Source: Octopus vulgaris (lineage: Eukaryota). From it: a DNA stretch of 64,000 nt. Position 1 is the stretch's first letter. Each line of letters opens with the position of its first letter. This document shows positions 1-64,000 of this stretch, in pieces. Location: contig OX597832.1 of NCBI GenBank assembly GCA_951406725.2, positions 5,394,001 through 5,458,000 on the forward strand, in the 5' to 3' direction. A program made the translations under genes and the position numbers. The notes beneath the pieces were generated by a model. It was given only the letters and a program-made list of their open reading frames with translations, ran no database searches and was not told where the DNA came from.

Positions 1-249
1 GATACCTTTGGATATCTGCACACTATCCAGTTGCAATCACAAAATATGAACTCTTATCGGAATTTATATACCATGAACAATAAGCCTCTTTATCCGTTCT
101 ACACAGCACATTCTTTGAATAATGGAACCACAACATTAACATTCAATATATGTGTTTCTCTTATTTCCTCGTATATTTCTTATATCTCTCGCTTTCCAAA
201 ATAACTTCTTATATTGAACTCTACTATTTCCTTCTATTTAACACTCTCA

Positions 250-301
250 TAATCTCTGATGATGGTATATCTTTTATATACCTGAAACAGCTGTAAGACT
301 A
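250..301 (+). ncRNA. Minimal type I hammerhead ribozyme motif (PLE pLTR-like)
   Basis: taatct-CTGATGA(256-262)-t-GGTATAT/ctttt/ATATACC-t-GAAA(284-287)-CAGCTG-TA-agacta: intact core, 7-bp stem II, palindromic stem III, GUA cleavage triplet. Confidence 0.8.
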
Positions 302-365
302 CCTTTCTCTTTATAAATGTCCTAGAAATTTCACACTGCCTCAGCTTTGTTGTCTCATTTTATTT

Positions 366-368
<3 letters not shown>

Positions 369-397
<29 letters not shown>

Positions 398-631
398 TGT
401 ATGTATGTATGTATGTATGTATGTATGTATGCATGTATGCGTGTATGTATGTATGCATGTATGCGTGTATGTATGTATATATGTATGTATGCGTGTATGT
501 ATGTATGTATGTATGCGTGTATGTATGTATGTATGTATGTATGTATGTATGTATGTATGTATGTATGTATGTATGTATGTATGTATGTATGTATGTATGT
601 ATGTATGTATGTATGTATGTATGTATGTATG
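369..631. repeat. (TATG)n microsatellite
   Basis: Direct reading; explains the MYVC/HTYI ORFs. Confidence 0.98.
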
Positions 632-665
632 AGCAAAGTAGCTTGATCTAACATCTCTATTAAAG

Positions 666-1180
666 TGTAAGTAGTAACAATATTGAAAATTAAAATTTGT
701 TGTCACTTCAACATAACTGTTCCGTACGGAACGACGTTACTGCCATTTTTTTAATTCCAGCAGGACATCTCCTCCAGATGGTAGTAACGAATTTCTGTAC
801 AGAACAGCCGTGTTGAAGTGACAACAAACATTACTTCTCAGTATTGTTACTACTTGTATCTCTTTTGGAGATTTTAGAACTAGCTACTTTATTGCAAAAT
901 CAGCGATTGAATGTTGTTTGTTTTTCTAAATACTGCGAGCTAGGACGAACAATTGCCATGCCTAGCAGACAGGTTTCCAGTACTGACAAAGGGAATCATC
1001 CTGAAAAAGACCGGTCTACTGGTCTTGTTACCGTTAGATGGTAGGGGTTCGTTTCCCTGCTCGCAATATATCGGACCCACATTGTGTCGTTAGCCAGTTG
1101 GAGATGTCCTCCTGGGGTTAAAAAATGGTAGTAACGTAGTTCCGTACGGAACAGCCATGTTGAAGTGGCAAAAAACATTA
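666..1180 (+). mobile_element. Penelope-like mini-element with tandem and inverted terminal copies
   Basis: 698-772 is the reverse complement of 1100-1175; 778-834 is a direct copy of 1125-1180; hammerhead motif inside. Confidence 0.65.
977..1022 (+). ncRNA. Type I hammerhead ribozyme motif, core mutated (CTGACAA)
   Basis: CCAGTA-CTGACAA-AGGG/aatca/TCCT-GAAA-aagaccg-GTC-TACTGG: perfect 6-bp stem I, palindrome GACCGGTC. Confidence 0.7.
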
Positions 1181-1663
1181 CTTATATATGTTTTAGTGCA
1201 GAATTGTATTTCTGAATTATTAAATATCATTTTTCAGGATTATATTTTCTTCAATGCATTCCGACAGGCTCTTTTCCGAACATCATCAGGAGTCTTTATT
1301 TATTGATAGTTCTAAGGACGCGCTAATATAGTGTTCTGGGATGAAATACTGGCAAGATATATAAACTGTATTAAATTTAGGAAGTTGAAGGTAATCAGAT
1401 AGTAAATGAACGAACTGAAGTGTAAAATTTAGATACGAACAATTAGGCTAATGTTTTCAGGAGGTCAAGTAAATGTCTATCTACATAATGAAGTGGACCG
1501 AGTAATTTAAATTGATTATAATTACATCCATGGGACATATTCATTAGTGTGATGGTCAATTCTGGTCAAGAAAAGCAGGAGAAACAACCCTGATATTTTG
1601 AGTTGATCTGTGAAAATCGTCACTTCAGTGTTTGTAAAATTACCGAATACGTAGGTGTGTGTG

Positions 1664-1878
1664 CAGGGGGATGCTGAAAAGTTCCTAGCTTTAGGTAAAA
1701 GAAAATATAGGAGGATCAGTTAATTATGATTTTATTCAACATATCCTCCTGTCAGATTCACATACTTATTGTAGCAGTCCTTCAGTTTTTTTAAGTCCTG
1801 TAAAAGGACTCGAGAAGGTTGGGCCTCCAACTAGGTCTTTCGTGATACCCTTAAAGCTAAGAATTTTTCAGTACCCTG
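1664..1878. mobile_element. Mariner-like MITE
   Basis: Imperfect TIRs cagggggatgctgaaaagttcctagcttta / taaagctaagaatttttcagtaccctg. Confidence 0.6.
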
Positions 1879-1879
1879 T

Positions 1880-2400
1880 CGTAAAAGTTCGTGCAGCATG
1901 ATTTTAAAATAATTTAAGATGTATTTCGTCGCAAAATGTGTGTCGCATCTGCTGACAGATGAAGAAGAAGAGAGCTGAGTCAGAGTCAGTTGGCAGCTAT
2001 TTGATCACTCGAAAGCTGATACAAAGTCACTGAAAAATATAACAGGGAACGAAATATAAGTGTACGTCTACGATGTCAAAATAAATAAATAAAAAAAATA
2101 ATAAAAACAGCAATTGTCGCAGTGGCTTGCATCACCGTCACTGTGACACACAAATTAGAAAGTGATGCTGACAGTGTGTGTGTATATATTTTTTCGTATT
2201 GGAAGTGACGTTGACAATCACGTTCATTCCACATGTGGTCAGACGATCAATAAAGTGACGCGTTTGAGTTGAGGCAGCACCGGGAAGAAGACTGAGGCAG
2301 AAACAAACACAACCCAGATGATGCACCACGACAGCACAGCACATCTGCTCACACATCACCCACTATCTATGACACTTTGCTAAAGCACAATACTACTCTA
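1880..2400 (+). mobile_element. Decayed mariner transposase relic
   Basis: Translates in pieces to VAKCVSHLLTDEEE..ITGNEI*VYVYD..HHD, matching mariner motifs (xVPxxLT, ITGDExWVY, HHDNA). Confidence 0.65.
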
Positions 2401-2634
2401 CCTTGAGACTGAATTTGGCAAATGGAGTCTGCGAGGAAGCCCTTCTATATGTGTGTGTGTGTGTATCCAAACGAAGCCGCTGGTCAATGACTGAAACAAA
2501 TAAAAGATAAAATAAACACAAATTTAGTCATATTCTTTCTATACTGGAAACATTTTCGTATTGGAATTCGATCTAAATTTTTATTAGTTTTAAGGTGATC
2601 AAACGACTCAAATAGGATCGGATACTCACGTACT

Positions 2635-3332
2635 CATAATCCTTCTATTATAAGCACAAGGCCTGAAATTTTGATGGAGGTGTTAGTCGATTACATCGAC
2701 CCAGTGTTCGACTGGTATTCATTTTATCGATCCCAAAAGGATGAAAGCCAACTCAGAATGTAAAGCCGGAATATCCATGAAGGAAGAGAATGTAAAGCCG
2801 GAATATCTGGAATGAAGAGAATGTTTACAAGACTCATGCACATCACTCGCATTCCTTATTCCAAAGATGAACTCACGTACGATGGAAGTCTTTAAACTTT
2901 TCAAGGAACCTAAAAGGTTGTTTCAAAGCCAGCAATCTTGGTGCATAGTATAAAGCCAGCAATCTTAATATATAGAGCGATCCCAAAAGGATGACAGACA
3001 AAATCGAACTTGGCGGTATTTTAATTCAGAACGTAAAGAGTCGGAAGAAATGCCGCTTAGCATTGCGTCCTACTAACGATTCTGCTAGTTTACCATCTTA
3101 ATAGACCTAAAAATAATGGTTTCAAATATTTTTTACAAGACCAGTAAATTTAGGGGAGGCTTAAGTCAATTACATCAGCCTCGGTGGTCTGTTGGTACTT
3201 CTATCGACTTTAAAAAGGACGATATGCCCAGATGACCTCGGCGGAATTTGAACCTAGAACGTAAAGAGTCAGAAGAAATGCCGCGAAGTATTTTATCCGA
3301 AGAGCTAACGATCCTACCAGCTCGCCACATTA
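2635..3332 (-). mobile_element. Cluster of decayed SINE copies (family A)
   Basis: Repeated ttttatcgaccccgaaaggatgaaaggc / gaatttgaactcagaacgta / aacgattctgccagctcgcc modules. Confidence 0.75.
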
Positions 3333-3752
3333 ATAAACTCCAAAATAACTAAAAAAGAAAAAAAAAACCACATTCATATCACAATTAAGCGTAGAAATTT
3401 ATTTCAGAATAAAAACTGTTAAGTGCTACTCGCTCAATGAATTATGTAACACTCGTTTTCTTTGTACGTGTTAATCATTAAGTTTGTATTTGCAAATAAA
3501 TCACAGTTCTTGCCTCGTATAAATCCTTATGAATGATTTTTTTTGTTACTCTTTTCTAAAGAAAAAAAAACATTTGTTTTTGTTGTCTAGTTTCAGTTAT
3601 AAGACTCATAAACAGATCACGTGGCCTTGCCACCAATTTTAGCTTAAATCACTGATCCTTGATCGTAAATGTTTCATTATTTGGTTAGTCACCAAGTATT
3701 TTGATTTGTTATAATTTTGTGATCGAACTCTATTTATTTATTTATTTATTTA

Positions 3753-4045
3753 CGACCAGGCTATCAGATGTTGCTACACATCGCTGGTCACAATGCGCTT
3801 CGCATTGTATTAGCCTTCAAATGACGCCAACCCGCTGGCTAAGCGAGCAGGCCAACAGAAGAAAGAGTGAGAGAAAGTTGCGGCGAAAGAGTACAGCAGG
3901 GATCGCCACCACCCCCTGCCAGAGCCTCGTGGAGCTTTAGGTGTTTTCGCTCAATAAACACTCACAACGCCCGGTCTGGGAATCGAAACAGCGATCCTAC
4001 GATCGTGAGTAGCTGCCCTAGCCACTGGGCCATTGCGCCTCCACC
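3753..4045 (-). mobile_element. tRNA-derived SINE (family C) with RTE-like 3' tail
   Basis: Minus strand head ggaggcgcaaTGGCCCAGTGG (A box)..GTTTCGATTCC (B box); tail resembles the 3' end of the RTE at 10053. Confidence 0.85.
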
Positions 4046-4379
4046 GAACTCTTTTACGATAGCGAATACAAAGACCGAAATGTGGTTCATCCAAAGGGTC
4101 TCTGATGTAACATTACTCGACAGAGTACGGAGCTCGGGGATCAGGGAATGACGGAATTCTACTTTAAGCACGCCATATAAACTTGTAACGAACTTGGAGT
4201 GAGTGAATATAACTCTCTTGTACTTTCGGGGTACAAGAGGCAATCACTAGCCGTTGCTTTAATAATCCAGAATTCTACTAGTCAGAAACAACAAGACGCA
4301 GACGTAAAATATATATATACTACTTTATTCTCTTTCTTGGTAACAATAACAATAAGTGGTTATCTGATGTCCTTGGTTC

Positions 4380-4790
4380 GGGGCGCGCAAGGCTGAAAGT
4401 TAATCGATTGTAATATTTACAATATTCAGCCGCTAAAACCAGAACGGGTTCAAGATGGCGTCGAACAGGGAAGTTGAATGTGGTCGGCAACAATTTGGTT
4501 AAAAGCTTTCGGCCGACTGCTATCAAAGCTGGACAGCGAGAATACACGTCCGTCTCCTTCGGTCGCAGCTGTCCCAAGTCGCCGCTGCTGCTGGACGCTG
4601 GTGGTCAACGTCTTACGACCCCCTTGCCTCGGCTAACTGCTACGTAGGCAAAAGGGTTCTTCTTCCGGTGCTTCGCGCATGCGCGAGAGGGCCCTTCCTC
4701 TCTCTGCCTGGGTAAAGGCACCAACACGCGCGAAATACAAATGGACGGTGCGCGAGCGCGCGCCGTTATAGGATCACTACAAACTCAACT
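4380..4790. promoter_or_regulatory. CpG-island-like promoter candidate
   Basis: GC/CpG-rich stretch not repeated in the window; YY1-type CAAGATGGCG 4451-4460, ETS-type CTTCCGG 4662-4668, NRF1-type TCGCGCATGCGCGA 4673-4686, ACTACAA 4776-4782. Confidence 0.7.
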
Positions 4791-5432
4791 TTTTTTTTTG
4801 AATATTTTCTGAAAATTTTTTGAATTTATGTTCTACACACGGGAATTCATACGATTATGAAAAAAAAAATTTATTTAGTATTTTCGAAATTAGAATTTTA
4901 AAAAATTTTCGATTTTTTTCAAAATCACAGTTTAAAATAGTCCGAACTTTTGGCCTAAATCCTAGCAATAGACAATTAAATGTGTTTATGGGGATAAAAG
5001 TTTTGAAAAACCTCAATACGTCACAATGACAAACAAATGAGGACAGTATAAGGTGCTCGTGAGACGTGCTAAAAATAACAGCTAAATATCCCTTAACTTA
5101 CACAATATTTTTGGTGGGTTTTTGCATAGTCGTATGAATTCCCGTGTGTAGAACACAAATTCGCAAAAACTTTCTGAAAGTCCCTCCTCCCACAAAAAAA
5201 AAAGCTCTGGGGGATTATATGACCTTGGGTGTAGACCATGAATGAGATGTCTGGATTATATACTTAATCTCATCTGGTCGCACTTGCGAATCCAGCCGGA
5301 AAGTGTGATGACGGTTGCTTCTGATAGGACCTTATGGAGGAGGTGCCCGAGAACTCTGCCCATAAATCTCCTAGGAATAGCGGGTGGAAAAGATGGATGG
5401 ATAATTTTGTGGTTAATAAAAATGAGTTATAA

Positions 5433-5645
5433 CGCGGCGAGCTGGCAGAATCGTTAGCACGCCGGACAAATGCTTAGCGGCATTTTGTCCGTTTTTACGT
5501 CCTGAGTTCAAATTCCACCGAGGTCGAATTTGCCTTTCCCTATTTCAGGGTCGATAAAATAAGTATCAGTTAAGCAATGGGGTGGGTGTAATAGACTTAC
5601 CCCTCCCCCAAAATTGATGGCTTTGTGCCAAAATTTGAAACCAAT
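5433..5645 (+). mobile_element. SINE family A
   Basis: gcgagctggcagaatcgttagcacgcc..gagttcaaattcc..ggtcga..tttgcctttc..ggtcgataaaataagta. Confidence 0.85.
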
Positions 5646-6142
5646 GTAATTTAGTTAGACTGAATTATACTTGCCGTTGTATTTAGTCTTTGGTTGAGGT
5701 TATGAACTGCTTTACATTAAAGATATGAAAGTGTCCTTATCACTATACATACGTTTTAATGGTATATCCGAAGGAAAAAAGGGTTATGATCATGACCCTT
5801 TTTAAGGCTTCTGTGAATGGAAGGAAATAAGTTATCCTCAACCGGGATATCTAGTTTGAATGGTTGCAACAGAATGATCTCTATAAAAGCGTCATTCGAC
5901 CAGGTGGTGGTGCTAAAGTGAAAGGCAGATTAAGTCGGATTAAAGTATTAAATTGATATATTACACGCATAGAAAAAGAAAAATTATTCAGCATTTTTTC
6001 AAATCATAAGCTTTAACGATATGTAGCTCCTGTGTGTGTATGTGTGTATGTGTTGTGTGTTGTGTGCACGTGTATGTATGTATGTATGTATGTATGTATG
6101 TATGTATGTATGTATGTATGTATGTATGTATGTATGTATCTA

Positions 6143-6985
6143 TGTTATTATTCAGTTTATATCAAGGTTTCTTGCCAATGGAGAAACCTAGATTTCTAAC
6201 CTAGATCCAAGGCTTTCTAACCTAGATCCAGTTTCTAACCTCGATCCAAGGCTCCTTCATTGGAATTTCAACATCAGAAACAGGGTATCTTTGTTTGTAT
6301 GTATGCATGTATGTATGTATTATGTATGTGCGAATTTGTATGTCTATGTATTCTCATGCATATAGTTGCATATTTAGACAGGCTCATATATATTTAAATG
6401 ATAAACTTCTGGAAAGTTTTACAGATTTTTACAGTTCCAGTGATGGAATGGATTTGTAGTCTTCGAATTAGCTTTCTCCTTTCTGGTTTTGAGAAGCCTA
6501 ATTTCTCAAGATTGGTATTTAGGCAGTGTATTACATATCCCAGGGCCCCAATAATTACAGGTACAAACCTGAACTTGTAATCTAGATAGAGTAACAGTAG
6601 ATTTCTCAATAGTTTAACATAGGTGTTCTATTTTTTCTGAAAGCTGAATGTCAGCATAAAGCTGATCTTCCGCTTTATGCTAACATCCGCTGGGCAGCAA
6701 ATTTCCACAACTGTGCACAGTTTCTCTTCTCTATCCCAAATCATTATATCGGGTCTGTTATGCTTACATTTTATTGAGGTCTTCACTGGGACATTCCACC
6801 AGTATTCCTTTTTATCATGAGTGGCTATGGCTTCTACCATATTGTGGGTTCTTATTTCTTTGCCTTCGGGATTATCCCTTCGACGGATTTCACTATAGTG
6901 TCTTAGCTACATCATTTCTCATCGGTAGATAAAACCGTGATGACATTTTCGGACAACTGCTGTGAGTGATATCTTTAGTGTGGTA
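6143..6985 (-). mobile_element. 3' fragment of RLE-type non-LTR retrotransposon (R4/Dong-like)
   Basis: ORFs 6628-6840 and 6394-6609: YWWNVPVKT..HNRPDIMIWD..VVEICCP..VPVIIGALG (restriction-like endonuclease); flanked by (TATG)n. Confidence 0.85.
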
Positions 6986-7179
6986 TGTATGTATGCATGT
7001 ATGTACAAATAAAAACAAACAAATGAAAATTAGATATCAGACAGTATAAATTCTTGGTTCTTGATTTATTGAAATTTACTCAGCTTCCAGGGAAGGCAAA
7101 ATATGTTATCGCCTGGCGGCAATTACGATCAGTTCCAAATGAGAAGGGGTGATAATCCCGTGAGTAAAGAATTCTCTAA

Positions 7180-7430
7180 ACTGGTTTCAAATTTTCGCAC
7201 TAGGCCAGCAATGTCGAGAGAAGGCGCAAGTCGAATACATGAACTCCAGTCGCCAACTGATACTTATTTATCAACTCCGAAAGGATGAAAGGCAAAGCCG
7301 GCCTCGGTAGGGTTTGAACGCAGAAAGTAAAGACGAACGAAATGCTGCTAAGTTGAGCACTGGGGTTGATGAAATCGACTAGTCCCCTTCTTCCAAATTT
7401 CAAGCCTTGTGCCTGTAATAGAAAGGATTG

Positions 7431-7472
<42 letters not shown>

Positions 7473-8635
7473 AATATTATTTCAATTTTTAGACCAGGTG
7501 ATATGCTGTGTCCTTGAGCAAAACACTTCGCCTCACGTTGCTTTGCGATCACTTCGACACCTGACGCGTAGTGCACAGTGATCTTGTTCTGACAACGTCG
7601 GGATGGGTAGAAAGTGAGCTAATGTGCAGCACGAACATTTGATCACTATAAACAAATCATTTGTGCAAGTCGTTCAGCAAAAGCTGAACGCTCATGCGCC
7701 GTCTTCTCTATCATTATTATTATAAAGCAACAAGCTAGCATACGTCGGATAAAATGCATAGCGGTATTTCTTCCGGCTGGTGGTGAGCTGGCAGAAAAGT
7801 TAGCACGCCGGGCGAAATGCCTAGCGGTATTTCGTCTGCCGTTACGTTCTGAATTCAAATTCCGCCGAGGTCGACTTTGCCTTTCATCCTTTCGGGGTCG
7901 ATAAATTAAGTACAAGTTACGCACTGGGGTCGATATAATCGACTTAATCCGTTTGTCTGTCCTTGTTTGTCCCCTCTGTGTTTAGCCTCTTGTGGGTAGT
8001 AAAGAAATAGGTATTTCTTCCGGCTTTATGTTCTGAGTTCAAATTCTTCCGAGGCGGACTTCACTTTTTATTCTCTCGGGGTCCATAAAATAAGTACCAA
8101 ATGAGAACTAGTGTCGATGTAATCGACTAGTCTCTTCCCACAAAAATCGCTGGCCTAGTGCTAAAATTTGGGACCATAAAGCGATGAGTTGGCAGAATCG
8201 TTAACGAGCCGAACAAAACGCTCAGCGGCATTTATTCAGGCTTTACGTTTTGAATTTAAATTTTGCCCTAATCGACTTTGCTTTCATCCTTTCGCGGTCT
8301 ATGAAATAAACACCAGCTAAGTACCGGATTCCTACCTCATATTTCAGGCCTAATGTTTATAGTAGAAAGGATTAGAAGACGATTCACACGATGTAATTAT
8401 TCGTTTAGTATCAAGGCTGCGAGGTGGCACAGTCGTTAGCACTTCGGGGAAAATGCTTAGCGGCATTTCATCCGTCTTTGTGCTCTCTGAGTTCAAATTC
8501 CGCCGAGGTCGACTTTACCTTTCGAGGTCGATAAAATAAAAACCAGTTGAACACTAGGGTCGATGTAATGGACTCACCCCCGCCCTCACCAAAAAAAAAA
8601 AAATTTACTCGCCTTGTACCAAAATTTGAAATCAA
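7180..8635 (+). mobile_element. Dense array of SINE family A copies and fragments (best copy about 7780-8010)
   Basis: At least six recurrences of the family A head and central module; the first copy is on the minus strand. Confidence 0.85.
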
Positions 8636-9298
8636 TATGGTATTTTATAAAAACATTTTTCATATTCATGGATTTTTTTTTTTACATTGATGACCGAAAT
8701 GAAAATAACGTAAAAAGTTTAGTTTATTTATTTATTTATTCATTTATTCGAACTTATCTTTTTACAAGAAATGCGTATTTGAGTGTCGGTGAGGGCATTA
8801 GAAACTAAAAATTTTCAAATCAAACTAAGCTTGTTTTTCTTTCAGTTCTAGTTTTTTCCCCAACCATAACATTTACTGACAGTCTGTGCTAATATTTACG
8901 TAATGATTAATATATATTTATTTATTCAATCCCATATGTAACGGTAAACTAATTTTCAGTTCACCTGTCCAGCTGACAATTTTCTCATATGACATAAAAC
9001 CGAAATACACATACAGGCGTCTATGTATATATGTGTGATAAAAACCTTGCTTCCCAGTCACATAGCTCCGGGTTCAGTCCCACTGCGTGTCATCTTCGGC
9101 AAGTGTCATCTACTCATAGCACCAGGCCAACCAAAGCCTTGTGAATGGATTTGGTAGAAGGAAACTGAAAGAAGCTTACTGTATATCTATCTATCTATAC
9201 ATATGTATATATGCATACATATATACATATACATACATATATACATAAATACATACATACAGACACACACACATGCACGTACACACGCACACACGCAC

Positions 9299-9335
<37 letters not shown>

Positions 9336-9373
9336 ACTTTAGGAATGGGAACCCAGGTTCGAAATTTCTCCAA

Positions 9374-9419
9374 GACACCTGATAAAGGCTGGAGGGTATA
9401 TCAGCCGAAACGTTGTGTT
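9374..9419 (+). ncRNA. Ultra-minimal hammerhead motif, core mutated (CTGATAA)
   Basis: GACAC-CTGATAA-a-GGCTG/gagggtatat/CAGCC-GAAA-CG-TT-GTGTT; stem III is only the palindrome AACGTT. Confidence 0.7.
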
Positions 9420-9533
9420 AGCAACAAACAAGACGAGGACAAATATCCGTCAAATGTAAATAATTTAAATAATGTGTGTATGTATATATATATATATATA
9501 TACGATAAAAACCGCGGTAGTTGAGTTTAACCC

Positions 9534-9586
9534 TCGACTGATGGGGATTAAGATAGTCTAAATGAAAATCCGAAATCACGATCCGG
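9534..9586 (+). ncRNA. Degenerate hammerhead motif
   Basis: tcga-CTGATGG-GGATT/17 nt/AATCC-GAAA-TCACGA-TC-cgg, in a ~230-bp element between (TA)n tracts. Confidence 0.55.
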
Positions 9587-9981
9587 CTATGTACGCTGGG
9601 GACTTACCTTCCTTTGCCAGTCACTTAAGACAGTGCGTTTGTGACTTTGAATTAGTTTAACTCTTATCTTCAGCAAAAGCGGTGCTAGTCAGTACCGTCT
9701 GACACTTTTGTGACCTCTATTAAAATTGACTTTATATATATATAACAGAGGTAGAAACTGATCAATCCATGATGTATCGTTAATGGTAAATGTTTTTGAT
9801 TTTCACTCTCGATGAATTTATCTTTTTTTTGTGTCCCTAGCACTTGGCATCCTTATTTAGGAGCCCTTAATTATATTTCTATATGAATAATATTTTTCTA
9901 TATGAATGATATTTTGTCTAATGACTAATTCGTCTTTTGTGCTGGGCCACTGGTAGTAATCTATGTTATTACCCTTTTTTG

Positions 9982-10048
<67 letters not shown>

Positions 10049-10052
10049 GTAT

Positions 10053-11334
10053 ATCACTTTGATCACTTTGACCGACCAGTCCGTCAGGCGTCCAGTTGAC
10101 ACCGCTGGTCACAGCACGCTGTCCACTCCTCTCTGGATCACGCCTTTCTCATCCACGTAGATCCCAATCGTCCTCTTGAAATCGTCTCTCCACCGTCGTG
10201 GAGGTCTTCCGGTGGTCTTTCGCTCACGCGGTACCACTCGACAACTGCGTGCGTCCACCGATTATCGGTGAGCCGGGCGACGTGTCCAGCCCATCTATAC
10301 TTGCTGCGAGTATACTCTGCGATGACATCTCTCACGCCAGACTTCTTTCTGATGATGTTGCTATTTATGTGCTCTCTCAACGAGATACCAAGCATTGACC
10401 TTTCCATGGCTCTTTGAGCCGTTATCTCTTTGCTCTTCTTCTGTGGTAGCCCATGTTTCACTACCATATAACATTGCAGGCAGAACTGCACTGTTAATGA
10501 GGTTGGCGCGGGTGGTCCTGTCCAACCTTCCCTTGAGCACATCCCTTATGCCATTGAACGCCTTCCATCCGGCCCTTACTCTCCGTGAGATCTCCTTTTT
10601 GATATCCCGGCACATATTTACTTCCTGTCCCAGGTAGACATATTCTCTCACCTCCTCTCTATTTCATCACTGCCGATCACCATTCGACCTGTTGGTACGT
10701 TGTCTGACCGCATGAACTTTGTTTTCATGCGGTTCATCTTGAGACCTACTGCAGAACTTTTGATGTCGAGCTCCGTTAGCATGGTCTGAAGCTGATCCAT
10801 GTTTTCAGCGATGAGTACGATGTCGTCAGCGAAACGAAGGTGAGTGAGGAGCTCGCCATTGATGTTGACACCACCTTGCCATTCGATGCCTCTGATGATC
10901 TGTTCGAGACATGCAGTGAAAAGTTTTGGGGAGATTGTATCTCCCTTCTCGACCGGCACTCGTATGGGTGATGACAGTAGAGCTATGTCGGTGGTGCATC
11001 CGGAATTTGCCTCTCTGAGCAGCTGCACATATTGCGCTTCGATTCCTTGCCTCTGCAGCGAGTTCAGCACTGCGTTGGTTTCGACGCTATCGAAGGCCTT
11101 CTCATAATCTATAAACGCAACGCAAATAGGCAGCTTGTACTCATTTGCTCGTTCAAGCAGTTGCGTTAGAGCAAATATATGGTCCATTGTGCTGTAGTTC
11201 TTCCGGAAGTCTGCTTGCTCCCTCGGTTGTTGTTCGTCGAGACGACGTGACAACCTGTTCAGAATTATCTTCGTGAACAGCTTGTACACGTGAGACAGCA
11301 GGCATATGGGTCGGTAGTTCTTTAGATCTTCTCT
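10053..11334 (-). mobile_element. 5'-truncated RTE-clade LINE (reverse transcriptase and C-terminus, frameshifted)
   Basis: NYRPICLLSHVYKLFTK..FIDYEKAFDSV..GDTISPKLF..LRFADDIVLIA; YVYLGQ; RWAGHVAR; tail next to (TA)n. Confidence 0.95.
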
Positions 11335-11636
11335 AATACAAAATGGGACAAGAACGCAAAACATCCGGACAGTTAGGTGATACAAAAATGAGACAACAAA
11401 TCATCCAGACAGACGATACAAAGAAAACAAGGACGGGTCATTCGAAGTTTTCTTTCCTCAGTCAAATACCAGATTATCCTCGCAATTTCGGTTGATTATA
11501 CTTGAGATTACTCCAATCTGGCCAGCCCCAAGGAAAAACTAAGCTACGAGCCTTAGGTTCCTTAGAAGAAAACAGTGAATGTATACAAAAACAAGGACGG
11601 AAAAAAAAAACGGACAAGGTTACACAAATACAAACC
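11335..11636 (-). mobile_element. PLE pLTR-like repeat (same family as 22196-22940)
   Basis: Homologous to 22196-22470; carries CTGAGGA..GAAT..GTC motif on minus strand. Confidence 0.55.
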
Positions 11637-12061
11637 TGTTATCTTTTACTTGTTTCGTTCATTAGACTGCAGTCATGCTGGGGCATCACCGTGAAGAATG
11701 TTTTACCCGGGCGAATGAACTCCAGAAACGGCCGTTGAAATATTTTCTTTTAATGTGTAACCCGAAACCTTATTTTGATGCCTATTAATATCTCTTCACT
11801 ACATTTTCAATTAAAAAAAAAAACGTTTTTATCTATATTCCAATACTTCATTATATTATTACTATGTTTATACACTCATATATTTATATGTATATATATA
11901 TTTTTATATTTTTAAGATATTAATATATGCTTTATTTTGGGCAATTTTTATCTTAAATCCGTACACATATGTGTTTATCGCAGTTTGCCTAACTGGAACT
12001 TTTTCATTTATTATACCGGAAGTGCGGTCAATGTGTTGCGTAAGAAAAATATAACTACACA

Positions 12062-12107
<46 letters not shown>

Positions 12108-12465
12108 TACACACACACACACAGATATATTTATGGCACTCCGTCGGTTACGACGACAAGGGTCCCACTTAATCCGATCAACGGAACAGCTTGCTCGTGA
12201 AATTAACGTGCCAGTGGATGAGCACTCCACAGACACATGTACCCTTAACGTAGTTCTCAGGGAGATTCAGTGTGACACAGAGTGTGACAAAGCTGGCTCT
12301 TTGAAATACAGGTACAACTAAAACAGGAAGAAAGAGTGAGAGAAAGTTGTGGGGAAAGAGTACAGTAGGGTTCGCCAACACACTTACATATATACAATAG
12401 TGATGTCGGATCCATCCATCCATCCATCCATCCATCCATCCATCCATCCATCCATCCATCCATCC

Positions 12466-12546
<81 letters not shown>

Positions 12547-14149
12547 CAGTACAATATTGATATCAGCTAAATAGATGTACGTCATTGCTGCCAGTTATAT
12601 ATTCCATACTAATGTTGTCGTGTGTCAACATTCAGGCCCGTTGCCAGATTTTGGCGCCTGAAGGTTCTGCAGAATATTCTGGGTGGGCCCTTATTTGTAA
12701 TAATACTAAAGTGGAGTTTCGAAATAAGTGTAACACTGTAAATCTGAGATTGCAACATTGAAAATTGAGGAGGCAGTGCCATCCGGTGCACCCCACTAGC
12801 GACTGGATTACGTCACTGTGTACAGAAAACCAAAAGTGCAATCTGATAGTTAATTAAGTACATATCGGTCTCTCACCTAAGAAATGATGTTGACATTTGT
12901 TAACAATGGCATCCTTCATCTGGTATGCTTCATTGTGTTGATAGCATGTTGATATTGAGCATATTGATACTGATTAGATAGATATATGGTATTTATGTTG
13001 TTAACAAAGATATATTCTGTTGTTGTCGGTTAGATATATATGCTATGTTAGAATTGACTAGATAGATATATCATGTTGATATCAATTAAAGAGTAAATAA
13101 TTTTGATTGAGGGAAACGACACTAGATGTCAACATTCTGTATATTTTATTTAAAGACAGAACGTACATTTTTGATAAATACATAATTGAATAAGAAAACT
13201 TCAAATAATTTAAGAAATTCACATCGTTTCCACAAATTTAGGTTATTTAAACATCAAATTAACAATTATATACTTGTTTTGAAATTACGATCAGATATTT
13301 AGCACTAGAGATAACTCTGTCTTGGTAGCAAGTCACATGTTTATTGTTTGTGGTTGCTGTCGTTAGAAACATGAATAAATATTTGTTTTATATACCATTC
13401 AGCGCTTATTTTATCTGGATTGCTCTAATCCCCTCTCTTAAGTTTATCGTCTCTATATAAGCCTGGTTTATATATATGCAGATAGATATTAAAGTAAACT
13501 ATATTCCAACGATTGTCATAATTTAATCTCGGCTTTAACTTATATTTGATTTCCAATACCTTATTTCTTTGTTTCTATGATTAATTCTGAGAGACAGCCT
13601 TTAAGCGTCAGCCGTCTACGCCAGTTGGAAAGTAATTCGATCGTTAGAAATAGAAAACACTGGATATAACAATAGGAGTTGTGGCAGTTGTGTAATGGTC
13701 ACTGAGAAAAGAAAAATGTTTTATCTCCACTTTCACTTCATCCAACATTTATAAATCTTAATTTTTATGGCAACAGATTAATCTTAATTCTAAAAGAAAG
13801 TAAATATACCAGGTCACCATTCGGCTTTAAAATGTCTGTCTACCCATACGTCACAAAACCAAACGCTAAAACTGTGTATCTTAAGACTTACCTACAACGC
13901 CCAAAACACATTTTTCATCATCCTCACACAACGTCTTTAAAAACACGACTAAAGAAGCAAATGATGTCTTTGATCATTATATATATATAAAGCTAGGATC
14001 TCGAGAAACTTTGCACAATCCTGCTATCAAACATACTTCAATAAAGATGTCTCTGTAACTGTCCTGTAGATAAAGACACTACATACTGTGCATGTATTGC
14101 TTCCAAGATCGTTTTGCATAGACACACAAAAACCTTTTTTTAATCCACA

Positions 14150-14496
14150 AAATCGGCGCTGTGTGGTAAGAAGCTTGCTTTTCAATGATGTAGTTCCGGA
14201 TTCACTACTGCGCGTCACCTTCGGTGTCTCCTGTTATAGCTTCGAGTCAATCAAAGCCTTGTTAGTGGATTTGGTAGAAGGAAACTGAAAGAAACCCGTC
14301 TTATATTTACAAAACACACACACACACACACACGCACACACACACACACGCACACATGCATGTGTGTATGTGTGTGCGTGTGCATCCTTGTGTTTGTTCC
14401 ACACTACCAATTGACAACTGGTGTTGGTGTGTTTACGTCCCTGTTACTTAGTGGTTCGGCAAAAGAGACCGATAGAATAGGTACCAGGCTTACGAA
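14150..14496 (+). mobile_element. SINE family B (diverged)
   Basis: gctgtgtggtaag..caaagccttg..gtggatttggtaga.ggaaactgaaaga..(CA)n..gagaccgatagaata. Confidence 0.8.
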
Positions 14497-14528
14497 ACGA
14501 CATGAACATGGCAACGTTTATACATACA

Positions 14529-14922
14529 CTAGCAGTATCGCCCGGCGTTGCTCGGGTTGTAAGGGAAATAACTATATAAGCATTTTTAGAGAGTTATAGC
14601 CAAAAAATAGCAAAAAAATGCATTAAAAATTGAAAGAAATTAAGGTAATTTTTTTTTTAAATCGTTGACACATCGTAGATATTTTTAGAGAGTTACTTCC
14701 CTTATATAAAAGCGAAAAAAATGCATTAAAATGGAAAAATATGATGGTAAATTTTTTAAAAATCGTAGACTCATCGTAGACGCGCGCTAATACCCAGAAG
14801 GGCTCGATATGAATCACGACTATAAGATACCCGCTTTTGGTTAAACTGCACCGCAAAATGTGGGAGTAGTTACGAATCTAAATCGTAGGAGACAGACACA
14901 CAACTTCACTCTTATATAAAGA
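14529..14922 (-). mobile_element. Non-autonomous Helitron
   Basis: Minus strand starts TC (14922) and ends CCCGAGCAACGCCGGG hairpin + CTAG (14529); inserted between A and T. Confidence 0.85.
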
Positions 14923-14936
14923 TGCTTTTTTTTTCA

Positions 14937-15699
14937 GTCATAGAGTTAGATTTATGAAGGTCTTCAGTAGAAAATCCTTCGAATTCTGACTCGCTGCTTG
15001 ATATAATGAAATTCGTATCCATTTTTTGTCAGAATTACAAATTTTGAAAACACAATATGAACAAATTTCGGAAAAAAATCTCCCATAATTCACGGAATTA
15101 AAATTACACTTCGATTTTTGTACAAAACTGTATTTGAAGTGTTTACGAAGTATAATACGTGTTTTCACGAATGTACTAAAGAGATTTACTCTGATATTCT
15201 CATTTAAATATGAATAGGTAAATTCGGGCGGTTTGGTAACGAAAGGGTTTATATAAGTGTCGTCTGTTTATACATAAACACTGTTTCATACTTTCAGTTT
15301 AGTCTTCCTCAAGTCACTGTCGCTATTTACTCTCTTCCAAGAACATTTTCACTCACTCTTATCTGTTAGCTTGCCATACATTTTACTCATGTATCTATCA
15401 GCGTGATAGACAGAAACAAATATTACATCTAGTTTCACTTTATTCGTTGCACACTGTGTGTGTGCGTTTGCGTGTGCTGTAAACCAGACTAAGAAAAGCA
15501 TTTGACATACACACCAGAATGTGAGTTTTCTGTAAATTTTGCTTAATTGGAGTTTAAATTTTAAAAACTGGACCTGGCAAAACCCGATGCATTCTACTCT
15601 TAAAAATGCTAGGTAAATTGTAATTGAAGAAATCCTATATTGTAGATTTCTATAACTGACAAAGGGAGGCAGATAAAATCTGCCTTTTATAATAAGAGA
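14937..15699 (-). mobile_element. Helitron-like 5' fragment
   Basis: Minus strand begins a|TCTCTTATTATAAAAGGCAGATTTTATCTGCC, similar in style to the other Helitron 5' ends here; 3' end not seen. Confidence 0.5.
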
Positions 15700-16264
15700 T
15701 ACATACATACATACATACATACATACAAACATACATACATACATACATACATACATACATACATACATACATACATACATACATACATACATACATACAT
15801 ACATACATACATACATACATGCATGTACATACATACATACATACATACATACATGCATGCATGCATACATACATACATACATACATACATACATACATAC
15901 ATACATACATACATACATACATACATACACACACACACGTTTATATGTGGATAAGTTTGACCTCGATATTGATTGGTGCTTATTTTAACAACATTGGTAG
16001 GATAGAAGACAAAATCAACTCCTGTGGGATTTGAACTCACAACGTAGAACATAAATAATGCACATTGTCGATGCATGGGATTGCAGCAAAATATCCCTCA
16101 TATCACAATCTATTGTCCTAAAAAAGGAAGGATACATTGGATGATGTACTTCATCTGAAAGAGTAGTATGAACATTGCTGAAACGCCTTTGATCAACGCG
16201 CGCGCACACACACACACACACATACACATACACACACACACACACATACACACACACATACACA

Positions 16265-16307
<43 letters not shown>

Positions 16308-16429
16308 ACACACACACACACAATAATCCGCAATAAGAGGGAAGGCAACATAGATGAGAGAGGATATTTGGTATTTATAGTCTTGTCATATCACGGTTAG
16401 ATTTTACAACTTCCGTTTGCTTAGTGGAG

Positions 16430-19378
16430 GCGTATGTGATCTTTTCAGTTTAGCTCACAGATTTAAAAAATTATTTTTTTAAAACTAAACTGTTTGAAAC
16501 TACGTATACTGGTGTAATTTCTCACGCTGAACACGGTTTACTTTCAACATTTTTGACAAAATTTCCTATTTTAGAAGTTATTTTGTGTTAAAGTTGTCGT
16601 ATTTGGGTAATTTTAGCCAATCAACGACGTGTATTTAGCTGAAGAAACCTACTGCTGTTTGCGATCAAAGAGCAACAACTTCCAGGTCATCTCTACTGAA
16701 TGTCACCTCTCTGTTCTAGTTTATTTCCGTTTACTGCCTGTTTCGCAAATTACAGGCTTTGTTGCTTTTGTTATTTGTTTTGCTTTTCGATCGTCTCTTT
16801 GTATATTTGTGTGATCATTTTCACCAATCTGATGTATTTTATTTTTGTTTACTGCCTGTGTTGCATACTACATGCTTTGTTTGCTTTTCGATCGCTCCTT
16901 TGTACATTTATATTTTCACCACTCGTACAAAGAGGAAGAAAGAGTAACGGTGGCATCGTCCTTTCTTGATTTCGGTCGAAAGCTTCTCTTCGTATGGCTG
17001 ACACAAAAGAGGGCGATAAAGGAAATGGTCTTTGTCTACGGCCAGGAATGTAGGTAAAATCCTAAACAGAGGACTGACAACTCTGTGACCAGCACAAGTC
17101 TTTAGAGGTCAAGTGTTTTCCATTAATCAGCTGGTGTGGAGATGCTAACAAAGGATTTCCCGCTTGCTTGACAAGCAACAAGAAGATGGATTTGGTTTCG
17201 AGTCTCAGGTAGGTAGGGCCAAACGAGGTCCTACACTACTCCTCCGTTAGAGAGTTTCTAAAAAAAGAAACAAACGATCTAGGAAAAAAAATGCATGCAT
17301 ACAAATATGCACTCCAGGACAAAGTGAAAATAACGTTCAGAATTTTGAAAGGTATTTTGTTGTTGGTGAAAGTGATGCAAGGCTGAGAAAAATGGTGCAT
17401 TCCAGAGAGAATCCTGGGAATGTATACGGAACAGATATCTATTCGAGTGAGTCCGAATAGCGGTGTCGAAGTGGTCAGTCAGTGACTGAGGCAGCGTGAA
17501 TGAGCGTGCACGCGACGGCGTATACAAGAGTGAGAGAGAGAGAGAGAGACTGACAGCTGTGGAATATACTGAGGCGAGTGAGTGAGCGCATTCTCAATCT
17601 GTGATATATGTTAAATTTTTCATGCAGAATTGCATTCAGTGTGAAATGTCTTGAAAGCAGTGTAGAAGAGAAATGTGTCTGGTGTTGTCATGGGCATTTG
17701 CTAATATTATAAGAATGACAGTGTGGCATGTTGACGGGTTGCGTGAGACAGGCAACTTTTTCTATTAATTCCGCGACCAATCTGGGGTCTAACAGACAAG
17801 TTGTGTCTGACAAGGGCGCATATAGCATGAGCTGACATCCGACGTACATAGAGTCGGGCAAAAGAGCTGAATGGGTACAGACACGATGAGAACAACTCTA
17901 AAGGCATACTATTGTGATGCATGTGTAGAACTGGGTGCGTGCGAAGAAAGAAATTGCATTTATTCAAATGGGGAACCTATAGCAGTAGCCATGCAATAAA
18001 ACAAGCGAACAATGAGTGTGCATGAAATGTGCAATGCCAATGACCGACAAGAAAAAATATAGAACATTCAAAAACACATGCATATGAATTCAGTGGTTTT
18101 AGTGAAACGAATCGTCGCGGAATTGGGTGTTACGTGTAAACAAAATGAAGGTATGCAGTGCAAACAAAACAGAATAAAATAAGCAAACATGTCAAACTTG
18201 GCTAGAAAGTGCCCTGGTCCTGAAAAGCTAAAAAGTAGCATTTGAAATGCAAAAATAGGTGCATGCAAAGAAAGTTCATGTCTATGTGTAAGAGTTCGAG
18301 TGGCATGCAGGTTAAATGCAGGATTTGATCGAAAAGTCTGCGGCTGTTCAAAATGTTCCATGTGTGGGCTTCCATAAATTTATCCGGTTAGTTCTTGGTC
18401 GGATAGCTGTTCGAAATGCTGTATTTACTTATTTCAGAGGTTTCTCTGGTAGATGTGTGCATGGGGTTGCAGTGCATTCTCTGGCAGATCGAAAATGAAT
18501 TGTGGATGTCCATTGTGTCGGCGAGTTCTTTGTGTGATAGTCGAAATGAAAACTGTGTGCAGTAAAAGTTGTTATTCTTGTCTTTGACGTGATGGGCATG
18601 ATGTGAATGCTATAATTGTTTTCATGAGGTCATGCGATGCAGCGAAATGATGTGCTATGTAGAATCAGAAAGCTGTAATTCTTGCAATCGGGGTTACCAA
18701 ATGTAATTGATAGATGTGAAGATGGTTCAAGCGAAGGCTGCAATTCTTTAGCTCGGAGTCACCAGTTGTAGCGGCTAATGTTATGCTTTGGGTTGGTATG
18801 TTGTAGCCGTCTACCAAATGTAGCGTGTAGTTGTAACGCTTGAGATTATCACGGCTGAGAAACCAGTAAAGAACATCGAAGAAAAACACCAAAAAAAAAA
18901 AGGGAGGAATATTATTTACATTTTTTATTTGCCCGACAAGTGGTTAGTAAGACAAAAGTGATCGTAGTGACAGTGACAAAAGGTTCGACCGCTAGCTGGT
19001 AGTCGATAGTGTGGAAGATGCTTTCTGATGGAAAAAAGAGAGAAAGTGTGGGGAATGCACTGTGCTGACAAGAAAGCAAGAAAGGGTAACGGTGGCACCG
19101 TCCCTTTTTGATTTCGGCCGAAAGCTTCTCTTCGTATGGCGAGTGAAGGACGAACGGAAGTGTTAAGAAAATGGTCTCTGTTATATATTTATGGCCAGGA
19201 ATGTAGGCCAAATCCTAAACAAAGGACTGACCTTTCCGTGACCAGCACAAGTCATTGGAGGTCAGGTGTTTCCCATTAATCATCTAGTGTGGAGATGCAA
19301 ACAAAGAATTTCCCGCTTGCTTGACAAGCAACAGGCATGTGGATTTGGTTTCGAATCTCAGGCAGGTAGGGCCAAACG

Positions 19379-19380
<2 letters not shown>
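16430..19380 (-). mobile_element. Old composite repeat, possibly a decayed Helitron interior
   Basis: Internal ~295-bp direct repeats; weak VFFFD and RLYV echoes of RepHel helicase motifs; start shared with repeats at 25150 and 26175. Confidence 0.35.
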
Positions 19381-19455
<75 letters not shown>

Positions 19456-19727
19456 CCCATCCATCCATCCATCCATCCATCCATCCATCCATGCATGCAC
19501 TCGTATTTAGTCTCAGAGTTGCCATTATCATCGTCAATTTCCGTAAAAAATTTTTATCCCATCAGAAAATAAGTTTTGAAAGCACGTGTTGTCTTGTCAA
19601 CTGCCAACACTCGTGTCGCAGTGGATAAGGGAAGGCAGGTGTTTGCGTGTGTGCGAGCTTGCTCTGTTTGACGTGTCGATGTGGAAGAAGGTAATGGATG
19701 AACCTGTGTGTGTGTTTGTATGTATGT

Positions 19728-19790
<63 letters not shown>

Positions 19791-20144
19791 AGCGTGTTCT
19801 GTGTTCTGTATTTACGTGAGTAGAATGTAGATAACGAAAACAATGTCGTTTTAAACTTGAGAAAAAAGCCTTGCATATTTGTTCTTATTTGGTTCTTTTG
19901 TGTATGTAAAATCTGTATGGATGATGTGATGATAAATACATTATATTTGGGGTGGGGAGAAGCCTGGATGGTGCCCTTTGGTTTGATCCTACCTGGCTTA
20001 TAATTAGCAATAAAAAGAAAAAAATTGAAGTACGATCTACGGAGAGTCATTACGTCAATATGATTAAGACAATATAATTAACACATTACGTCAATCTAAT
20101 TAACACAGACACTGGTTCAATTCCACTCGTTTATTAGATACTCT

Positions 20145-20353
20145 TTACTCTTTCACTCTTTTACTTGTTTCAGTCATTTGACTGTGGCCATGCTGAAGCA
20201 CTGCCTTTAGTTGAGCAAATCGACCCCAGGACTTATTCTTTGTAAGCCTAGTACTTATTCTATCGGTCTCTTTTGCCGAACCGCTAAGTTACGGGGATGT
20301 AAACACACCAGCATCGGTTGTCAAACGATGTTGGGCAGAAAAACACAGACACA

Positions 20354-20399
<46 letters not shown>

Positions 20400-20582
20400 T
20401 ATATACATACATATATATGACGAGATTCTTTCAGTTTCCGTCTACCAAATCCACTCACAAGGCTTTGGTCAGCCCGAGGCTATAGTAGATGACACTTGCC
20501 CAAGGTGCCACGCAGTGGGACTGAACCCGGAACCATGTGGATCGTTAGCAAGCTACTTACTACACTGCCACTCCTACACCTA
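20145..20582 (-). mobile_element. SINE family B, full length
   Basis: Reverse complement of the 23381-23780 family. Confidence 0.9.
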
Positions 20583-20976
20583 TTATATCCGATTTATTTT
20601 TTTTTAAACCAGATACATAAACAAGTACTATATTTCTAACCAATAATACAAGCAGAAGAGAAAACTACTGTACACACACACACACACACAAACAAACAAA
20701 CAAACAAACACACCGACAGGAGTGTTTATAGTTAACAAGACGTGCTCATAGCTATGTTGATGAAAACAAGAAAAGTAGAACTCAAAATATGAGTATATGT
20801 ATATTTTTATTAATGTTTAGTACAAGTATAAGATTAACTCAAGGTCCGAGAGTTTCGTGTGTTATGGAATTGATAAGTACCAATGCACGAAACTCTCTGA
20901 CCATTAGTCACTCTGTTACTTCTACTAAATATTAATATATATATATATATATATATATATTATGTATGTATGTATG

Positions 20977-21070
<94 letters not shown>

Positions 21071-21289
21071 AAAAATATGAAAAATCCAGGCAAATATCAA
21101 TAAACTACTCAGTTTTAAATGAATTTGGTTAACCATACTAAACAATCAAACACCAATAAGTGCATATTCAGATTTATTAATTTGAATGATATTTTCTGTC
21201 TCTAAATGTGTCGATACAAGAGAAACGATTATCGGCTTTGTATGGTGAATGTAACAACTAAAGATGTGATATTTTCTATCCGTATATAT

Positions 21290-21920
21290 ATATAAACAAA
21301 TTAATAAATAAAACATATGCATATATACATACATATATGTACGAACCTACATCTACATGTATATATACATGCATATATGGGTACAGGCACCAAAAAAACG
21401 TCAAACACAATGAGAAACGAAAACATAAACACAAAACCAAGGAACTGAAAATTTTTCTTAAACAATGAAAAAATAGAGTACAGGACAAATAACACAAGGA
21501 AAATCCCCCTTCTTCAGTCGCCATGGTTTCATCTACTCCGTGTTTCAAAGGTGAAGGCGAGACGCGACTTCGACTGAAAATTCCTTCCCGCGAAAAGCAA
21601 ATTAAATAAAATTTGAGATTTTTTTGCGGAGGGGTAAAAATGGTAACAAAAACAGGACAGTAACGACAGTACAAAATCTAAACAGTAAAAGACAGGACAA
21701 GGAGAATAACAGTAACACAGACAAGAAGGGTTGTTAAGCCGAACGAAATAAAATATTACGAACGCTATTTTTGAGAACGGCGAAGGAACCACAGAAAATG
21801 CCGTCTACACTCGGGTGAAGCAAGGTCAGAAAAAACAGTAGTTTTCTGACCAGCGACGGGACAGGGGAGGAGGAGTAAGAGAAAGGGAAGGGGAGAGAAA
21901 AAAGAACGAATGGTTTATAC
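21290..21920 (-). mobile_element. PLE pLTR-like repeat (same family as 38076-38328)
   Basis: Homologous to 38076-38328 and partly to 47300-47470; next to (TA)n; CTGAAGA-hairpin-GTC motif. Confidence 0.55.
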
Positions 21921-22031
21921 CTGGTATCTTACTGTATTGCATCTATTATATTTTTGATCTTCTATATAAATGTAGATATATCCTTTGTTTGGCTGCTTTT
22001 CTTTACACGAAGTGAGTAGATACATTGCGGA

Positions 22032-22131
22032 ACCCGAAGAGACACATCAACATCAACGGATGTTCCTAAACCAGTTGTTAAGTATCCCACCCATGAGGGA
22101 TCGATGCTAGATGTGTCGAAGTAATTGTCGT
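22032..22131 (+). ncRNA. Degenerate hammerhead motif with long stem II
   Basis: ac-CCGAAGA-GACACATC...GATGTGTC-GAAG-TAATTG-TC-gt; three substitutions from CTGAAGA/GAAA/CAATTG. Confidence 0.55.
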
Positions 22132-22195
22132 ATTTAATAAAAATCATCATATCCTCCATCTTCCGTTTATCATTTACAATATATATATAAAGAAA

Positions 22196-22940
22196 TACAA
22201 AAAATGGGACAAGAATGCAAAACATCCAGATAGTTAGATGATACAAAACAAGGACAAGAAAAAACAAGGACGGGTCATTCGGAGTTTTCTTTCCTCAGTC
22301 GAGTTCCAGATAATCTTTGCAACTTCGGCTGGTTATACTCGAGATTGCTCCAATCTGGCCAGCTCTAAGGAAAAACTAAGCTAAAAGCATTAGATTCCTT
22401 GGAAGAGAGCAGCGAATGTATACGAAAACAAGGACGGGAAAAAATGGAGAAATGATACACAAATACAAATGCAAATAACAGGACATTAACAACAGGTGTC
22501 TTTCGACTAAGGACGAATTAAATTAAGCTGGTGTGTGTGGAAGTGAGCCTTACGGCAGGGACATAGGAGATGAGAGTCATGGGGAGGAATATAGATGTTG
22601 CACGGATGGTAGTCGAACCAAGAAAGGAAGGTCAGGCTTGGCCGAACACCGGTCACATGGAGAAAGAGGAGAGAGGTAGAGGCAGGGGGATAGAAGAATT
22701 AGGGAGGGACGATTCGCTGCTTCCTTCCAAGGAATCTAGTGTTCTTAGCTTAGTTTTCCTTGGGGCTGGCTACATTTGAGCAATCTCGAGTATAATCAGC
22801 CGAAATTGCAAAAATAATCTGGAACTCGACTGAGGAAAGAAACCTCCGAATGACCCGTCCTTGTTTTTTCTTGTCCCTTTTTTTATATCATCTGTCTGGA
22901 TGTTTTGCGTTCTTGCCCCATTTTATGTTTTCTTTTTTAT
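22196..22940. mobile_element. PLE-like element with ~220-bp inverted arms
   Basis: 22196-22417 is the reverse complement of 22712-22930; short TA runs at both ends. Confidence 0.7.
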
Positions 22941-23119
22941 ATACATATGGCGGCGTGTGTACACTTTGGTCTCATATATATATATATAATTTTTTTTGTA
23001 CGACTCTCTTATTCTTTCATTCTTTCTTTCTTTCTATCAGCCCCTTCACACTTTTTTCGTTCTTTCCACTCTTCTTTCTTCCGTCCTCCCTCTGTCACAT
23101 TTCCTGACTTTCTCTTCAT

Positions 23120-23285
23120 ATACGACGGGCTTCTTTCAGTTTCCGTCTACTAAATCCACTCACAAGACTTTGGTCGATCCGAGGCTATAGTAGAAGACAC
23201 TCATCCAAGATGCCACACAGTGGGACCAAACCCGGAACCATGTAGTTGTTAAGCAAGCTTCTTATCACATAGCCATTCCAGCGCC

Positions 23286-23383
<98 letters not shown>

Positions 23384-23780
23384 CGCAGGAGTGGCTGTGT
23401 GGTAGGTAGCTTGCTTACCAACCACATAGTTCCGGGTTCATTCCACTGCGTGGCACCATGGGCAAGTGTCTTCTACTATAGCCTCGGGCCGTCCAAAGCC
23501 TTGTGAGTGGATTTGGTAGACGGAAACTGGAAGAAGCCCGTCGTATATATGTATATATATATATATTATGTGTGAATATGTTTATGTGTCTGTGTTTGTC
23601 CCCCACCATTGCTTGACAACCGATGGTGGTGTGTTTACGTCCCCGTAACTTAACGTTTCAGCAAAAGAGACTGATAGAATAAGTATTAGGCTTACAAAGA
23701 ATAAGTCCTGGGGTCGATTTACTAAACGCGGTGCTTCAGCATGGACGCAGTCAAATGACTGAAACAAGTAAAAGAGTATA
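23120..23780. mobile_element. Two head-to-head SINE family B copies around (TA)n
   Basis: 23120-23286 minus; 23381-23780 plus (ggcgcaggagtggctgtgtggt..gggttca..ccactgcgtggcacc). Confidence 0.9.
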
Positions 23781-23793
23781 CATATATATATAC

Positions 23794-23862
<69 letters not shown>

Positions 23863-24406
23863 TATCTACGAAACATGTAAACTTCGAAGAGAAAACCGAT
23901 AATGACACACTTTCAAGCAGATTGATGGATATTATTTGTTCTATTTCACAAACAGTTCCCTATCTTTTAAGGAAGCTGTGATGGGCTCCTATCATTCATG
24001 TAACCTGCAACGTTATTGTCTACAAAATACTACTTCCAAAATTTAGCAACGCAAATAAGCCAAGCTGTCACACTGGATAATAATAAAAGGCTGACCACAT
24101 CCGCGAGGTGTGTATTGTTTGATGAATAAGTACCTGGCATTTCCTTCAGTAATGTTTATCATATAACACGCAATACCTCTTCAGAAATAAACAGACGGCA
24201 GCTAAGTTGAATGAAAGTGATATGAATAATAATAGAGCTTCTGAAGAATGTTGTTGCTCTTTGTTTTCTCTGGTGGTGGTGATGGGGGGGAGGGCAGTTG
24301 GAGTGGGAGATGAAGGAGTTGCGGTAGAGAATACACTCCAATGAAAACTATGATCTGTTGTCTTATGTCCTGTTGAGTGGCAGCGAAATGATGTAGTCAA
24401 AATGAC

Positions 24407-24760
24407 AGGCGTGGCTGTGTGGCAAGGACCTTGCTTCTTAACCACATGGTTCCGGGTTCAGTCCCACTGCGTGGTATCTACTAGAGATTCGGGTCGACCA
24501 AAGCCTTGTAAGTGGATTAAGTAGAGGAAACTGAAAGAAGCCCGTCATATATGTGTGTGGCTTTGCATCTTTGTTTGTCCCCCGCCCCACAACTTGACAG
24601 CCGGTGTTGGTTTGTTTACGTATCCGTAACTTAACGGTTCGGCGGAAGAGACCCTTAGAATAAGTACCTGGCTTTTAAAAAAGGACTGGGGTCGAGAAAA
24701 TTCTTCAAGGTGGTGCCCCAGCATGGCCGCAGTCTAACGACTGAAACAATAAAAGCTAAA
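24407..24760 (+). mobile_element. SINE family B
   Basis: Same head, body and tail as 23381-23780. Confidence 0.85.
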
Positions 24761-25418
24761 ATCTAAAAGATATGTGTGTGTGTGCTTCTGTGTATGCGTA
24801 TGTATGCATGTCTGTGTGTTTGTGTGTATTTTAGGGTGCGCTCGTGTGTATGTATATGTATGTGTGTATGTATGTATGAGTACAAGTGCGTGTGTGTGTG
24901 AGCTGATGGATGTTTATATACTTGAAGAAAACCAAGGCATGTATATATATATGTATGTTTGTATGACTATATGTATATATGTGTATGTATGCGTGTTTAT
25001 TTGTTTATATGACACATAAACACACATACACACACATACACACACCAGACACACATTCACGCACACACATACTCACACATGAGCGCATGCTCATGGCGCT
25101 TCATGTTACTTTTTCTGGATAGAATTTTTCGGTCTACAGAGAATATGTATGGGATCTTTACCTTTTGACCTACAGATTTAGAAAATAATCTTTTGTAACT
25201 AAACACTTTCAAACTTCGGACACTGGTAGAATGTGTCATATAAAACATCTTTTACTCTTAGGGTTGTTGAGAAAAGCTTATATTTACGAAGTTATTTCAC
25301 GTTAACGTTCTCGTATTTCGGTAATTTCAACCAATCAATGACGTGTATTCAGCTGAATAAAATTACTGCTGTTGTTTTCAACAAGAACTTCCGGTGGTGT
25401 ATATTTCGTTTGTCACTG

Positions 25419-25460
<42 letters not shown>

Positions 25461-25468
<8 letters not shown>

Positions 25469-25576
25469 ATCACGTGACCGACCAGACCATCAGATGTTGC
25501 TGTACATCGCTGGTCACAATGCGCTTGCATTGTTTTAGCCTTCGAACGACGCCACCCCGCTGGCTAAGCGAGCAGG

Positions 25577-25580
<4 letters not shown>
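25461..25580 (-). mobile_element. 3' tail of SINE family C (RTE-like) inserted in (TA)n
   Basis: Matches 3753-3856. Confidence 0.8.
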
Positions 25581-25626
<46 letters not shown>

Positions 25627-26564
25627 CCTGAAGAGTACTTGGAGGCACTAGGCGCGTTTTAAAGCCTGTCTAAGCAAGATCTTCAGTGTCTAAAACAATT
25701 ATTAACTAATAACATATGTGTGTGTGTGCGTGTTTGTGTGTGCGTGCGTCTGTATGTGTGTGTGTGTGTGTGTGTATGTGTGTGCGTGCGTGTCTGCACA
25801 TGTGTGTCTGCACGAGGGAGTGTCTGCGCCCGTGTAACTGTTTGTGTATGCAGGTATATAGTGTATATATGAGGTGAGTGCGTATGCGTGTATAACAACT
25901 ATAACAATTTACAATGCGAAATATTTCAAGCCTATTACAAAAAAAGTTGGTCACAGGTTTACTTCGGGAAATAAGAAAGAAACAAATTGAACAGCGGCCG
26001 GCAAATAAAGTGTATTAAATATGGAGCGATAAACGTGAAAGTAATGTCCTAAAATCAAGGATCGCCATATTAATGTCTACTTTTATTTATCTTTTATTTC
26101 TTGTAAATCAAAATTCCTGATAAATATTATCTATGTGGATATATTTTTGACATATAAATCATCACACATACATAGGATCTTTACCTTTTGACCTACAGAT
26201 TTAAAAATAATCTTTTGTAACTAAACACTTTCAAACTTCGGACACTGGTAGAATGTGTCATATGAAACATCTTTTACTCTAAGCATTTTTGAGAAAAACT
26301 TATGTGTATGCATGTGTGTATGTATATCAATATATATAACAAGTTAAAAATAATGGTCATTACATATTTTTCCTTTATTGGAACAAATTTGGCTTACAGT
26401 AGTCATTAGAGGAACATTACTGATAGGTAATGAGAGCTTATGTATTTTGCCCGGATTGAGAAACTATATGTGTATGTGTGTGTGTGTGTGTGTGTGTGCG
26501 TGCGTGCGTGTGTGTGTGTGTGTATGTGTGTGTGTGTATGTGTGTGTCTGTGTGTGCATGTGTA

Positions 26565-26603
<39 letters not shown>

Positions 26604-26672
26604 GTGTGTGTATGTGTGTGTGTGTGTATGTGTGTGTCTGTGTGTGCATGTGTATGTGTGTGTGTGTGTGTG

Positions 26673-26824
26673 TGTGGCTGTGATGCAAGAAGCTTGCTTC
26701 CCAACCACATGGTTTGGTGTTCTGTCCTACTGCGTGACACTTTGGGCAAGTGTCTTTTACTATAGCCTCGGGCCGACCAAAGTCTTTGAGTGGATTTAGT
26801 AGACGGAAACTGAAAGAAGTCCGT

Positions 26825-26881
<57 letters not shown>

Positions 26882-27085
26882 GTGTATCTGTTTGTCCCTC
26901 ACCATTATCTCCTGACAACCGATGGTGGTATGTTTACGTCCCTGTAACTTAGCGGTTCGGTAAAAGAAACCGATAGAATAAGTACTAGGCTTACAAGGAA
27001 TAAGTCCTGGAGTCGATTTTTTCGACTAAAGGCGATGCTCCAGCATGGCCGCAGTCAAATGACTGAAGCAAGTAAAAGAATAAAA
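26673..27085 (+). mobile_element. SINE family B
   Basis: Family head and tail with internal (TA)n. Confidence 0.88.
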
Positions 27086-27255
27086 GAATATATGTACAGA
27101 AAGACAGATAAAGAGAGAGAAACAAATACAGAGAGAGAAAGAAATACAGAGAGAGAAAGAGAGAGAAAATGGAAAAGAGAGAAAGAAAGACAGAGAGACG
27201 AAGAGAGATAGGGGGAGAAAGGAGGGGAGAGAGGAGAGAGAGAGCAAGAGAGAGA

Positions 27256-27330
<75 letters not shown>

Positions 27331-27423
27331 ATTAATCTTTGTCATTTTCCATGTTCCAATGTTCCATAAGGCAGAATTAATAGTCTGAAGGATTCCTGAA
27401 GATTATGTTCTAGGAAAATAGAA

Positions 27424-27659
27424 TTGCGAAGTTACTTTCATCAAGAGCCCTACAGTATAAACGAGACTGTTTAGCCATTACAGTAAGTTTGTCTATGTTG
27501 GGATTTTTCTTTAGGCTATAAATAAAACCTATTTCAGTCTTTTGCGAAGTTACTTTCATCAAGAGCCTTACAATATAAACGAGACTATTTAGCCATTACA
27601 GTAAATTTGACTATCTTGGGATTTTTCTTTAGGCAATGAATAAAACCTATTTCTGTCTT
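27424..27659. repeat. 118-bp tandem duplication
   Basis: 27424-27541 and 27542-27659 align with scattered substitutions. Confidence 0.92.
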
Positions 27660-28169
27660 TTGTTGAGAGTCTGTCAAATTAAACTTCTCATGTACGATTA
27701 GAGTTGTCGAGAAAGATAATTGTAAGTGTTAACCCGTTTCACGTTGCATTAAGTTCTCGCGAAAGCAGTTGCTTGTTTTCTTCTGAAGTTCACTATATGT
27801 ACAATTAGGTAATTTGCATTACACAACTGCAATGTTATCAAATCGTCTTGTAAGTGTAGATGACAACGTTTCTAGTTTATTCGTTTCTCTAAATTTAAGA
27901 GGCTTCATCAATTCGGTCGCAGATGATTGGGGTAGTGGAGCAATTCAAAATTGATCCAGAAAATATGTTTAGAATATGCGATAAATATCACAGGAACAAA
28001 AAAATGTGCCTATATTAAAAAAAACAATCGTTAAGTAACAGTGAAGGCTTGTGTTCGTGGCCCTTGTTGGGAGGGAGGCTAGTAGGAAGGAGAAAGGGAG
28101 ATATCTTCAAACGGCTCGAATGCTTGTAACGGCTGCACTCCGATGAAAGCAGCCACAGATTATATCAGA

Positions 28170-29022
28170 TTCAAATTTTAGTACAAAACCAATAATTTCA
28201 GAGGAAGGGATTAAATCGATTACATTGACTTCAGTAATCAACTTGTACTTATTTTATCGACCCCGGAAGGATGAAAGGCAAAGTCGATCTCGGCGGTATT
28301 TGAACTCAGAACGTTCAAAGACGGACGAAATGCAGCTAAGCATTTTGCCCGGCGTGCTAACGATTCTGCTAGCTCGCCGCCTTGAGTCACGGATTATATC
28401 AATGTTAAACGTATAAGTAGACCATGGCGGGATTTAAACTCAGAACGCAAAGGGCCAGAACAAATATCACAAGGTTTTTTTGTTAGACGCTCTAAAGATT
28501 ACGTCAATCGCCCGTCCCAGATTGGTACTTTATTTATCGGCCAGAATGGATGACAGGCAAAGTTAAACACAGCAGTGCAATTTGAACTTAGGACGCAAGA
28601 TGCCGGAATAAATACTTCAAGATATATGCTTTATATTTTCCTTCTTTCAAATATTGGACTGCAGACATGCTGGAGCATCGCCTTGGGGTTTAGTCGAACA
28701 AATCGACCTCAGTGCTTATTTTTAAAAGCCTAGTACTTATTCTATCGCTCTCTTTTGCCGAGCCGCTGGGGTTACAGGGACATAAACAAACCAATATCGT
28801 TTATCAGGCAGTGTAAGTGGGACAAAAACAAAGACGCGCGCGCACACACACATATATGATGGGCTTCCGCACAGTTTTCATCTACCAAATTCACTCTTAA
28901 GTCATTGGTCGGCTGGGAGTTATAGTAGTAGACATTTGCCCAAAGTGCCGCACATTGGGACTGAACCCGAAACTACGAGGTTGCAAAGCGAGTTTCTTAA
29001 CCACACATTCATGCCTGCGCCT
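28170..29022 (-). mobile_element. SINE cluster (family A 28170-28620; family B 28630-29022)
   Basis: Family motifs on minus strand. Confidence 0.8.
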
Positions 29023-29346
29023 ATATACAGATCGGATTAAATTTGTTCATACATGAAATTCAAAACAACCTGAAGAGGAACCAATCCGTTGTAAACTGAA
29101 GACTGTCCCTTGGAATAATATCCCTATTAAGGGGAAACTTTTGTAAGAAAAGCACCGGTAATGGTTGCTATGGCGTTTGCAGATTTCCGCGTAGATCTTA
29201 CAGTATACATACCGTTGTAAATGTGAATATAATATCACATTAATCGGATTAAAATTTGACGATATTATCACACATTGACTCGTATTTCTAAAGTTTTGCT
29301 ACTGTTTTCAGTCACTGGACCTGAGGTGTTACAATAGGGGATGAAA

Positions 29347-29801
29347 AGAGGGGAGCAGTCGTCCCAGGGTACGGGTGCGACGAGAGTGGGAGAGTAGTCG
29401 TTCCTTGGTTGAGATGTGACGAGAGAAAAGAGTAGTCGTCCCAGAGTACAGATATGATGAGAGAGGAAATCACTCATCCCCTTGTATAGGTGTGATGAGA
29501 AAAGGAAGCAGTCGTCCCCCCCCCGTTCAGGTTGAACAAGAAGGGGAGCAGTCACCCACTGGCACAAGTGTGACGAGAGAGGGAGAGCTGTCGCCCAAGA
29601 GTACAGGTGTTACAAGAGGAGGATGCAGTCGTTCCCCGGTTGAGGTAAGACTAGAGGAGGAGAGCAGTTGTCACAGGAATGAGGTGTAACGTGAGGAGGA
29701 AGCGGTCGTCCCCAAGTGTAACGAGGGTGGGGGCATAGTTGTCCCTTTGTACAAGTGTGGCGGAATGAGAGGAGGGCAGTTGTCCTCGAGTATAGTTGGG
29801 A
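29347..29801. repeat. Degenerate ~38-bp minisatellite, about 12 units
   Basis: Recurrent gagaggggagcagtcgtccc....gtacaggtgtgac unit. Confidence 0.85.
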
Positions 29802-29881
29802 CAAGCTTAGTGCTTATATTATGGATATCGTTTTATGAAACCTCTAGGTTATGTGACATAACAGGATGCGATATAAACAAC

Positions 29882-30262
29882 AGGCAGTGGCTGTGTGGTA
29901 AGTAGCTTGCTTACGAACCACATGGTTCCGGGTTCAGTCCCACTGCGTGGCAACTTGGGCAAGTGTCTTCTACTATAGCCTCGGGCCGACCAAAACCTTG
30001 TGAGTGGATTTGGTAGACGGAAACTGAAAGAAGCTCGTCGTATATATGTATATATATGTTTGTATGTCTGTGTTTGTGCCCCCACCCAAGATCGCTTGAC
30101 AACCGATGCTGGTGTGTTTATGTCCCCGTAACTTAGCGGTTCGGCAAAAGAGACCGATAGAATAAGTACTAGGCTTACAAAGAATAAGTCCTGCGGTCGA
30201 TTTGGTCGACTAAAGGCGGTGCACCAGCATGGCCACAGTCACATGACTGAAACAAGTAAAAG

Positions 30263-30266
<4 letters not shown>
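29882..30266 (+). mobile_element. SINE family B
   Basis: Near-complete copy. Confidence 0.9.
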
Positions 30267-30300
<34 letters not shown>

Positions 30301-30355
30301 GCACACATACATCTACACATACACACCAACGCATACACATCCCTACACACACACA

Positions 30356-31200
30356 TATGAGGTGGTATCAAAAAATTCCGGGATTAGTTCTGTAGCGCGC
30401 CAACTGATGGCAGTACCCGGGTGTGTGCGCAATGAGAACTAGCAGCGACCTTTATGACGTTGTGTACCGAGTGACATCGCTGTGTTTACTTTGCAAGTTG
30501 TGAAATTTGTGGTTTTGTGGTCACGTGTATAGTATGCTGTAGTCTGCGAACAAAGAGCCAACGCGAAATTTTGCGTTAAACTTAAGAAGTCTGCTAAAGA
30601 TACATTGAGCAGGCTTTGGTAAGCTTATAGTGATGGGGCAATTGGTCGTATGCAATGTTTCGAGTGGCAAGGATGCTTCAAAAACGGATGAGCATCCCTG
30701 GAAGACAATGTGCGATCTGGAAAACCTGCCACGAGCGTCAATCTCGTGTGGTATTGTGCATCGTGAATTCGGGTCCCAGAGCCAGACTGTCAATCGAGAA
30801 GAACTGGATTCTTGACGACGTTAATGCACCCTGTCACCGAGCTCTCCTCACTCGTAAGTTTCTCTCCAAAAAGCAATATGGTATCGCTTCCTCACCCACG
30901 CTATTCACCATATTTAACGCCTGCGGACCTCCATCTCTTTCCTTTAGAGCGTCTAACGAAAAGCCTTGTGATTTTCATCCTAAGATAAAAATACAGCTCA
31001 AAGGTCGCCGTTTTAACATCATTGTCGAGATCAAGAGCGAATCGCAGACGGTACTCGATTCACTTACGGAAAACGACTTCCAGGCCTGATTCCAAAAGCG
31101 GCAGGAACTCTGGGGCCGGTGTATTGCTGCGTAATGCACCGAAGGAGATGATCTTAAAACTTATGTAAATAAGTTACTTTTTATTAAACATACATAGTCC
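30356..31200 (+). mobile_element. Internally deleted mariner relic
   Basis: TA-tgaggtggtatcaaaaaattcc end; WILDDVNAPCHRA..PKIKIQLKGRRF..LTENDFQA. Confidence 0.8.
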
Positions 31201-32499
31201 TCAAAGTGGTGAGCAGTGTGTATATTGGAGTGGGTGGGGCAAATCTAGAACCACATAGTTGTGAAGTGAACTTCTTAAACATATAGCTAATTTCTGATCT
31301 TTCTTCATTTTATGATACAAAGATTTGGCAAACAACGTTTGTAACATAGTAAAAGTATACATACATACATACATACATGCATGCATACATACATACATAC
31401 ATACATACATACATACATACATACATACATACATACATACATACATACATACATACATACATACATACATACACACACACATACATACAGGTGTGTGTGT
31501 CTATGCACACACGTACACGCACATTTAGCTCGTGGATAAAGAACTAAATGCAAAGAAATATCTTCCTTCCACCAAAAGTATTTTGCTATTATTCATTTCT
31601 GTTCAATCGGATATTTTCACTATTTTACTGGGCTTAATACTGTACCGAAGTACCCAAAGCAATCTGTACAGCGATAGCATACCCAAGATATTTGGCGAGC
31701 ACCCCATCACCCATCCTTGACCAAAGTGAGTATTTATTTTCAAATATGTCACGTTCCCTCTTCCTATATGTGATTATTGACTTGCAGAAGACGAGTCCTC
31801 TTTTCAAACTGCCAGATACGCTTGCGTCTGTTGAAACAATATCATTGTTAATGTAGCTCTTACTGTTCTTATTTCTACTTATATGTATTTTTACTGTTGT
31901 TGTGTCTGTAACTCTGATTATGATTATACATTTGTTTTGATTGTTATTGTTGTTGCTGTTGTTTCAGTGGAAGCTATTGCTGCACAGATATCGTCATCAC
32001 AACTAAATAACAATTTCTATTTTTGTTTTGCTTTTCTCTTCTCGTCATTAGTGCTTCTGTTGTTGTTAGTAAGAATCAGGGATGGCGAAACAATAGAGCA
32101 TTCTGATGTTAATTTTAAGATAAAAGAACGTCAGACACACACACACCGTTTTTAACGTTGGACCGTGCAGAAGATAAAGCTAAAAATAATAGGATGTAAA
32201 TATTGTGTTAAAAAATGCCCTTGGATGGAAAAAGCTGCAGGTTGACCATAGGGTTCGAACCCACATCTTACATAAACATTCTACCTTTCGAATTCTGCGT
32301 CCATTTTAGAAGCTTTGTTCTTACCAGCGAGAATTATATATTGTTTACATCATAAGAATTCAGAAACCCCGAAAGATGTGAAATAAGTCATTATTAACGG
32401 TGGACGCTAAGTAGATAAAACTACGAATAATAACGTCTAAGGGTTAAATATACACACAAAAAAAGCCCCTTCACCATATTCCTCCTGCCTAATCAAACT

Positions 32500-33120
32500 A
32501 CTCTACAACGAGACTAAGGAAAACAACTATGTAGGGTTTCAGACTAGATGACAACTCTTTGACATCAGAAGGATCTAAACTAACACGAAACTTTGTAGAA
32601 AGGAGAGCTGAGTGATACACAGTATAGAGATGACTAAACTCTTATGACCTATACTCAAGAGGATCTTTGGATTGTCCTTGTAGTGACAATAACAACGTAC
32701 AGCATGATAGGAATGACTATTGACACCACCAAAACAGAATTGGTTTCCAATTCCCGCATGCTACTATTTTTACCCCTCTTCACTGTCTGAAGTGCATTCT
32801 TTCAAATATCAAGGATAGCTTTAACAACGATACCCAGGCCTATTAGACAGGCAATGGCTGGGGAAGATTTCAGCGCAGTCTTTCAGATCAATGCATTCAT
32901 TTCTCCATAAAGGTAACCGTATGCCAAGCTGTCTTCTCTGTAGCTGTAACATTAAATCATACCTCCTGTGCATCGTGGAGGTATGATGCCACCTGCAAAA
33001 GTACGGAGGCTTTGATTAATCAGTACCGGCACCAGTGGGTGGCAAAGGTGATAAAGATGCTCTTATGTCGGCTGCGTAGCTGAGTGATATACTGCCAACT
33101 ACACCATGGAGGGTGCGCAG
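32500..33120 (+). mobile_element. Highly decayed RTE-like LINE fragment
   Basis: Pieces read FRLD..LFDIRR, LSEVHSFKYQG, IKVTVCQAV. Confidence 0.55.
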
Positions 33121-33689
33121 ATGAGGGCTGTAAAAGCACTCTAAGGAACATTTGCTCTTTGAGTAAGTGTCAGATCAGTGACAAAGACATAGAGGGTTTC
33201 ACTGCTGATGATATAGGCTGGTAACAGCTGTGTGGAGATGTAGCCACGATTACTGACATTGCTAAGGTCTTCACCAATACATATACATGCACTATTAACA
33301 ATAGAAACTGAGGGTCCTAAACAAGACAGTTCAACCACCAAATATCTTACTTTTAAAAGAACAGATATTGTTGTATGATTTCAGTTGGTAACCAAGGGTG
33401 TGTGAGCGTGTGTGCATACATATATCTAAATCTAAATATATACACATGGGTGAATATGTACGTGTATGTGTGTGTGAAATCCCGAACACTGTAGAGTAGA
33501 AGTATTCTCCTAGTGAGTTAAGTCTTTACATTCTCAAAGTAGTGCCAAGATAGCCAAGAGCTAAACGACTGAAATGTATTTTATTTACATTATTCATTGG
33601 CATAGCCAGTGTCTTTAAGAATGGAATGAAAATGATACAGTCTCATTTCTCGCCTGCAGGATTTATTTTTATTATACATTTTAAACTTT

Positions 33690-33947
33690 TACATTCTTTT
33701 ATTCTTTTACTTATTTCAGTCATTTGATTGTGGCCATGCTAGAGCATTACCTTAGAGGGTGTTAGTCGAAGAAATCGACTCCAGGACTTATTCTTTGTAA
33801 GCCCAGTACACACACACACACATATATACGACGGGTTTCTTTCAGTTTTCGTCTACTAAATCTACTCACAAGGATTTCGTTGGCCCGACGCTATAATAGA
33901 AGATACATGCCTAAGGTGCCACGTAGTGGGCCTGAACTCGGAACCAT
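33690..33947 (-). mobile_element. SINE family B, head truncated at a (TA)n/PLE insertion
   Basis: Family motifs; stops at ggaaccat. Confidence 0.85.
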
Positions 33948-34153
33948 ATATATATATATATATATATTTATTATATAGAAGGAGCTTCTACAGGACTAGA
34001 ACTGTTTCATTCAAGAGAAATCTTCCTGAAGATTTCTCTTGAATGAAACAGTTCTAGTCCTGTAGAAGCTCCTTCTATATAATAAATTAATTTTACTCTG
34101 CTATGTATTGAGTACCTTATTTACTGTGGTTAACCCCGAATCAACCCGGGACC

Positions 34154-34216
<63 letters not shown>

Positions 34217-34316
34217 TTCCGAGTTCAGGCCCACTACGTGGCACCTTAGGCATGTATCTTCTATTATAGCGTCGGGCCAACGAAATCCTTGTGAGTAGAT
34301 TTAGTAGACGAAAACT
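33844..34316. repeat. Nested perfect inverted repeats (104-bp outer arms, 60-bp inner arms)
   Basis: 33844-33947 = rc(34213-34316); 33966-34025 = rc(34028-34087). Confidence 0.95.
34026..34063 (+). ncRNA. Hammerhead motif lacking the 5' strand of stem I
   Basis: CTGAAGA-tTTC/tctt/GAAt-GAAA-Cagttcta-GTC-ctgt, beginning exactly at the palindrome centre. Confidence 0.7.
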
Positions 34317-35784
34317 TTTTTTTAATAAAATTTTGATATACCTTGAAGAGAAATCAGTATTATTACTATTGTATAGCCGTAATAGACCTAATCAATTAGT
34401 CCTACGATCAACAACGTTCCACTTTCGACCATCTCGTCTTTTGATATATCCAGAACAACATCATCTAATGTAATTCCTCATTTAAAAAAATAGTCGAGTG
34501 TGATGAGAGGGAAAGTTAGCTCTATTTCTAGCAACTCCAGTGACCGGCATAATGCTTCTCCTCGTTGGCTAGAAATCAACATTATAGAAGGGTAGTGAAG
34601 ACGAGAACGAAGTATTAGAAGTATTGGCCAATAAACCGCGAGATTGACGATTTGTGTCCAGTTACTTGCTTATACATTGGATACACAACCAAAACTTAAC
34701 AACAAACGAATTAACATAGCTCTGAGTTAGATACCACTGTGTGACATGTGATTTATTGGCTTGCAACGATCAGTTCAACCAGGAATTTGTCTTTCTACTT
34801 AATGCCATAGAAACTGTGATATGTTCTGGTTCTGCAGACGGAAGTCTCAACAATGTTTCGATTTCTTATTGCGTCAGTTTTCTGTACCTCTTATTTCTGA
34901 TCATATAAAGTAAATTCAAAAGATAATAACTCGAGCCATTCTAAGGAAATAACCTAGGGTTCCCTATAAGAGAATAAACTACGCTCCTACAAGATTGATC
35001 CTTTTTAAAGATGTTAAATTAGAGTTCTCCAAATCGCTAATTTGAGCCTCTATAAGCAGAGCTGTAATTAGCATACTACAAAAGCAAAAAAACAAAAAAA
35101 CCTTAGTGGGGTCCCAACTATCATGAAAAGTTCAGGAAATAATTTTATTAATTTATTCCATCCAGGTTAAGCGACTTGCCCGGGCCATTGTGGTTCTACA
35201 CCAGACGCCACGAAGCATGAATGTTTGGCTTGAGCTGAAATATCTCATCTACGCACGCCATGGTTATGGATGAAGGCAGCAGTTAGCTAACTGAACTGGC
35301 TGATCCTAGCCATTAACAGTTGTATGTTCATCCAATCAGCATCTCGTGGTATGACATTCGTCATTGACTCAGTAAGCTCGTCTGCCGAAATAGTTCACGT
35401 CTACCATGCTGCGTCCTATGATTCCAACGTACCTTGGCTCGGATGGCTTCATGCTATTTAATCCATAGCTTGGACCGAGAAGCAATAGTGATTAAGCGGT
35501 AGTTCTGCACTCCTCAAAACCCTGCAACACCCGAACCAGGATCCCATTACCGGATGCAGTTTAAAGTCATACTAAATTCATACTTTAATGTATTCTAAAG
35601 TTGGCAAATTCATTAGAGCTGAAGTATTTGATCTGCGTTTAAATCCTATCGAGGATGAATTTAACTTTTATTACACCGAATTTTAAACAAACATACACCA
35701 ATTATATCTCAATATTGATTCGATCGTTTATGACACTTCTCTTCACAAAACGTGTTCAGTCAAAAGAAAACAAAATACAAAAAG

Positions 35785-36217
35785 AAGAGTTTATGGACGG
35801 CGAGCTGGCAGAAACGTTAGCACGCCGGGCGAAATGCTTAGCAGTATTTCGTCTGCCGCTACGTTCTGAGTTCAAATTTCGCCGAGGTCGACTTTCGGGG
35901 TCGATTAAATAAGTACTTGTTATGCACTGGGGTCGATATAATCGACGTAATCCGTTTGTCTGTCCTTGTTTGTCCTCTCTGTGTTAAGCCCCTTGTGGGT
36001 AGTAAAGAAATAGGTAGGTCGTCTGCCGCTACGTTCTGAGTTCAAATTCCGCCGAGGTCCACTTTGCCTTTCATCCTTTTGGGACCGATAAATTAAGTAC
36101 CAGTTACGCACTAGGGTCGATATAATCGACTTAATCCGTTTGTCTGTCCTTGTTTGTCCTCTCTATGTTTAGCCCCTTGTGGGCAATAAAGAAATAAAAA
36201 ACAAGAGTTTATGGACG
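35785..36217 (+). mobile_element. Internally duplicated SINE family A with 15-bp TSD
   Basis: AAGAGTTTATGGACG at 35785-35799 and 36203-36217. Confidence 0.9.
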
Positions 36218-36734
36218 TAAATAAGAAATATACGCCCATGGAAAAACATGCTACTTAATTCCACTTTCTAATTATTATTTTTTTTTATTCGGGCCTTTTT
36301 TCTATGCTTGATATTGATATTCTGATAAAAAAAGAAAGTATTGTACTCCTATTCATATAAGATATGCTTTGTTTGTTAATTTAATCTTAGAACATCGTTG
36401 AAATGTATTTTGAAAGGTATTTTCTCAGTGTCCATCATTTCATTGTTTTATGCTGTTAGTCACGTAACCAACCCAGTGGGTGATATAATATGTAGGGCAC
36501 GGAAGATCACATGAAAGTGAGATGAGGTTACTAAGGAGAATAAAAGTTGATAACGTGTAATAAATTCACATGTTATTTAACTGAATATGCATTTTCAACT
36601 ATTTTAGAATTATGCCCGTAAGTAAACAAAGCCTGCAAATAAACAACTTCGTTCGTGATAAGATAATTGTGTACTCGTGTTTTTAGGTAAGAATAAGTAG
36701 ATGTTTATATCAAGCATCAGCTTAAATTTTTTTA

Positions 36735-36905
36735 CCTCGCCGAGGTCGACTTTGCCTTTCATCCTTTCGGGGTCGATAAATAAAAGTACCAGTTTCGCAC
36801 TGGGGTCGATGTAATCGACTTAATCCCTTTGTCTGTCCTTGTTTGTCCCCTCTATGCTTAGCCCCTTGTGGGCAATAAAGAAATATATATATCTCCATAT
36901 AGTAC

Positions 36906-36954
<49 letters not shown>

Positions 36955-37073
36955 CATATAGTACCAGTTTCGCACTGGGGTCGATGTAATCGACTTAATC
37001 CCTTTGTCTGTCCTTGTTTGTCCCCTCTATGCTTAGCCCCTTGTGGGCAATAAAGAAATATATATATCTCCAT
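36735..37073 (+). mobile_element. SINE family A 3' part, tandemly duplicated across (TA)n
   Basis: 36786-36898 identical to 36961-37073 by eye. Confidence 0.88.
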
Positions 37074-38075
37074 TGTTAATATGTTGGCAAAAATAAGGCG
37101 GTAAGCTAACAGAATCGTAATCATATCGGACAAAATGGGTCCTTGTATGAATGAATAAATAAGGGTTTATGCATTAATTATTGGCTTGCATAGATAAGAG
37201 AGCAGTAAATTAAGACAAAAAAACCAAAAAAAAACCCCGAGAACCGTCTAACTAAATAAGAGGACAGTGAATTAACAAATACGATAAAGTCTCCGTATAA
37301 CGATTTCAGATCGACCTTGCTTCATCTTTTGGGTTTGCTAAATAAGCCTGTATAGGGGGCGAGATCCTGGAGCGGGAGGGAAGCAAACTCACCGGCTGCC
37401 TAGGGCGGCATTGAGTGGGTGCTCCACCACCGAATGGGTACTATGGAATCGTGTCCAAATTACCGAGAGGTAGTTTGAAATAGGGGATACCTAGGAAACT
37501 TTAAACTGGGCTTTAAAATGAGACGACGATGTTAAATCAATAGAAAGTGGAAAGCACCGAACTAAACGCCGTCTAGTATTTAGTTTTATCTTTGTCGCTG
37601 TTGTTGTTGTTGTTGTTATCGTTCAGCTTGAGTCGAAATCAAAGATCCTGTAACCGTGCCCATCCAAACTTTTCAGATAATCTCGAACTATATTAAAACA
37701 ACGACTTCCTATTAAAAAAAAAATAGATAAACAAACACCAGGATGTGATTTTAGAGGTGTAACTGCTATTTACGACCATTTCCTATAAAACTGCACTCTT
37801 GTTTGAACTATTTTTATGAGCACGTGAGTTTTCAATTAGTCATTAGTTTGAATTACCTTCAGAATTACTTGACTTGACTTGAGTTGACCTCTTTAATGGT
37901 CTTTTGCTGTTAACAGGTTATTTAGATCAGCGAGGGACTGAATACATTTTAGCGGCGGACAAAATGGCTTACGGTGTGGGTTTCGGTTCTTCACGATCTG
38001 AGTTTGAGTCCCATCGACAATGCAACGCTCGCGCGAGCACACACGTCTCTTCACTTATATATATATATATACACA

Positions 38076-38326
38076 CAATTTAATAAATAAAACATATGCA
38101 TACATACATATATGTACATACCTACATCTATATGTATATATATACATGCATATATGAGTACAGGACATCACAAATAAACTTAGAACACAACGAGAAACGA
38201 AAACAAAATCAAACAAGGAAACTGACTTTTTTTAACAACGAAAAAAACAGAGTACAAGACAAACAATACAAGGAATATTCCCCTTCATCAGTTGCCCCTG
38301 TTTCGACTCAATGCGTGTTTCGAAGG

Positions 38327-38328
<2 letters not shown>
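38076..38328 (-). mobile_element. PLE pLTR-like repeat between (TA)n tracts
   Basis: Homologous to 21290-21560; gcaa-CTGATGA-hairpin-GTAT-tgttt-GTC-ttgt. Confidence 0.55.
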
Positions 38329-38360
<32 letters not shown>

Positions 38361-38401
38361 CAATAATAAATCTCTGAGCGAGATATAAACAGTAACTGCT
38401 C

Positions 38402-38692
38402 TATAACATAAGGAGGATCAGCCATCTATCTGAATGTGGCTAGGGACAGGGCGGGGTGGTGGGTGTGTTACTGATGCATTTAGCCCCAGGCGATCATCGA
38501 CGTCACCAGAAGGGCTGACACCATCACGGTGTCCTTGCCAGGCTGATCTCCCTTTGCAGGCTGGCAAGGACACCGTGATGGTGTCAGCCCTTCTGGTGAC
38601 GTCGATGATCGCATGGGGCTAAATGCATCAGTAACACACCCACCACCCCGCCCTGTCCCTAGCCACATTCAGATGACTGATCTCCCTTATGT

Positions 38693-38696
<4 letters not shown>
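38402..38696. repeat. Long GC-rich palindrome in (TA)n
   Basis: 38428-38541 vs 38561-38674 inverted with one mismatch; looser pairing to 38402/38696. Confidence 0.95.
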
Positions 38697-38729
<33 letters not shown>

Positions 38730-38767
38730 GTATTATATCTCTAAAACTCGTCGTTGGAATTAACTCA

Positions 38768-39360
38768 AATCCGAGTAGTTAATCTGTAGCCAGTGATTGT
38801 GGCTGTTCAGGCCAAGGGTGGTACAGAGGTGACGGAGGGCATCTATCGCGGGGGAAGGTTGGCAGGGGACGAGGAAGTGCGATCTCTGTCTCTTGATGTC
38901 TGTTGTTTTCCATCTGGACCGTTTCCTTGACCATGACATGCCGCTCCTTTGGGCTGTCCTTGGCGATTGTGTCCTAGATATTTGGTATCTCTCTCTCTTT
39001 CTCTCTCTCCCTCCTCTCTCTCTATATATATGTAGGTACCTACCTACTTACATACCTGCCTACCGCTCTATCTCGTCATCATCGTCGTCGTCGGCATTAA
39101 CACGTATCCGAGTAGTTAATCTGTAACCAGTAATTTGTGCTTCTTCATCCTGATGGGTGTCAAGAGTATCGGTGTCTGGGGTGGCTGTTCAGGCTAAGGG
39201 AGATATAGAAGAGCCGGGGACATTTATCACAGGGGAGGGTTGGCAGGGGACGAGGAAGTGTGAGTCGCTCAGTGCATCTTCGACGTCTGACCTCTGCCTC
39301 TTGACGTCAGGTATTTTCCATCTGATCCGTTCCCCTGACGATGACATGCCGCCACTCCTT
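38768..39360 (-). mobile_element. Two related LINE-like 3'-end fragments
   Basis: 38768-38950 resembles 39106-39360; minus strand reads WRHVIVRG..RQEAEVRRRR like RTE C-termini. Confidence 0.5.
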
Positions 39361-39565
39361 ATCTTGAAAACTAAATCCCATTAAATGAATGGGATAAAGC
39401 AAAAGAAAAGAAGATTTGGTTCCTAACTTAGGTACATGACCTCAAATTTGAGATATGGCGATACCCGATTAAATCGACCACGCTACTGAACTTGCACTTA
39501 CTCGTATCGGCCACTTTGCCGCGCTTGCTAATTCACAGGGGCGTAAACGAACCATCAGCTGTTGT

Positions 39566-39607
<42 letters not shown>

Positions 39608-39704
39608 TGTGTGTCTGTGTATGTGTGACAACCACAAATACAAAGATATACACACATACGACAGGTTAATGTGTGTTTGTCTGTGTGTGCTTGTGTTTGT
39701 GTAT

Positions 39705-40100
39705 ATGTGGCTGTGTGGTAAGTAGCTTGCTTACGAACCACATGGTTCCAAGTGCAGTCCCACTGCGTGGCACCTAGGGCAAGTTTCTTCTACTATAGCG
39801 TCGGGCCGACCAAATCCTTGTGAGTGGATTTAGTAGACGGAAACTGAAAGAAGCTCGTCGTATATGTGTATATATGTGTGTATGTATGTGTGTATATATC
39901 TGTGTGTCTGTGTTTGACCTGTGTTTGACAACCGATGCTGGTGTGTTTACGTCCCCGTAACTTAGCGGTTCAGCAAAAGAGATCGATAGAATAAGTACTA
40001 GGCTTACAAATAATGAGTCCTGGAGTCGATATGCTCGACTAAAAAGGGCGGTGCTCCAGCATGGCCACAATCAAATGACTGAAACAAGTAAAAGAGTAAA
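39705..40100 (+). mobile_element. SINE family B
   Basis: Near-complete copy. Confidence 0.9.
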
Positions 40101-40331
40101 GAGAAAGAGAGAGTACCTATATGTGTGTTTCTTTGTATTTGTCCACTCCCCACCGCTTGAGAACCGTTATTTGTTTACGTCTCCCTTAATTTAACGATCC
40201 GGCAAAATAACCGACAGAATAATGCTCCAGACTAAAAAAAAAAAAGAAAGTACTGGGGTCAATTTATTCAGCTAGATCCTTCGAGACAGTATTCCAGCAT
40301 GACTGCAATCCAATGACTGAAACATGTACAA

Positions 40332-40847
40332 CAGGGGTGGGGAAACCCTCGCGCGCAGGTGCAATTGCGCCCGCAGTCCCGTTTTATTGTGCTCGCAGGC
40401 TGATATACTCATATGTACAAAATATATTAAATTTTCCAATCAAAATTTATACAATATTCGTATACCTATTTGCGACATGGGTCGCGTTTCCACTACGACT
40501 TAAAATGGTCAGAAATCGTCCGGTAATTGCCATTTGAATGAAAATTTTGTTTTCACTATAAAACACATAGTGCTAAGTTTATACCACCTCCTTGAGACCC
40601 AACTACACTTTAAGGGAAAAAAATAGAATACCTCATAAGTATAAACGTCCTAAATTCAGTGGCGGTCTAAATGAAGATGATTGCATGTTAATTTAATCTG
40701 TTAAACTTATCTTTATTAATGTATATCAAATTATATATAGATATATACAAGATTTACACAGATATAAGAGTTAGAACCTGTGATCCGCCCGCAGACTTTT
40801 TCTTGGGAAATTTTTGTCCGCAACACTAAAAAGTTTCCCCACCCCTG
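40332..40847. mobile_element. hAT-type MITE
   Basis: 15-bp TIR CAGGGGTGGGGAAAC / GTTTCCCCACCCCTG; 8-bp TSD ATGTACAA (40324-40331, 40848-40855). Confidence 0.95.
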
Positions 40848-40867
40848 ATGTACAAGATGAAAGACAA

Positions 40868-41400
40868 GACATATACCCACGTTTCATCACCTGCTTTGAC
40901 ACTTTCCAGAAAGTTTTCATCAAGATTCGAACAATCAAACAGCTTTTGACTGACTGTGATTCTGGTAGCGGCCTCTGCCATCTGTCGGTAGACGTGATGT
41001 AAATTTTACAGTAAGTAGATCCAGCTTGAATATTCCTTTCAAAATTTTGTGACACGAACTATTGCAAACGCCTAGTCTTTCGGGAACTTTAGGTGCAGTC
41101 AGGCGGCGATTTTCACGGATCACGGTACATAATTTCATAAATGCGACCGTAGTCCTTCATCATAAAAAGGTCATCCAGATTCGAGCCTTCGTTGGATTCT
41201 TTTCACGTTTTGAAAGATTGATACCACTCCTGACATTTCGTACTGCTTAATAAATCTTTTTCATAGATCTGTTCCAATATTACATAAAATTCCAGCAAAA
41301 GATTAATCTGATTCGAAATAAAATTTCGCACAGTTATTTTTCTCTTCCAAATTGTTCATTGTTCAGTTTGTGCAAACGAATCGCTTAGTACAAACACATG
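40868..41400 (-). mobile_element. Mariner transposase relic
   Basis: VIRENRRLT..LGVCNSSCHKIL (HTH) and KAGDETWVY. Confidence 0.75.
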
Positions 41401-42020
41401 GACACAGTAACATGTCAATGACTTACTGACAAGTCCGGACCTGGGTATTCTTAGACTCACAATCCCGACTCACTCATACACAGCAGAGCAGTTTCGAGCA
41501 TGCTACGACTACTGGTAGACGTGTTCTTCTGAAATGTATAACTCGTGAAAGATCAAGAGGTCAGCTTATTCTTATAAATTTCTTATTGCAACAGGCTAGA
41601 ACAACAGAACGATGACAAGTGGCAAAATGTGGATTCAGTTTCGAATCCTGGCTCAGAAATTTGATACCTGTTTGCTTGTTTACTACATGTGATTGTGTGT
41701 GTATGTGTGTGTGTAGTATGTATGTATGTATGTATGTATGTATGTATGTATGTATGTATGTATGTATGTATGTATATATATATATATATATATATATGAG
41801 CGTGTGTGTATCTAATATGCATGCGTACATAGCAATATATGGATATATAAGTATATACATATGTATTCCCACATGCATATAGTATAACCCCATTTTCTCT
41901 CTCACACATACATATACACACATACGAAACGTACGTACATATATATTAATGTCAGGCTTAAGAGACAACAAGATGCACAGATGAAAAGAGTGAGTATAAA
42001 TGGGACAGATTTATTATACA

Positions 42021-43350
42021 CTAACAGGAGTACCCGGCGTTGCTCGGGTATTAAATACTCGACAATGGTCTTAATAGGTTCTACCATTTTTTTCGTTATA
42101 CATATCTTTTAATATTATTTTACATTAAGTTGCAAACATTGACATTGAGGAAGAAGTGATTTTCCAATATGGCAATAATAGTACTCACTCACGATAAACC
42201 AGTTCGGCAGGAAAGCTGCAGTGTGGTGGACGGCCTACAGCACCTCACGGTAGACGAAATTTTCCGTCTTGGCTTTCGGGGCGAACACGAAAAGGATTTT
42301 TTTGCATCCGACTCTTGAGCTCCCGACGTATTATTGGCCGTGCGAGAAGCATGGTTGACCTAAATGGAGGCCTGTCGTTGATAGTGTTTGGCCTTGGGAC
42401 TTGTTGATAGACATGGCAAAGCAAAGTCGACACAAGGGACAGGGGCATTGTTTATCTGATGGAGTAAGAGGTTCCCTGGGTGTAAAGACTTTGTCTCAGA
42501 TGCCGCAACCCGTAAGAATTGTTGCTTCAATAACATGAGGCAGCACATTTTTTACCACTAACCGCGTTCCGTTCCATAGATGTGGTGGCTCCAGGTTCCT
42601 TAGTAGCATGACCGGAGCTCCAATTCAGTCAAAAATGAGGGATTTAAGGCCAAAAACCGGTTTTCTACCCAGTTTTTCGCAATTGTTGGTCATACGCAGA
42701 TGAATTCTGTGCAAATCGGAATCCCCTAACGTTATCCTCAGGATGAGCAAATTGTGTGTAAAGCTTGAACACAATCCACCGAAGCAGTGAGAAGTTTTTG
42801 AATATTTAAAAGGGGAAAAAAGTGTATAAAATCGATTTTTTTCACAGTTTTTCGAGGTTTTATGTCGCATAGGGTTGCTTTTGGACATAGAACAGATACT
42901 TCATAGAACCGCCGTTACATGGTGATGTTTTAGCCGTAAAAACCAAGGAAATCGAACTTTCCATTAAAAAGTTTTCTCATGTGTAAATTTCCAAAAATGC
43001 AAAAAAAAAATCGATTTTTTTCAAAGATTTTTGCTAATTTCTTGGGAATCAGAGGCCCCAAGGCAGTGCCAAAATATTTGCCTGAAATGTCGCAACATGA
43101 CGGTCCTTTTGACACCAAAATTATAAAAATCCGACGTTCCTATAAAAACCTTTTTCGCGTGCAACTTTGCCTTTTTTTATCGATTTTTCTCCTAGAAGCA
43201 GGTATCTCTCAGCATCGGTAATGTGGCAGTGACCTGCCTGGGTAAATTTGCCATTTAATAAAAAAAATTTCATCAAAATTGGATGAAAAATGTGGAAACG
43301 CATAAAAAGTATGCACACACACACATAATTTTGAGTTTTATAGATATAGA
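42021..43350 (-). mobile_element. Non-autonomous Helitron retaining a PIF1-like helicase C-terminal fragment
   Basis: 5' TC, 3' CCCGAGCAACGCCGGG hairpin + TTAG, A|T target; 42240-42630 reads GAPVMLLRNL..NGTRLVV..FAMSINKSQGQTL..CFSHGQ*YVGSSRVG. Confidence 0.92.
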
Positions 43351-43620
43351 TAGCGGTTTACAGTGGTTTCACAATTCGACTGACTAATGACTCAAATAGC
43401 GATTAAAACAAAGAATTTGTAGATATTTCTGTATTTATAAAGAATTTATCGTCTGTAATTTGCCTAATACTTGAATAAGCTTGGAGAGGTAAACTTTCAA
43501 ATCACAGGCAACCTCTTATGCATGCATACATACATACATACATACATACATACATACATACATACATACATACATACATACATACATACGCACGTACGTA
43601 TGCACATACACACAGAGTAC

Positions 43621-43663
<43 letters not shown>

Positions 43664-43777
43664 GCAGTTTGTTTTTATGTTATAAAAGCAATTTTACATT
43701 AAGGTGAAAGATAAGCAAGGCGGAAAACAAGTTTGTAGGGTGGTCTTCAAAAGAACGGACACTTAATTTATAAAGAA

Positions 43778-43861
43778 GTAGCAGTAATACCTGTCGTTGA
43801 TCGGGTAATTATTTTTACTCTTTCTCGGAAGCCACGTTCAAAGTGTTATTATATATATAGA
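43778..43861 (-). mobile_element. 84-bp minimal Helitron remnant
   Basis: 5' TCTATATATATAAT, 3' decayed CCCGATCAACGACAGG hairpin + CTAC, A|T flanks. Confidence 0.55.
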
Positions 43862-44313
43862 TTTACACTTCCTGTATGTGTGTATTTTATAAGAAGAAAA
43901 AAACATGTAGTAAGTGAAGTAGAAAAAAGATCAATTTCATACACGAATTTCTGTTTGTTTGTTATATGACTATAATAAGTGAGTTGTATGTGTTATTTTA
44001 TGTGAGTTGTATGTGTTATTTTATACATCAATACAGTAATGGCAATTATATAATACACAAGGCTTTGGTCGGCACGGAGTCGTAATGGAAGAGAATTGCC
44101 AACGTGCCGCACAGCGGGACTGGACCCAAGGCAACATGGTTGGAAAGCAAGCATCTCAACCACACGGCCATGCCGATAAAAGAAAGATGCATTTTGGATA
44201 ATACACTCCTTGATACAATATGCTTAACAAAAAGATGGGATGTTTACGGGCAAGAAGACCTTTAATTTTAATATTTACTCGAGCAACGCAACAACTAACA
44301 ACGCTACACCATA

Positions 44314-44760
44314 CAGGGTGTTCCAGAATTAACTGTTACAATGAAATTGAGCAAATCTTTTTAAAAAATGACAAAATTTTATGTTTATTACGAAAACAAA
44401 TAGATTTATAAATCTTACGTCAAACTTTTATTGAAATTTTTCAACCTGTCTGTATCCCTGCATACTTCAAATCTCTCCTTAGCGTTGTGAAACACATTTT
44501 AAAGCATTTCAGGAGTTAGCTCCTACGCTGCCAACTGAATGTGTTCTTTAAGCTCAGCTAAACGATTGCTCCATCTTGGGGGTGGAGGTAAAGAAAATGA
44601 TTGCTGCCAAATTGAAAAAAGCTGTCACGGACAAATAAGAAGGGTCAAAATTTATACACTTTTAACGCATATTAAACATGATAAACATAATTATAAAAGT
44701 GAATTTTAAAAAAAATGCATCCGATTTCACTCAAATCATCATTAATTCTCGGACACCTTG
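44314..44760. mobile_element. Tc1/mariner-type MITE
   Basis: TA-CAGGGTGTTCCAGAATTAA ... TTAATTCTCGGACACCTTG-TA. Confidence 0.75.
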
Positions 44761-46109
44761 TATTTACTCGTCCGTCTAAACGAAGACGGGAACACGTGGG
44801 GGGGGGGGGAACTAATTGCAGGTGGTGAGCGTTGTTGCATCCGGAAGTGGTCACGCGGTCAAACTCAAATGGTTGTGAGTCACAACTGCAGTTTGTTTTC
44901 TTGTATGAACATTTTGCATAGTTTAGACATGGATGACACAGAAAGCAGACATGCTGCGTTGCGCAGGATTGGAAACGTGAAACATCAACAGAGCACTTCT
45001 GGAGAATGGATGAATGGATTTGTTGTGCCTTTACCCAGTCGCACACACACGCGCATGGCCCGGTGGTGCGCGGGATGATAACATGAAGCATCAACAGGGC
45101 GCCGACAAAAATTTTAATGCTCTCATTTCCTCTGCCAAATTGGACAAAAAGGCTTTCATGAAATATTATTCGCTACTTATAATGCATAAGTAGTGTCAAT
45201 ATTTTATCATCGGAAAATGGCCTAAAGCAAAAATAAAACCCAGTGCTGTATACTCAAATCTGATTAATCTGCATTTTTGTGGGGCCAGAAATTTTTCTAG
45301 TCAACAGAAATTCGAGGAGCTTGATTAATGTTTGTTGTAAATTTGAAGGAAAGCAACTGGATACTCTTCAAATCGCGGGCCTTAACGCTGCGAAAATGCT
45401 TTCATAATGTGGTTTATCTGCCCCTGGGCCCGCATTAAGCAAAAAGTTGAAATTTGTTTTTGTGCATGACACTCCATGGACCCTATGTAATGCATGTGTA
45501 AAATTTCATTAAAATCGGTTAGGTGGATCTCGATTTTTAACGACATGACAAACACAGACAGACACATCCTGTGTCTTATATATATAGAGTATGCACCTTG
45601 TTGGAAAAAATTGGAAATGTGAAAGGAAAATGAGTCTAAGTGACTATTTGTGAAAAAGAAAGAAAGAAAGAAAAATATATCTTCGTATTTTATCAAAGCA
45701 AATAAACTGATGTATTGGTTTGTTTTTGCATAAAGAGTTCATATGAAGTGGAATAAGTTAGTTTAGGACAGTATCAGATACTTAGTATTGTAAACATACT
45801 GGCGTAGAAATAGATTAATAATGAATAAAAGATAAAGTGGAAGAATATAAAAGTGAAAGTGTTTAGCAAACAAACTGGAAATACGCGCAACAACTTTAAA
45901 TGTAGCTTCAAAACAAATAGATGTCATCCTAATCTTTAATCAAAACCAACCTCACGTAATTAATTCACTATATTATCTTTTTGAAGTTTTTGAAGAAGTA
46001 GCACCTTAAGTGAAAGTGGAGGCGCGTGGCTTAGTGGTTAGAGTGTTGGACTCATGGTTGTAAGACTGTGGTTTCTCAGCTGACAAAAATGTGTAATCCT
46101 GCGACGGAC

Positions 46110-46649
46110 GTTGCTAGAAGTGCAGGTGAAGGAGTTAGTTATATGATAGGGACAATGATGGGTGGCTGTGAGGATGGTGGTGTTGGAGAGGTAGGGGCAA
46201 GTGCGGCAGCGTCGGCGGAAACAGGAGAACGAGCTGGATTGGGAGGTAGGGTTAGGGAAGAAACTGTGGACCAGGAGGTCACATAGGTTGTGGGCTCGTT
46301 TGAAGGGGGGAAGGGGTAGGTTGGGGAAGATGTGCGAAGTGGAGGTGTCGGACTGGAGTCGCCGGAAGGCTCGGAGACGTAGGATGGAGGGGTGGTAGGT
46401 GAGGGGAAACGGGAGAGGGTAACGACGAGGCGGGTGCGGGGCGAGAGAGCAGATGCACGGTCCACGGAACGTGATCTGGCAAGGGCGGTGTGGATAGTGG
46501 TGAGGGGATATCCACGAAGGATGAAGTGGTGAGCCATGTGTTGAGACTGAGTTTCAAAGTCATGGTTGTCATTACAGAGCCTGGGCAGACGGAGGAATTG
46601 GGAGTAGGGGATGGAGAGTTTGGTGTGTTTGGGGTGGGAGGGGGAGAAG

Positions 46650-46655
<6 letters not shown>
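46110..46655 (-). mobile_element. Penelope-like ORF fragment (RT thumb, linker, start of GIY-YIG region)
   Basis: SHPKHTKLSIPYSQFLRLPRLC..FILRGYP..PLTYHP..FKRAHNLCDLLVHS..CFRRRCRTCP..FTCTSSNV; abuts (TA)n. Confidence 0.9.
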
Positions 46656-46693
<38 letters not shown>

Positions 46694-46878
46694 TATTTAT
46701 GTATGTATGTATGTATGTATGTATAATTTATAATTAGAGAAAAACCACTATTATGCAATTCAAACAATGATAAACATAAACCAAATCATAAATAAAAAAT
46801 AAAGTATATTTTTTAAAACACATAACAAAAGATCACAAAAAGCACAAAATGAATAAACAATATATAATAAGTAAAGAA

Positions 46879-46979
46879 AACTACGTACGTTTCATGGCTA
46901 TAATTAAATTCGAATTACAATTATATTTAAATTTAATCGAAAAACAATTCAATTTGAAATTATAGTCACTCTTCAGGTT
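46879..46979 (-). ncRNA. Type I hammerhead ribozyme with extended stem II
   Basis: AAC-CTGAAGA-GTGACTATAATT...AATTATAGCCAT-GAAA-CGTACG-TA-GTT; intact core, palindromic stem III. Confidence 0.85.
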
Positions 46980-47010
46980 AACATTAATAACAATATTAGT
47001 TAAATAAATC

Positions 47011-47270
47011 AATTGCAGCGTGGAAGGTGTTTATAAGCCATTTAAGAAACACACAAAAACCGTTAGATTCACTTCAACATTTATATTTAATTTGTCAAAA
47101 ATAAATATAAATATAAATATAAATGTTGAAGTGAATCTAACGGTTTTTGTGTGTTTCTTAAATGGCTTAAAAACACCTTCCACGCTGCAATTGTTTTCGT
47201 TCTAGCACACGATCTCAGATCAAGTCACTCGCTGTGCAAGTACATCTCCGTAAAGTTAAATAAATAATAT
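47011..47270. mobile_element. Asymmetric fold-back mini-element (PLE-like)
   Basis: 47011-47078 = rc(about 47115-47191), near-identical; right arm continues ~75 bp to a TA run. Confidence 0.7.
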
Positions 47271-47326
47271 ATATATACTTGGAAATGAATGCATTGCGTT
47301 CAATTAAATAATTAATAAATAATATA

Positions 47327-47391
<65 letters not shown>

Positions 47392-47588
47392 ATATATACA
47401 AATATATATACACATGCATATATAGGTACAGGATGTCACCAATGGTGCAAGTAACATGAAATGCGTAATATATATATATATATCGTTAGTTAGGAAATTG
47501 AATATCAATATAAGGCGGCGAGGTGGCAGAATTACTATCACGTCGGATAAAATGCGTAGCGGTATTTCGTTCGGTGTTTAAATATATA

Positions 47589-47624
<36 letters not shown>

Positions 47625-47646
47625 TGTATGTATGTATGTATGTATG

Positions 47647-47701
<55 letters not shown>

Positions 47702-48311
47702 TCTCCATTGCTTCGAACTTCTCATTCACTACTTATTCTATTACTATTTAATGTACAGAACTCCTATTAAAAACAGCCTTATCAGCCAGGTATGAAGACC
47801 TAGTCAGAGTAAAACATTTCTGATTCTTTAATCTATATTTGTCTTGTATTCTTTTAAGAAAATAAATTCGCTCTTTCTAATAAATATCATACCTAAGTTA
47901 CTTCCCTTTAACTAGGTAGTCATTCCCCCCTCTCACCCCTAAATCATTTTTTATTACCTTTTAGAATGACTATTTCAAATGAAATATATTCACAGAGCAA
48001 TTTAATTCAGTTTTAGTTCAATATAATGTTTTACATCAAGATGTAGCGCTTTCGTTTTTTTTTCTTTTACTTTAACACAAAACCTTAAAACTGTCTGTGA
48101 GTAATTTATTTCAGGTGAAATCTGTGAAAAACAAACAAATTCTTCCATTTATTTGTTATTTCCATGAAGGTACAAGTTCTATTTGACAAATAGGCTTTAG
48201 ATTAATTTCTCTTCATGTTCGCAATCTTATATGTATATATATATATACGTTTTAAAATGCTAATTTATAAAACTTTTCTCCTCATTTGTGTGTGTGTGTG
48301 TGTGTGTGTAC

Positions 48312-48383
<72 letters not shown>

Positions 48384-48881
48384 GTTACTCTTTCTAATCA
48401 TTCGTTTCTTTCTCCACTTTTATCTTTCTTGAATCACTATTCCAGACCTCAGTATCTTATCTCTGCACTTCTCTCTCTCCCTCCCTCTCTCTCTCTCTCC
48501 CCTCTCTCTCCTTATTCACTTTTTTTTTCATCACTCCTACATCCACTTGTAAACATTACTTATCTGATCTATTTATCAAATTTCAGACGTGAAGTAGCGA
48601 TCTAGGTGTCATGTCTAATGCACACATATCGTCGACATTTTATTTTGCTTTTCGTCCGAGATAAAAACTCTTACAGATATATTATGACACAGAAAGAGAA
48701 ACACAATATTTATCGAAGAGAGACTAAAAATCGTCCTGGCAGCGGCAAGCAAAAACACCAGATACATTTCGTTCTTGGGCTCTATTAATGACGTGTACAC
48801 GCAGCCACATACCAAAACGAAATTTGTCACCTCTACTACGTAGGAAACAGGGAATATTATTACATCCAATAATATTGCAAA

Positions 48882-49185
48882 TGTGGAGGCGCAATGGCCC
48901 AGTGGTTAGGGCAGCAGAGTCGCGGTCGGAGGAACGCGGTTTCGATTCCCAGACCGGGCGTTGTGTGTTTATTGGGCGAAAACACCTAAAGCACCACGAG
49001 TCTCCGGCAGGGGATGGTGGTTACCCCTGTTGTACTCTTTCGCCCCAACTTTCTCTCACTCTTTCTTCCTGTTTCTTGAGTAATGCTGCGATGGACTGGC
49101 GTCCCGTCCAGCTGGGAGGAACACATACGCCATAGCAACAAGGAAACCAGGCCCATGAGCCTGGCTAGGCTTGAAAAGGGCGCAG
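48882..49185 (+). mobile_element. tRNA-derived SINE family C
   Basis: TGGCCCAGTGG A box, GTTTCGATTCC B box. Confidence 0.9.
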
Positions 49186-49714
49186 AGAAGAATATTGCAA
49201 ATAGTCGTTAGGCCGAATAAAAATCTGTTGTACGCAATTGTAGCAATATTAAATTGAAATAATAATCTATGTATCACACTTAATGTACTACAGTGTTGAC
49301 AGGTAAGCAGCTACTGCTTCAATTGCATACAAGAAATATTTAAATATTTATTTCACCCAACGGCTATTCACAGTGTCAATGCACATGTTATTCATTGTTT
49401 CTTATGTATCAGAAATGACAAATTTCATTTAGGCATGTGGCTACAAGTACACGTCATTAATAAGCCCTAAGAAAACCGAAGTGCAACAGATATTCTCGCT
49501 AGCCGCTGCCTGGATAATTTTTCGTCTCCCTTCGATATGTCATGCGTTTTTAGCATAGCCCCACTATAAGAGACGTTTAACTTGAACGAAAACTACAGTA
49601 TGAGACTAACTGAAGAAGGCAACCGGATGGAAACTTCTAAGTTACCATTACACTTCTCAGTATAAATACAGATTTCATCTCTAACAGAAATTTTCTTAAC
49701 GTACTGATTTGCTA

Positions 49715-50722
49715 CAGTCGTCTTCAAGATTATTCATACCCTTGTTAATTTTTGTGATTTAAAATTTTTTTTGTGATGAAATGAATGCATTTTGTCAAGT
49801 TTGTTTATGAGTTATGTGACCAACAAGTGAAAGAATAACAGCAATACACAATTCAAGAAATTCTTCATTTCAGGGGCATTTTATTCATGGATTTTCAAAA
49901 AGTGCCATGTTCAAAATTATTCATACCGTAGGTTCACTGAGTCTAATATCTTCCTTTAATAGCCAATATCATAGTCTTTGTTTTTTTATGACTGCTTCTA
50001 GACGATTCTTGTACGTGTCCACAAGCTTCCTGCATGTCTCCTGTGGAATGTTGGCCCACTCTTCCTTGCTGAAAGCCTCAAGCTCGGTCAGGATGGTTGG
50101 TTTCCCAGCAATCACTCTGGTCTTCAAGTCTCACCACAAGTTCTCGATCGGATTCAGATCAGGACTCTGATTAGGCAATTCTAGGACATCATTTTTCTTG
50201 AACCGTTTCTTCACTACCTTGATGGTATGTTTCGGATCATTGCCTGCTGGTACTTCCAGTTGTGACCGAATTGGAGCTTCTCAACGGATTCCTTCACGTT
50301 TTCATCAAGGATCTTGATGTAATCTTCCTTTCTCATGATCCACTGGACTTTGACAAGGTTCCCTGTGCCGCTGGAAGAGAAACATCCCCATAGCATTATG
50401 TTTCCATCACCATTCTTGACGGTGGGAAACAATGTTCTTCGCCTTATATCCTTCTTTCTTCCTCCAGACCTATTCAGTGTCCATATGGCCAAATAACTCC
50501 AACTTCGTCTCATCAGATCAAAAGCTGAGATCTTGCTTCAGATGACCTTATTTGGCCATATGGATGCTAAATTTCTTGAATTGTGTATTGTTGATATTCT
50601 TTCACTTGTTGGTCACGTAACTCATAAACAAACTTCACAAAATGTATTCATTTCATCACAAAAGTAAAAAAAAATCACAAAAATTAACAAGGGTATGAAA
50701 AATTTTTAGGACGAAAAATTTT
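49715..50722 (-). mobile_element. Internally deleted Tc1 element with long TIRs
   Basis: ~150-bp inverted ends; [34 protein letters not shown]. Confidence 0.93.
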
Positions 50723-50924
50723 GTAGCAAAAGAAAAAACAGTATTCGTACTATTACATGTATCCATAGTATAATGTGTGTGTGTGTGTGTATGTGTGTGT
50801 GTGTGTGCGCGCGCGTGTGTTTTATTTTTTTCGTTTTTATAAACCATGATAATCATTTAGGCCGTGTTTGTGATTATTATGTGAGATTTTTCTCTCTGTC
50901 TCATTCGGCATTTAGTAATATTAA

Positions 50925-51138
50925 TTTCAAATTTTGGCACAATGCCAGCAATTTCGTTGGAGAGGTTAAGTCATTTACATCGAGCCTAATATTCAACTGG
51001 TACTTAATTTATCGACCCCTAAAGGATGAAAGGTAAAGTTGACCACGGTGGAATTTGAACTCAGAACGTAAAGACGGACGAAGTGCCGCCAAGAATTTTG
51101 TCGGGCGTACTAACGATTCTGCCAGTTCGTCGCCTTAC
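50925..51138 (-). mobile_element. SINE family A
   Basis: Family motifs on minus strand. Confidence 0.8.
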
Positions 51139-51671
51139 GCTACTTATTTAATATTGTTCATTGTAAATAGCCAGCACCAAATATCTTTAATAAATATTTC
51201 AGTTAAATGTTTGCAAGTTTGCCTCAGTTATAACTCACGCAGTCAACGAAATATACTTTCATTGACCAGCTTAACTCGAGTGAAGGCAAGCATCCAGCAA
51301 CAATATGCTACAAAGAAAGGCCACAGGTGTAAGTATTATGTTACAGTTTTTCTCTAGACTTTAATATCCTGCTTTACCTGAACTTAAGTAATCAATGAAA
51401 GGAAAAAAGAGTAAACGAAATTAAAATAATGTTATATGAAACTCGGACAAGGCCAACACGTAACAAAAATTGTTCAGACAGGTATTTGCACAAATTTCCC
51501 CTAATTTACGTAACATCCTTGTTCAAATATATTTGTAAAGAAGTCTATCAGACACCCATATTATACATGCCTAATACAATGTCTTCAGATACGTCTAGTT
51601 AGATAAATAAGAGTGAGGGGAAATGGGAAGATTTATTCGTGTATCGTACATGTCCAGTATACGCATGTGTA

Positions 51672-51713
<42 letters not shown>

Positions 51714-52831
51714 TGTGTGTGTGTTTGTGTATGATGTATGTATGCGTGTGTGGACGGATGAGTATGTGTGTATGAGTGTTTTCAATAAATAAATATGTCT
51801 GCGTACGTGTTTAAATTTCTTTTTCTTTGGGGAAAGGATTTTATTTCAAATTTACAAGTAAAAGTTGCAGTAACCCTAGAGATTTCTTTGGACGATTTTT
51901 GTTGTTCTTTTATAATTAAACTGTTCTTTTGAATAACATTAAACATTCCTTGTACACAAGACGATGCTTGAATAATTAACATTTATTGTATTGTTTTATC
52001 TAACCTGTCTATAGGTTTGAAAATTAAGAAGTTTTAGAAGTTTTATCATATCCCAGTGGTCCATCCATATATATATGCATATGTGTGTGTGAGTGTATTC
52101 GTACTTCGCCCATCGTTTGATAGCAGATGTTGGTGTTTTGGCGTCCCCATAACGTAGCGGTTCAGCAAAATAGATCGATAGAATAAGTACTAGGCTTCAA
52201 AAAATAAACTCTGCGGTCGATTCGTTCGACTAAAATTCTTCAAGGCGGTGCCCCAGTATGGCCGCAGTCTTATGACTGAAACAAGTAAAAGACGCCCACC
52301 AAAATGAATAAAAACACACACCTGTGCAGATACGTATACACGCAGAGGTACTCATGCACGCAAAAATACACACACATATGCAGAAAAGGAGACATGTACA
52401 CACGCGCAGAAATACATATACATACTCAAAAATATATATGCTTACACATACGCGGAGAAACAGACATACACACACGCACAGATATAGATGAACACACACA
52501 CGCGCGCGTGCGCGGAGCTAGAAAGAGTTCGTTTGTCATATAGGGATTCAGGGGTTAGAATAATGAAATAATGTAAATTATTCAAGGTATGATAAAAAAT
52601 AGATATGGCACTTCATCGGTGACAACGACGCGTGGCCGGTAATAAAGTCACGGGAAAAAGTCACAATTTTGTCTTGGAAAAAGGTCAGGTAATCAAACAA
52701 AAATATTGAAGTCAGTCACAATTTATTAAAGTACCACAAACAATTATAGTAATAAAACAGAAAGCATTTAAAATCAGTTATTAACTGGCAATATATGATT
52801 TGTACATATTGACAACATTATTTATATAGGA

Positions 52832-53140
52832 GTGGAGGTGCAAATGGCCCAGTGGTTAGGGCAGCGGACTCGCGGTCGGAGGATCGCGGTTTCGATTCCC
52901 AGATCGGGCGTTGTGTGTGTGTGTTTATTGAGCGAAAACACCTAAAAGCTCCACGAGGTTCCGGCAGGGGGTGGTGGCGACCCCTGGTGTACTCTTTCGC
53001 CACAACTTTCTCTCACTCTCTCTTCCTGTTTCTTGAGTAACTCTGTGATGGACTGACGTCCCATTCAGCTGGGAGGAACACATACGCCACAGAAACCGGG
53101 AAACCGGGCTCATGAGCCTAGCTAGGCTTGAAAAGGGCGA
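52832..53140 (+). mobile_element. tRNA-derived SINE family C
   Basis: Homologous to 48882-49185. Confidence 0.9.
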
Positions 53141-54059
53141 CGTTTATCGTTATTTATATATGATAGCATTATATGTGACCTTTTTTCCCTGTAGCTTTTT
53201 TTCGTTTTTTTTTTCTGTGACTTTTATACCTGGATTCCCAGAACGAGGGTTCCAGTTGACCCGATCAAGGGAACAACTTGCTCGAGAAATTAACGTGCAG
53301 GCATCTGATCTCTCCATAGACACGCGTACCCTTAACATAGTTCTCAAGGAAATTCAGCGTGATACAGACTGTGACAAAGCTGGTCCTTTGAAATATAGGT
53401 GCAACTCATTTTTGTCAGCTGAGTGAAAGGGAACAGCGTGAAATAAATCATCTTGCTCAGGGACACAACGCACTGCCAGGTATCGAACTCATAACTTTAC
53501 GATCATGATCCGAATACCCTAACCACGAAGCCATGCACCTTGAACAAGGTACAATAACCGAGAAAAGCAAAGCTGAAAATAATAGCTATACAAATCACAA
53601 ATAACACCTTCAAACGAATCGTGCCTCTTAATCCATTGAACAAAGCATTATTCTTGTTTAACGTTTAGTATATTTACGTGATTTTCCTGTGAATGCGGTG
53701 GTATGTATCAAAGTTTGAGAAAAGAATTTGTGTACTTAAGCGTTGAGAGTACTATTTTGCATAATATCGACATTAATTCATGTATATATGTAAGTATATA
53801 TGTACACATACCACAAACACAAACACACACATGCATATATGTGTATGTATATTTGTATATATATATATTTGCATATAAATATATATATGTATATATATGT
53901 GTATATATATGTATATATATATGTGTATATATATGTATATATATGTATATATATGTGTATATATATGTATATATATATACGTGTGTATATATATGTGTAT
54001 ATATATGTATATATGTATATATATATGTGTATACATATGTGTATATATATATGTATATA

Positions 54060-54106
<47 letters not shown>

Positions 54107-54239
54107 GTATCTATCTATCTATCTATCTATCTGTCTATCTGTTTGTCTGCCTGTCTGTCCGTCCGTATGTATGTATGTTTGTATGCATGTAGTGAATTAG
54201 TTTGTTGATCGAGAATTTCTCGCATTCCTGAAGTGCGTC

Positions 54240-55480
54240 TTTCATCTCTCGCTAGCTTTTGCTGGTCTTCCTCTTCTTTGTTCACCATGATAAGTTTGTC
54301 ACAGAAGAATTTAACCTCTAGCTCCTCCTTGTTATACTAGCTGAGCAGTGACAGTATGAAAGCTTGTGCTTCCATATTGTCTCTGTAAGATGTAGAATAT
54401 CTTGGTGAGATATTTAGACGTAGAGCCTTCTGGTGTATGTGCGTGTGTGTGTGTGTGCGCGCGCGCCATTCAGCGCTTTCTTCAACGGAGCTGTAAGTGT
54501 CCCTATTATCGAATCATGAACGAAAATTGATTCAACTTCGGCTCTGAAGAAGTTTATTTGATTTTCAGCTCCATCTTGGTTCTGTTTTAACAGTGTTGAC
54601 ATATATAGTTTGATTTCCTGGACATTTTCTTCCCCAGAGCGTGCTGGAGGATATTGGCACCTTTTATACGGATCATTCTTTATTGCCAAATCTGCATCTG
54701 TAATTTTCTAGGCGGAGTATCTGTTACTCCTTTTCTGAAAAAGAGTCAAACCTACGTAGTTTTTTGAGTGAAGTACTTTCCTTAGTACATAGTCGAGGTA
54801 TAATGATAAAAAGGTGCGGTACAAGGGTATTGCCGTGTAACAATCTGGCAGTAATCTGAAAAGAGTTTGTGTCTTCGTCACCAGAATGAATTTTAGCTCT
54901 AGTGTTTTGACTCAACTTCATTATAACATTCATTGATTCTGCAGGAATGACATAAGCTAACAACATCTCTTCTTTTTTCTTTCAAGAATCGAATCGAAGT
55001 CTTTTCTGAAAGCTATGAAAGGTAGAACAGCTGGTATATTCTTCTCCTCCACACATTCAGGGATTCGGCTGATTGTAAGTATTTGTCTTATTGTTCATCT
55101 ATTTGGACGAAAGATTTTCTGATTCTTGTAAAAAATTTTCTCAAGCTTCCGCCTAATTCTTTTTACTTGATCAAGCTGTAGATCTTAGCTGTAATTGCAT
55201 TGTGAGTAATATCACGGTAATTTTTAGAAAAAACCAAATCTCCTTTCTTGGGTACTGGAATTATATAATCCTCTCTCCAGCTATATAATGCCCTTTGCTG
55301 GTATACAACACTGTAGGCCTCTAGGACATTGTTAAATTCTTCCGGTTTCCAGACATCTACAGGGATGCCTTACAACCCTTTTGTGTTATCTTCCTGGATT
55401 GATTTGAGGACATCTTGCAGTTCATCGATGGTAAAGAACACTTCTTTATGTCGAGTTCTTCTGGGAAGAACCTAGTTTGA
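54240..55480 (-). mobile_element. Decayed RTE-like LINE RT fragment
   Basis: MLLAYVIP..NTRAKIHSGDEDTNSFQITARLLHGNTLVPHLFII resembles the GVLQGDTLAPFLFII region; IIPVPKKGDL upstream. Confidence 0.8.
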
Positions 55481-56294
55481 CTATAAAGGCAAAATTTGCT
55501 GTATACAAAGCTGTTCTGGTGACTGCATCATTTTATGGTAGTGAAGCGTCGACAGTTTACCAATGATACGCAAAAATATTCAATCACTTTCACCTAACAT
55601 ATCTGCAATAAATTCTCAACACCAAGTGGCATGTTAAAATTCCTAATACTATTGTTTTCGAGAGAGCTAATATATTAAGCATGTATATATTTTAAAGTAA
55701 ATCGCAACTGCAGTGGAGGGGATCGTAGTACGCATGCCCAACTCCAGACACTCAAGAATCCTACTGTGGCCTGGATTCTGCCATTATGTTCCCCTACTAT
55801 AATCATGGATTTTATTTCAACATTGCCTTGATACGTCACCTCAGTAAACACAAAGAGCAAAGCTACTAATCTGATCATATTCAGAGAGATGAATGACGAA
55901 CGTCACGAAAATCAAGCTGAAATATTCCACATCATTGTAGAGATATTAGGACAATCCCCTTTGACATATATTATTCCGTCCAACGGTATTTATTGAATAT
56001 AATCAGTAAGTGCGAAACCGACGTCATTCACTTATCAAGGCTTCTCGTTGCTATTAGATATCAGTGGTGTCCTTCAACTCAAATAGTGGTAGAGATCAGT
56101 GACATTTCGATCGTCATTCACAAACTAAAAGTACTTAACAGGACAAAATACGCATGCCAGCAGAGTTCATCTTTTGTCCATCAAACCGAGTGACTTATAA
56201 CTGCTTTCATGTTACAAACAAATAGCTAAGAAACTTAAGGGTTAGCATTAGCCACACGGCCCACATTAATTATCATGCCAAATCATCAGAGTTA

Positions 56295-56877
56295 ATGTAT
56301 GTATGTATGTATGTATGTATGTATGTATGTATGTATGTATGTATGTATGTATGTATGTATGTACGTACGTACGTACGTACGTATGTATGTATGTATGTAT
56401 GTATGTATGTATGTATGTATGTATGTACGTACTTACGTATGTATGTATGTATGTATGTATGTATGTTTGTATGTTTGTATGTATGTACGTACGTACGTAC
56501 GTATGCATGTATGTACGTATGTTTGTATGTATTTACGTACGTACGTACGTATGTATGTATGTACGTACGAATGTGTGTATGTATGTATGTATGTATGTAT
56601 GTATGTATGTATGTATGTATGTATGTATGTATGTATGTATGTATGTATGTATGTACTTACGTACGTACGTATGTATGTATGTATGTATGTATGTATGTAT
56701 GTATGTATGTATGTATGTATGTATGCATGTATATATGTATGTTTGTATGTATGTACATACGTACATACGTATGCATGTATGTATGTTTGTATGTACGTAC
56801 GTACGTACGTACGTACGTATGTATGTATGTATGTATGTATGTATGTATGTATGTATGTACGTACTTACGTACGTACG

Positions 56878-56911
<34 letters not shown>

Positions 56912-56967
56912 TGTATGTATGTATGTATGTATGTATGTATGTATGTACGTTCTTACGTACGTACGTA

Positions 56968-57003
<36 letters not shown>

Positions 57004-57060
57004 TGTATGTATGTATGTATGTATGTATGTATGTATGCGCGCGTGTGTGTATGTATGTAT
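56295..57060. repeat. Long (TATG)n/(TACG)n compound microsatellite
   Basis: Direct reading. Confidence 0.97.
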
Positions 57061-57203
57061 TACATATGCATGTGTGTATGTGTACATATAAATAGGCAGA
57101 ACTATCTGGTTAAGAAGTTTGCTTTGCAATCTTGAGCGAGTATCTTCTACTATAGCTCCAGGCTGGCAAACACCTTGTGAATGGATTTGGTAGACGGGAA
57201 CAG

Positions 57204-57269
<66 letters not shown>

Positions 57270-57370
57270 CTGTGTGTGTATAATAATATGACAACAAAAG
57301 AATGAATGATACCTCGATATTATGTAAATAGAGGAATTTTTCTATAATATATGTGAGAGTCGGTTGCCAT

Positions 57371-57431
57371 AATAAAACTCAGAGTTTCCGATGCCGGGGT
57401 AGAAGTCTGGTCCGGCATCTCATCAGTTATT
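57371..57431 (-). ncRNA. Type I hammerhead ribozyme motif
   Basis: AATAA-CTGATGA-GATGCCGG/13 nt/CCGGCATC-g-GAAA-CTCTGAG-TT-TTATT; 5-bp stem I, 8-bp stem II. Confidence 0.8.
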
Positions 57432-57451
57432 AAGACAAACAAAAATGCATT

Positions 57452-57568
<117 letters not shown>

Positions 57569-58685
57569 GGAATGGAACAGGTAAAACGCGGAGTTCTATC
57601 GTTTCATAGCGGTCAGATTATGGAAATTGTCTTTGATTTCAATATGTGACGAAGTGTGTAACTCACAATGTTAAGAAACTCGTTTTATAGTATTGCCCAC
57701 CTTTTGTCGAAGTTTACTAACTTCCTGCACTGCACTTCGGTCCCTGGATCGGACTCATCTATTATATATATATTTATATATATTTCATATATTTATATTT
57801 TTAAAATATATATGTATGTATGTATGAATGTGCGTGCATGTGCGTGTGCGTGTGTATGTGGAAGTGCGTGGCTTTGTGGTCAGAGCGTTGGACTCATGAA
57901 AGTAAGATTGCAGTTTCTATTCCTGGACCGGGCGATGCGTTACGTTCATTCCACGTCGCTTCAGTCTACTCAGCTGACAAAAATGAGTAACACTGCGATG
58001 GACCTGTGAGATAAGAAACGTTTGAATCTCTTCATATGATGCAATATGGTGAGTCTGTTTTAGCACCTATAAACTAACAGTTTAAAAAAAATTCTTTTAT
58101 GTAGTTTTTATGTCCTACAATTTGTGGGTTTTCAGCTGAATAAAACTTACCAGTAATGGACTGTTACATATTTGTGACATAAATTCATTTCTATATTATT
58201 AAAACATTTGCTTCAAAACAATCTTTTAAACAGATGTGCGTAGACCAGAAGGCTGCTTGAAACACAAAGTATCTTGAGTCGAAAAAGAAGACTAATTTTA
58301 TCTTATCTGATTTAAACTTTTGCTTTGAGCTATACAGTTTATATTCTCTATTCTAACAAAGTTGACACACTATATTTACGAAAAGGAAAGTCGACTGTTT
58401 ACTTAGATGCATTCGCAGATGTCTGTACATAATAAAGACGTGTTGACCTTCTGAGTTAAGTATATTGCTAGGTCTTTATTTCTATTCTGCTTTAATTGTA
58501 AACAAGCTGAATGTGTTTTTCTACTGTTTTAGTTCACTTCATTTACAGTTTCTCTCAGTCGATTCAAATTTTTATATAACCACTGAGAAAACTATGAATG
58601 TTATGAGATTCAGACTCTTGTTTATATACAAATGCCTATCGCTGGAAGGTATGAGTTGACCTTCCTTTCTCTATTAATATGAAGA

Positions 58686-58755
<70 letters not shown>

Positions 58756-59080
58756 AAATGCGAACATATGTAGCACGACTCCGGCTAAGTTTTGAACCAC
58801 AACTCTCAGATTTTCCCAGTTTAGAACCATGAGCTAATGTGCCTCCATAAAAGAAAAGAAGTGTCGTCAAAAAGCCTAAGTGAATATGAGTCGACTTCAC
58901 GCTTCAAAGTAACAATTTTTCCGTCGAACAGTTTGATAGAAGATTCTAGAATTGGCTTACAGTTATAAAAGCTGGCAAATTCAAGCTCAGGCCTGAGAGC
59001 CACTAGGTCGTCTGGGAAAATCTTTGTCACTCGTTACTGTGAGCTGGTCTCTGTCTCTCTCTCTTTTTCTCTCTCTCTTC

Positions 59081-59115
<35 letters not shown>

Positions 59116-59179
59116 TCTTCTTCACTGTTCTTAAATAATATGCATATGTTGTGCTAGACAAAAAGCATCAAACATTACG

Positions 59180-60407
59180 TATATTTACTTATTTTCCTTT
59201 ATTTACTTATTCATCTCTCTATTTTCCCCCATTTCATCTTTAGGTTTTTCAGAGGTACAGCCCCCTAAAAACCCCCTGCGTATTATTCCAGTTTAACGGA
59301 GGATTTGTGTTCGCGGAGAGTGTTGGCGAAATTCTCCCCCAAGATGCTGGCGGACATAAAGCTAAAGATCAGTGAAAAAGAATGCCTACGCTGAACTATT
59401 GAGAAATCTAGAATTATTCCATCCAGATTACAAGTTCGGGTTTATACTTGTAATTGTTAGGGCCCTGGAATATGTAACACCGTATGTCTCATTTTTTCCT
59501 CCCATTCTGTCTTTAGTCGTCATGTTACTTAGTTTGGTGGTGATGTGTGTTATTGTTCCATTCGTGCTTTCTGTTGAGGTTCGGTCTCTATATTACTATC
59601 TCTATTTGTAATCTGTCTAAGTGTCATGTCTGTTTTATGCGTTGATAATACCTTAACTTCTATGTTATTAACTGAACCCCTACGTTCTAATTGAAAATGT
59701 TGATAGATCACTAACGAGCCTTTCTCCTCTTTGAGCTCCCGCCAGTGTACAGCTATATTACGTGCTGTCTCACCATTGTAAGTTGCCTTGTTTCTGCAGC
59801 GTCCCTCAGTACACTGTATGCTACACTCCTAATCTTGCAGTTAAACTGTGGGTTGATCCATCCTGCATACTATACATTTGTTCTCCGTACACAGGGGCTT
59901 TCGACTGGACATGTCCTACAGATCAAGGATTTTACGGGGGTTCCTGGCTTTTCTACTACTTCAGTCCGTAGATTTACCTTATCTAATGTTTTCCTAAAAA
60001 GATATGTATGCAGTTCTCTAGCTACAGCCAAAGGGAAAGAATTAGAGTGTACATAGGTCGGTCTAAGTACAAGGCTATCATAAAGATTGATGCAAATGGG
60101 ATCTGCCTGCTATAAGGAGTAAATCTTGGAACAGCATAGAAAGGCCCAAGAAAAAGAGAGGTAAGTCCAAATCATGGTATGACAATCAAATATACCAGTG
60201 TCATGTTAATGCTACCCCTGGCGGCGAACTAGCAAATACGACATAGTAATAGACAGACTGAGCCTTAACAGAAACACGAATGGAACAATAACATCCACCA
60301 CCACCACCACCATCACCACCACACTACAGAACATGACGACTAGAGACAGAACAGGAGAAGAATGAGACAAAGATACAAACAGATAAAAGCAGTGTAATAC
60401 ATTAACC

Positions 60408-60445
<38 letters not shown>

Positions 60446-60545
60446 ACACACATACACATACTTAAGATGGAATGGGGTAAAATAGAAAGATGATTAAGTA
60501 AATGAATAAATAAATAAATAGATAAATAAATAGTATATATATATA
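59180..60545 (-). mobile_element. Rearranged Penelope-like element (GIY-YIG on minus, RT C-terminus inverted)
   Basis: Minus 59998-59540: FRKTLDKVNLRTEVVEKPG..CIVC..YNGETAR..LRQIT..PNLNRKHEW; plus 59999-60237: MQFSSYSQRER..KSKSWY..ATPGGELAN; terminal repeat inverted at 60235-60545. Confidence 0.75.
59239..59482. other. Templated insertion chain from three nearby loci
   Basis: 59239-59286 = 62931-62978; 59285-59355 = rc(63267-63337); 59354-59482 = 61482-61610. Confidence 0.9.
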
Positions 60546-60664
60546 TATATATGTAAAGGGCGCGAATACAAACAGTACAGGAAGCAACCCATGTACACTC
60601 ACAAAACACACATGCTAAAGAGATACAGACGAGTACACACACACAGAGACTCTAGCTTCCTCTT

Positions 60665-60731
<67 letters not shown>

Positions 60732-61139
60732 GATGCCACTGCATGCGCAGATAGGGATACATACCATAGAAAAATAGAATAGTCTAAACATACATAAACA
60801 CAGATACACACCGTATGTATGTGTCTATGTATGTATGTATGTGATTACACACGCTTGCATGCGTGCGTGCACGCACATTTACAGGCAAAATCGAAAAAGA
60901 ATAAAGAAAATTGTTTAAATCGTTTCATTCCTTATGACAGTTTCAACAAAAGAAATATAATTTCACTTTATCATGAAAATGTTAGATTTAAAGGGATAAT
61001 TAAATTTAAAACTCTCATAAGTACTCACAACATAGAAAATAATGATAAGAAGGGAAGCTTGATGAGATAAACAGGCTGTCACAAATCATAACTGAAAAAG
61101 ATAAAAATATGAAGTTTCATTTACTCAGAATAGTTCAGT

Positions 61140-61890
61140 AGTTTTAAGAAGGATATATGTTGGTACAGGTGAACTCGGAAAATGAAAGTTACATCAAAAG
61201 AAACGTTTACAATTATGAAAATAACGTAAAGGCAATAGTGACAAAGGATATAGTATGCATACATACATATAATGAGATCTGTCGGAAGGATAACTCCGGG
61301 GAGAAAGTAATGAGAACCCACTGTATAGTGGAAGCCATAACCACTCATAATAAAAGGGGGTACAAGTGGAATGTCCTAGTGAAATCTCAATAAAATGTGA
61401 ACATAATAGACCTGACATAGTGACTGAGGACAGAGAAGAGAAACTGTAGAGTTGCGGAAATCAGCAACCCAACGGATGTTAACATAAAGCTAAAGATCAG
61501 TGAAAAAGAATGCCTACGCTGAACTATTGAGAAATCTAGAATTACTCCATCCACATTACAAGTTCGGGTTTATACTTGTAATTGTTAGGGCCCTGGAATA
61601 TGTAACACCGCCTAAATACCAGTCTTGAGAAATTAGGCTACTCAAAACAAGAGAGAAAGCTGATTCGAAGACTACAGATCCAAGCCATCACCGGAACTGT
61701 AAAAATCTGTAAAACTTTTCAGAAGTTTAGCATTTAAGTATATATATATGAGCATGTCTAGACATGCAACTATATGCATGAGAATACATACATAAAACAA
61801 GGAATACAAATCTGCATATATATACATACATGCATTCAGGCATCAATACATACATACATACATACATACATACATACATACATACATACA
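61140..61890 (+). mobile_element. 3' fragment of RLE-type LINE (same family as 6143-6985)
   Basis: YNEICRKDN..IVEAITTHNK..HNRPDIV..TGTVKICKTFQKF; ends in (TACA)n. Confidence 0.85.
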
Positions 61891-61929
61891 TAGGAAACAA
61901 GCAGGCATTTGACACTGTGCTTCATCCAA

Positions 61930-62300
61930 GGGTGCTAGAATCGCTATACCTTGCCAAAGCACTCATTAATGTCGTTGAAAGACTAATCACATGGTTCACA
62001 CATTGATCCCTAACAACTGAAACAACACCTATAGTCACAAAAGGAATTAGGTTATCAGCGGGAATATTCCAGGGTGATAGTTTATCTGTAATGTTTGTAC
62101 TGACAGTGAACTCGTTGTCAGCCCTGTTAACGAAATGCCAAGGCTATATGCTGAGATATGCAGAAAATAATAAAATTAATATCACCCACACATTTTTTGT
62201 TGATGACCTAAAGTTTTATCGTGGTAACATGAACACCATCAAAGCAATTAGAACACGTCACAACTTTCTCACAGACCATAGAAATATGTCATAGCCAAAG
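61930..62300 (+). mobile_element. RT fragment of R4/Dong-like LINE
   Basis: GIFQGDSLS..VNSLS..ITHTFFVDDLKFY. Confidence 0.8.
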
Positions 62301-62390
62301 GAAGAAAGATTGTCGTCAGTCTATTTGCGTATCTGTAAAAATTTGTATGACTTTCTAAAGGTTCTTCACCTGAGATACTTTAAAGGAGTA

Positions 62391-63836
62391 TAAGGTGCGT
62401 TCAAAAAGTATCTGACTTCATTTTTCCTGTCAAAATGAATGCCGCATAAGCAAAATCCTTTGGCTGAGAAGGGAATTCACTTTTCCTTCGTACCGTAAAT
62501 CCTCGAGTATAATCCGCATTTTCTCCCCAAAATTTAAAGGTCAAAATCCCTAGTGCGTACTATATACGAGGCTAAAAATGAAAATTATTTTCTAAGCAAT
62601 GTCCAAGTCTCTATTTGCTGCCCGGCAATGCTTATTCAGACGCATTTTGTGGTGTCGGGTGCGAAAATACCTTAAGCTAAGCCAGTAAGCAATGAAGTCA
62701 TAAAAGAATCATTCATAACATGCAGTAAGCAACATTTATTAAATGTTATTACTGTTATTACTGTTATTTCTTTATTTTCTGCAAACAAAATGCACAAAAA
62801 AGCTACACGTTTGCATTATGTTATATATACAATAATAATAAAGGACGTTACCGTATAGTTTTACAAACCAAGGACGTTATATAGACCTCCTTGACTCAAG
62901 TTAGAGAAGGGGTGCGTATTATACACAAGGTTTAGGTTTTTCAGAGGTACAGCCCCCTAAAAATCCCCTGCGTATTATACTCAAGGGCGGACTATACTCG
63001 AGGATTTACGGTATACGCGTAAATTTTCGCGCCGGTAGGATGCATCATTTCCCGGTTAGAATACACTTAGAGTATTACACCTAGAGTACAGACGTGTGGT
63101 GCGCGCTAGTCGGATTTCCGTTTACACGTAATTTGACCGAACGCGTCAAGCAGAGACCATAAACATATGCTTCATCACCAGTGATGATGGTTTTTATGAA
63201 GTATGAGTCGTGGCTTGCACAGTCCAACATAGCCTGAGTGATTTCCATGCGGAGTTGCTTCTCCTGGTCCGCCAGCATCTTGGGGGCGAATTTCGCCAAC
63301 ACTCTCCGCGAACACAAATCCTCCGTTAAACTGGAATGCACTGATCCTGTGCTTGCTCCCACTTCGTGTGCAGTTTCCTGGATTATTATAAGACGATCTT
63401 GCATGATTGCTCGATCCTTGTTTCGGTTCCTTGCTTCGGCTGGTGGATGGCATGCCTGAGAGTGTCTCGCCCTCCACTGAGGCGCGGCCGTGCTTGAAGC
63501 GGTTGTACCACTCCGTGATCTGAGTTTTGCTCATGGCATCATCGCCAAAGGCCTGCTGAATCTTCTGGATGGTTTGAACTAGAGTATCACAAAGCTTTTA
63601 GCTAAACTTGATGCAATATCTCTGCTCGATGTGTTCGGTGAAAACGAAAATCCTACGAACACGCACTACACGCTTGTACTCTAGGTGTGACAGCCGGGAA
63701 CTGGCACAGCCTACCAAAGCAAACACTTTCAAGCGCGCGCAGGAAGGGTGACGTCACTTTTTAACCAAAGGATTTTGACAACCTGGTACTAGTTTGATGG
63801 GGAAAATAAAGTCTGATAGTTTTTGAATGCACCTCG
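62391..63836 (-). mobile_element. Internally deleted mariner element
   Basis: TA flanks, ~45-bp imperfect TIRs; EQRYCIKF..WYNRFKHGR..AKFAPKML..IITGDEAYVYG. Confidence 0.92.
62493..63011. mobile_element. TA-TSD MITE (Tc2/pogo-like) nested in the mariner
   Basis: TA-CCGTAAATCCTCGAGTATA ... TATACTCGAGGATTTACGG-TA; subterminal gcgtattatac repeats. Confidence 0.92.
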
Positions 63837-64000
63837 TATCTGCATACACACTTGGTTGTATGCACCCACAAAGACACATATGTAAAATGTAATGAGGCAC
63901 ACACATAACGCGCACACACACACCGATACCTAAATGTTAAAGAGACATTTTCACACAGAACATAAGTCGTTTTAACTCAAACAGCCTTGTCACTTTGTTT

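What the first reader, a model, noticed from the sequence alone, without database searches (positions are those of the whole stretch)
250..57431. Archipelago of unrelated minimal hammerhead ribozymes in microsatellite-embedded mini-elements
Seen: eight motifs with hammerhead order (stem I - CUGANGA - stem II - GAAA - stem III - UH - stem I) at 250+, 977+, 9374+, 9534+, 22032+, 34026+, 46879- and 57371-. Their stems share no sequence, most have a palindromic or near-palindromic stem III, and most lie in short non-coding elements beside (TA)n. Established: Penelope-like element pLTRs carry minimal type I hammerheads with palindromic stem III, proposed to cleave as dimers. Inference: this genome hosts many independent TA-targeted PLE or retrozyme-like families, possibly a very large uncatalogued ribozyme repertoire.
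Basis: partly seen in the sequence, partly recalled or inferred. Interest (0 to 1): 0.8.

Follow-up and report, generated by a model that had tools for sequence, protein, structure and literature searches.

The report
Octopus Penelope-element hammerhead ribozyme remnants
Six or seven of the eight motifs are likely decaying copies of the small self-cutting RNA motif that Penelope-like jumping genes carry near their ends, in what is likely octopus DNA, where such elements and their taste for TA repeats are already described, so this is a real but largely known kind of sequence whose cutting was not tested.

Summary
Mostly real, largely known. All eight motifs are at the stated places. Four keep the whole hammerhead core (256+, 34026+, 46976-, 57426-), and the best four hits exceed every one of 100 shuffles. 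Two broken copies are rescued by their families: in public runs the majority letter restores the core at 9379+ (97-99%) and at 9538+ (86-96% in three runs, 42% in a thin fourth), plus a 4-bp helix and the palindrome. 983+ is borderline; 22034+ is at chance level. The eight share no sequence. The DNA is likely Octopus. A Neptune/Nematis-type Penelope-like (PLE) fragment lies beside 46976-, and two full-length relatives carry the same hammerhead design 3' of their ORF. Best reading: dead, 5'-truncated PLE ends. No retrozyme tandems were seen. Print already gives minimal PLE hammerheads in molluscs, TA-targeted Octopus PLEs and 190 PLE families in O. vulgaris; this scan also reported the same thing on other DNA. 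What remains new is an octopus catalogue and one family of roughly 100,000 copies. No window motif was tied to its own ORF; cleavage is untested.

The parts
253..298 (+). Minimal type I hammerhead motif, core intact; stem I 3 bp, stem II 7 bp with one unpaired U on each side, perfect 8-nt palindrome for stem III; predicted cut after 295
   Evidence: 0 of 60 shuffles; family not sampled
977..1022 (+). Probable decayed hammerhead: A at core position 8 (could be a CpG change), stem I 6 bp, stem II 3-4 bp, palindrome shifted by extra A's; lies inside a fold-back repeat at about 635-1183
   Evidence: 6 of 60 shuffles as good; family not sampled
9374..9419 (+). Minimal hammerhead, this copy mutated at core position 8 (9384); family majority is canonical; best fit to the published PLE consensus (bulged A, G-C first pair, 6-nt palindrome); predicted cut after 9414
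9335..9474 (+). Short, very high-copy repeat that carries the 9379 hammerhead, between (CA)n and (TA)n; roughly 1e5 copies by depth ratio
9534..9588 (+). Decayed hammerhead copy (G at core position 9, stem I lost, palindrome broken); family majority letters restore the core, a 4-bp inner part of helix II and the palindrome
22031..22079 (+). Hammerhead-like string with two core changes; not distinguishable from chance
   Evidence: 56 of 60 shuffles as good; family not sampled
34022..34068 (+). Hammerhead motif, core intact; stem II only 3 bp, stem III 4 bp with 8-nt loop, stem I 4 bp whose 5' strand lies at the apex of an inverted duplication
   Evidence: 1 of 60
33844..34316 (.). Nested inverted duplication around the 34026 motif: inner 49-bp arms (98%), (TA)n on both sides, a 71-nt tail on the right arm only, outer 102-bp arms of a flanking repeat 100% identical
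46879..46979 (-). Minimal hammerhead, core intact; stem I 3 bp, stem II about 11 bp with a long AT-rich loop, perfect 8-nt palindrome; predicted cut after 46882
46107..46654 (-). Frameshifted fragment of a PLE ORF: RT thumb region, C-x4-CxxC linker and start of the GIY-YIG domain (Neptune/Nematis type); begins at a (TA)n tract about 230 nt 3' of the 46976 motif
57370..57432 (-). Best-scoring minimal hammerhead, core intact; stem I 6 bp, stem II 8 bp, one extra G before GAAA, near-palindromic 4-bp stem III; starts about 20 nt from (TA)n; predicted cut after 57376

Best explanation
The motifs are likely the minimal type I hammerhead ribozymes of the 3' terminal repeats (pLTRs) of several unrelated Penelope-like retroelement families, left behind as short, likely 5'-truncated and decaying insertions at microsatellites in what is likely an Octopus genome. 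Inferred mechanism: the element's GIY-YIG endonuclease nicks at or near (TA)n, its reverse transcriptase copies the RNA from the 3' end and usually stops after 100-400 nt, so most insertions hold only the tail and the hammerhead about 50-150 nt inside it. In a parental tandem transcript two hammerheads would pair through their palindromic stem III and cut after the N-U-H triplet, releasing unit RNA (proposed in PMC4209133, weakly active in vitro there). Lone genomic copies have no partner in cis and decay by CpG-type change. Shown here: the motifs, their excess over shuffles, the intact family majority for 2 families, the PLE fragment, and hammerheads 3' of the ORF in its relatives. Inferred: PLE origin of each window motif, targeting, truncation, dimer cleavage.
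For: Excess over shuffles for 256, 9379, 34026, 46976, 57426. Changes among copies are dominated by C>T and G>A (table 1). The 9379 motif fits the published consensus and has the same design as the motifs 3' of the ORF in L005 and L006, full-length relatives of the window's PLE fragment. The inverted, one-tailed layout at 34026 resembles the published PLE insertion layout. Octopus: an RTE fragment of the window is 95% identical over 44% of its length to an O. sinensis protein and a piece of the PLE fragment matches an O. bimaculoides protein. Octopus PLEs with (TA)n preference and 6.83% PLE coverage are in print.
Against: No window motif is joined to the end of its own ORF; the 46976 motif is separated from the PLE fragment by a microsatellite and that fragment starts mid-gene, so they may be two insertions. 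Only 2 of 8 families were sampled. No compensatory base change within a family appeared in the 40 rows shown of 74. Only 9379 fits the published helix II junction exactly; 256, 34026 and 57426 have an extra unpaired base before GAAA. An intact-core hit at 10892+ lies antisense inside an RTE reading frame and is probably chance, so single hits can mislead. Of 8 PLE loci fetched, 3 end inside the ORF and 1 within 100 nt of it; of the other 4, two give clear minimal hammerheads and two give a core with unclear stem III. Minimum-energy folds of single copies do not give the active three-way form for most sites.
Confidence: 0.85

Rival explanations
1. Some families, the 9379 family above all, are discrete non-autonomous SINE-like elements of fixed length (about 150 nt) derived from pLTRs and moved in trans by PLE enzymes, not random truncations. 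Compatible with the best explanation as to origin.
For: Roughly 0.9-1.6 x 1e5 copies by depth ratio; held by runs of five coded organisms at half or more of the sampled words; loose ends before 9339 give a similar short 5' extension ending in an AAT/AAC- or A-rich tract in 4 of 4 runs (table 7); O. vulgaris has 1279 unclassified SINE and 1102 unknown families.
Against: The shared 5' edge rests on 28, 38, 15 and 4 contigs out of 2270-15854 laid per run, agreement 0.59-0.88; the tool warns that depth is no copy number; no promoter or partner element was identified.
Confidence: 0.3
2. The motifs belong to non-LTR retrozymes that are transcribed from tandem arrays, self-cleave and circulate as circular RNAs.
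For: Retrozymes occur in molluscs (PMC7229834) and are argued to derive from pLTRs, with solo monomers (bioRxiv 10.64898/2026.07.22.740005).
Against: No tandem unit with a hammerhead among 106 tandem-repeat rows; no second copy in the window; no unit-length head-to-tail joint among the 15 joints shown of 50, though letters at the 3' microsatellite were skipped; the motifs are minimal, not the canonical tertiary-stabilised form that paper describes for retrozymes.
Confidence: 0.07
3. The motifs are chance matches in AT-rich, hairpin-rich repeat DNA.
For: True in likelihood for 22034 (56 of 60 shuffles) and possible for 983 (6 of 60); lax descriptors give nearly as many hits in shuffles as in the window (38 against 30.7); no Rfam hammerhead model matches.
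Against: Top four hits beyond all 100 shuffles; family majorities move towards the canonical core and structure at every majority change inside the two motifs sampled.
Confidence: 0.04
4. The motifs are kept by the host to cut or regulate transcripts.
For: Very high copy number makes read-through transcription of some copies likely (inference).
Against: 4 of 8 window copies have broken cores; family change is CpG-type decay; minimal hammerheads showed no detectable cleavage as monomers and low cleavage as dimers in PMC4209133.
Confidence: 0.04

Closest known systems
Minimal hammerheads (min-HHR) of metazoan Penelope-like elements, Cervera and de la Pena 2014, PMC4209133
   Same: Type I order, short stem I, longer stem II, palindromic or absent stem III, many sequence-unrelated families per genome, mostly single copies attributed to truncated PLEs; mollusc examples (Lottia, Crassostrea) in its supplement.
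   Different: Octopus not listed in the supplement file searched; one family here appears about ten times more numerous than the whole-genome counts given there (2,000-9,000); three motifs have an extra unpaired base before GAAA and two have long loop II inserts.
Octopus PLEs of Craig et al. 2021, PMC8557442 (Naiad_Obim, Naiad_Ovul, Naiad_Omin, Hydra-1_Obim)
   Same: Same genus as inferred here, (TA)n insertion preference, 5' truncation, inverted copies with a one-sided tail; Hydra said to carry canonical hammerheads throughout.
   Different: Naiads lack canonical hammerheads; the ORF fragment here has C-terminal endonuclease with a CxxxxCxxC linker (Neptune/Nematis type). Sequences were not compared with those consensus elements.
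Non-LTR retrozymes (PMC7229834; bioRxiv 10.64898/2026.07.22.740005)
   Same: Non-coding, type I hammerhead, PLE-related, found in molluscs.
   Different: Defined by tandem units of 150-450 bp and abundant circular RNA; no tandem unit seen here.
Schistosoma hammerhead-bearing SINE-like elements (as summarised in PMC6765202)
   Same: Short, high-copy, non-coding repeats with a hammerhead.
   Different: Those have a promoter head before the ribozyme; none was looked for or seen here.

Membership tests
PLE minimal hammerhead (Cervera and de la Pena 2014) | Intact catalytic core CUGANGA / GAAA / UH | tested here: met
   4 of 8 window copies intact; 2 more intact in the family majority; 983 and 22034 not intact and not sampled
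PLE minimal hammerhead (Cervera and de la Pena 2014) | Helix I about 3-6 bp and helix II about 4-8 bp or more | tested here: met
   256, 9379, 46976, 57426 meet both; 983 and 34026 have short helix II; 9538 copy lacks helix I
PLE minimal hammerhead (Cervera and de la Pena 2014) | Short palindromic helix III / loop 3 | tested here: met
   Perfect in 256, 9379, 46976; near in 57426; restored by majority in 9538; not met in 34026, 983, 22034
PLE minimal hammerhead (Cervera and de la Pena 2014) | Bulged base after position 9 and G10.1-C11.1 pair directly before GAAA | tested here: inconclusive
   Exact in 1 of 8 (9379); the others deviate by a base at the helix II junction
PLE minimal hammerhead (Cervera and de la Pena 2014) | Multi-copy families with compensatory stem changes | tested here: inconclusive
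   Multi-copy shown for 2 of 8 families; no compensatory pair in the 40 of 74 rows shown
PLE minimal hammerhead (Cervera and de la Pena 2014) | Lies in the terminal repeat of a PLE ORF | tested here: inconclusive
   Not shown for any window motif; shown for relatives L005 and L006 of the window's PLE fragment
PLE minimal hammerhead (Cervera and de la Pena 2014) | Self-cleavage as a dimer | not testable with these tools
   Only folding energies were computed
Non-LTR retrozyme | Tandem units of 150-450 bp each with a hammerhead | tested here: not met
   no unit-length joint in the rows shown. Window only, genome not held
Non-LTR retrozyme | Abundant circular RNA | not testable with these tools
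   Only contigs were available
Neptune/Nematis-type EN+ PLE (ORF fragment 46107-46654) | PLE RT thumb followed by C-terminal GIY-YIG region | tested here: met
   tblastn of L005 ORF E 6e-21, residues 640-833; P0001 E 2e-12; the GIY-YIG itself is cut off by another repeat
Neptune/Nematis-type EN+ PLE (ORF fragment 46107-46654) | CX2-5CxxC linker between RT and endonuclease | tested here: met
   C-x4-CxxC in the window fragment and in L001, L005, L006; definition from PMC8557442
Neptune/Nematis-type EN+ PLE (ORF fragment 46107-46654) | RT phylogeny places it in a named clade | not tested
   No named reference RTs were at hand and the RT core is missing from the fragment
Rfam hammerhead families | Match at gathering score | tested here: not met
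   0 matches in the window; no hammerhead model at E<=10 around 3 of 8 sites tried

The most novel reading that the evidence does not exclude
The 9379 family is a discrete, about 150-nt, hammerhead-bearing non-autonomous PLE (a 'ribozyme SINE') with about 100,000 copies shared by several octopus species and filed so far under unclassified SINEs or unknown repeats; its copies, transcribed inside host introns, pair in trans through the palindrome and cut host RNA.
Probability: 0.15. Interest if true: 0.6.

Novelty: new member of a known kind. Interest (0 to 1): 0.2.

Why it matters
As it stands it adds octopus examples to a known class and offers a practical handle: a minimal-hammerhead descriptor could assign part of the octopus 'unclassified SINE' and 'unknown' repeats to Penelope-like families, since Rfam models miss these motifs. 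The roughly 100,000-copy family would be a good natural test set for two open questions, whether PLE hammerheads cut in vivo and whether PLEs mobilise short non-autonomous partners. It does not point to a new ribozyme class or a new mechanism.

Tried and rejected
Whole genome: not held, so no genome-wide scan or family alignment. Rfam: one search was swamped by microsatellite matches (150 of 326 rows shown, no hammerhead among them); gathering scan 0; three local scans no hammerhead. Pattern of the 9379 motif in metagenome and viral contigs: 0 and 0. Pfam on the two PLE frames and on P0001: no family; identity rests on homology and motifs. Expression: no RNA holder listed; run X15 is only guessed to be RNA, so its contigs say nothing on transcription. 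Single-copy and dimer folds neither support nor exclude the active form, except that the 256 dimer pairs through its 8-nt palindrome. In one search the first table row (outer helix II of 9538) was off by one base; the fold line of the same call gives the right register (9545-9549 with 9567-9571). My note that L006 has a hammerhead in both terminal repeats was wrong: L005 and L006 have a 55-nt end overlap, so it is one motif read twice. Treating the 46976 motif as the pLTR of the neighbouring ORF fragment was rejected as unproven. 10892+ was rejected as a likely chance hit inside an RTE frame. Earlier notes on this genome or on the 9379 sequence: none. Lunse et al. on dimer cleavage (PMC5785218) is not held; only its title was seen.
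Full report
OBSERVATION. The window is repeat-rich animal DNA (106 tandem-repeat rows). All eight motifs are present. Counting from the first C of the core: 256+, 34026+, 46976- and 57426- keep CUGANGA, GAAA and UH; 983+ and 9379+ have A at position 8; 9538+ has G at position 9 and no stem I; 22034+ has two core changes. Three descriptor scans against local dinucleotide shuffles that keep microsatellites in place gave: strict, 3 hits against 0 in 20 of 20 shuffles; lax, 6 against a mean of 3.0 in 8; scored, 4 hits at >=10 (57426, 46976, 256, 9379) against mean 0.22 and maximum 1 in 100 shuffles, with all hits 38 against 30.7 (34026 and 22034 fell outside that descriptor); per site, shuffles with an equal or better hit out of 60: 256 0, 9379 0, 57426 0, 34026 1, 983 6, 9538 58, 22034 56 (46976 outside its loop limit). 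The descriptors were written after seeing the motifs, so the figures are a little generous. The neighbourhoods are unrelated (0 of 28 pairs above the shuffled maximum) and single in the window. Five of eight lie within 150 nt of (TA)5 or longer against 16% of random positions; 256 and 983 do not.

FAMILY EVIDENCE. No genome is held, so I used the one read-laying run on 9335-9740, which covers 2 of the 8 motifs. The stretch 9335-9470 is held at half or more of 8 sampled words by 20 runs of five coded organisms; one run may be the window's source. Laid at 80% likeness, 4 runs gave 2,270-15,854 contigs each. At 9384 the other letter G makes up 0.97, 0.98, 0.99 and 0.99 of depth, which restores the canonical core of 9379. 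At 9544 A makes up 0.86, 0.96, 0.92 and 0.42 (the last at depth 13), which restores the core of 9538. Majority letters at 9555, 9561 and 9564 add a 4-bp inner helix to stem II (fold energy -2.8 to -9.8 kcal/mol; 9561 not seen in the thin run) and 9578 (0.66-0.78) completes the stem III palindrome. Loose ends before 9538 in 9 contigs of one run suggest that the family also has a stem I that the window copy lost. So a copy that was at chance level by itself belongs to a well-formed family, which cautions against dismissing 983 and 22034. The commonest changes are C>T and G>A (table 1), as expected of CpG decay in dead copies; no compensatory pair was visible in the 40 of 74 rows shown. Depth over the 9379 element divided by single-contig depth gives about 89,000, 155,000 and 129,000 in three runs; the tool states that depth is no copy number, so read this as an order of magnitude. 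The 9538 family is some hundreds of times thinner at this likeness.

HOST AND PARENT ELEMENTS. An RTE reverse-transcriptase fragment at 10648-11400 is 95% identical over 44% of its length to an Octopus sinensis protein; better-scoring hits are longer matches at 53-81% to other or unnamed animals. A piece of the ORF at 46107-46654 matches an O. bimaculoides protein. The DNA is therefore likely Octopus. That ORF fragment aligns with the RT thumb, the C-x4-CxxC linker and the start of the GIY-YIG domain of PLE proteins, the Neptune/Nematis layout as defined in PMC8557442. It starts mid-gene at a (TA)n tract about 230 nt 3' of the 46976 motif and is cut at its other end by another repeat, so the motif cannot be shown to be its terminal repeat. 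Eight relatives were fetched from metagenome contigs. Four have enough 3' sequence: L005 has a minimal hammerhead 175 nt after the stop with the same design as 9379; L006 has one with the U3-A8 core variant (read by eye at the contig end, not scored); L001 and L003 have an intact core and 5-bp stem II about 270 nt after the stop with an unclear stem III. The 34026 motif sits at the apex of an inverted duplication with a tail on one arm, like the published PLE insertion layout, but the 100% identical outer arms of flanking DNA are unexplained and may be an assembly fold-back.

MECHANISM. Most likely (0.85) these are 3' ends of many PLE families, inserted at microsatellites by target-primed reverse transcription and truncated soon after the hammerhead. 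In the parent's tandem transcript two motifs would pair through the palindrome and cut after N-U-H. Shown: motifs, excess over chance, intact majority in two families, PLE fragment, motifs 3' of relatives' ORFs. Inferred: parentage of each motif, targeting, truncation, dimer cleavage. With PLEs at 6.83% of O. vulgaris a 64-kb window would hold about 4 kb of PLE DNA, so several such ends per window is what one expects. Rivals: fixed-length non-autonomous derivatives (0.3, overlapping with the main reading), retrozymes (0.07), chance (0.04 for the set; likely for 22034), host function (0.04).

WHAT IS KNOWN, AND WHAT I SAW. PMC4209133: parts 1-2 of 4 of the text and passages of supplement file 2 (file 1 could not be searched). 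It describes min-hammerheads in PLE repeats, thousands per genome in heterogeneous families, mostly single and attributed to truncated PLEs, no monomer cleavage and low dimer cleavage, with Lottia and Crassostrea examples. PMC8557442: passages, section 6 and supplement rows: three Octopus Naiads and Hydra-1_Obim, all with (TA)n preference; hammerheads said to be universal in Hydra. PMC13282606: part 1 of 3, term search and its supplement: 190 PLE families, no mention of ribozymes. PMC8967140, PMC7229834, PMC6765202: passages. bioRxiv 10.64898/2026.07.22.740005: part 1 of 5 and passages; no octopus in the text, supplements not seen, and its four invertebrate species are listed there. Lunse et al. 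on dimer cleavage: title only. Searches for octopus or cephalopod with hammerhead or ribozyme listed no paper devoted to an octopus hammerhead catalogue; subscription papers and repeat databases were not searchable, so the families may be annotated there. Earlier notes of this scan reached the same reading in other genomes; they are not independent evidence.

VERDICT. Observation partly confirmed: five motifs stand on their own, one more on its family, one borderline, one at chance level. New members of a known kind; interest 0.2. The boldest reading not excluded is a discrete hammerhead-bearing SINE-like PLE of about 100,000 copies that cuts host RNA in trans (probability 0.15, interest 0.6).

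Noticed in passing
window 33844-34316: Nested inverted duplication with its apex in the hammerhead core; outer 102-bp arms of a flanking repeat are 100% identical and only one arm has the 71-nt tail. Fold-back during insertion or assembly artefact.
   Followed up: partly
window 25624-25692: Two CTGAAGA cores head to head on opposite strands right after (TA)n, each followed by a short hairpin but no intact GAAA box; likely a decayed inverted pair of PLE ends.
   Followed up: partly
window 21313-21552 and 38092-38327 (- strand): Two-copy repeat with CTGA(A/T)GA plus a hairpin but no GAAA after it, and GAAA boxes 20-45 nt upstream; could be a half core of the kind noted for cephalopod Naiads in PMC8557442's supplement, or a permuted motif.
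   Followed up: no
window 11335-11607, 22179-22444, 22712-22948: Three-copy repeat with a hairpin, a GAAA-like box and a 6-nt palindrome, followed 25 nt later by CTGAGGA; two of the copies form an inverted pair. Possibly an older hammerhead derivative.
   Followed up: no
window 49603-49650 (+): Intact core boxes with a near-palindromic 4-bp stem III but no stem I or II; possible ninth, decayed motif.
   Followed up: no
window 10892-10930 (+): Intact-core descriptor hit antisense inside the RTE reading frame; likely chance.
   Followed up: partly
L006 14-58 and 3242-3283: Unit-length Neptune/Nematis-type PLE contig whose hammerhead has the U3-A8 core variant described for Schistosoma Cercyon elements.
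   Followed up: partly
window 635-1183 and 47006-47197: Old fold-back (palindromic) repeats of 190-260 bp, one enclosing the 983 motif's neighbourhood and one just 5' of the 46976 motif.
   Followed up: no
window 10138-11400 (-), 63081-63597 (-), 30634-31089 (+): Broken RTE-type LINE reverse transcriptase (Pfam RVT_1) and mariner-like transposase remnants (HTH_48 hit for 63175-63597; 30634-31089 by eye only).
   Followed up: partly
window, many places (e.g. 23117-23776, 29880-30264): About a dozen copies of two short interspersed repeats, often as inverted pairs around (TA)n tracts, giving long imperfect hairpins.
   Followed up: no

Follow-up and report, generated by a model that had tools for sequence, protein, structure and literature searches.

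A probable Penelope-like insertion that turns back at a hammerhead-like core, beside an inverted copy of its flanking SINE, in Octopus vulgaris

Layout of the locus

The stretch of Octopus vulgaris DNA analyzed here (the window, 64,000 nucleotides of contig OX597832.1, without any N) carries a SINE copy at 33824..33947 on the minus strand, which is 83% identical to the copy at 23382-23548. Its strand and tRNA-like head were assigned from A-box- and B-box-like motifs in that full copy. The host SINE ends at GGAACCAT, at position 123 of 167, where other copies continue for ~44 nt; of the 12 other hits in the window, 11 extend to position 153 or beyond. An (AT)11 tract forms the left junction (33946..33967) and is followed by an insert (33966-34156), by an (AT)29 tract at the right junction (34157..34214) and by an inverted copy of part of the SINE on the minus strand (34213..34316). 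The right flank (34317..34800) is neither the SINE's missing part nor a continuation of the copied template, and had no second match within the 64-kb window. A likeness of this flank to the insert was considered and dropped (scores of 26 and 24 against a shuffle mean of 23.1, sd 3.5).

The insert consists of two arms of unequal length. A short inverted arm of 60 bp (33966..34025, minus strand) faces the palindromic part of the direct arm (34028..34087, plus strand), and the two are complementary at 60/60 positions around a 2-nt spacer, CT (34026-34027), which forms the first two letters of CTGAAGA. The outer end of the short arm matches 34087, within the AT palindrome AAATTAATTT (34084-34093). 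From there the right arm extends one-sidedly for 69 nt (34088..34156, plus strand) in high-copy family sequence; a small stem-loop (loop AATCAACC) closely precedes its end, where the (AT)29 tract takes over. The preliminary description had reported a perfect 60-bp palindrome centered on the CT of CTGAAGA and a right-arm extension of about 70 bp leading into (TA)n, and both were recovered as described. No second copy of the insert was found within the 64-kb window.

The outer copy at 34213-34316 is the exact reverse complement of 33844-33947, the left outer arm as read on the plus strand (104/104); counting shared TA letters, the perfect outer arms reach 124 bp (33844-33967 and 34193-34316). 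Compared with the majority of six other SINE copies in the window, these 104 bp carry 14 differences, 10 of which are absent from all six, and the best match among 10 other window copies agreed at 91 of 104 positions. The right-hand piece therefore copies this very SINE and does not represent a second insertion, in agreement with the earlier report of an inverted SINE copy that includes its private mutations.

Neither side of the structure contains the final ~44 nt of the SINE, and sequence from 34317 onward is unrelated. As the right flank does not continue the SINE, target DNA has probably been lost at the site, judging from this one assembled allele, and the inverted SINE copy is not a mirror-image target-site duplication. 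The earlier wording, that target DNA was duplicated in inverted instead of direct orientation, was overstated: the right flank does not continue the SINE, and neither of the two other long fold-backs in the window carries an inverted flank copy. At this allele no direct target-site duplication is visible beyond the TA tracts, and such duplications are often indiscernible in microsatellites. Both 3' ends of the element adjoin the same host end, SINE-GGAACCAT-(AT)n.

The hammerhead-like motif and its element family

A descriptor search placed a hammerhead-like motif of type I layout at 34022..34069 on the plus strand. Stem I is formed by CTTC/GAAG (4 bp) and is followed by the core CTGAAGA at 34026-34032, which contains CUGANGA, by a stem II of 3 bp that has a basal U-U, by GAAA at 34045-34048 and by stem III (ACAG/CTGT, 4 bp, 8-nt loop) with GUA at 34062-34064. 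The core elements CUGANGA, GAAA and NUH are thus all present in order, and the cut is predicted after GUA at 34064. Of 20000 shuffles in which the 5' half was left intact and the following 42 bases (the 3' half) were permuted, 7 fitted the descriptor; the strict descriptor gave 0 matches in 30 block-shuffled windows, and its only other match in the window itself lies at 57426 on the minus strand. Rfam returned no hammerhead at the gathering score, none among 61 matches at E<=10 and none on 34018-34085; at the gathering score it also missed the strict motif at 57426(-). Sub-threshold Rfam matches to miRNA-type hairpins were rejected as structure-only.

Folding of 34026-34157 gave z = -0.66; energy alone lends no support. 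RNA folding predicted -108 kcal/mol for the 60-bp hairpin at this locus and -2.7 kcal/mol for the ribozyme fold, suggesting that the long hairpin would outcompete the ribozyme here. The G10.1-C11.1 pair that closes stem II is highly conserved (Cervera and de la Pena, PMC4209133) and is absent from this 3-bp stem with its basal U-U; because of this we call the motif hammerhead-like rather than an active ribozyme. At the level of sequence, the hammerhead core that had been placed at the turn of the palindrome is there.

The minimal hammerheads of Penelope-like elements (PLEs) (PMC4209133) and the anole PLE PAc (PMC11167929) share with our motif the core letters, a stem I of 4-5 bp, an extra base 5' of stem II, the palindromic letters of loop 3 and a position ~120 nt before the element's 3' end. 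Their stem II has 7-8 bp with G10.1-C11.1, whereas here it has 3 bp without that pair, and stem III here has 4 bp; the comparison is one of letters, not of activity.

To place the insert in a family, 33480-34156 was compared with three contig sets (X1, X2, X19) and one raw-read run (X22), runs with word shares below 0.2 being left out. The summed depth over the insert, which is not a copy number, was 1e5-1e6 against 6-55 over unique flank in all three contig sets, and the insert is clearly a dispersed high-copy repeat. Contigs of X1 and X2 end at 34155, adjoining the insert's end here, and another family copy (X1 record 4) leaves our sequence at 34087, where the short arm ends. Pattern scans for the insert gave no match in metagenome or viral contigs.

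Several features of the insert resemble those of PLEs. Reverse transcription of PAc starts 111-118 nt after the stem II start, in an AC-rich stem-loop, and PAc cuts AT-rich DNA on both strands and inserts in vitro from uncleaved RNA (PMC11167929); our long arm ends 123 nt after the stem II start, beside a stem-loop with an AC-rich loop. PLEs are described as carrying an adjacent inverted 5'-truncated copy and a tail of 30-40 bp on one end, and as using (TA)n targets (PMC8557442), and the palindromes at the inverted junctions of Adineta PLEs were interpreted as self-priming (PMC3846280). Our insert has an inverted 5'-truncated copy directly at its 5' end (33966-34025 versus 34028-34087), the hammerhead-like motif in its terminal repeat and, as a dispersed repeat, TA tracts at both junctions; its one-sided extension is 69 nt, where the optional PLE tail is 30-40 bp. 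It retains only ~135 nt of the element's 3' end, with no ORF. Recently active Penelope families have been reported in Octopus vulgaris (PMC13282606).

Taken as a unit, the insert compares closely with those described for endonuclease-bearing (EN+) PLEs, which consist of a pLTR, an inverted 5'-truncated copy and an optional tail (Adineta vaga Pen, PMC3846280; Craig et al., PMC8557442). Head-to-head arms, a palindrome at their junction, a hammerhead motif in the repeat and an AT-rich or (TA)n target are shared with the published descriptions, and the tail on one arm and the lack of a visible target-site duplication within a microsatellite may be so too. The differences are the tail of 69 nt rather than 30-40, the lack of an ORF and the 104 bp of host DNA inverted outside the element. 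The inner hairpin structure is a known PLE by-product. A MITE reading of the insert was rejected, the arms standing head to head without a spacer and one of them being tailed.

The insert works like a PLE end and is probably one, although no copy linking its family to a PLE-clade reverse transcriptase (RT) or GIY-YIG domain was found in the window or in metagenome and viral contigs. It is likely a young and heavily 5'-truncated PLE insertion. The claim of a recent PLE-type insertion into TA tracts is in keeping with the perfect palindromes and with the head-to-head arms, tail and (TA)n of the PLE pattern.

The turn at the core and the inverted SINE copy

The center of the inner palindrome lies in a micro-palindrome, CTTC-CT-GAAG (34022..34031, plus strand), made up of the 5' strand of stem I and the start of the core, so that 4 nt can be assigned to either arm. 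With 39 nt between it and the predicted scissile bond downstream, the turn is not the end of a cleavage product. As the 5' strand of stem I, CTTC, is complementary to GAAG of the core, a 2-nt center follows from the native sequence, with 4 nt of microhomology. The earlier proposal that synthesis switched templates at the hammerhead stands in so far as the turn is at the core; a role of the ribozyme is made less likely by the distance of the turn from the predicted cut and by the 4 nt of microhomology, and a snap-back on the latter explains the turn better than ribozyme cleavage does. There are sixteen 4-bp snap-back sites within 34022-34156, so microhomology alone does not select this one and another factor, for example the 5' end of the RNA, must favour it.

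A survey of other copies for inversion points at the CUGA had been suggested, and the comparison with other runs bears on this. Among the 24 pieces listed (of 96668), three cross the center with small differences, and none equals this locus: X1 record 3 (4 other letters, 3 gaps), X19 record 10 (4 and 1) and X19 record 11 (0 and 3). Only X19 record 10 has 31 letters on either side of the center, and the places of the gaps are not given for these pieces. In X22, 15 raw reads matched, 8 of which cover 34032-34100; in 6, the letters before 34026 are loose (agreement 0.81, median 15) and finish with the core in inverted form and a loop of 6 nt. These six reads, taken on the other strand, have TGCTTC before CTGAAGA, which extends stem I to the predicted 5 bp. 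All 8 reads carry T at 34071, where the window has C, and hence derive from a sister subfamily and not from this locus. All 8 reads over the motif also appear to stop matching near 34106, either at an end point of their own or in a diverged tail.

Turning at or near the core thus recurs in other copies, with different junctions, in a sample biased toward junction-like records. The three contigs and six reads, together with the turn near CTGA at this locus, could be read in a strong form, in which the switch point is set by the ribozyme itself and inverted target duplications are a regular product of the element. We regard this as very improbable, since the turn lies 39 nt from the predicted cut, PLE insertion in vitro needs no cleavage (PMC11167929) and records sampled for their likeness to this junction cannot bear out a clustering. 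The motif-bearing element at 57426(-) has no fold-back, and an inverted flank copy accompanies 0 of the 2 other fold-backs in the window (38406-38692 and 47006-47197), which argues against inverted flank duplication as a regular feature.

The inner structure, in which two TA tracts enclose a dispersed repeat end and, head to head with it, a shorter inverted copy, could have formed in three steps. A nick in AT-rich DNA would have primed reverse transcription from RNA position 34156, on RNA uncut by the ribozyme; the cDNA would have ended at ~34022, where its 3' GAAG could pair with CTTC; and synthesis would then have returned for 60 nt to the AT-rich stretch, able to join a TA end. Two cDNAs joined at ~34022 would give the same product. 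We consider this course, with a PLE-type insert, reverse transcription of uncut RNA and snap-back at the micro-palindrome, to be probable. A fold-back of a long read at its adapter was rejected as a source of the inner palindrome, being contradicted by the tail and by the related junctions in other runs.

For the outer copy, the short-read comparison covered 33480-34156, the left part of the structure. In a k=31 graph built from the window, 33844-33967 is expected to collapse into one unitig of 124 letters, which vanishes when the right arm is removed. X1 record 2 starts at 33844, is 124 letters long and showed 0 differences over the 94 letters compared, and this match in start and length to the predicted unitig supports the presence of two arms. 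A variant at 33874 would also account for its start (33874-30), as a longer TA allele would for its end. Another contig, X2 record 19 (33844-33934), is ambiguous, as it fits variants at 33874 and 33904 too. Because words of the insert family occur elsewhere, the word shares of the runs are uninformative on the filled versus the empty allele.

These data bear on whether the outer copy is an assembly artefact, in which the assembly path flips strand at a TA tract, rereads 104 bp of the SINE and joins the next contig. A (TA)n tract is its own reverse complement and the copy is perfect, both of which suit such an error. Depth points the same way: the arm contig stands at 29 and the flank at 54.8, where a duplicated arm should equal or exceed the flank. 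Nothing across 34316/34317 was among the matches listed for the query 33480-34156, and the listed joints (15 of 65) and loose ends (21 of 730) included neither that junction nor an empty allele. Against this stand a contig of an independent data type, short reads, with exactly the predicted start and length (from X1, which may be the window's own source sample), the end of that contig at 33967 where a variant would put it at 33968, the window's freedom from N, and the asymmetric tail, which is family sequence that a fold-back read could not create. We therefore hold an artefact to be improbable, and the outer inverted copy to be probably real, a rare local rearrangement like those reported for LINE-1.

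The reading that we tentatively favour, at somewhat less than even confidence, is that the inverted SINE copy was made while the same break was being closed, as a one-off templated piece coupled to integration. The host end SINE-GGAACCAT-(AT)n would have been used twice, through copying by a repair polymerase or the RT, through the end of a sister chromatid or through a cleaved flap, and joining of the doubled end to the right flank would then have cost the SINE its last ~44 nt or more. Neither palindrome contains a difference (upper 95% bound of 1.8% for the 164 bp together). The window also holds two older fold-backs that still match at 98%, and seen beside these, the perfect palindromes and the intact 2-nt center favour one event over a slow second one. 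Such integration-coupled copying is preferred to a later or an earlier origin of the copy also because comparable products are known from LINE-1: the events described include inverted duplications and fold-back junctions of replicated ends, as well as three insertions showing local inversions and three carrying templated flank DNA (PMC11702581). These non-canonical LINE-1 insertions share with our locus an inverted copy of adjacent target, probable target loss and two RT-extended ends joined head to head at microhomology. They differ in element class, in having poly(A) where we find TA tracts, and in scale, being somatic events of kilobases where we have 104 bp on a germline scale, in one assembled allele.

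The same PLE insert could instead have received its SINE copy later, by a template switch during replication (quasi-palindrome formation). A nascent strand stalled in the right TA tract would be brought by the 60-bp hairpin to the left tract, copy 104 nt of the SINE backwards and rejoin its template further on, so replacing the SINE's end. In its favour, the hairpin (-108 kcal/mol, calculated as RNA) has a self-complementary TA tract on either side, the copy starts exactly at a TA tract, long AT repeats are reported to stall forks (PMC11797062, PMC12972899), and short-range switching makes inverted repeats flanked by dissimilar sequence (PMC5453318). Quasi-palindromes (Ripley; the four-point model of PMC5453318) likewise yield a perfect inverted repeat from a neighbour that replaces local sequence. 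This process needs no retroelement enzyme and cannot supply the 69-nt tail, so it would explain the outer arm only. The intact 2-nt center and the palindromes without differences leave little time for a later event, in the minimum-energy DNA fold the TA tracts are self-paired and not paired with each other, and the switches reported in apes were inter-strand, not intra-strand (PMC5453318). On balance we judge a later switch unlikely, although the next most plausible course after copying during integration.

In a further alternative the order is reversed: a fold-back duplication had already produced SINE-(TA)n-inverted SINE when the element, by ordinary insertion, entered the TA center. (TA)n is a preferred PLE target (PMC8557442), several elements in the window lie within TA tracts, and at 23118-23548 a (TA)45 tract separates two full, mutually inverted SINE copies, which may have been inserted separately or may derive from an old inverted duplication at that tract. 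That pair is only 85% alike and full length, and may stem from two insertions. This course would moreover demand two very recent events at one spot, and a TA tract in mid-SINE requires prior truncation, seen in 1 of 12 other hits. We find it decidedly improbable, less credible than an artefact and slightly more so than regular, ribozyme-fixed inversion.

How the inverted arms and tails of PLEs originate and what their hammerhead does are current questions (PMC8557442, PMC11167929), on which this locus gives two testable handles, a turn at a ribozyme-encoded micro-palindrome instead of the cleavage site and two element 3' ends on the same host end. As a single allele, it is an anecdote. In Drosophila virilis, an intron ends at the 5' end of helix I (PMC4209133). 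By conjecture, a TTCAG acceptor upstream of stem I would pair with CTGAA. In this family the DNA of the hammerhead might be a built-in snap-back primer, with the core CTGAA(G) pairing with the upstream CTTC, or perhaps with a TTCAG 3' splice site, and starting the second strand independently of cleavage. A dimeric enzyme could in addition prime two cDNAs at the element's two RT start sites, with a sister chromatid or flap supplying the second copy of the target strand. We think this combined scheme improbable; if true, it would make an inverted target duplication a signature of integration at a replication fork.

No description of an inverted host-flank copy at a PLE insertion was found in the literature searched, and subscription papers and supplements may hold cases; in passages of bioRxiv 10.64898/2026.07.22.740005 nothing further on inversions was found.

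Other repeats in the window

The fold-back at 38360-38692 lies between two TA tracts. Its arms of ~140 bp match at 98% over 118 bp and are separated by an 11-nt spacer, and a further ~46 bases stand on the left. It carries CTGATCTCCCTT at its center and right end, in a layout like that of the 33966-34156 insert; neither a hammerhead core nor an inverted flank copy was found there. A second fold-back, at 47006-47197, has 84-bp arms at 98% around an AT-rich 24-nt spacer, and element-like sequence continues to its right; it has no other copy in the window and no inverted flank copy.

The strict hammerhead motif on the minus strand (core at 57426; stems I, II and III of 6, 8 and 4 bp) belongs to a piece of ~170 bp at 57281-57451(-), which lies between microsatellites, starts ~25 nt before the core and has no fold-back. 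At 22179-22943, inverted ends of ~240 bp (87%) surround an interior of ~300 bp, with a CTGAGGA..GAA..GTC motif near 22830, and a second, older copy of this element lies at 11335-11634.

Broken frames with a C-x4-C-x2-C motif occupy 46038-46653(-) and end at a TA tract; they resemble the linker and endonuclease of Neptune-type PLEs. The frame at 46038-46553(-), which looks like a PLE endonuclease remnant, has no Pfam match and a best Atlas score of 0.75, and is therefore given no weight as evidence; nothing links it to the insert family.

At 36875-37050 the direct repeat CTCCATATAGTACCAGTTT flanks (TA)20 and is followed by a second copy of a SINE 3' part, an arrangement that we read as a local tandem duplication with TA expansion. 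A repeat of ~120 bp lies between two (TA)21 tracts at 25420-25622 and has relatives in the window (3753-3855, 10060-10113), one of them beside a TA tract. Other transposon sequence was also recognized: a LINE RT fragment (PF00078) at 10138-11400, a mariner HTH fragment (PF17906) at 63175-63597 and, at 49718-50714, 145-bp inverted repeats around what appears to be a decayed Tc1-type transposon.

Follow-up and report, generated by a model that had tools for sequence, protein, structure and literature searches.

The patchwork, its donors, and its host repeat

In the 64-kb stretch of Octopus vulgaris DNA analysed here (hereafter, the window), a patchwork of 244 bp is located at positions 59239–59482. 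It has no strand of its own and consists of three abutting copied pieces, identified by comparing the window to itself. Piece A (59239–59286, plus strand, 48 bp) is an internal, subterminal part of a TA-flanked MITE, and it matches positions 62931–62978 in direct orientation with 47/48 identical nucleotides (mismatch at 59272). Piece B (59285–59355, minus strand) is 71 bp of mariner transposase coding sequence in inverted orientation, matching 63337–63267 with 70/71 identical nucleotides (mismatch at 59335). Lastly, piece C (59354–59482, plus strand) comprises 129 bp of a decayed non-LTR retroelement, taken from its 3′ (endonuclease) end, and it matches 61482–61610 in direct orientation with 127/129 identical nucleotides (mismatches at 59417 and 59426). 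Across the pieces, the identity to the donors is 98%. An earlier note on this DNA, made from the sequence alone, had reported these same coordinates and mismatch counts, which we reproduced exactly. When the whole window was scanned for chains of abutting copies, considering non-simple-repeat matches of at least 30 bp at 95% identity or more, this was the only three-piece chain present.

All three donors are located 2.0–3.9 kb downstream of the patch, inside one 1.9-kb zone, and all are still intact within larger elements. The donor of piece C (61482–61610, plus strand) is within a LINE 3′ fragment at about 61268–61730, the likely donor of piece A (62931–62978, plus strand) is within a MITE at 62493–63011, and the donor of piece B (63267–63337, minus strand) is within an internally deleted, frameshifted mariner at 62391–63836. 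The MITE, which has 27-bp inverted ends counting the flanking TA, is inserted inside this mariner, and 359 bp separate the end of donor A from the start of donor B, i.e., the next priming site. The donor mariner contains the Pfam HTH_48 domain and matches a transposase at 56%.

In general, the region 61268–63836 is a nested stack including the LINE 3′ end, a (TACA)n tract, a LINE reverse transcriptase fragment, the deleted mariner, which has long imperfect inverted ends, and the MITE inside it. The LINE that gave piece C is a putative Dong-R4 element, on the basis of motif likeness. The Pfam search of the two LINE fragments found no domain, and the LINE paralog at 6.5 kb matches an Octopus bimaculoides protein at 67%. 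As regards the MITE, piece A corresponds to the unit between its subterminal direct repeats, and in two of the sequencing runs described below (X2 and X19), some MITE copies have this unit tandemly repeated, with a joint running from 59286 to 59239 across 8 intervening letters.

The patch interrupts a repeat, which forms its left flank (59175–59238) and continues in its right flank (59483–59608), neither with an assigned strand. This host is a dispersed repeat family: the summed depth over the flanks ranges from hundreds to ~6000, versus ~55 for single contigs (runs X1/X2). An inverted paralog of the host repeat, at 60233–60529 on the minus strand, was used as a stand-in for the pre-event state. 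The flanks of the patch are colinear with this paralog, which contains, in place of the patch, 92 bp that include a (TG)n tract, and reads TTAA/TA at the left junction. In both X1 and X2, the joint 59218→59547 corresponds to a paralog contig passing from the left into the right flank. Since the flanks belong to a dispersed family, we infer the loss of ~90 bp, and of the (TG)n tract, from the paralog. The earlier note proposed the replacement of roughly 90 bp relative to an inverted twin; this twin is a paralog of 76–84% identity, through which the loss is seen indirectly. We also considered that the twin could have originated by local inverted duplication, which is less likely as the read depth shows a dispersed family.

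Neither a target-site duplication nor a poly(A) tail was found on inspection of the sequence at the patch junctions. Stops are present in every plus-strand frame across the patch, and none of the 99 sub-threshold matches obtained by the Rfam search on 33500–64000 falls on it. The patch is likely without function.

The overlaps at the two inner junctions are exact and of 2 nt each: AT between A and B, and AC between B and C. Judged by the inverted paralog, the overlap is 2 nt (TT) at the left junction and 0–1 nt at the right one. Of the three microhomologies reported in the earlier note (ttt, at, and ac), the latter two are exact, and the first is to be shortened from 3 to 2 nt. Under random joining of local DNA, an overlap of at least 2 nt arises by chance with P = 0.17 per junction; the probability is 0.03 for the two inner overlaps and 0.005 for three junctions, so that microhomology is modest evidence. 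A fourth template was also considered on the basis of an 11-mer at 60808–60818, identical to the right junction; we discarded it as unproven, such a match being found at 7.7% of 918 control positions.

Local origin, age, and presence in sequenced samples

The presence of the patch was evaluated on the assembled contigs of 4 of the 24 listed runs, each from a different sample and study and with its own organism label. The four runs (X1, X2, X19, and X20) were compared over positions 59125–60400, a stretch lying outside the donors; the runs with a word share of 0.07 (organism C) fell outside this comparison. All four are close to the window, mostly with 0–2 differences on long pieces, and there is no outgroup among them; one may be the source of the assembly itself, and the low word share of X20 is due to low depth.

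The right junction was bridged in 4/4 runs, with at least 31 nt on either side and 0–2 other letters. The B/C junction was found inside a 79-bp contig with 0 differences in 3/4 runs (X2, X19, and X20), with 28 nt on the C side, which is below the 31-nt bridging rule. This contig begins 30 nt before the scar-specific position 59335 and stops at the first words common with donor C, which is what the presence of both donors in those samples would predict. Its depth is comparable to that of the flanks (57.7 versus 48.5–58 in X2), and the depth of the right-junction contig in X1 (83.7) agrees with the 1.36-fold uplift to be expected when its words are shared by the scar and exactly one donor. In general, the junction contigs have about flank depth, whereas pieces A and C sum to 1e4–1e5 (X1/X2). 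The left and A/B junctions were not found among the 32 contig pieces listed of 5530, and the pre-event (empty) allele, corresponding to the joint 59238→59483, was not found among the 15 joints listed of 31. The patch is present in 4/4 runs examined, a view of polymorphism that is limited as contigs drop rare variants.

The earlier note had indicated spanning reads, a pre-event allele, and the possible dispersal of the chimera among the points to verify. The right and B/C junctions are present in contigs of other runs, with the left and A/B ones absent from the pieces listed; the joints listed gave no pre-event allele; and the two junctions, occurring at about single-copy depth, make a dispersed repeat very unlikely. 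For the patch taken whole, none of the refuting outcomes named in the note applied.

Then, we compared the pieces to the families of their donors. In 4/4 runs, the LINE family majority has a letter other than that of the patch at 59384 (93–96% of depth), 59411 (78–94%), 59413 (59–87%), and 59420 (87–99%), and at all of these positions the patch is identical to the local donor. Further differences common to the patch and the local donor, found on the loose-end consensuses and the 6.5-kb copy, are near 59375, 59410, 59456–59469, and 59481. Having at least four private variants in common with it, piece C was copied from the local donor. Coherently with the earlier note, which held this piece to be closer to the local copy, the copy at 6.5 kb matches it at 82% over 106 bp only.

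The family of piece B is low-copy, with a summed depth of 32–643. The summed depth of piece A reaches 2e5–6e5 in X1/X2, thousands of times the single-copy depth. At 59272, the letter of this piece is that of most of the MITE family, and it is the local MITE that deviates, as indicated indirectly by there being no other-letter row at this position. Because piece A agrees with the majority of a very high-copy family, unlike the local MITE, distant copies match it better. Its local origin is likely on account of position and nothing else, given that its donor lies 359 bp from the start of B. The best matches were presumed to be local in the earlier note; judged by read depth and family letters, this holds for the LINE piece, with the private variants of the local donor, and fails for the MITE piece, which is nearer to distant family copies.

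Two of the four mismatches are on the scar side, 59417 on the basis of the family majority and 59335 on the basis of protein parsimony with a transposase, and two are on the donor side (59426 and 59272). The occurrence of mismatches on both copy and donor is as expected for an old copy event. Four mismatches in 248 bp correspond to 0.8% per lineage (95% range 0.2–2.1%). Borrowing the rate of 0.0036 per Myr that appears in the work of PMC13282606, the age of the patch would be roughly 2.2 Myr (0.6–5.7), and standing polymorphism could be behind part of the divergence.

Probable serial template switching and its alternatives

Taken together, we consider it probable, although far from certain, that one germline break was repaired by serial template switching of the MMBIR/FoSTeS type, giving a local bridge of templated insertions. 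The earlier note had suggested a repair scar produced by either polymerase theta or MMBIR/FoSTeS. A germline, local, serial-copy scar is still the best reading, and classic polymerase theta fits it less well than MMBIR/FoSTeS, because its inserts are ~2–35 bp and come from within ~40 bp of the break.

According to this model, the break would have occurred at or near the (TG)n tract, and the broken DNA end would have primed on 2-nt matches, copied 48–129 bases, released, and re-primed on the next local template. The last copy would have rejoined the host repeat, with the likely loss of ~90 bp. As a working model, the right-hand end may have been resected far, leaving the minus strand bared over 2–4 kb, which would account for the one-sided donors and for the direct orientation of pieces A and C. 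For piece B, the farthest and the only inverted one, synthesis could have switched strands at a fork or close to the resection front. Then, the patch would have drifted to high frequency. The transposon content would be incidental, since those sequences lay nearby.

In this reconstruction, we infer the single event, the polymerase, and the direction of synthesis, the last of which is unreadable from the product. The divergence is alike among the pieces (1/48, 1/71, and 2/129), which is compatible with a single event and no proof of it. As outlined in PMC2621351, MMBIR predicts overlaps of 2–5 bp, inversions, nearby single-stranded templates, several switches, and deletion on return. Template switching and end joining are described as hard to separate from junctions in PMC3638133.

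The main rival is that free local fragments (flaps, Okazaki pieces, or resection products), coming from 61.4–63.4 kb or from the sister chromatid, were ligated by end joining. The near-blunt right junction, judged against the twin, agrees with this, and so do the multi-fragment cases described in yeast, with NHEJ-like overlaps of 0 to a few nt and one locus giving two inverted fragments (PMC11724301); an Okazaki origin of TST pieces is also raised by Umbreit et al. (10.1101/835058). In the account of PMC11724301, however, the yeast insertions are genome-wide in origin and raised in nuclease/RPA mutants, while the donors of the patch are all cis-local and located on the same side, and at least 2 nt of overlap are found at three junctions, with a joint P of ~0.005 provided that the left overlap, judged by the twin, is correct. 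On balance, the capture of fragments is unlikely, even if it deserves to be kept in mind.

A second alternative is that more than one event took place, or that piece A derives from another MITE, either a distant copy or one formerly inserted at the site, so that only B and C are local. It would explain why piece A has the majority letter of a family with very high summed depth and the local MITE an odd one. Furthermore, the TTAA/TA of the twin at the left junction is a possible transposon target, TTAA and TA being sequences preferred by transposons. Against this, piece A is without both MITE ends, and the local MITE is inside the same mariner that gives B, with the next priming site 359 bp away. 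Since C has a donor-side change too, one in A is unremarkable. We regard a stepwise or partly distant origin as distinctly unlikely.

Only a slender chance is left for a LINE reverse transcriptase having patched the break from local RNA with template switches, either as a class 2 TSIP or by an endonuclease-independent route. Class 2 TSIPs, as characterised in PMC5110952, are without target-site duplication and poly(A) and have microdeletion and microhomology, and Dong-R4 and RTE LINEs are described as recently active in Octopus vulgaris (PMC13282606). Still, the TSIs of PMC5110952 come from distant regions, and the pieces of the patch are on both strands and out of transcript order, so that both sense and antisense templates would be needed.

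Finally, a chimera produced during assembly or library preparation, or a composite dispersed repeat resembling the local copies by chance, would fit the absence of two of the four junctions from the contig pieces listed, but both are very unlikely and hardly credible because the other two, the right one in 4/4 runs (4 studies) and the B/C one in 3/4, occur at about single-copy depth, with mutations on both copy and donor also opposing an artefact.

Other local copies and comparison with known systems

The window contains other repeated segments. Positions 33844–33967 and 34193–34316 are 124-bp inverted copies with 100% identity, beside a (TA)n tract, and between them, at 33966–34087, there is a perfect hairpin, whose arms are 60 bp long and whose loop is of 2 nt. 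Its arm presumably includes a core resembling the hammerhead of Penelope-type ends; in the Rfam search on 33500–64000, no hammerhead was matched. Fold-backs are present at 38428–38674 (arms of ~114 bp, one mismatch, 19-nt loop) and at 47010–47193 (arms of ~80 bp, one mismatch), the latter near a decayed ORF (46038–46785) that, in our judgement, resembles Penelope GIY-YIG elements. At 36785–37073, there is a 114-bp direct duplication with 100% identity, whose copies are separated by short iterated pieces and an expanded (TA)n; from its sequence, it resembles the iterative scars of the classic, short-range polymerase-theta type. A further direct pair of 130 bp (25152–25281 and 26175–26303, 95% identity), spaced by 0.9 kb, is possibly an older local copy; a relative at 72% is located at 16.4 kb.

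Kilobase-range serial template jumping is known mostly from tumours and disease rearrangements. Besides the patch, the window contains four or more near-perfect local copies (those at 33.8–34.3, 36.8–37.1, 38.5, and 47.1 kb), and these are the basis for a broader reading, in which such jumping would be routine in the octopus germline and would write chimeric repeats from neighbouring transposons. We hold this reading as doubtful, and the four other local copies may be transposon-made. If it were true, tens of thousands of such scars would be expected genome-wide, providing a natural data set for the rules of donor distance, side, and strand. If common in octopus, the process would be a source of chimeric repeats other than transposition, transposon counts would be inflated by fragments that had not moved by transposition, and mutants would not be needed to test the resection model through its one-sided donors and strand bias.

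Alone, the patch matters little, as a single scar, likely neutral, within repeat DNA. Its value as a clean natural example comes from its donors, which are recognisable, and from a copy that is polarised, roughly dated, and common to several samples. This suggests that multi-jump copying over 2–4 kb passes through the mollusc germline and persists. In our literature search, no paper was found on templated insertion in octopus genomes; the search likewise found none on filler-DNA patchworks by nearby template switching.

The patch belongs to a known, well-described class of event. Templates in human germline deletions are also relevant here: Abyzov et al. 2015 reportedly found those of micro-insertions at tens of bp and at ~2–6 kb, mostly as single short inserts. 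The latter range matches that of the patch, which is three-part and not a single insert.

Breakpoint insertions in the germline are put at ~5% of human variants in PMC3638133. TMEJ, as presented in PMC4490562 and PMC7202663, resembles the patch in being germline and heritable, with a templated insert, minimal overlap, and a deletion, which in the patch is likely, and it shapes wild C. elegans genomes, with scars abundant in wild nematodes (PMC4490562). However, its inserts are given as derived from within 40 bp of the junction (PMC7202663) and as 2–35 bp long (PMC11724301), whereas the pieces of the patch are 48–129 bp from 2.0–3.9 kb away. Similarly, the class 2 TSIPs described in PMC5110952 are germline patches that have microdeletion and microhomology and are devoid of target-site duplication and poly(A), but their donors are distant and they are ascribed to RNA, while the patch is local, three-part, and on both strands. 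A class 1 TSIP or retrocopy has a target-site duplication and a poly(A) tail, and the patch has neither. The TST jumps reported by Umbreit et al. (10.1101/835058) are alike in their tandem short copies from a 2–3 kb hotspot. On the other hand, their chains are described as linking distant hotspots through 8–14 templates with a median of 183–199 bp, and as tied to chromosome bridges and chromothripsis; the patch has three pieces from one zone and none of those features.

The closest likeness is found with the bridges of templated insertions of Li et al. 2020 (PMC7025897), in whose scheme a returning string of templates that leaves a gap is a bridge and a string of all-local templates is an n-jump. 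As in the patch, the template string returns to the host, the donors are kept, and the templates are local, with inverted and direct junctions mixed; the gap left would correspond here to the 92 bp missing against the paralog. That description concerns human tumours and copy-number data, while the patch is germline, has pieces of 48–129 bp, and occurs in several samples of a mollusc. MMBIR/FoSTeS, in the formulation of Hastings et al. 2009 (PMC2621351), shares the several nearby switches and the inversion, while its overlaps of 2–5 bp and its deletion on return would correspond here to the 2-nt inner overlaps and to the loss judged by the paralog; it was built for large human copy-number changes, and here the right junction is without clear overlap. 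Overall, the patch does not have the defining features of classic TMEJ, TST jumps, or class 2 TSIPs, and it works like an MMBIR-type local bridge, being made of copies with intact donors and local templates, of which that of piece A is unassignable by identity.
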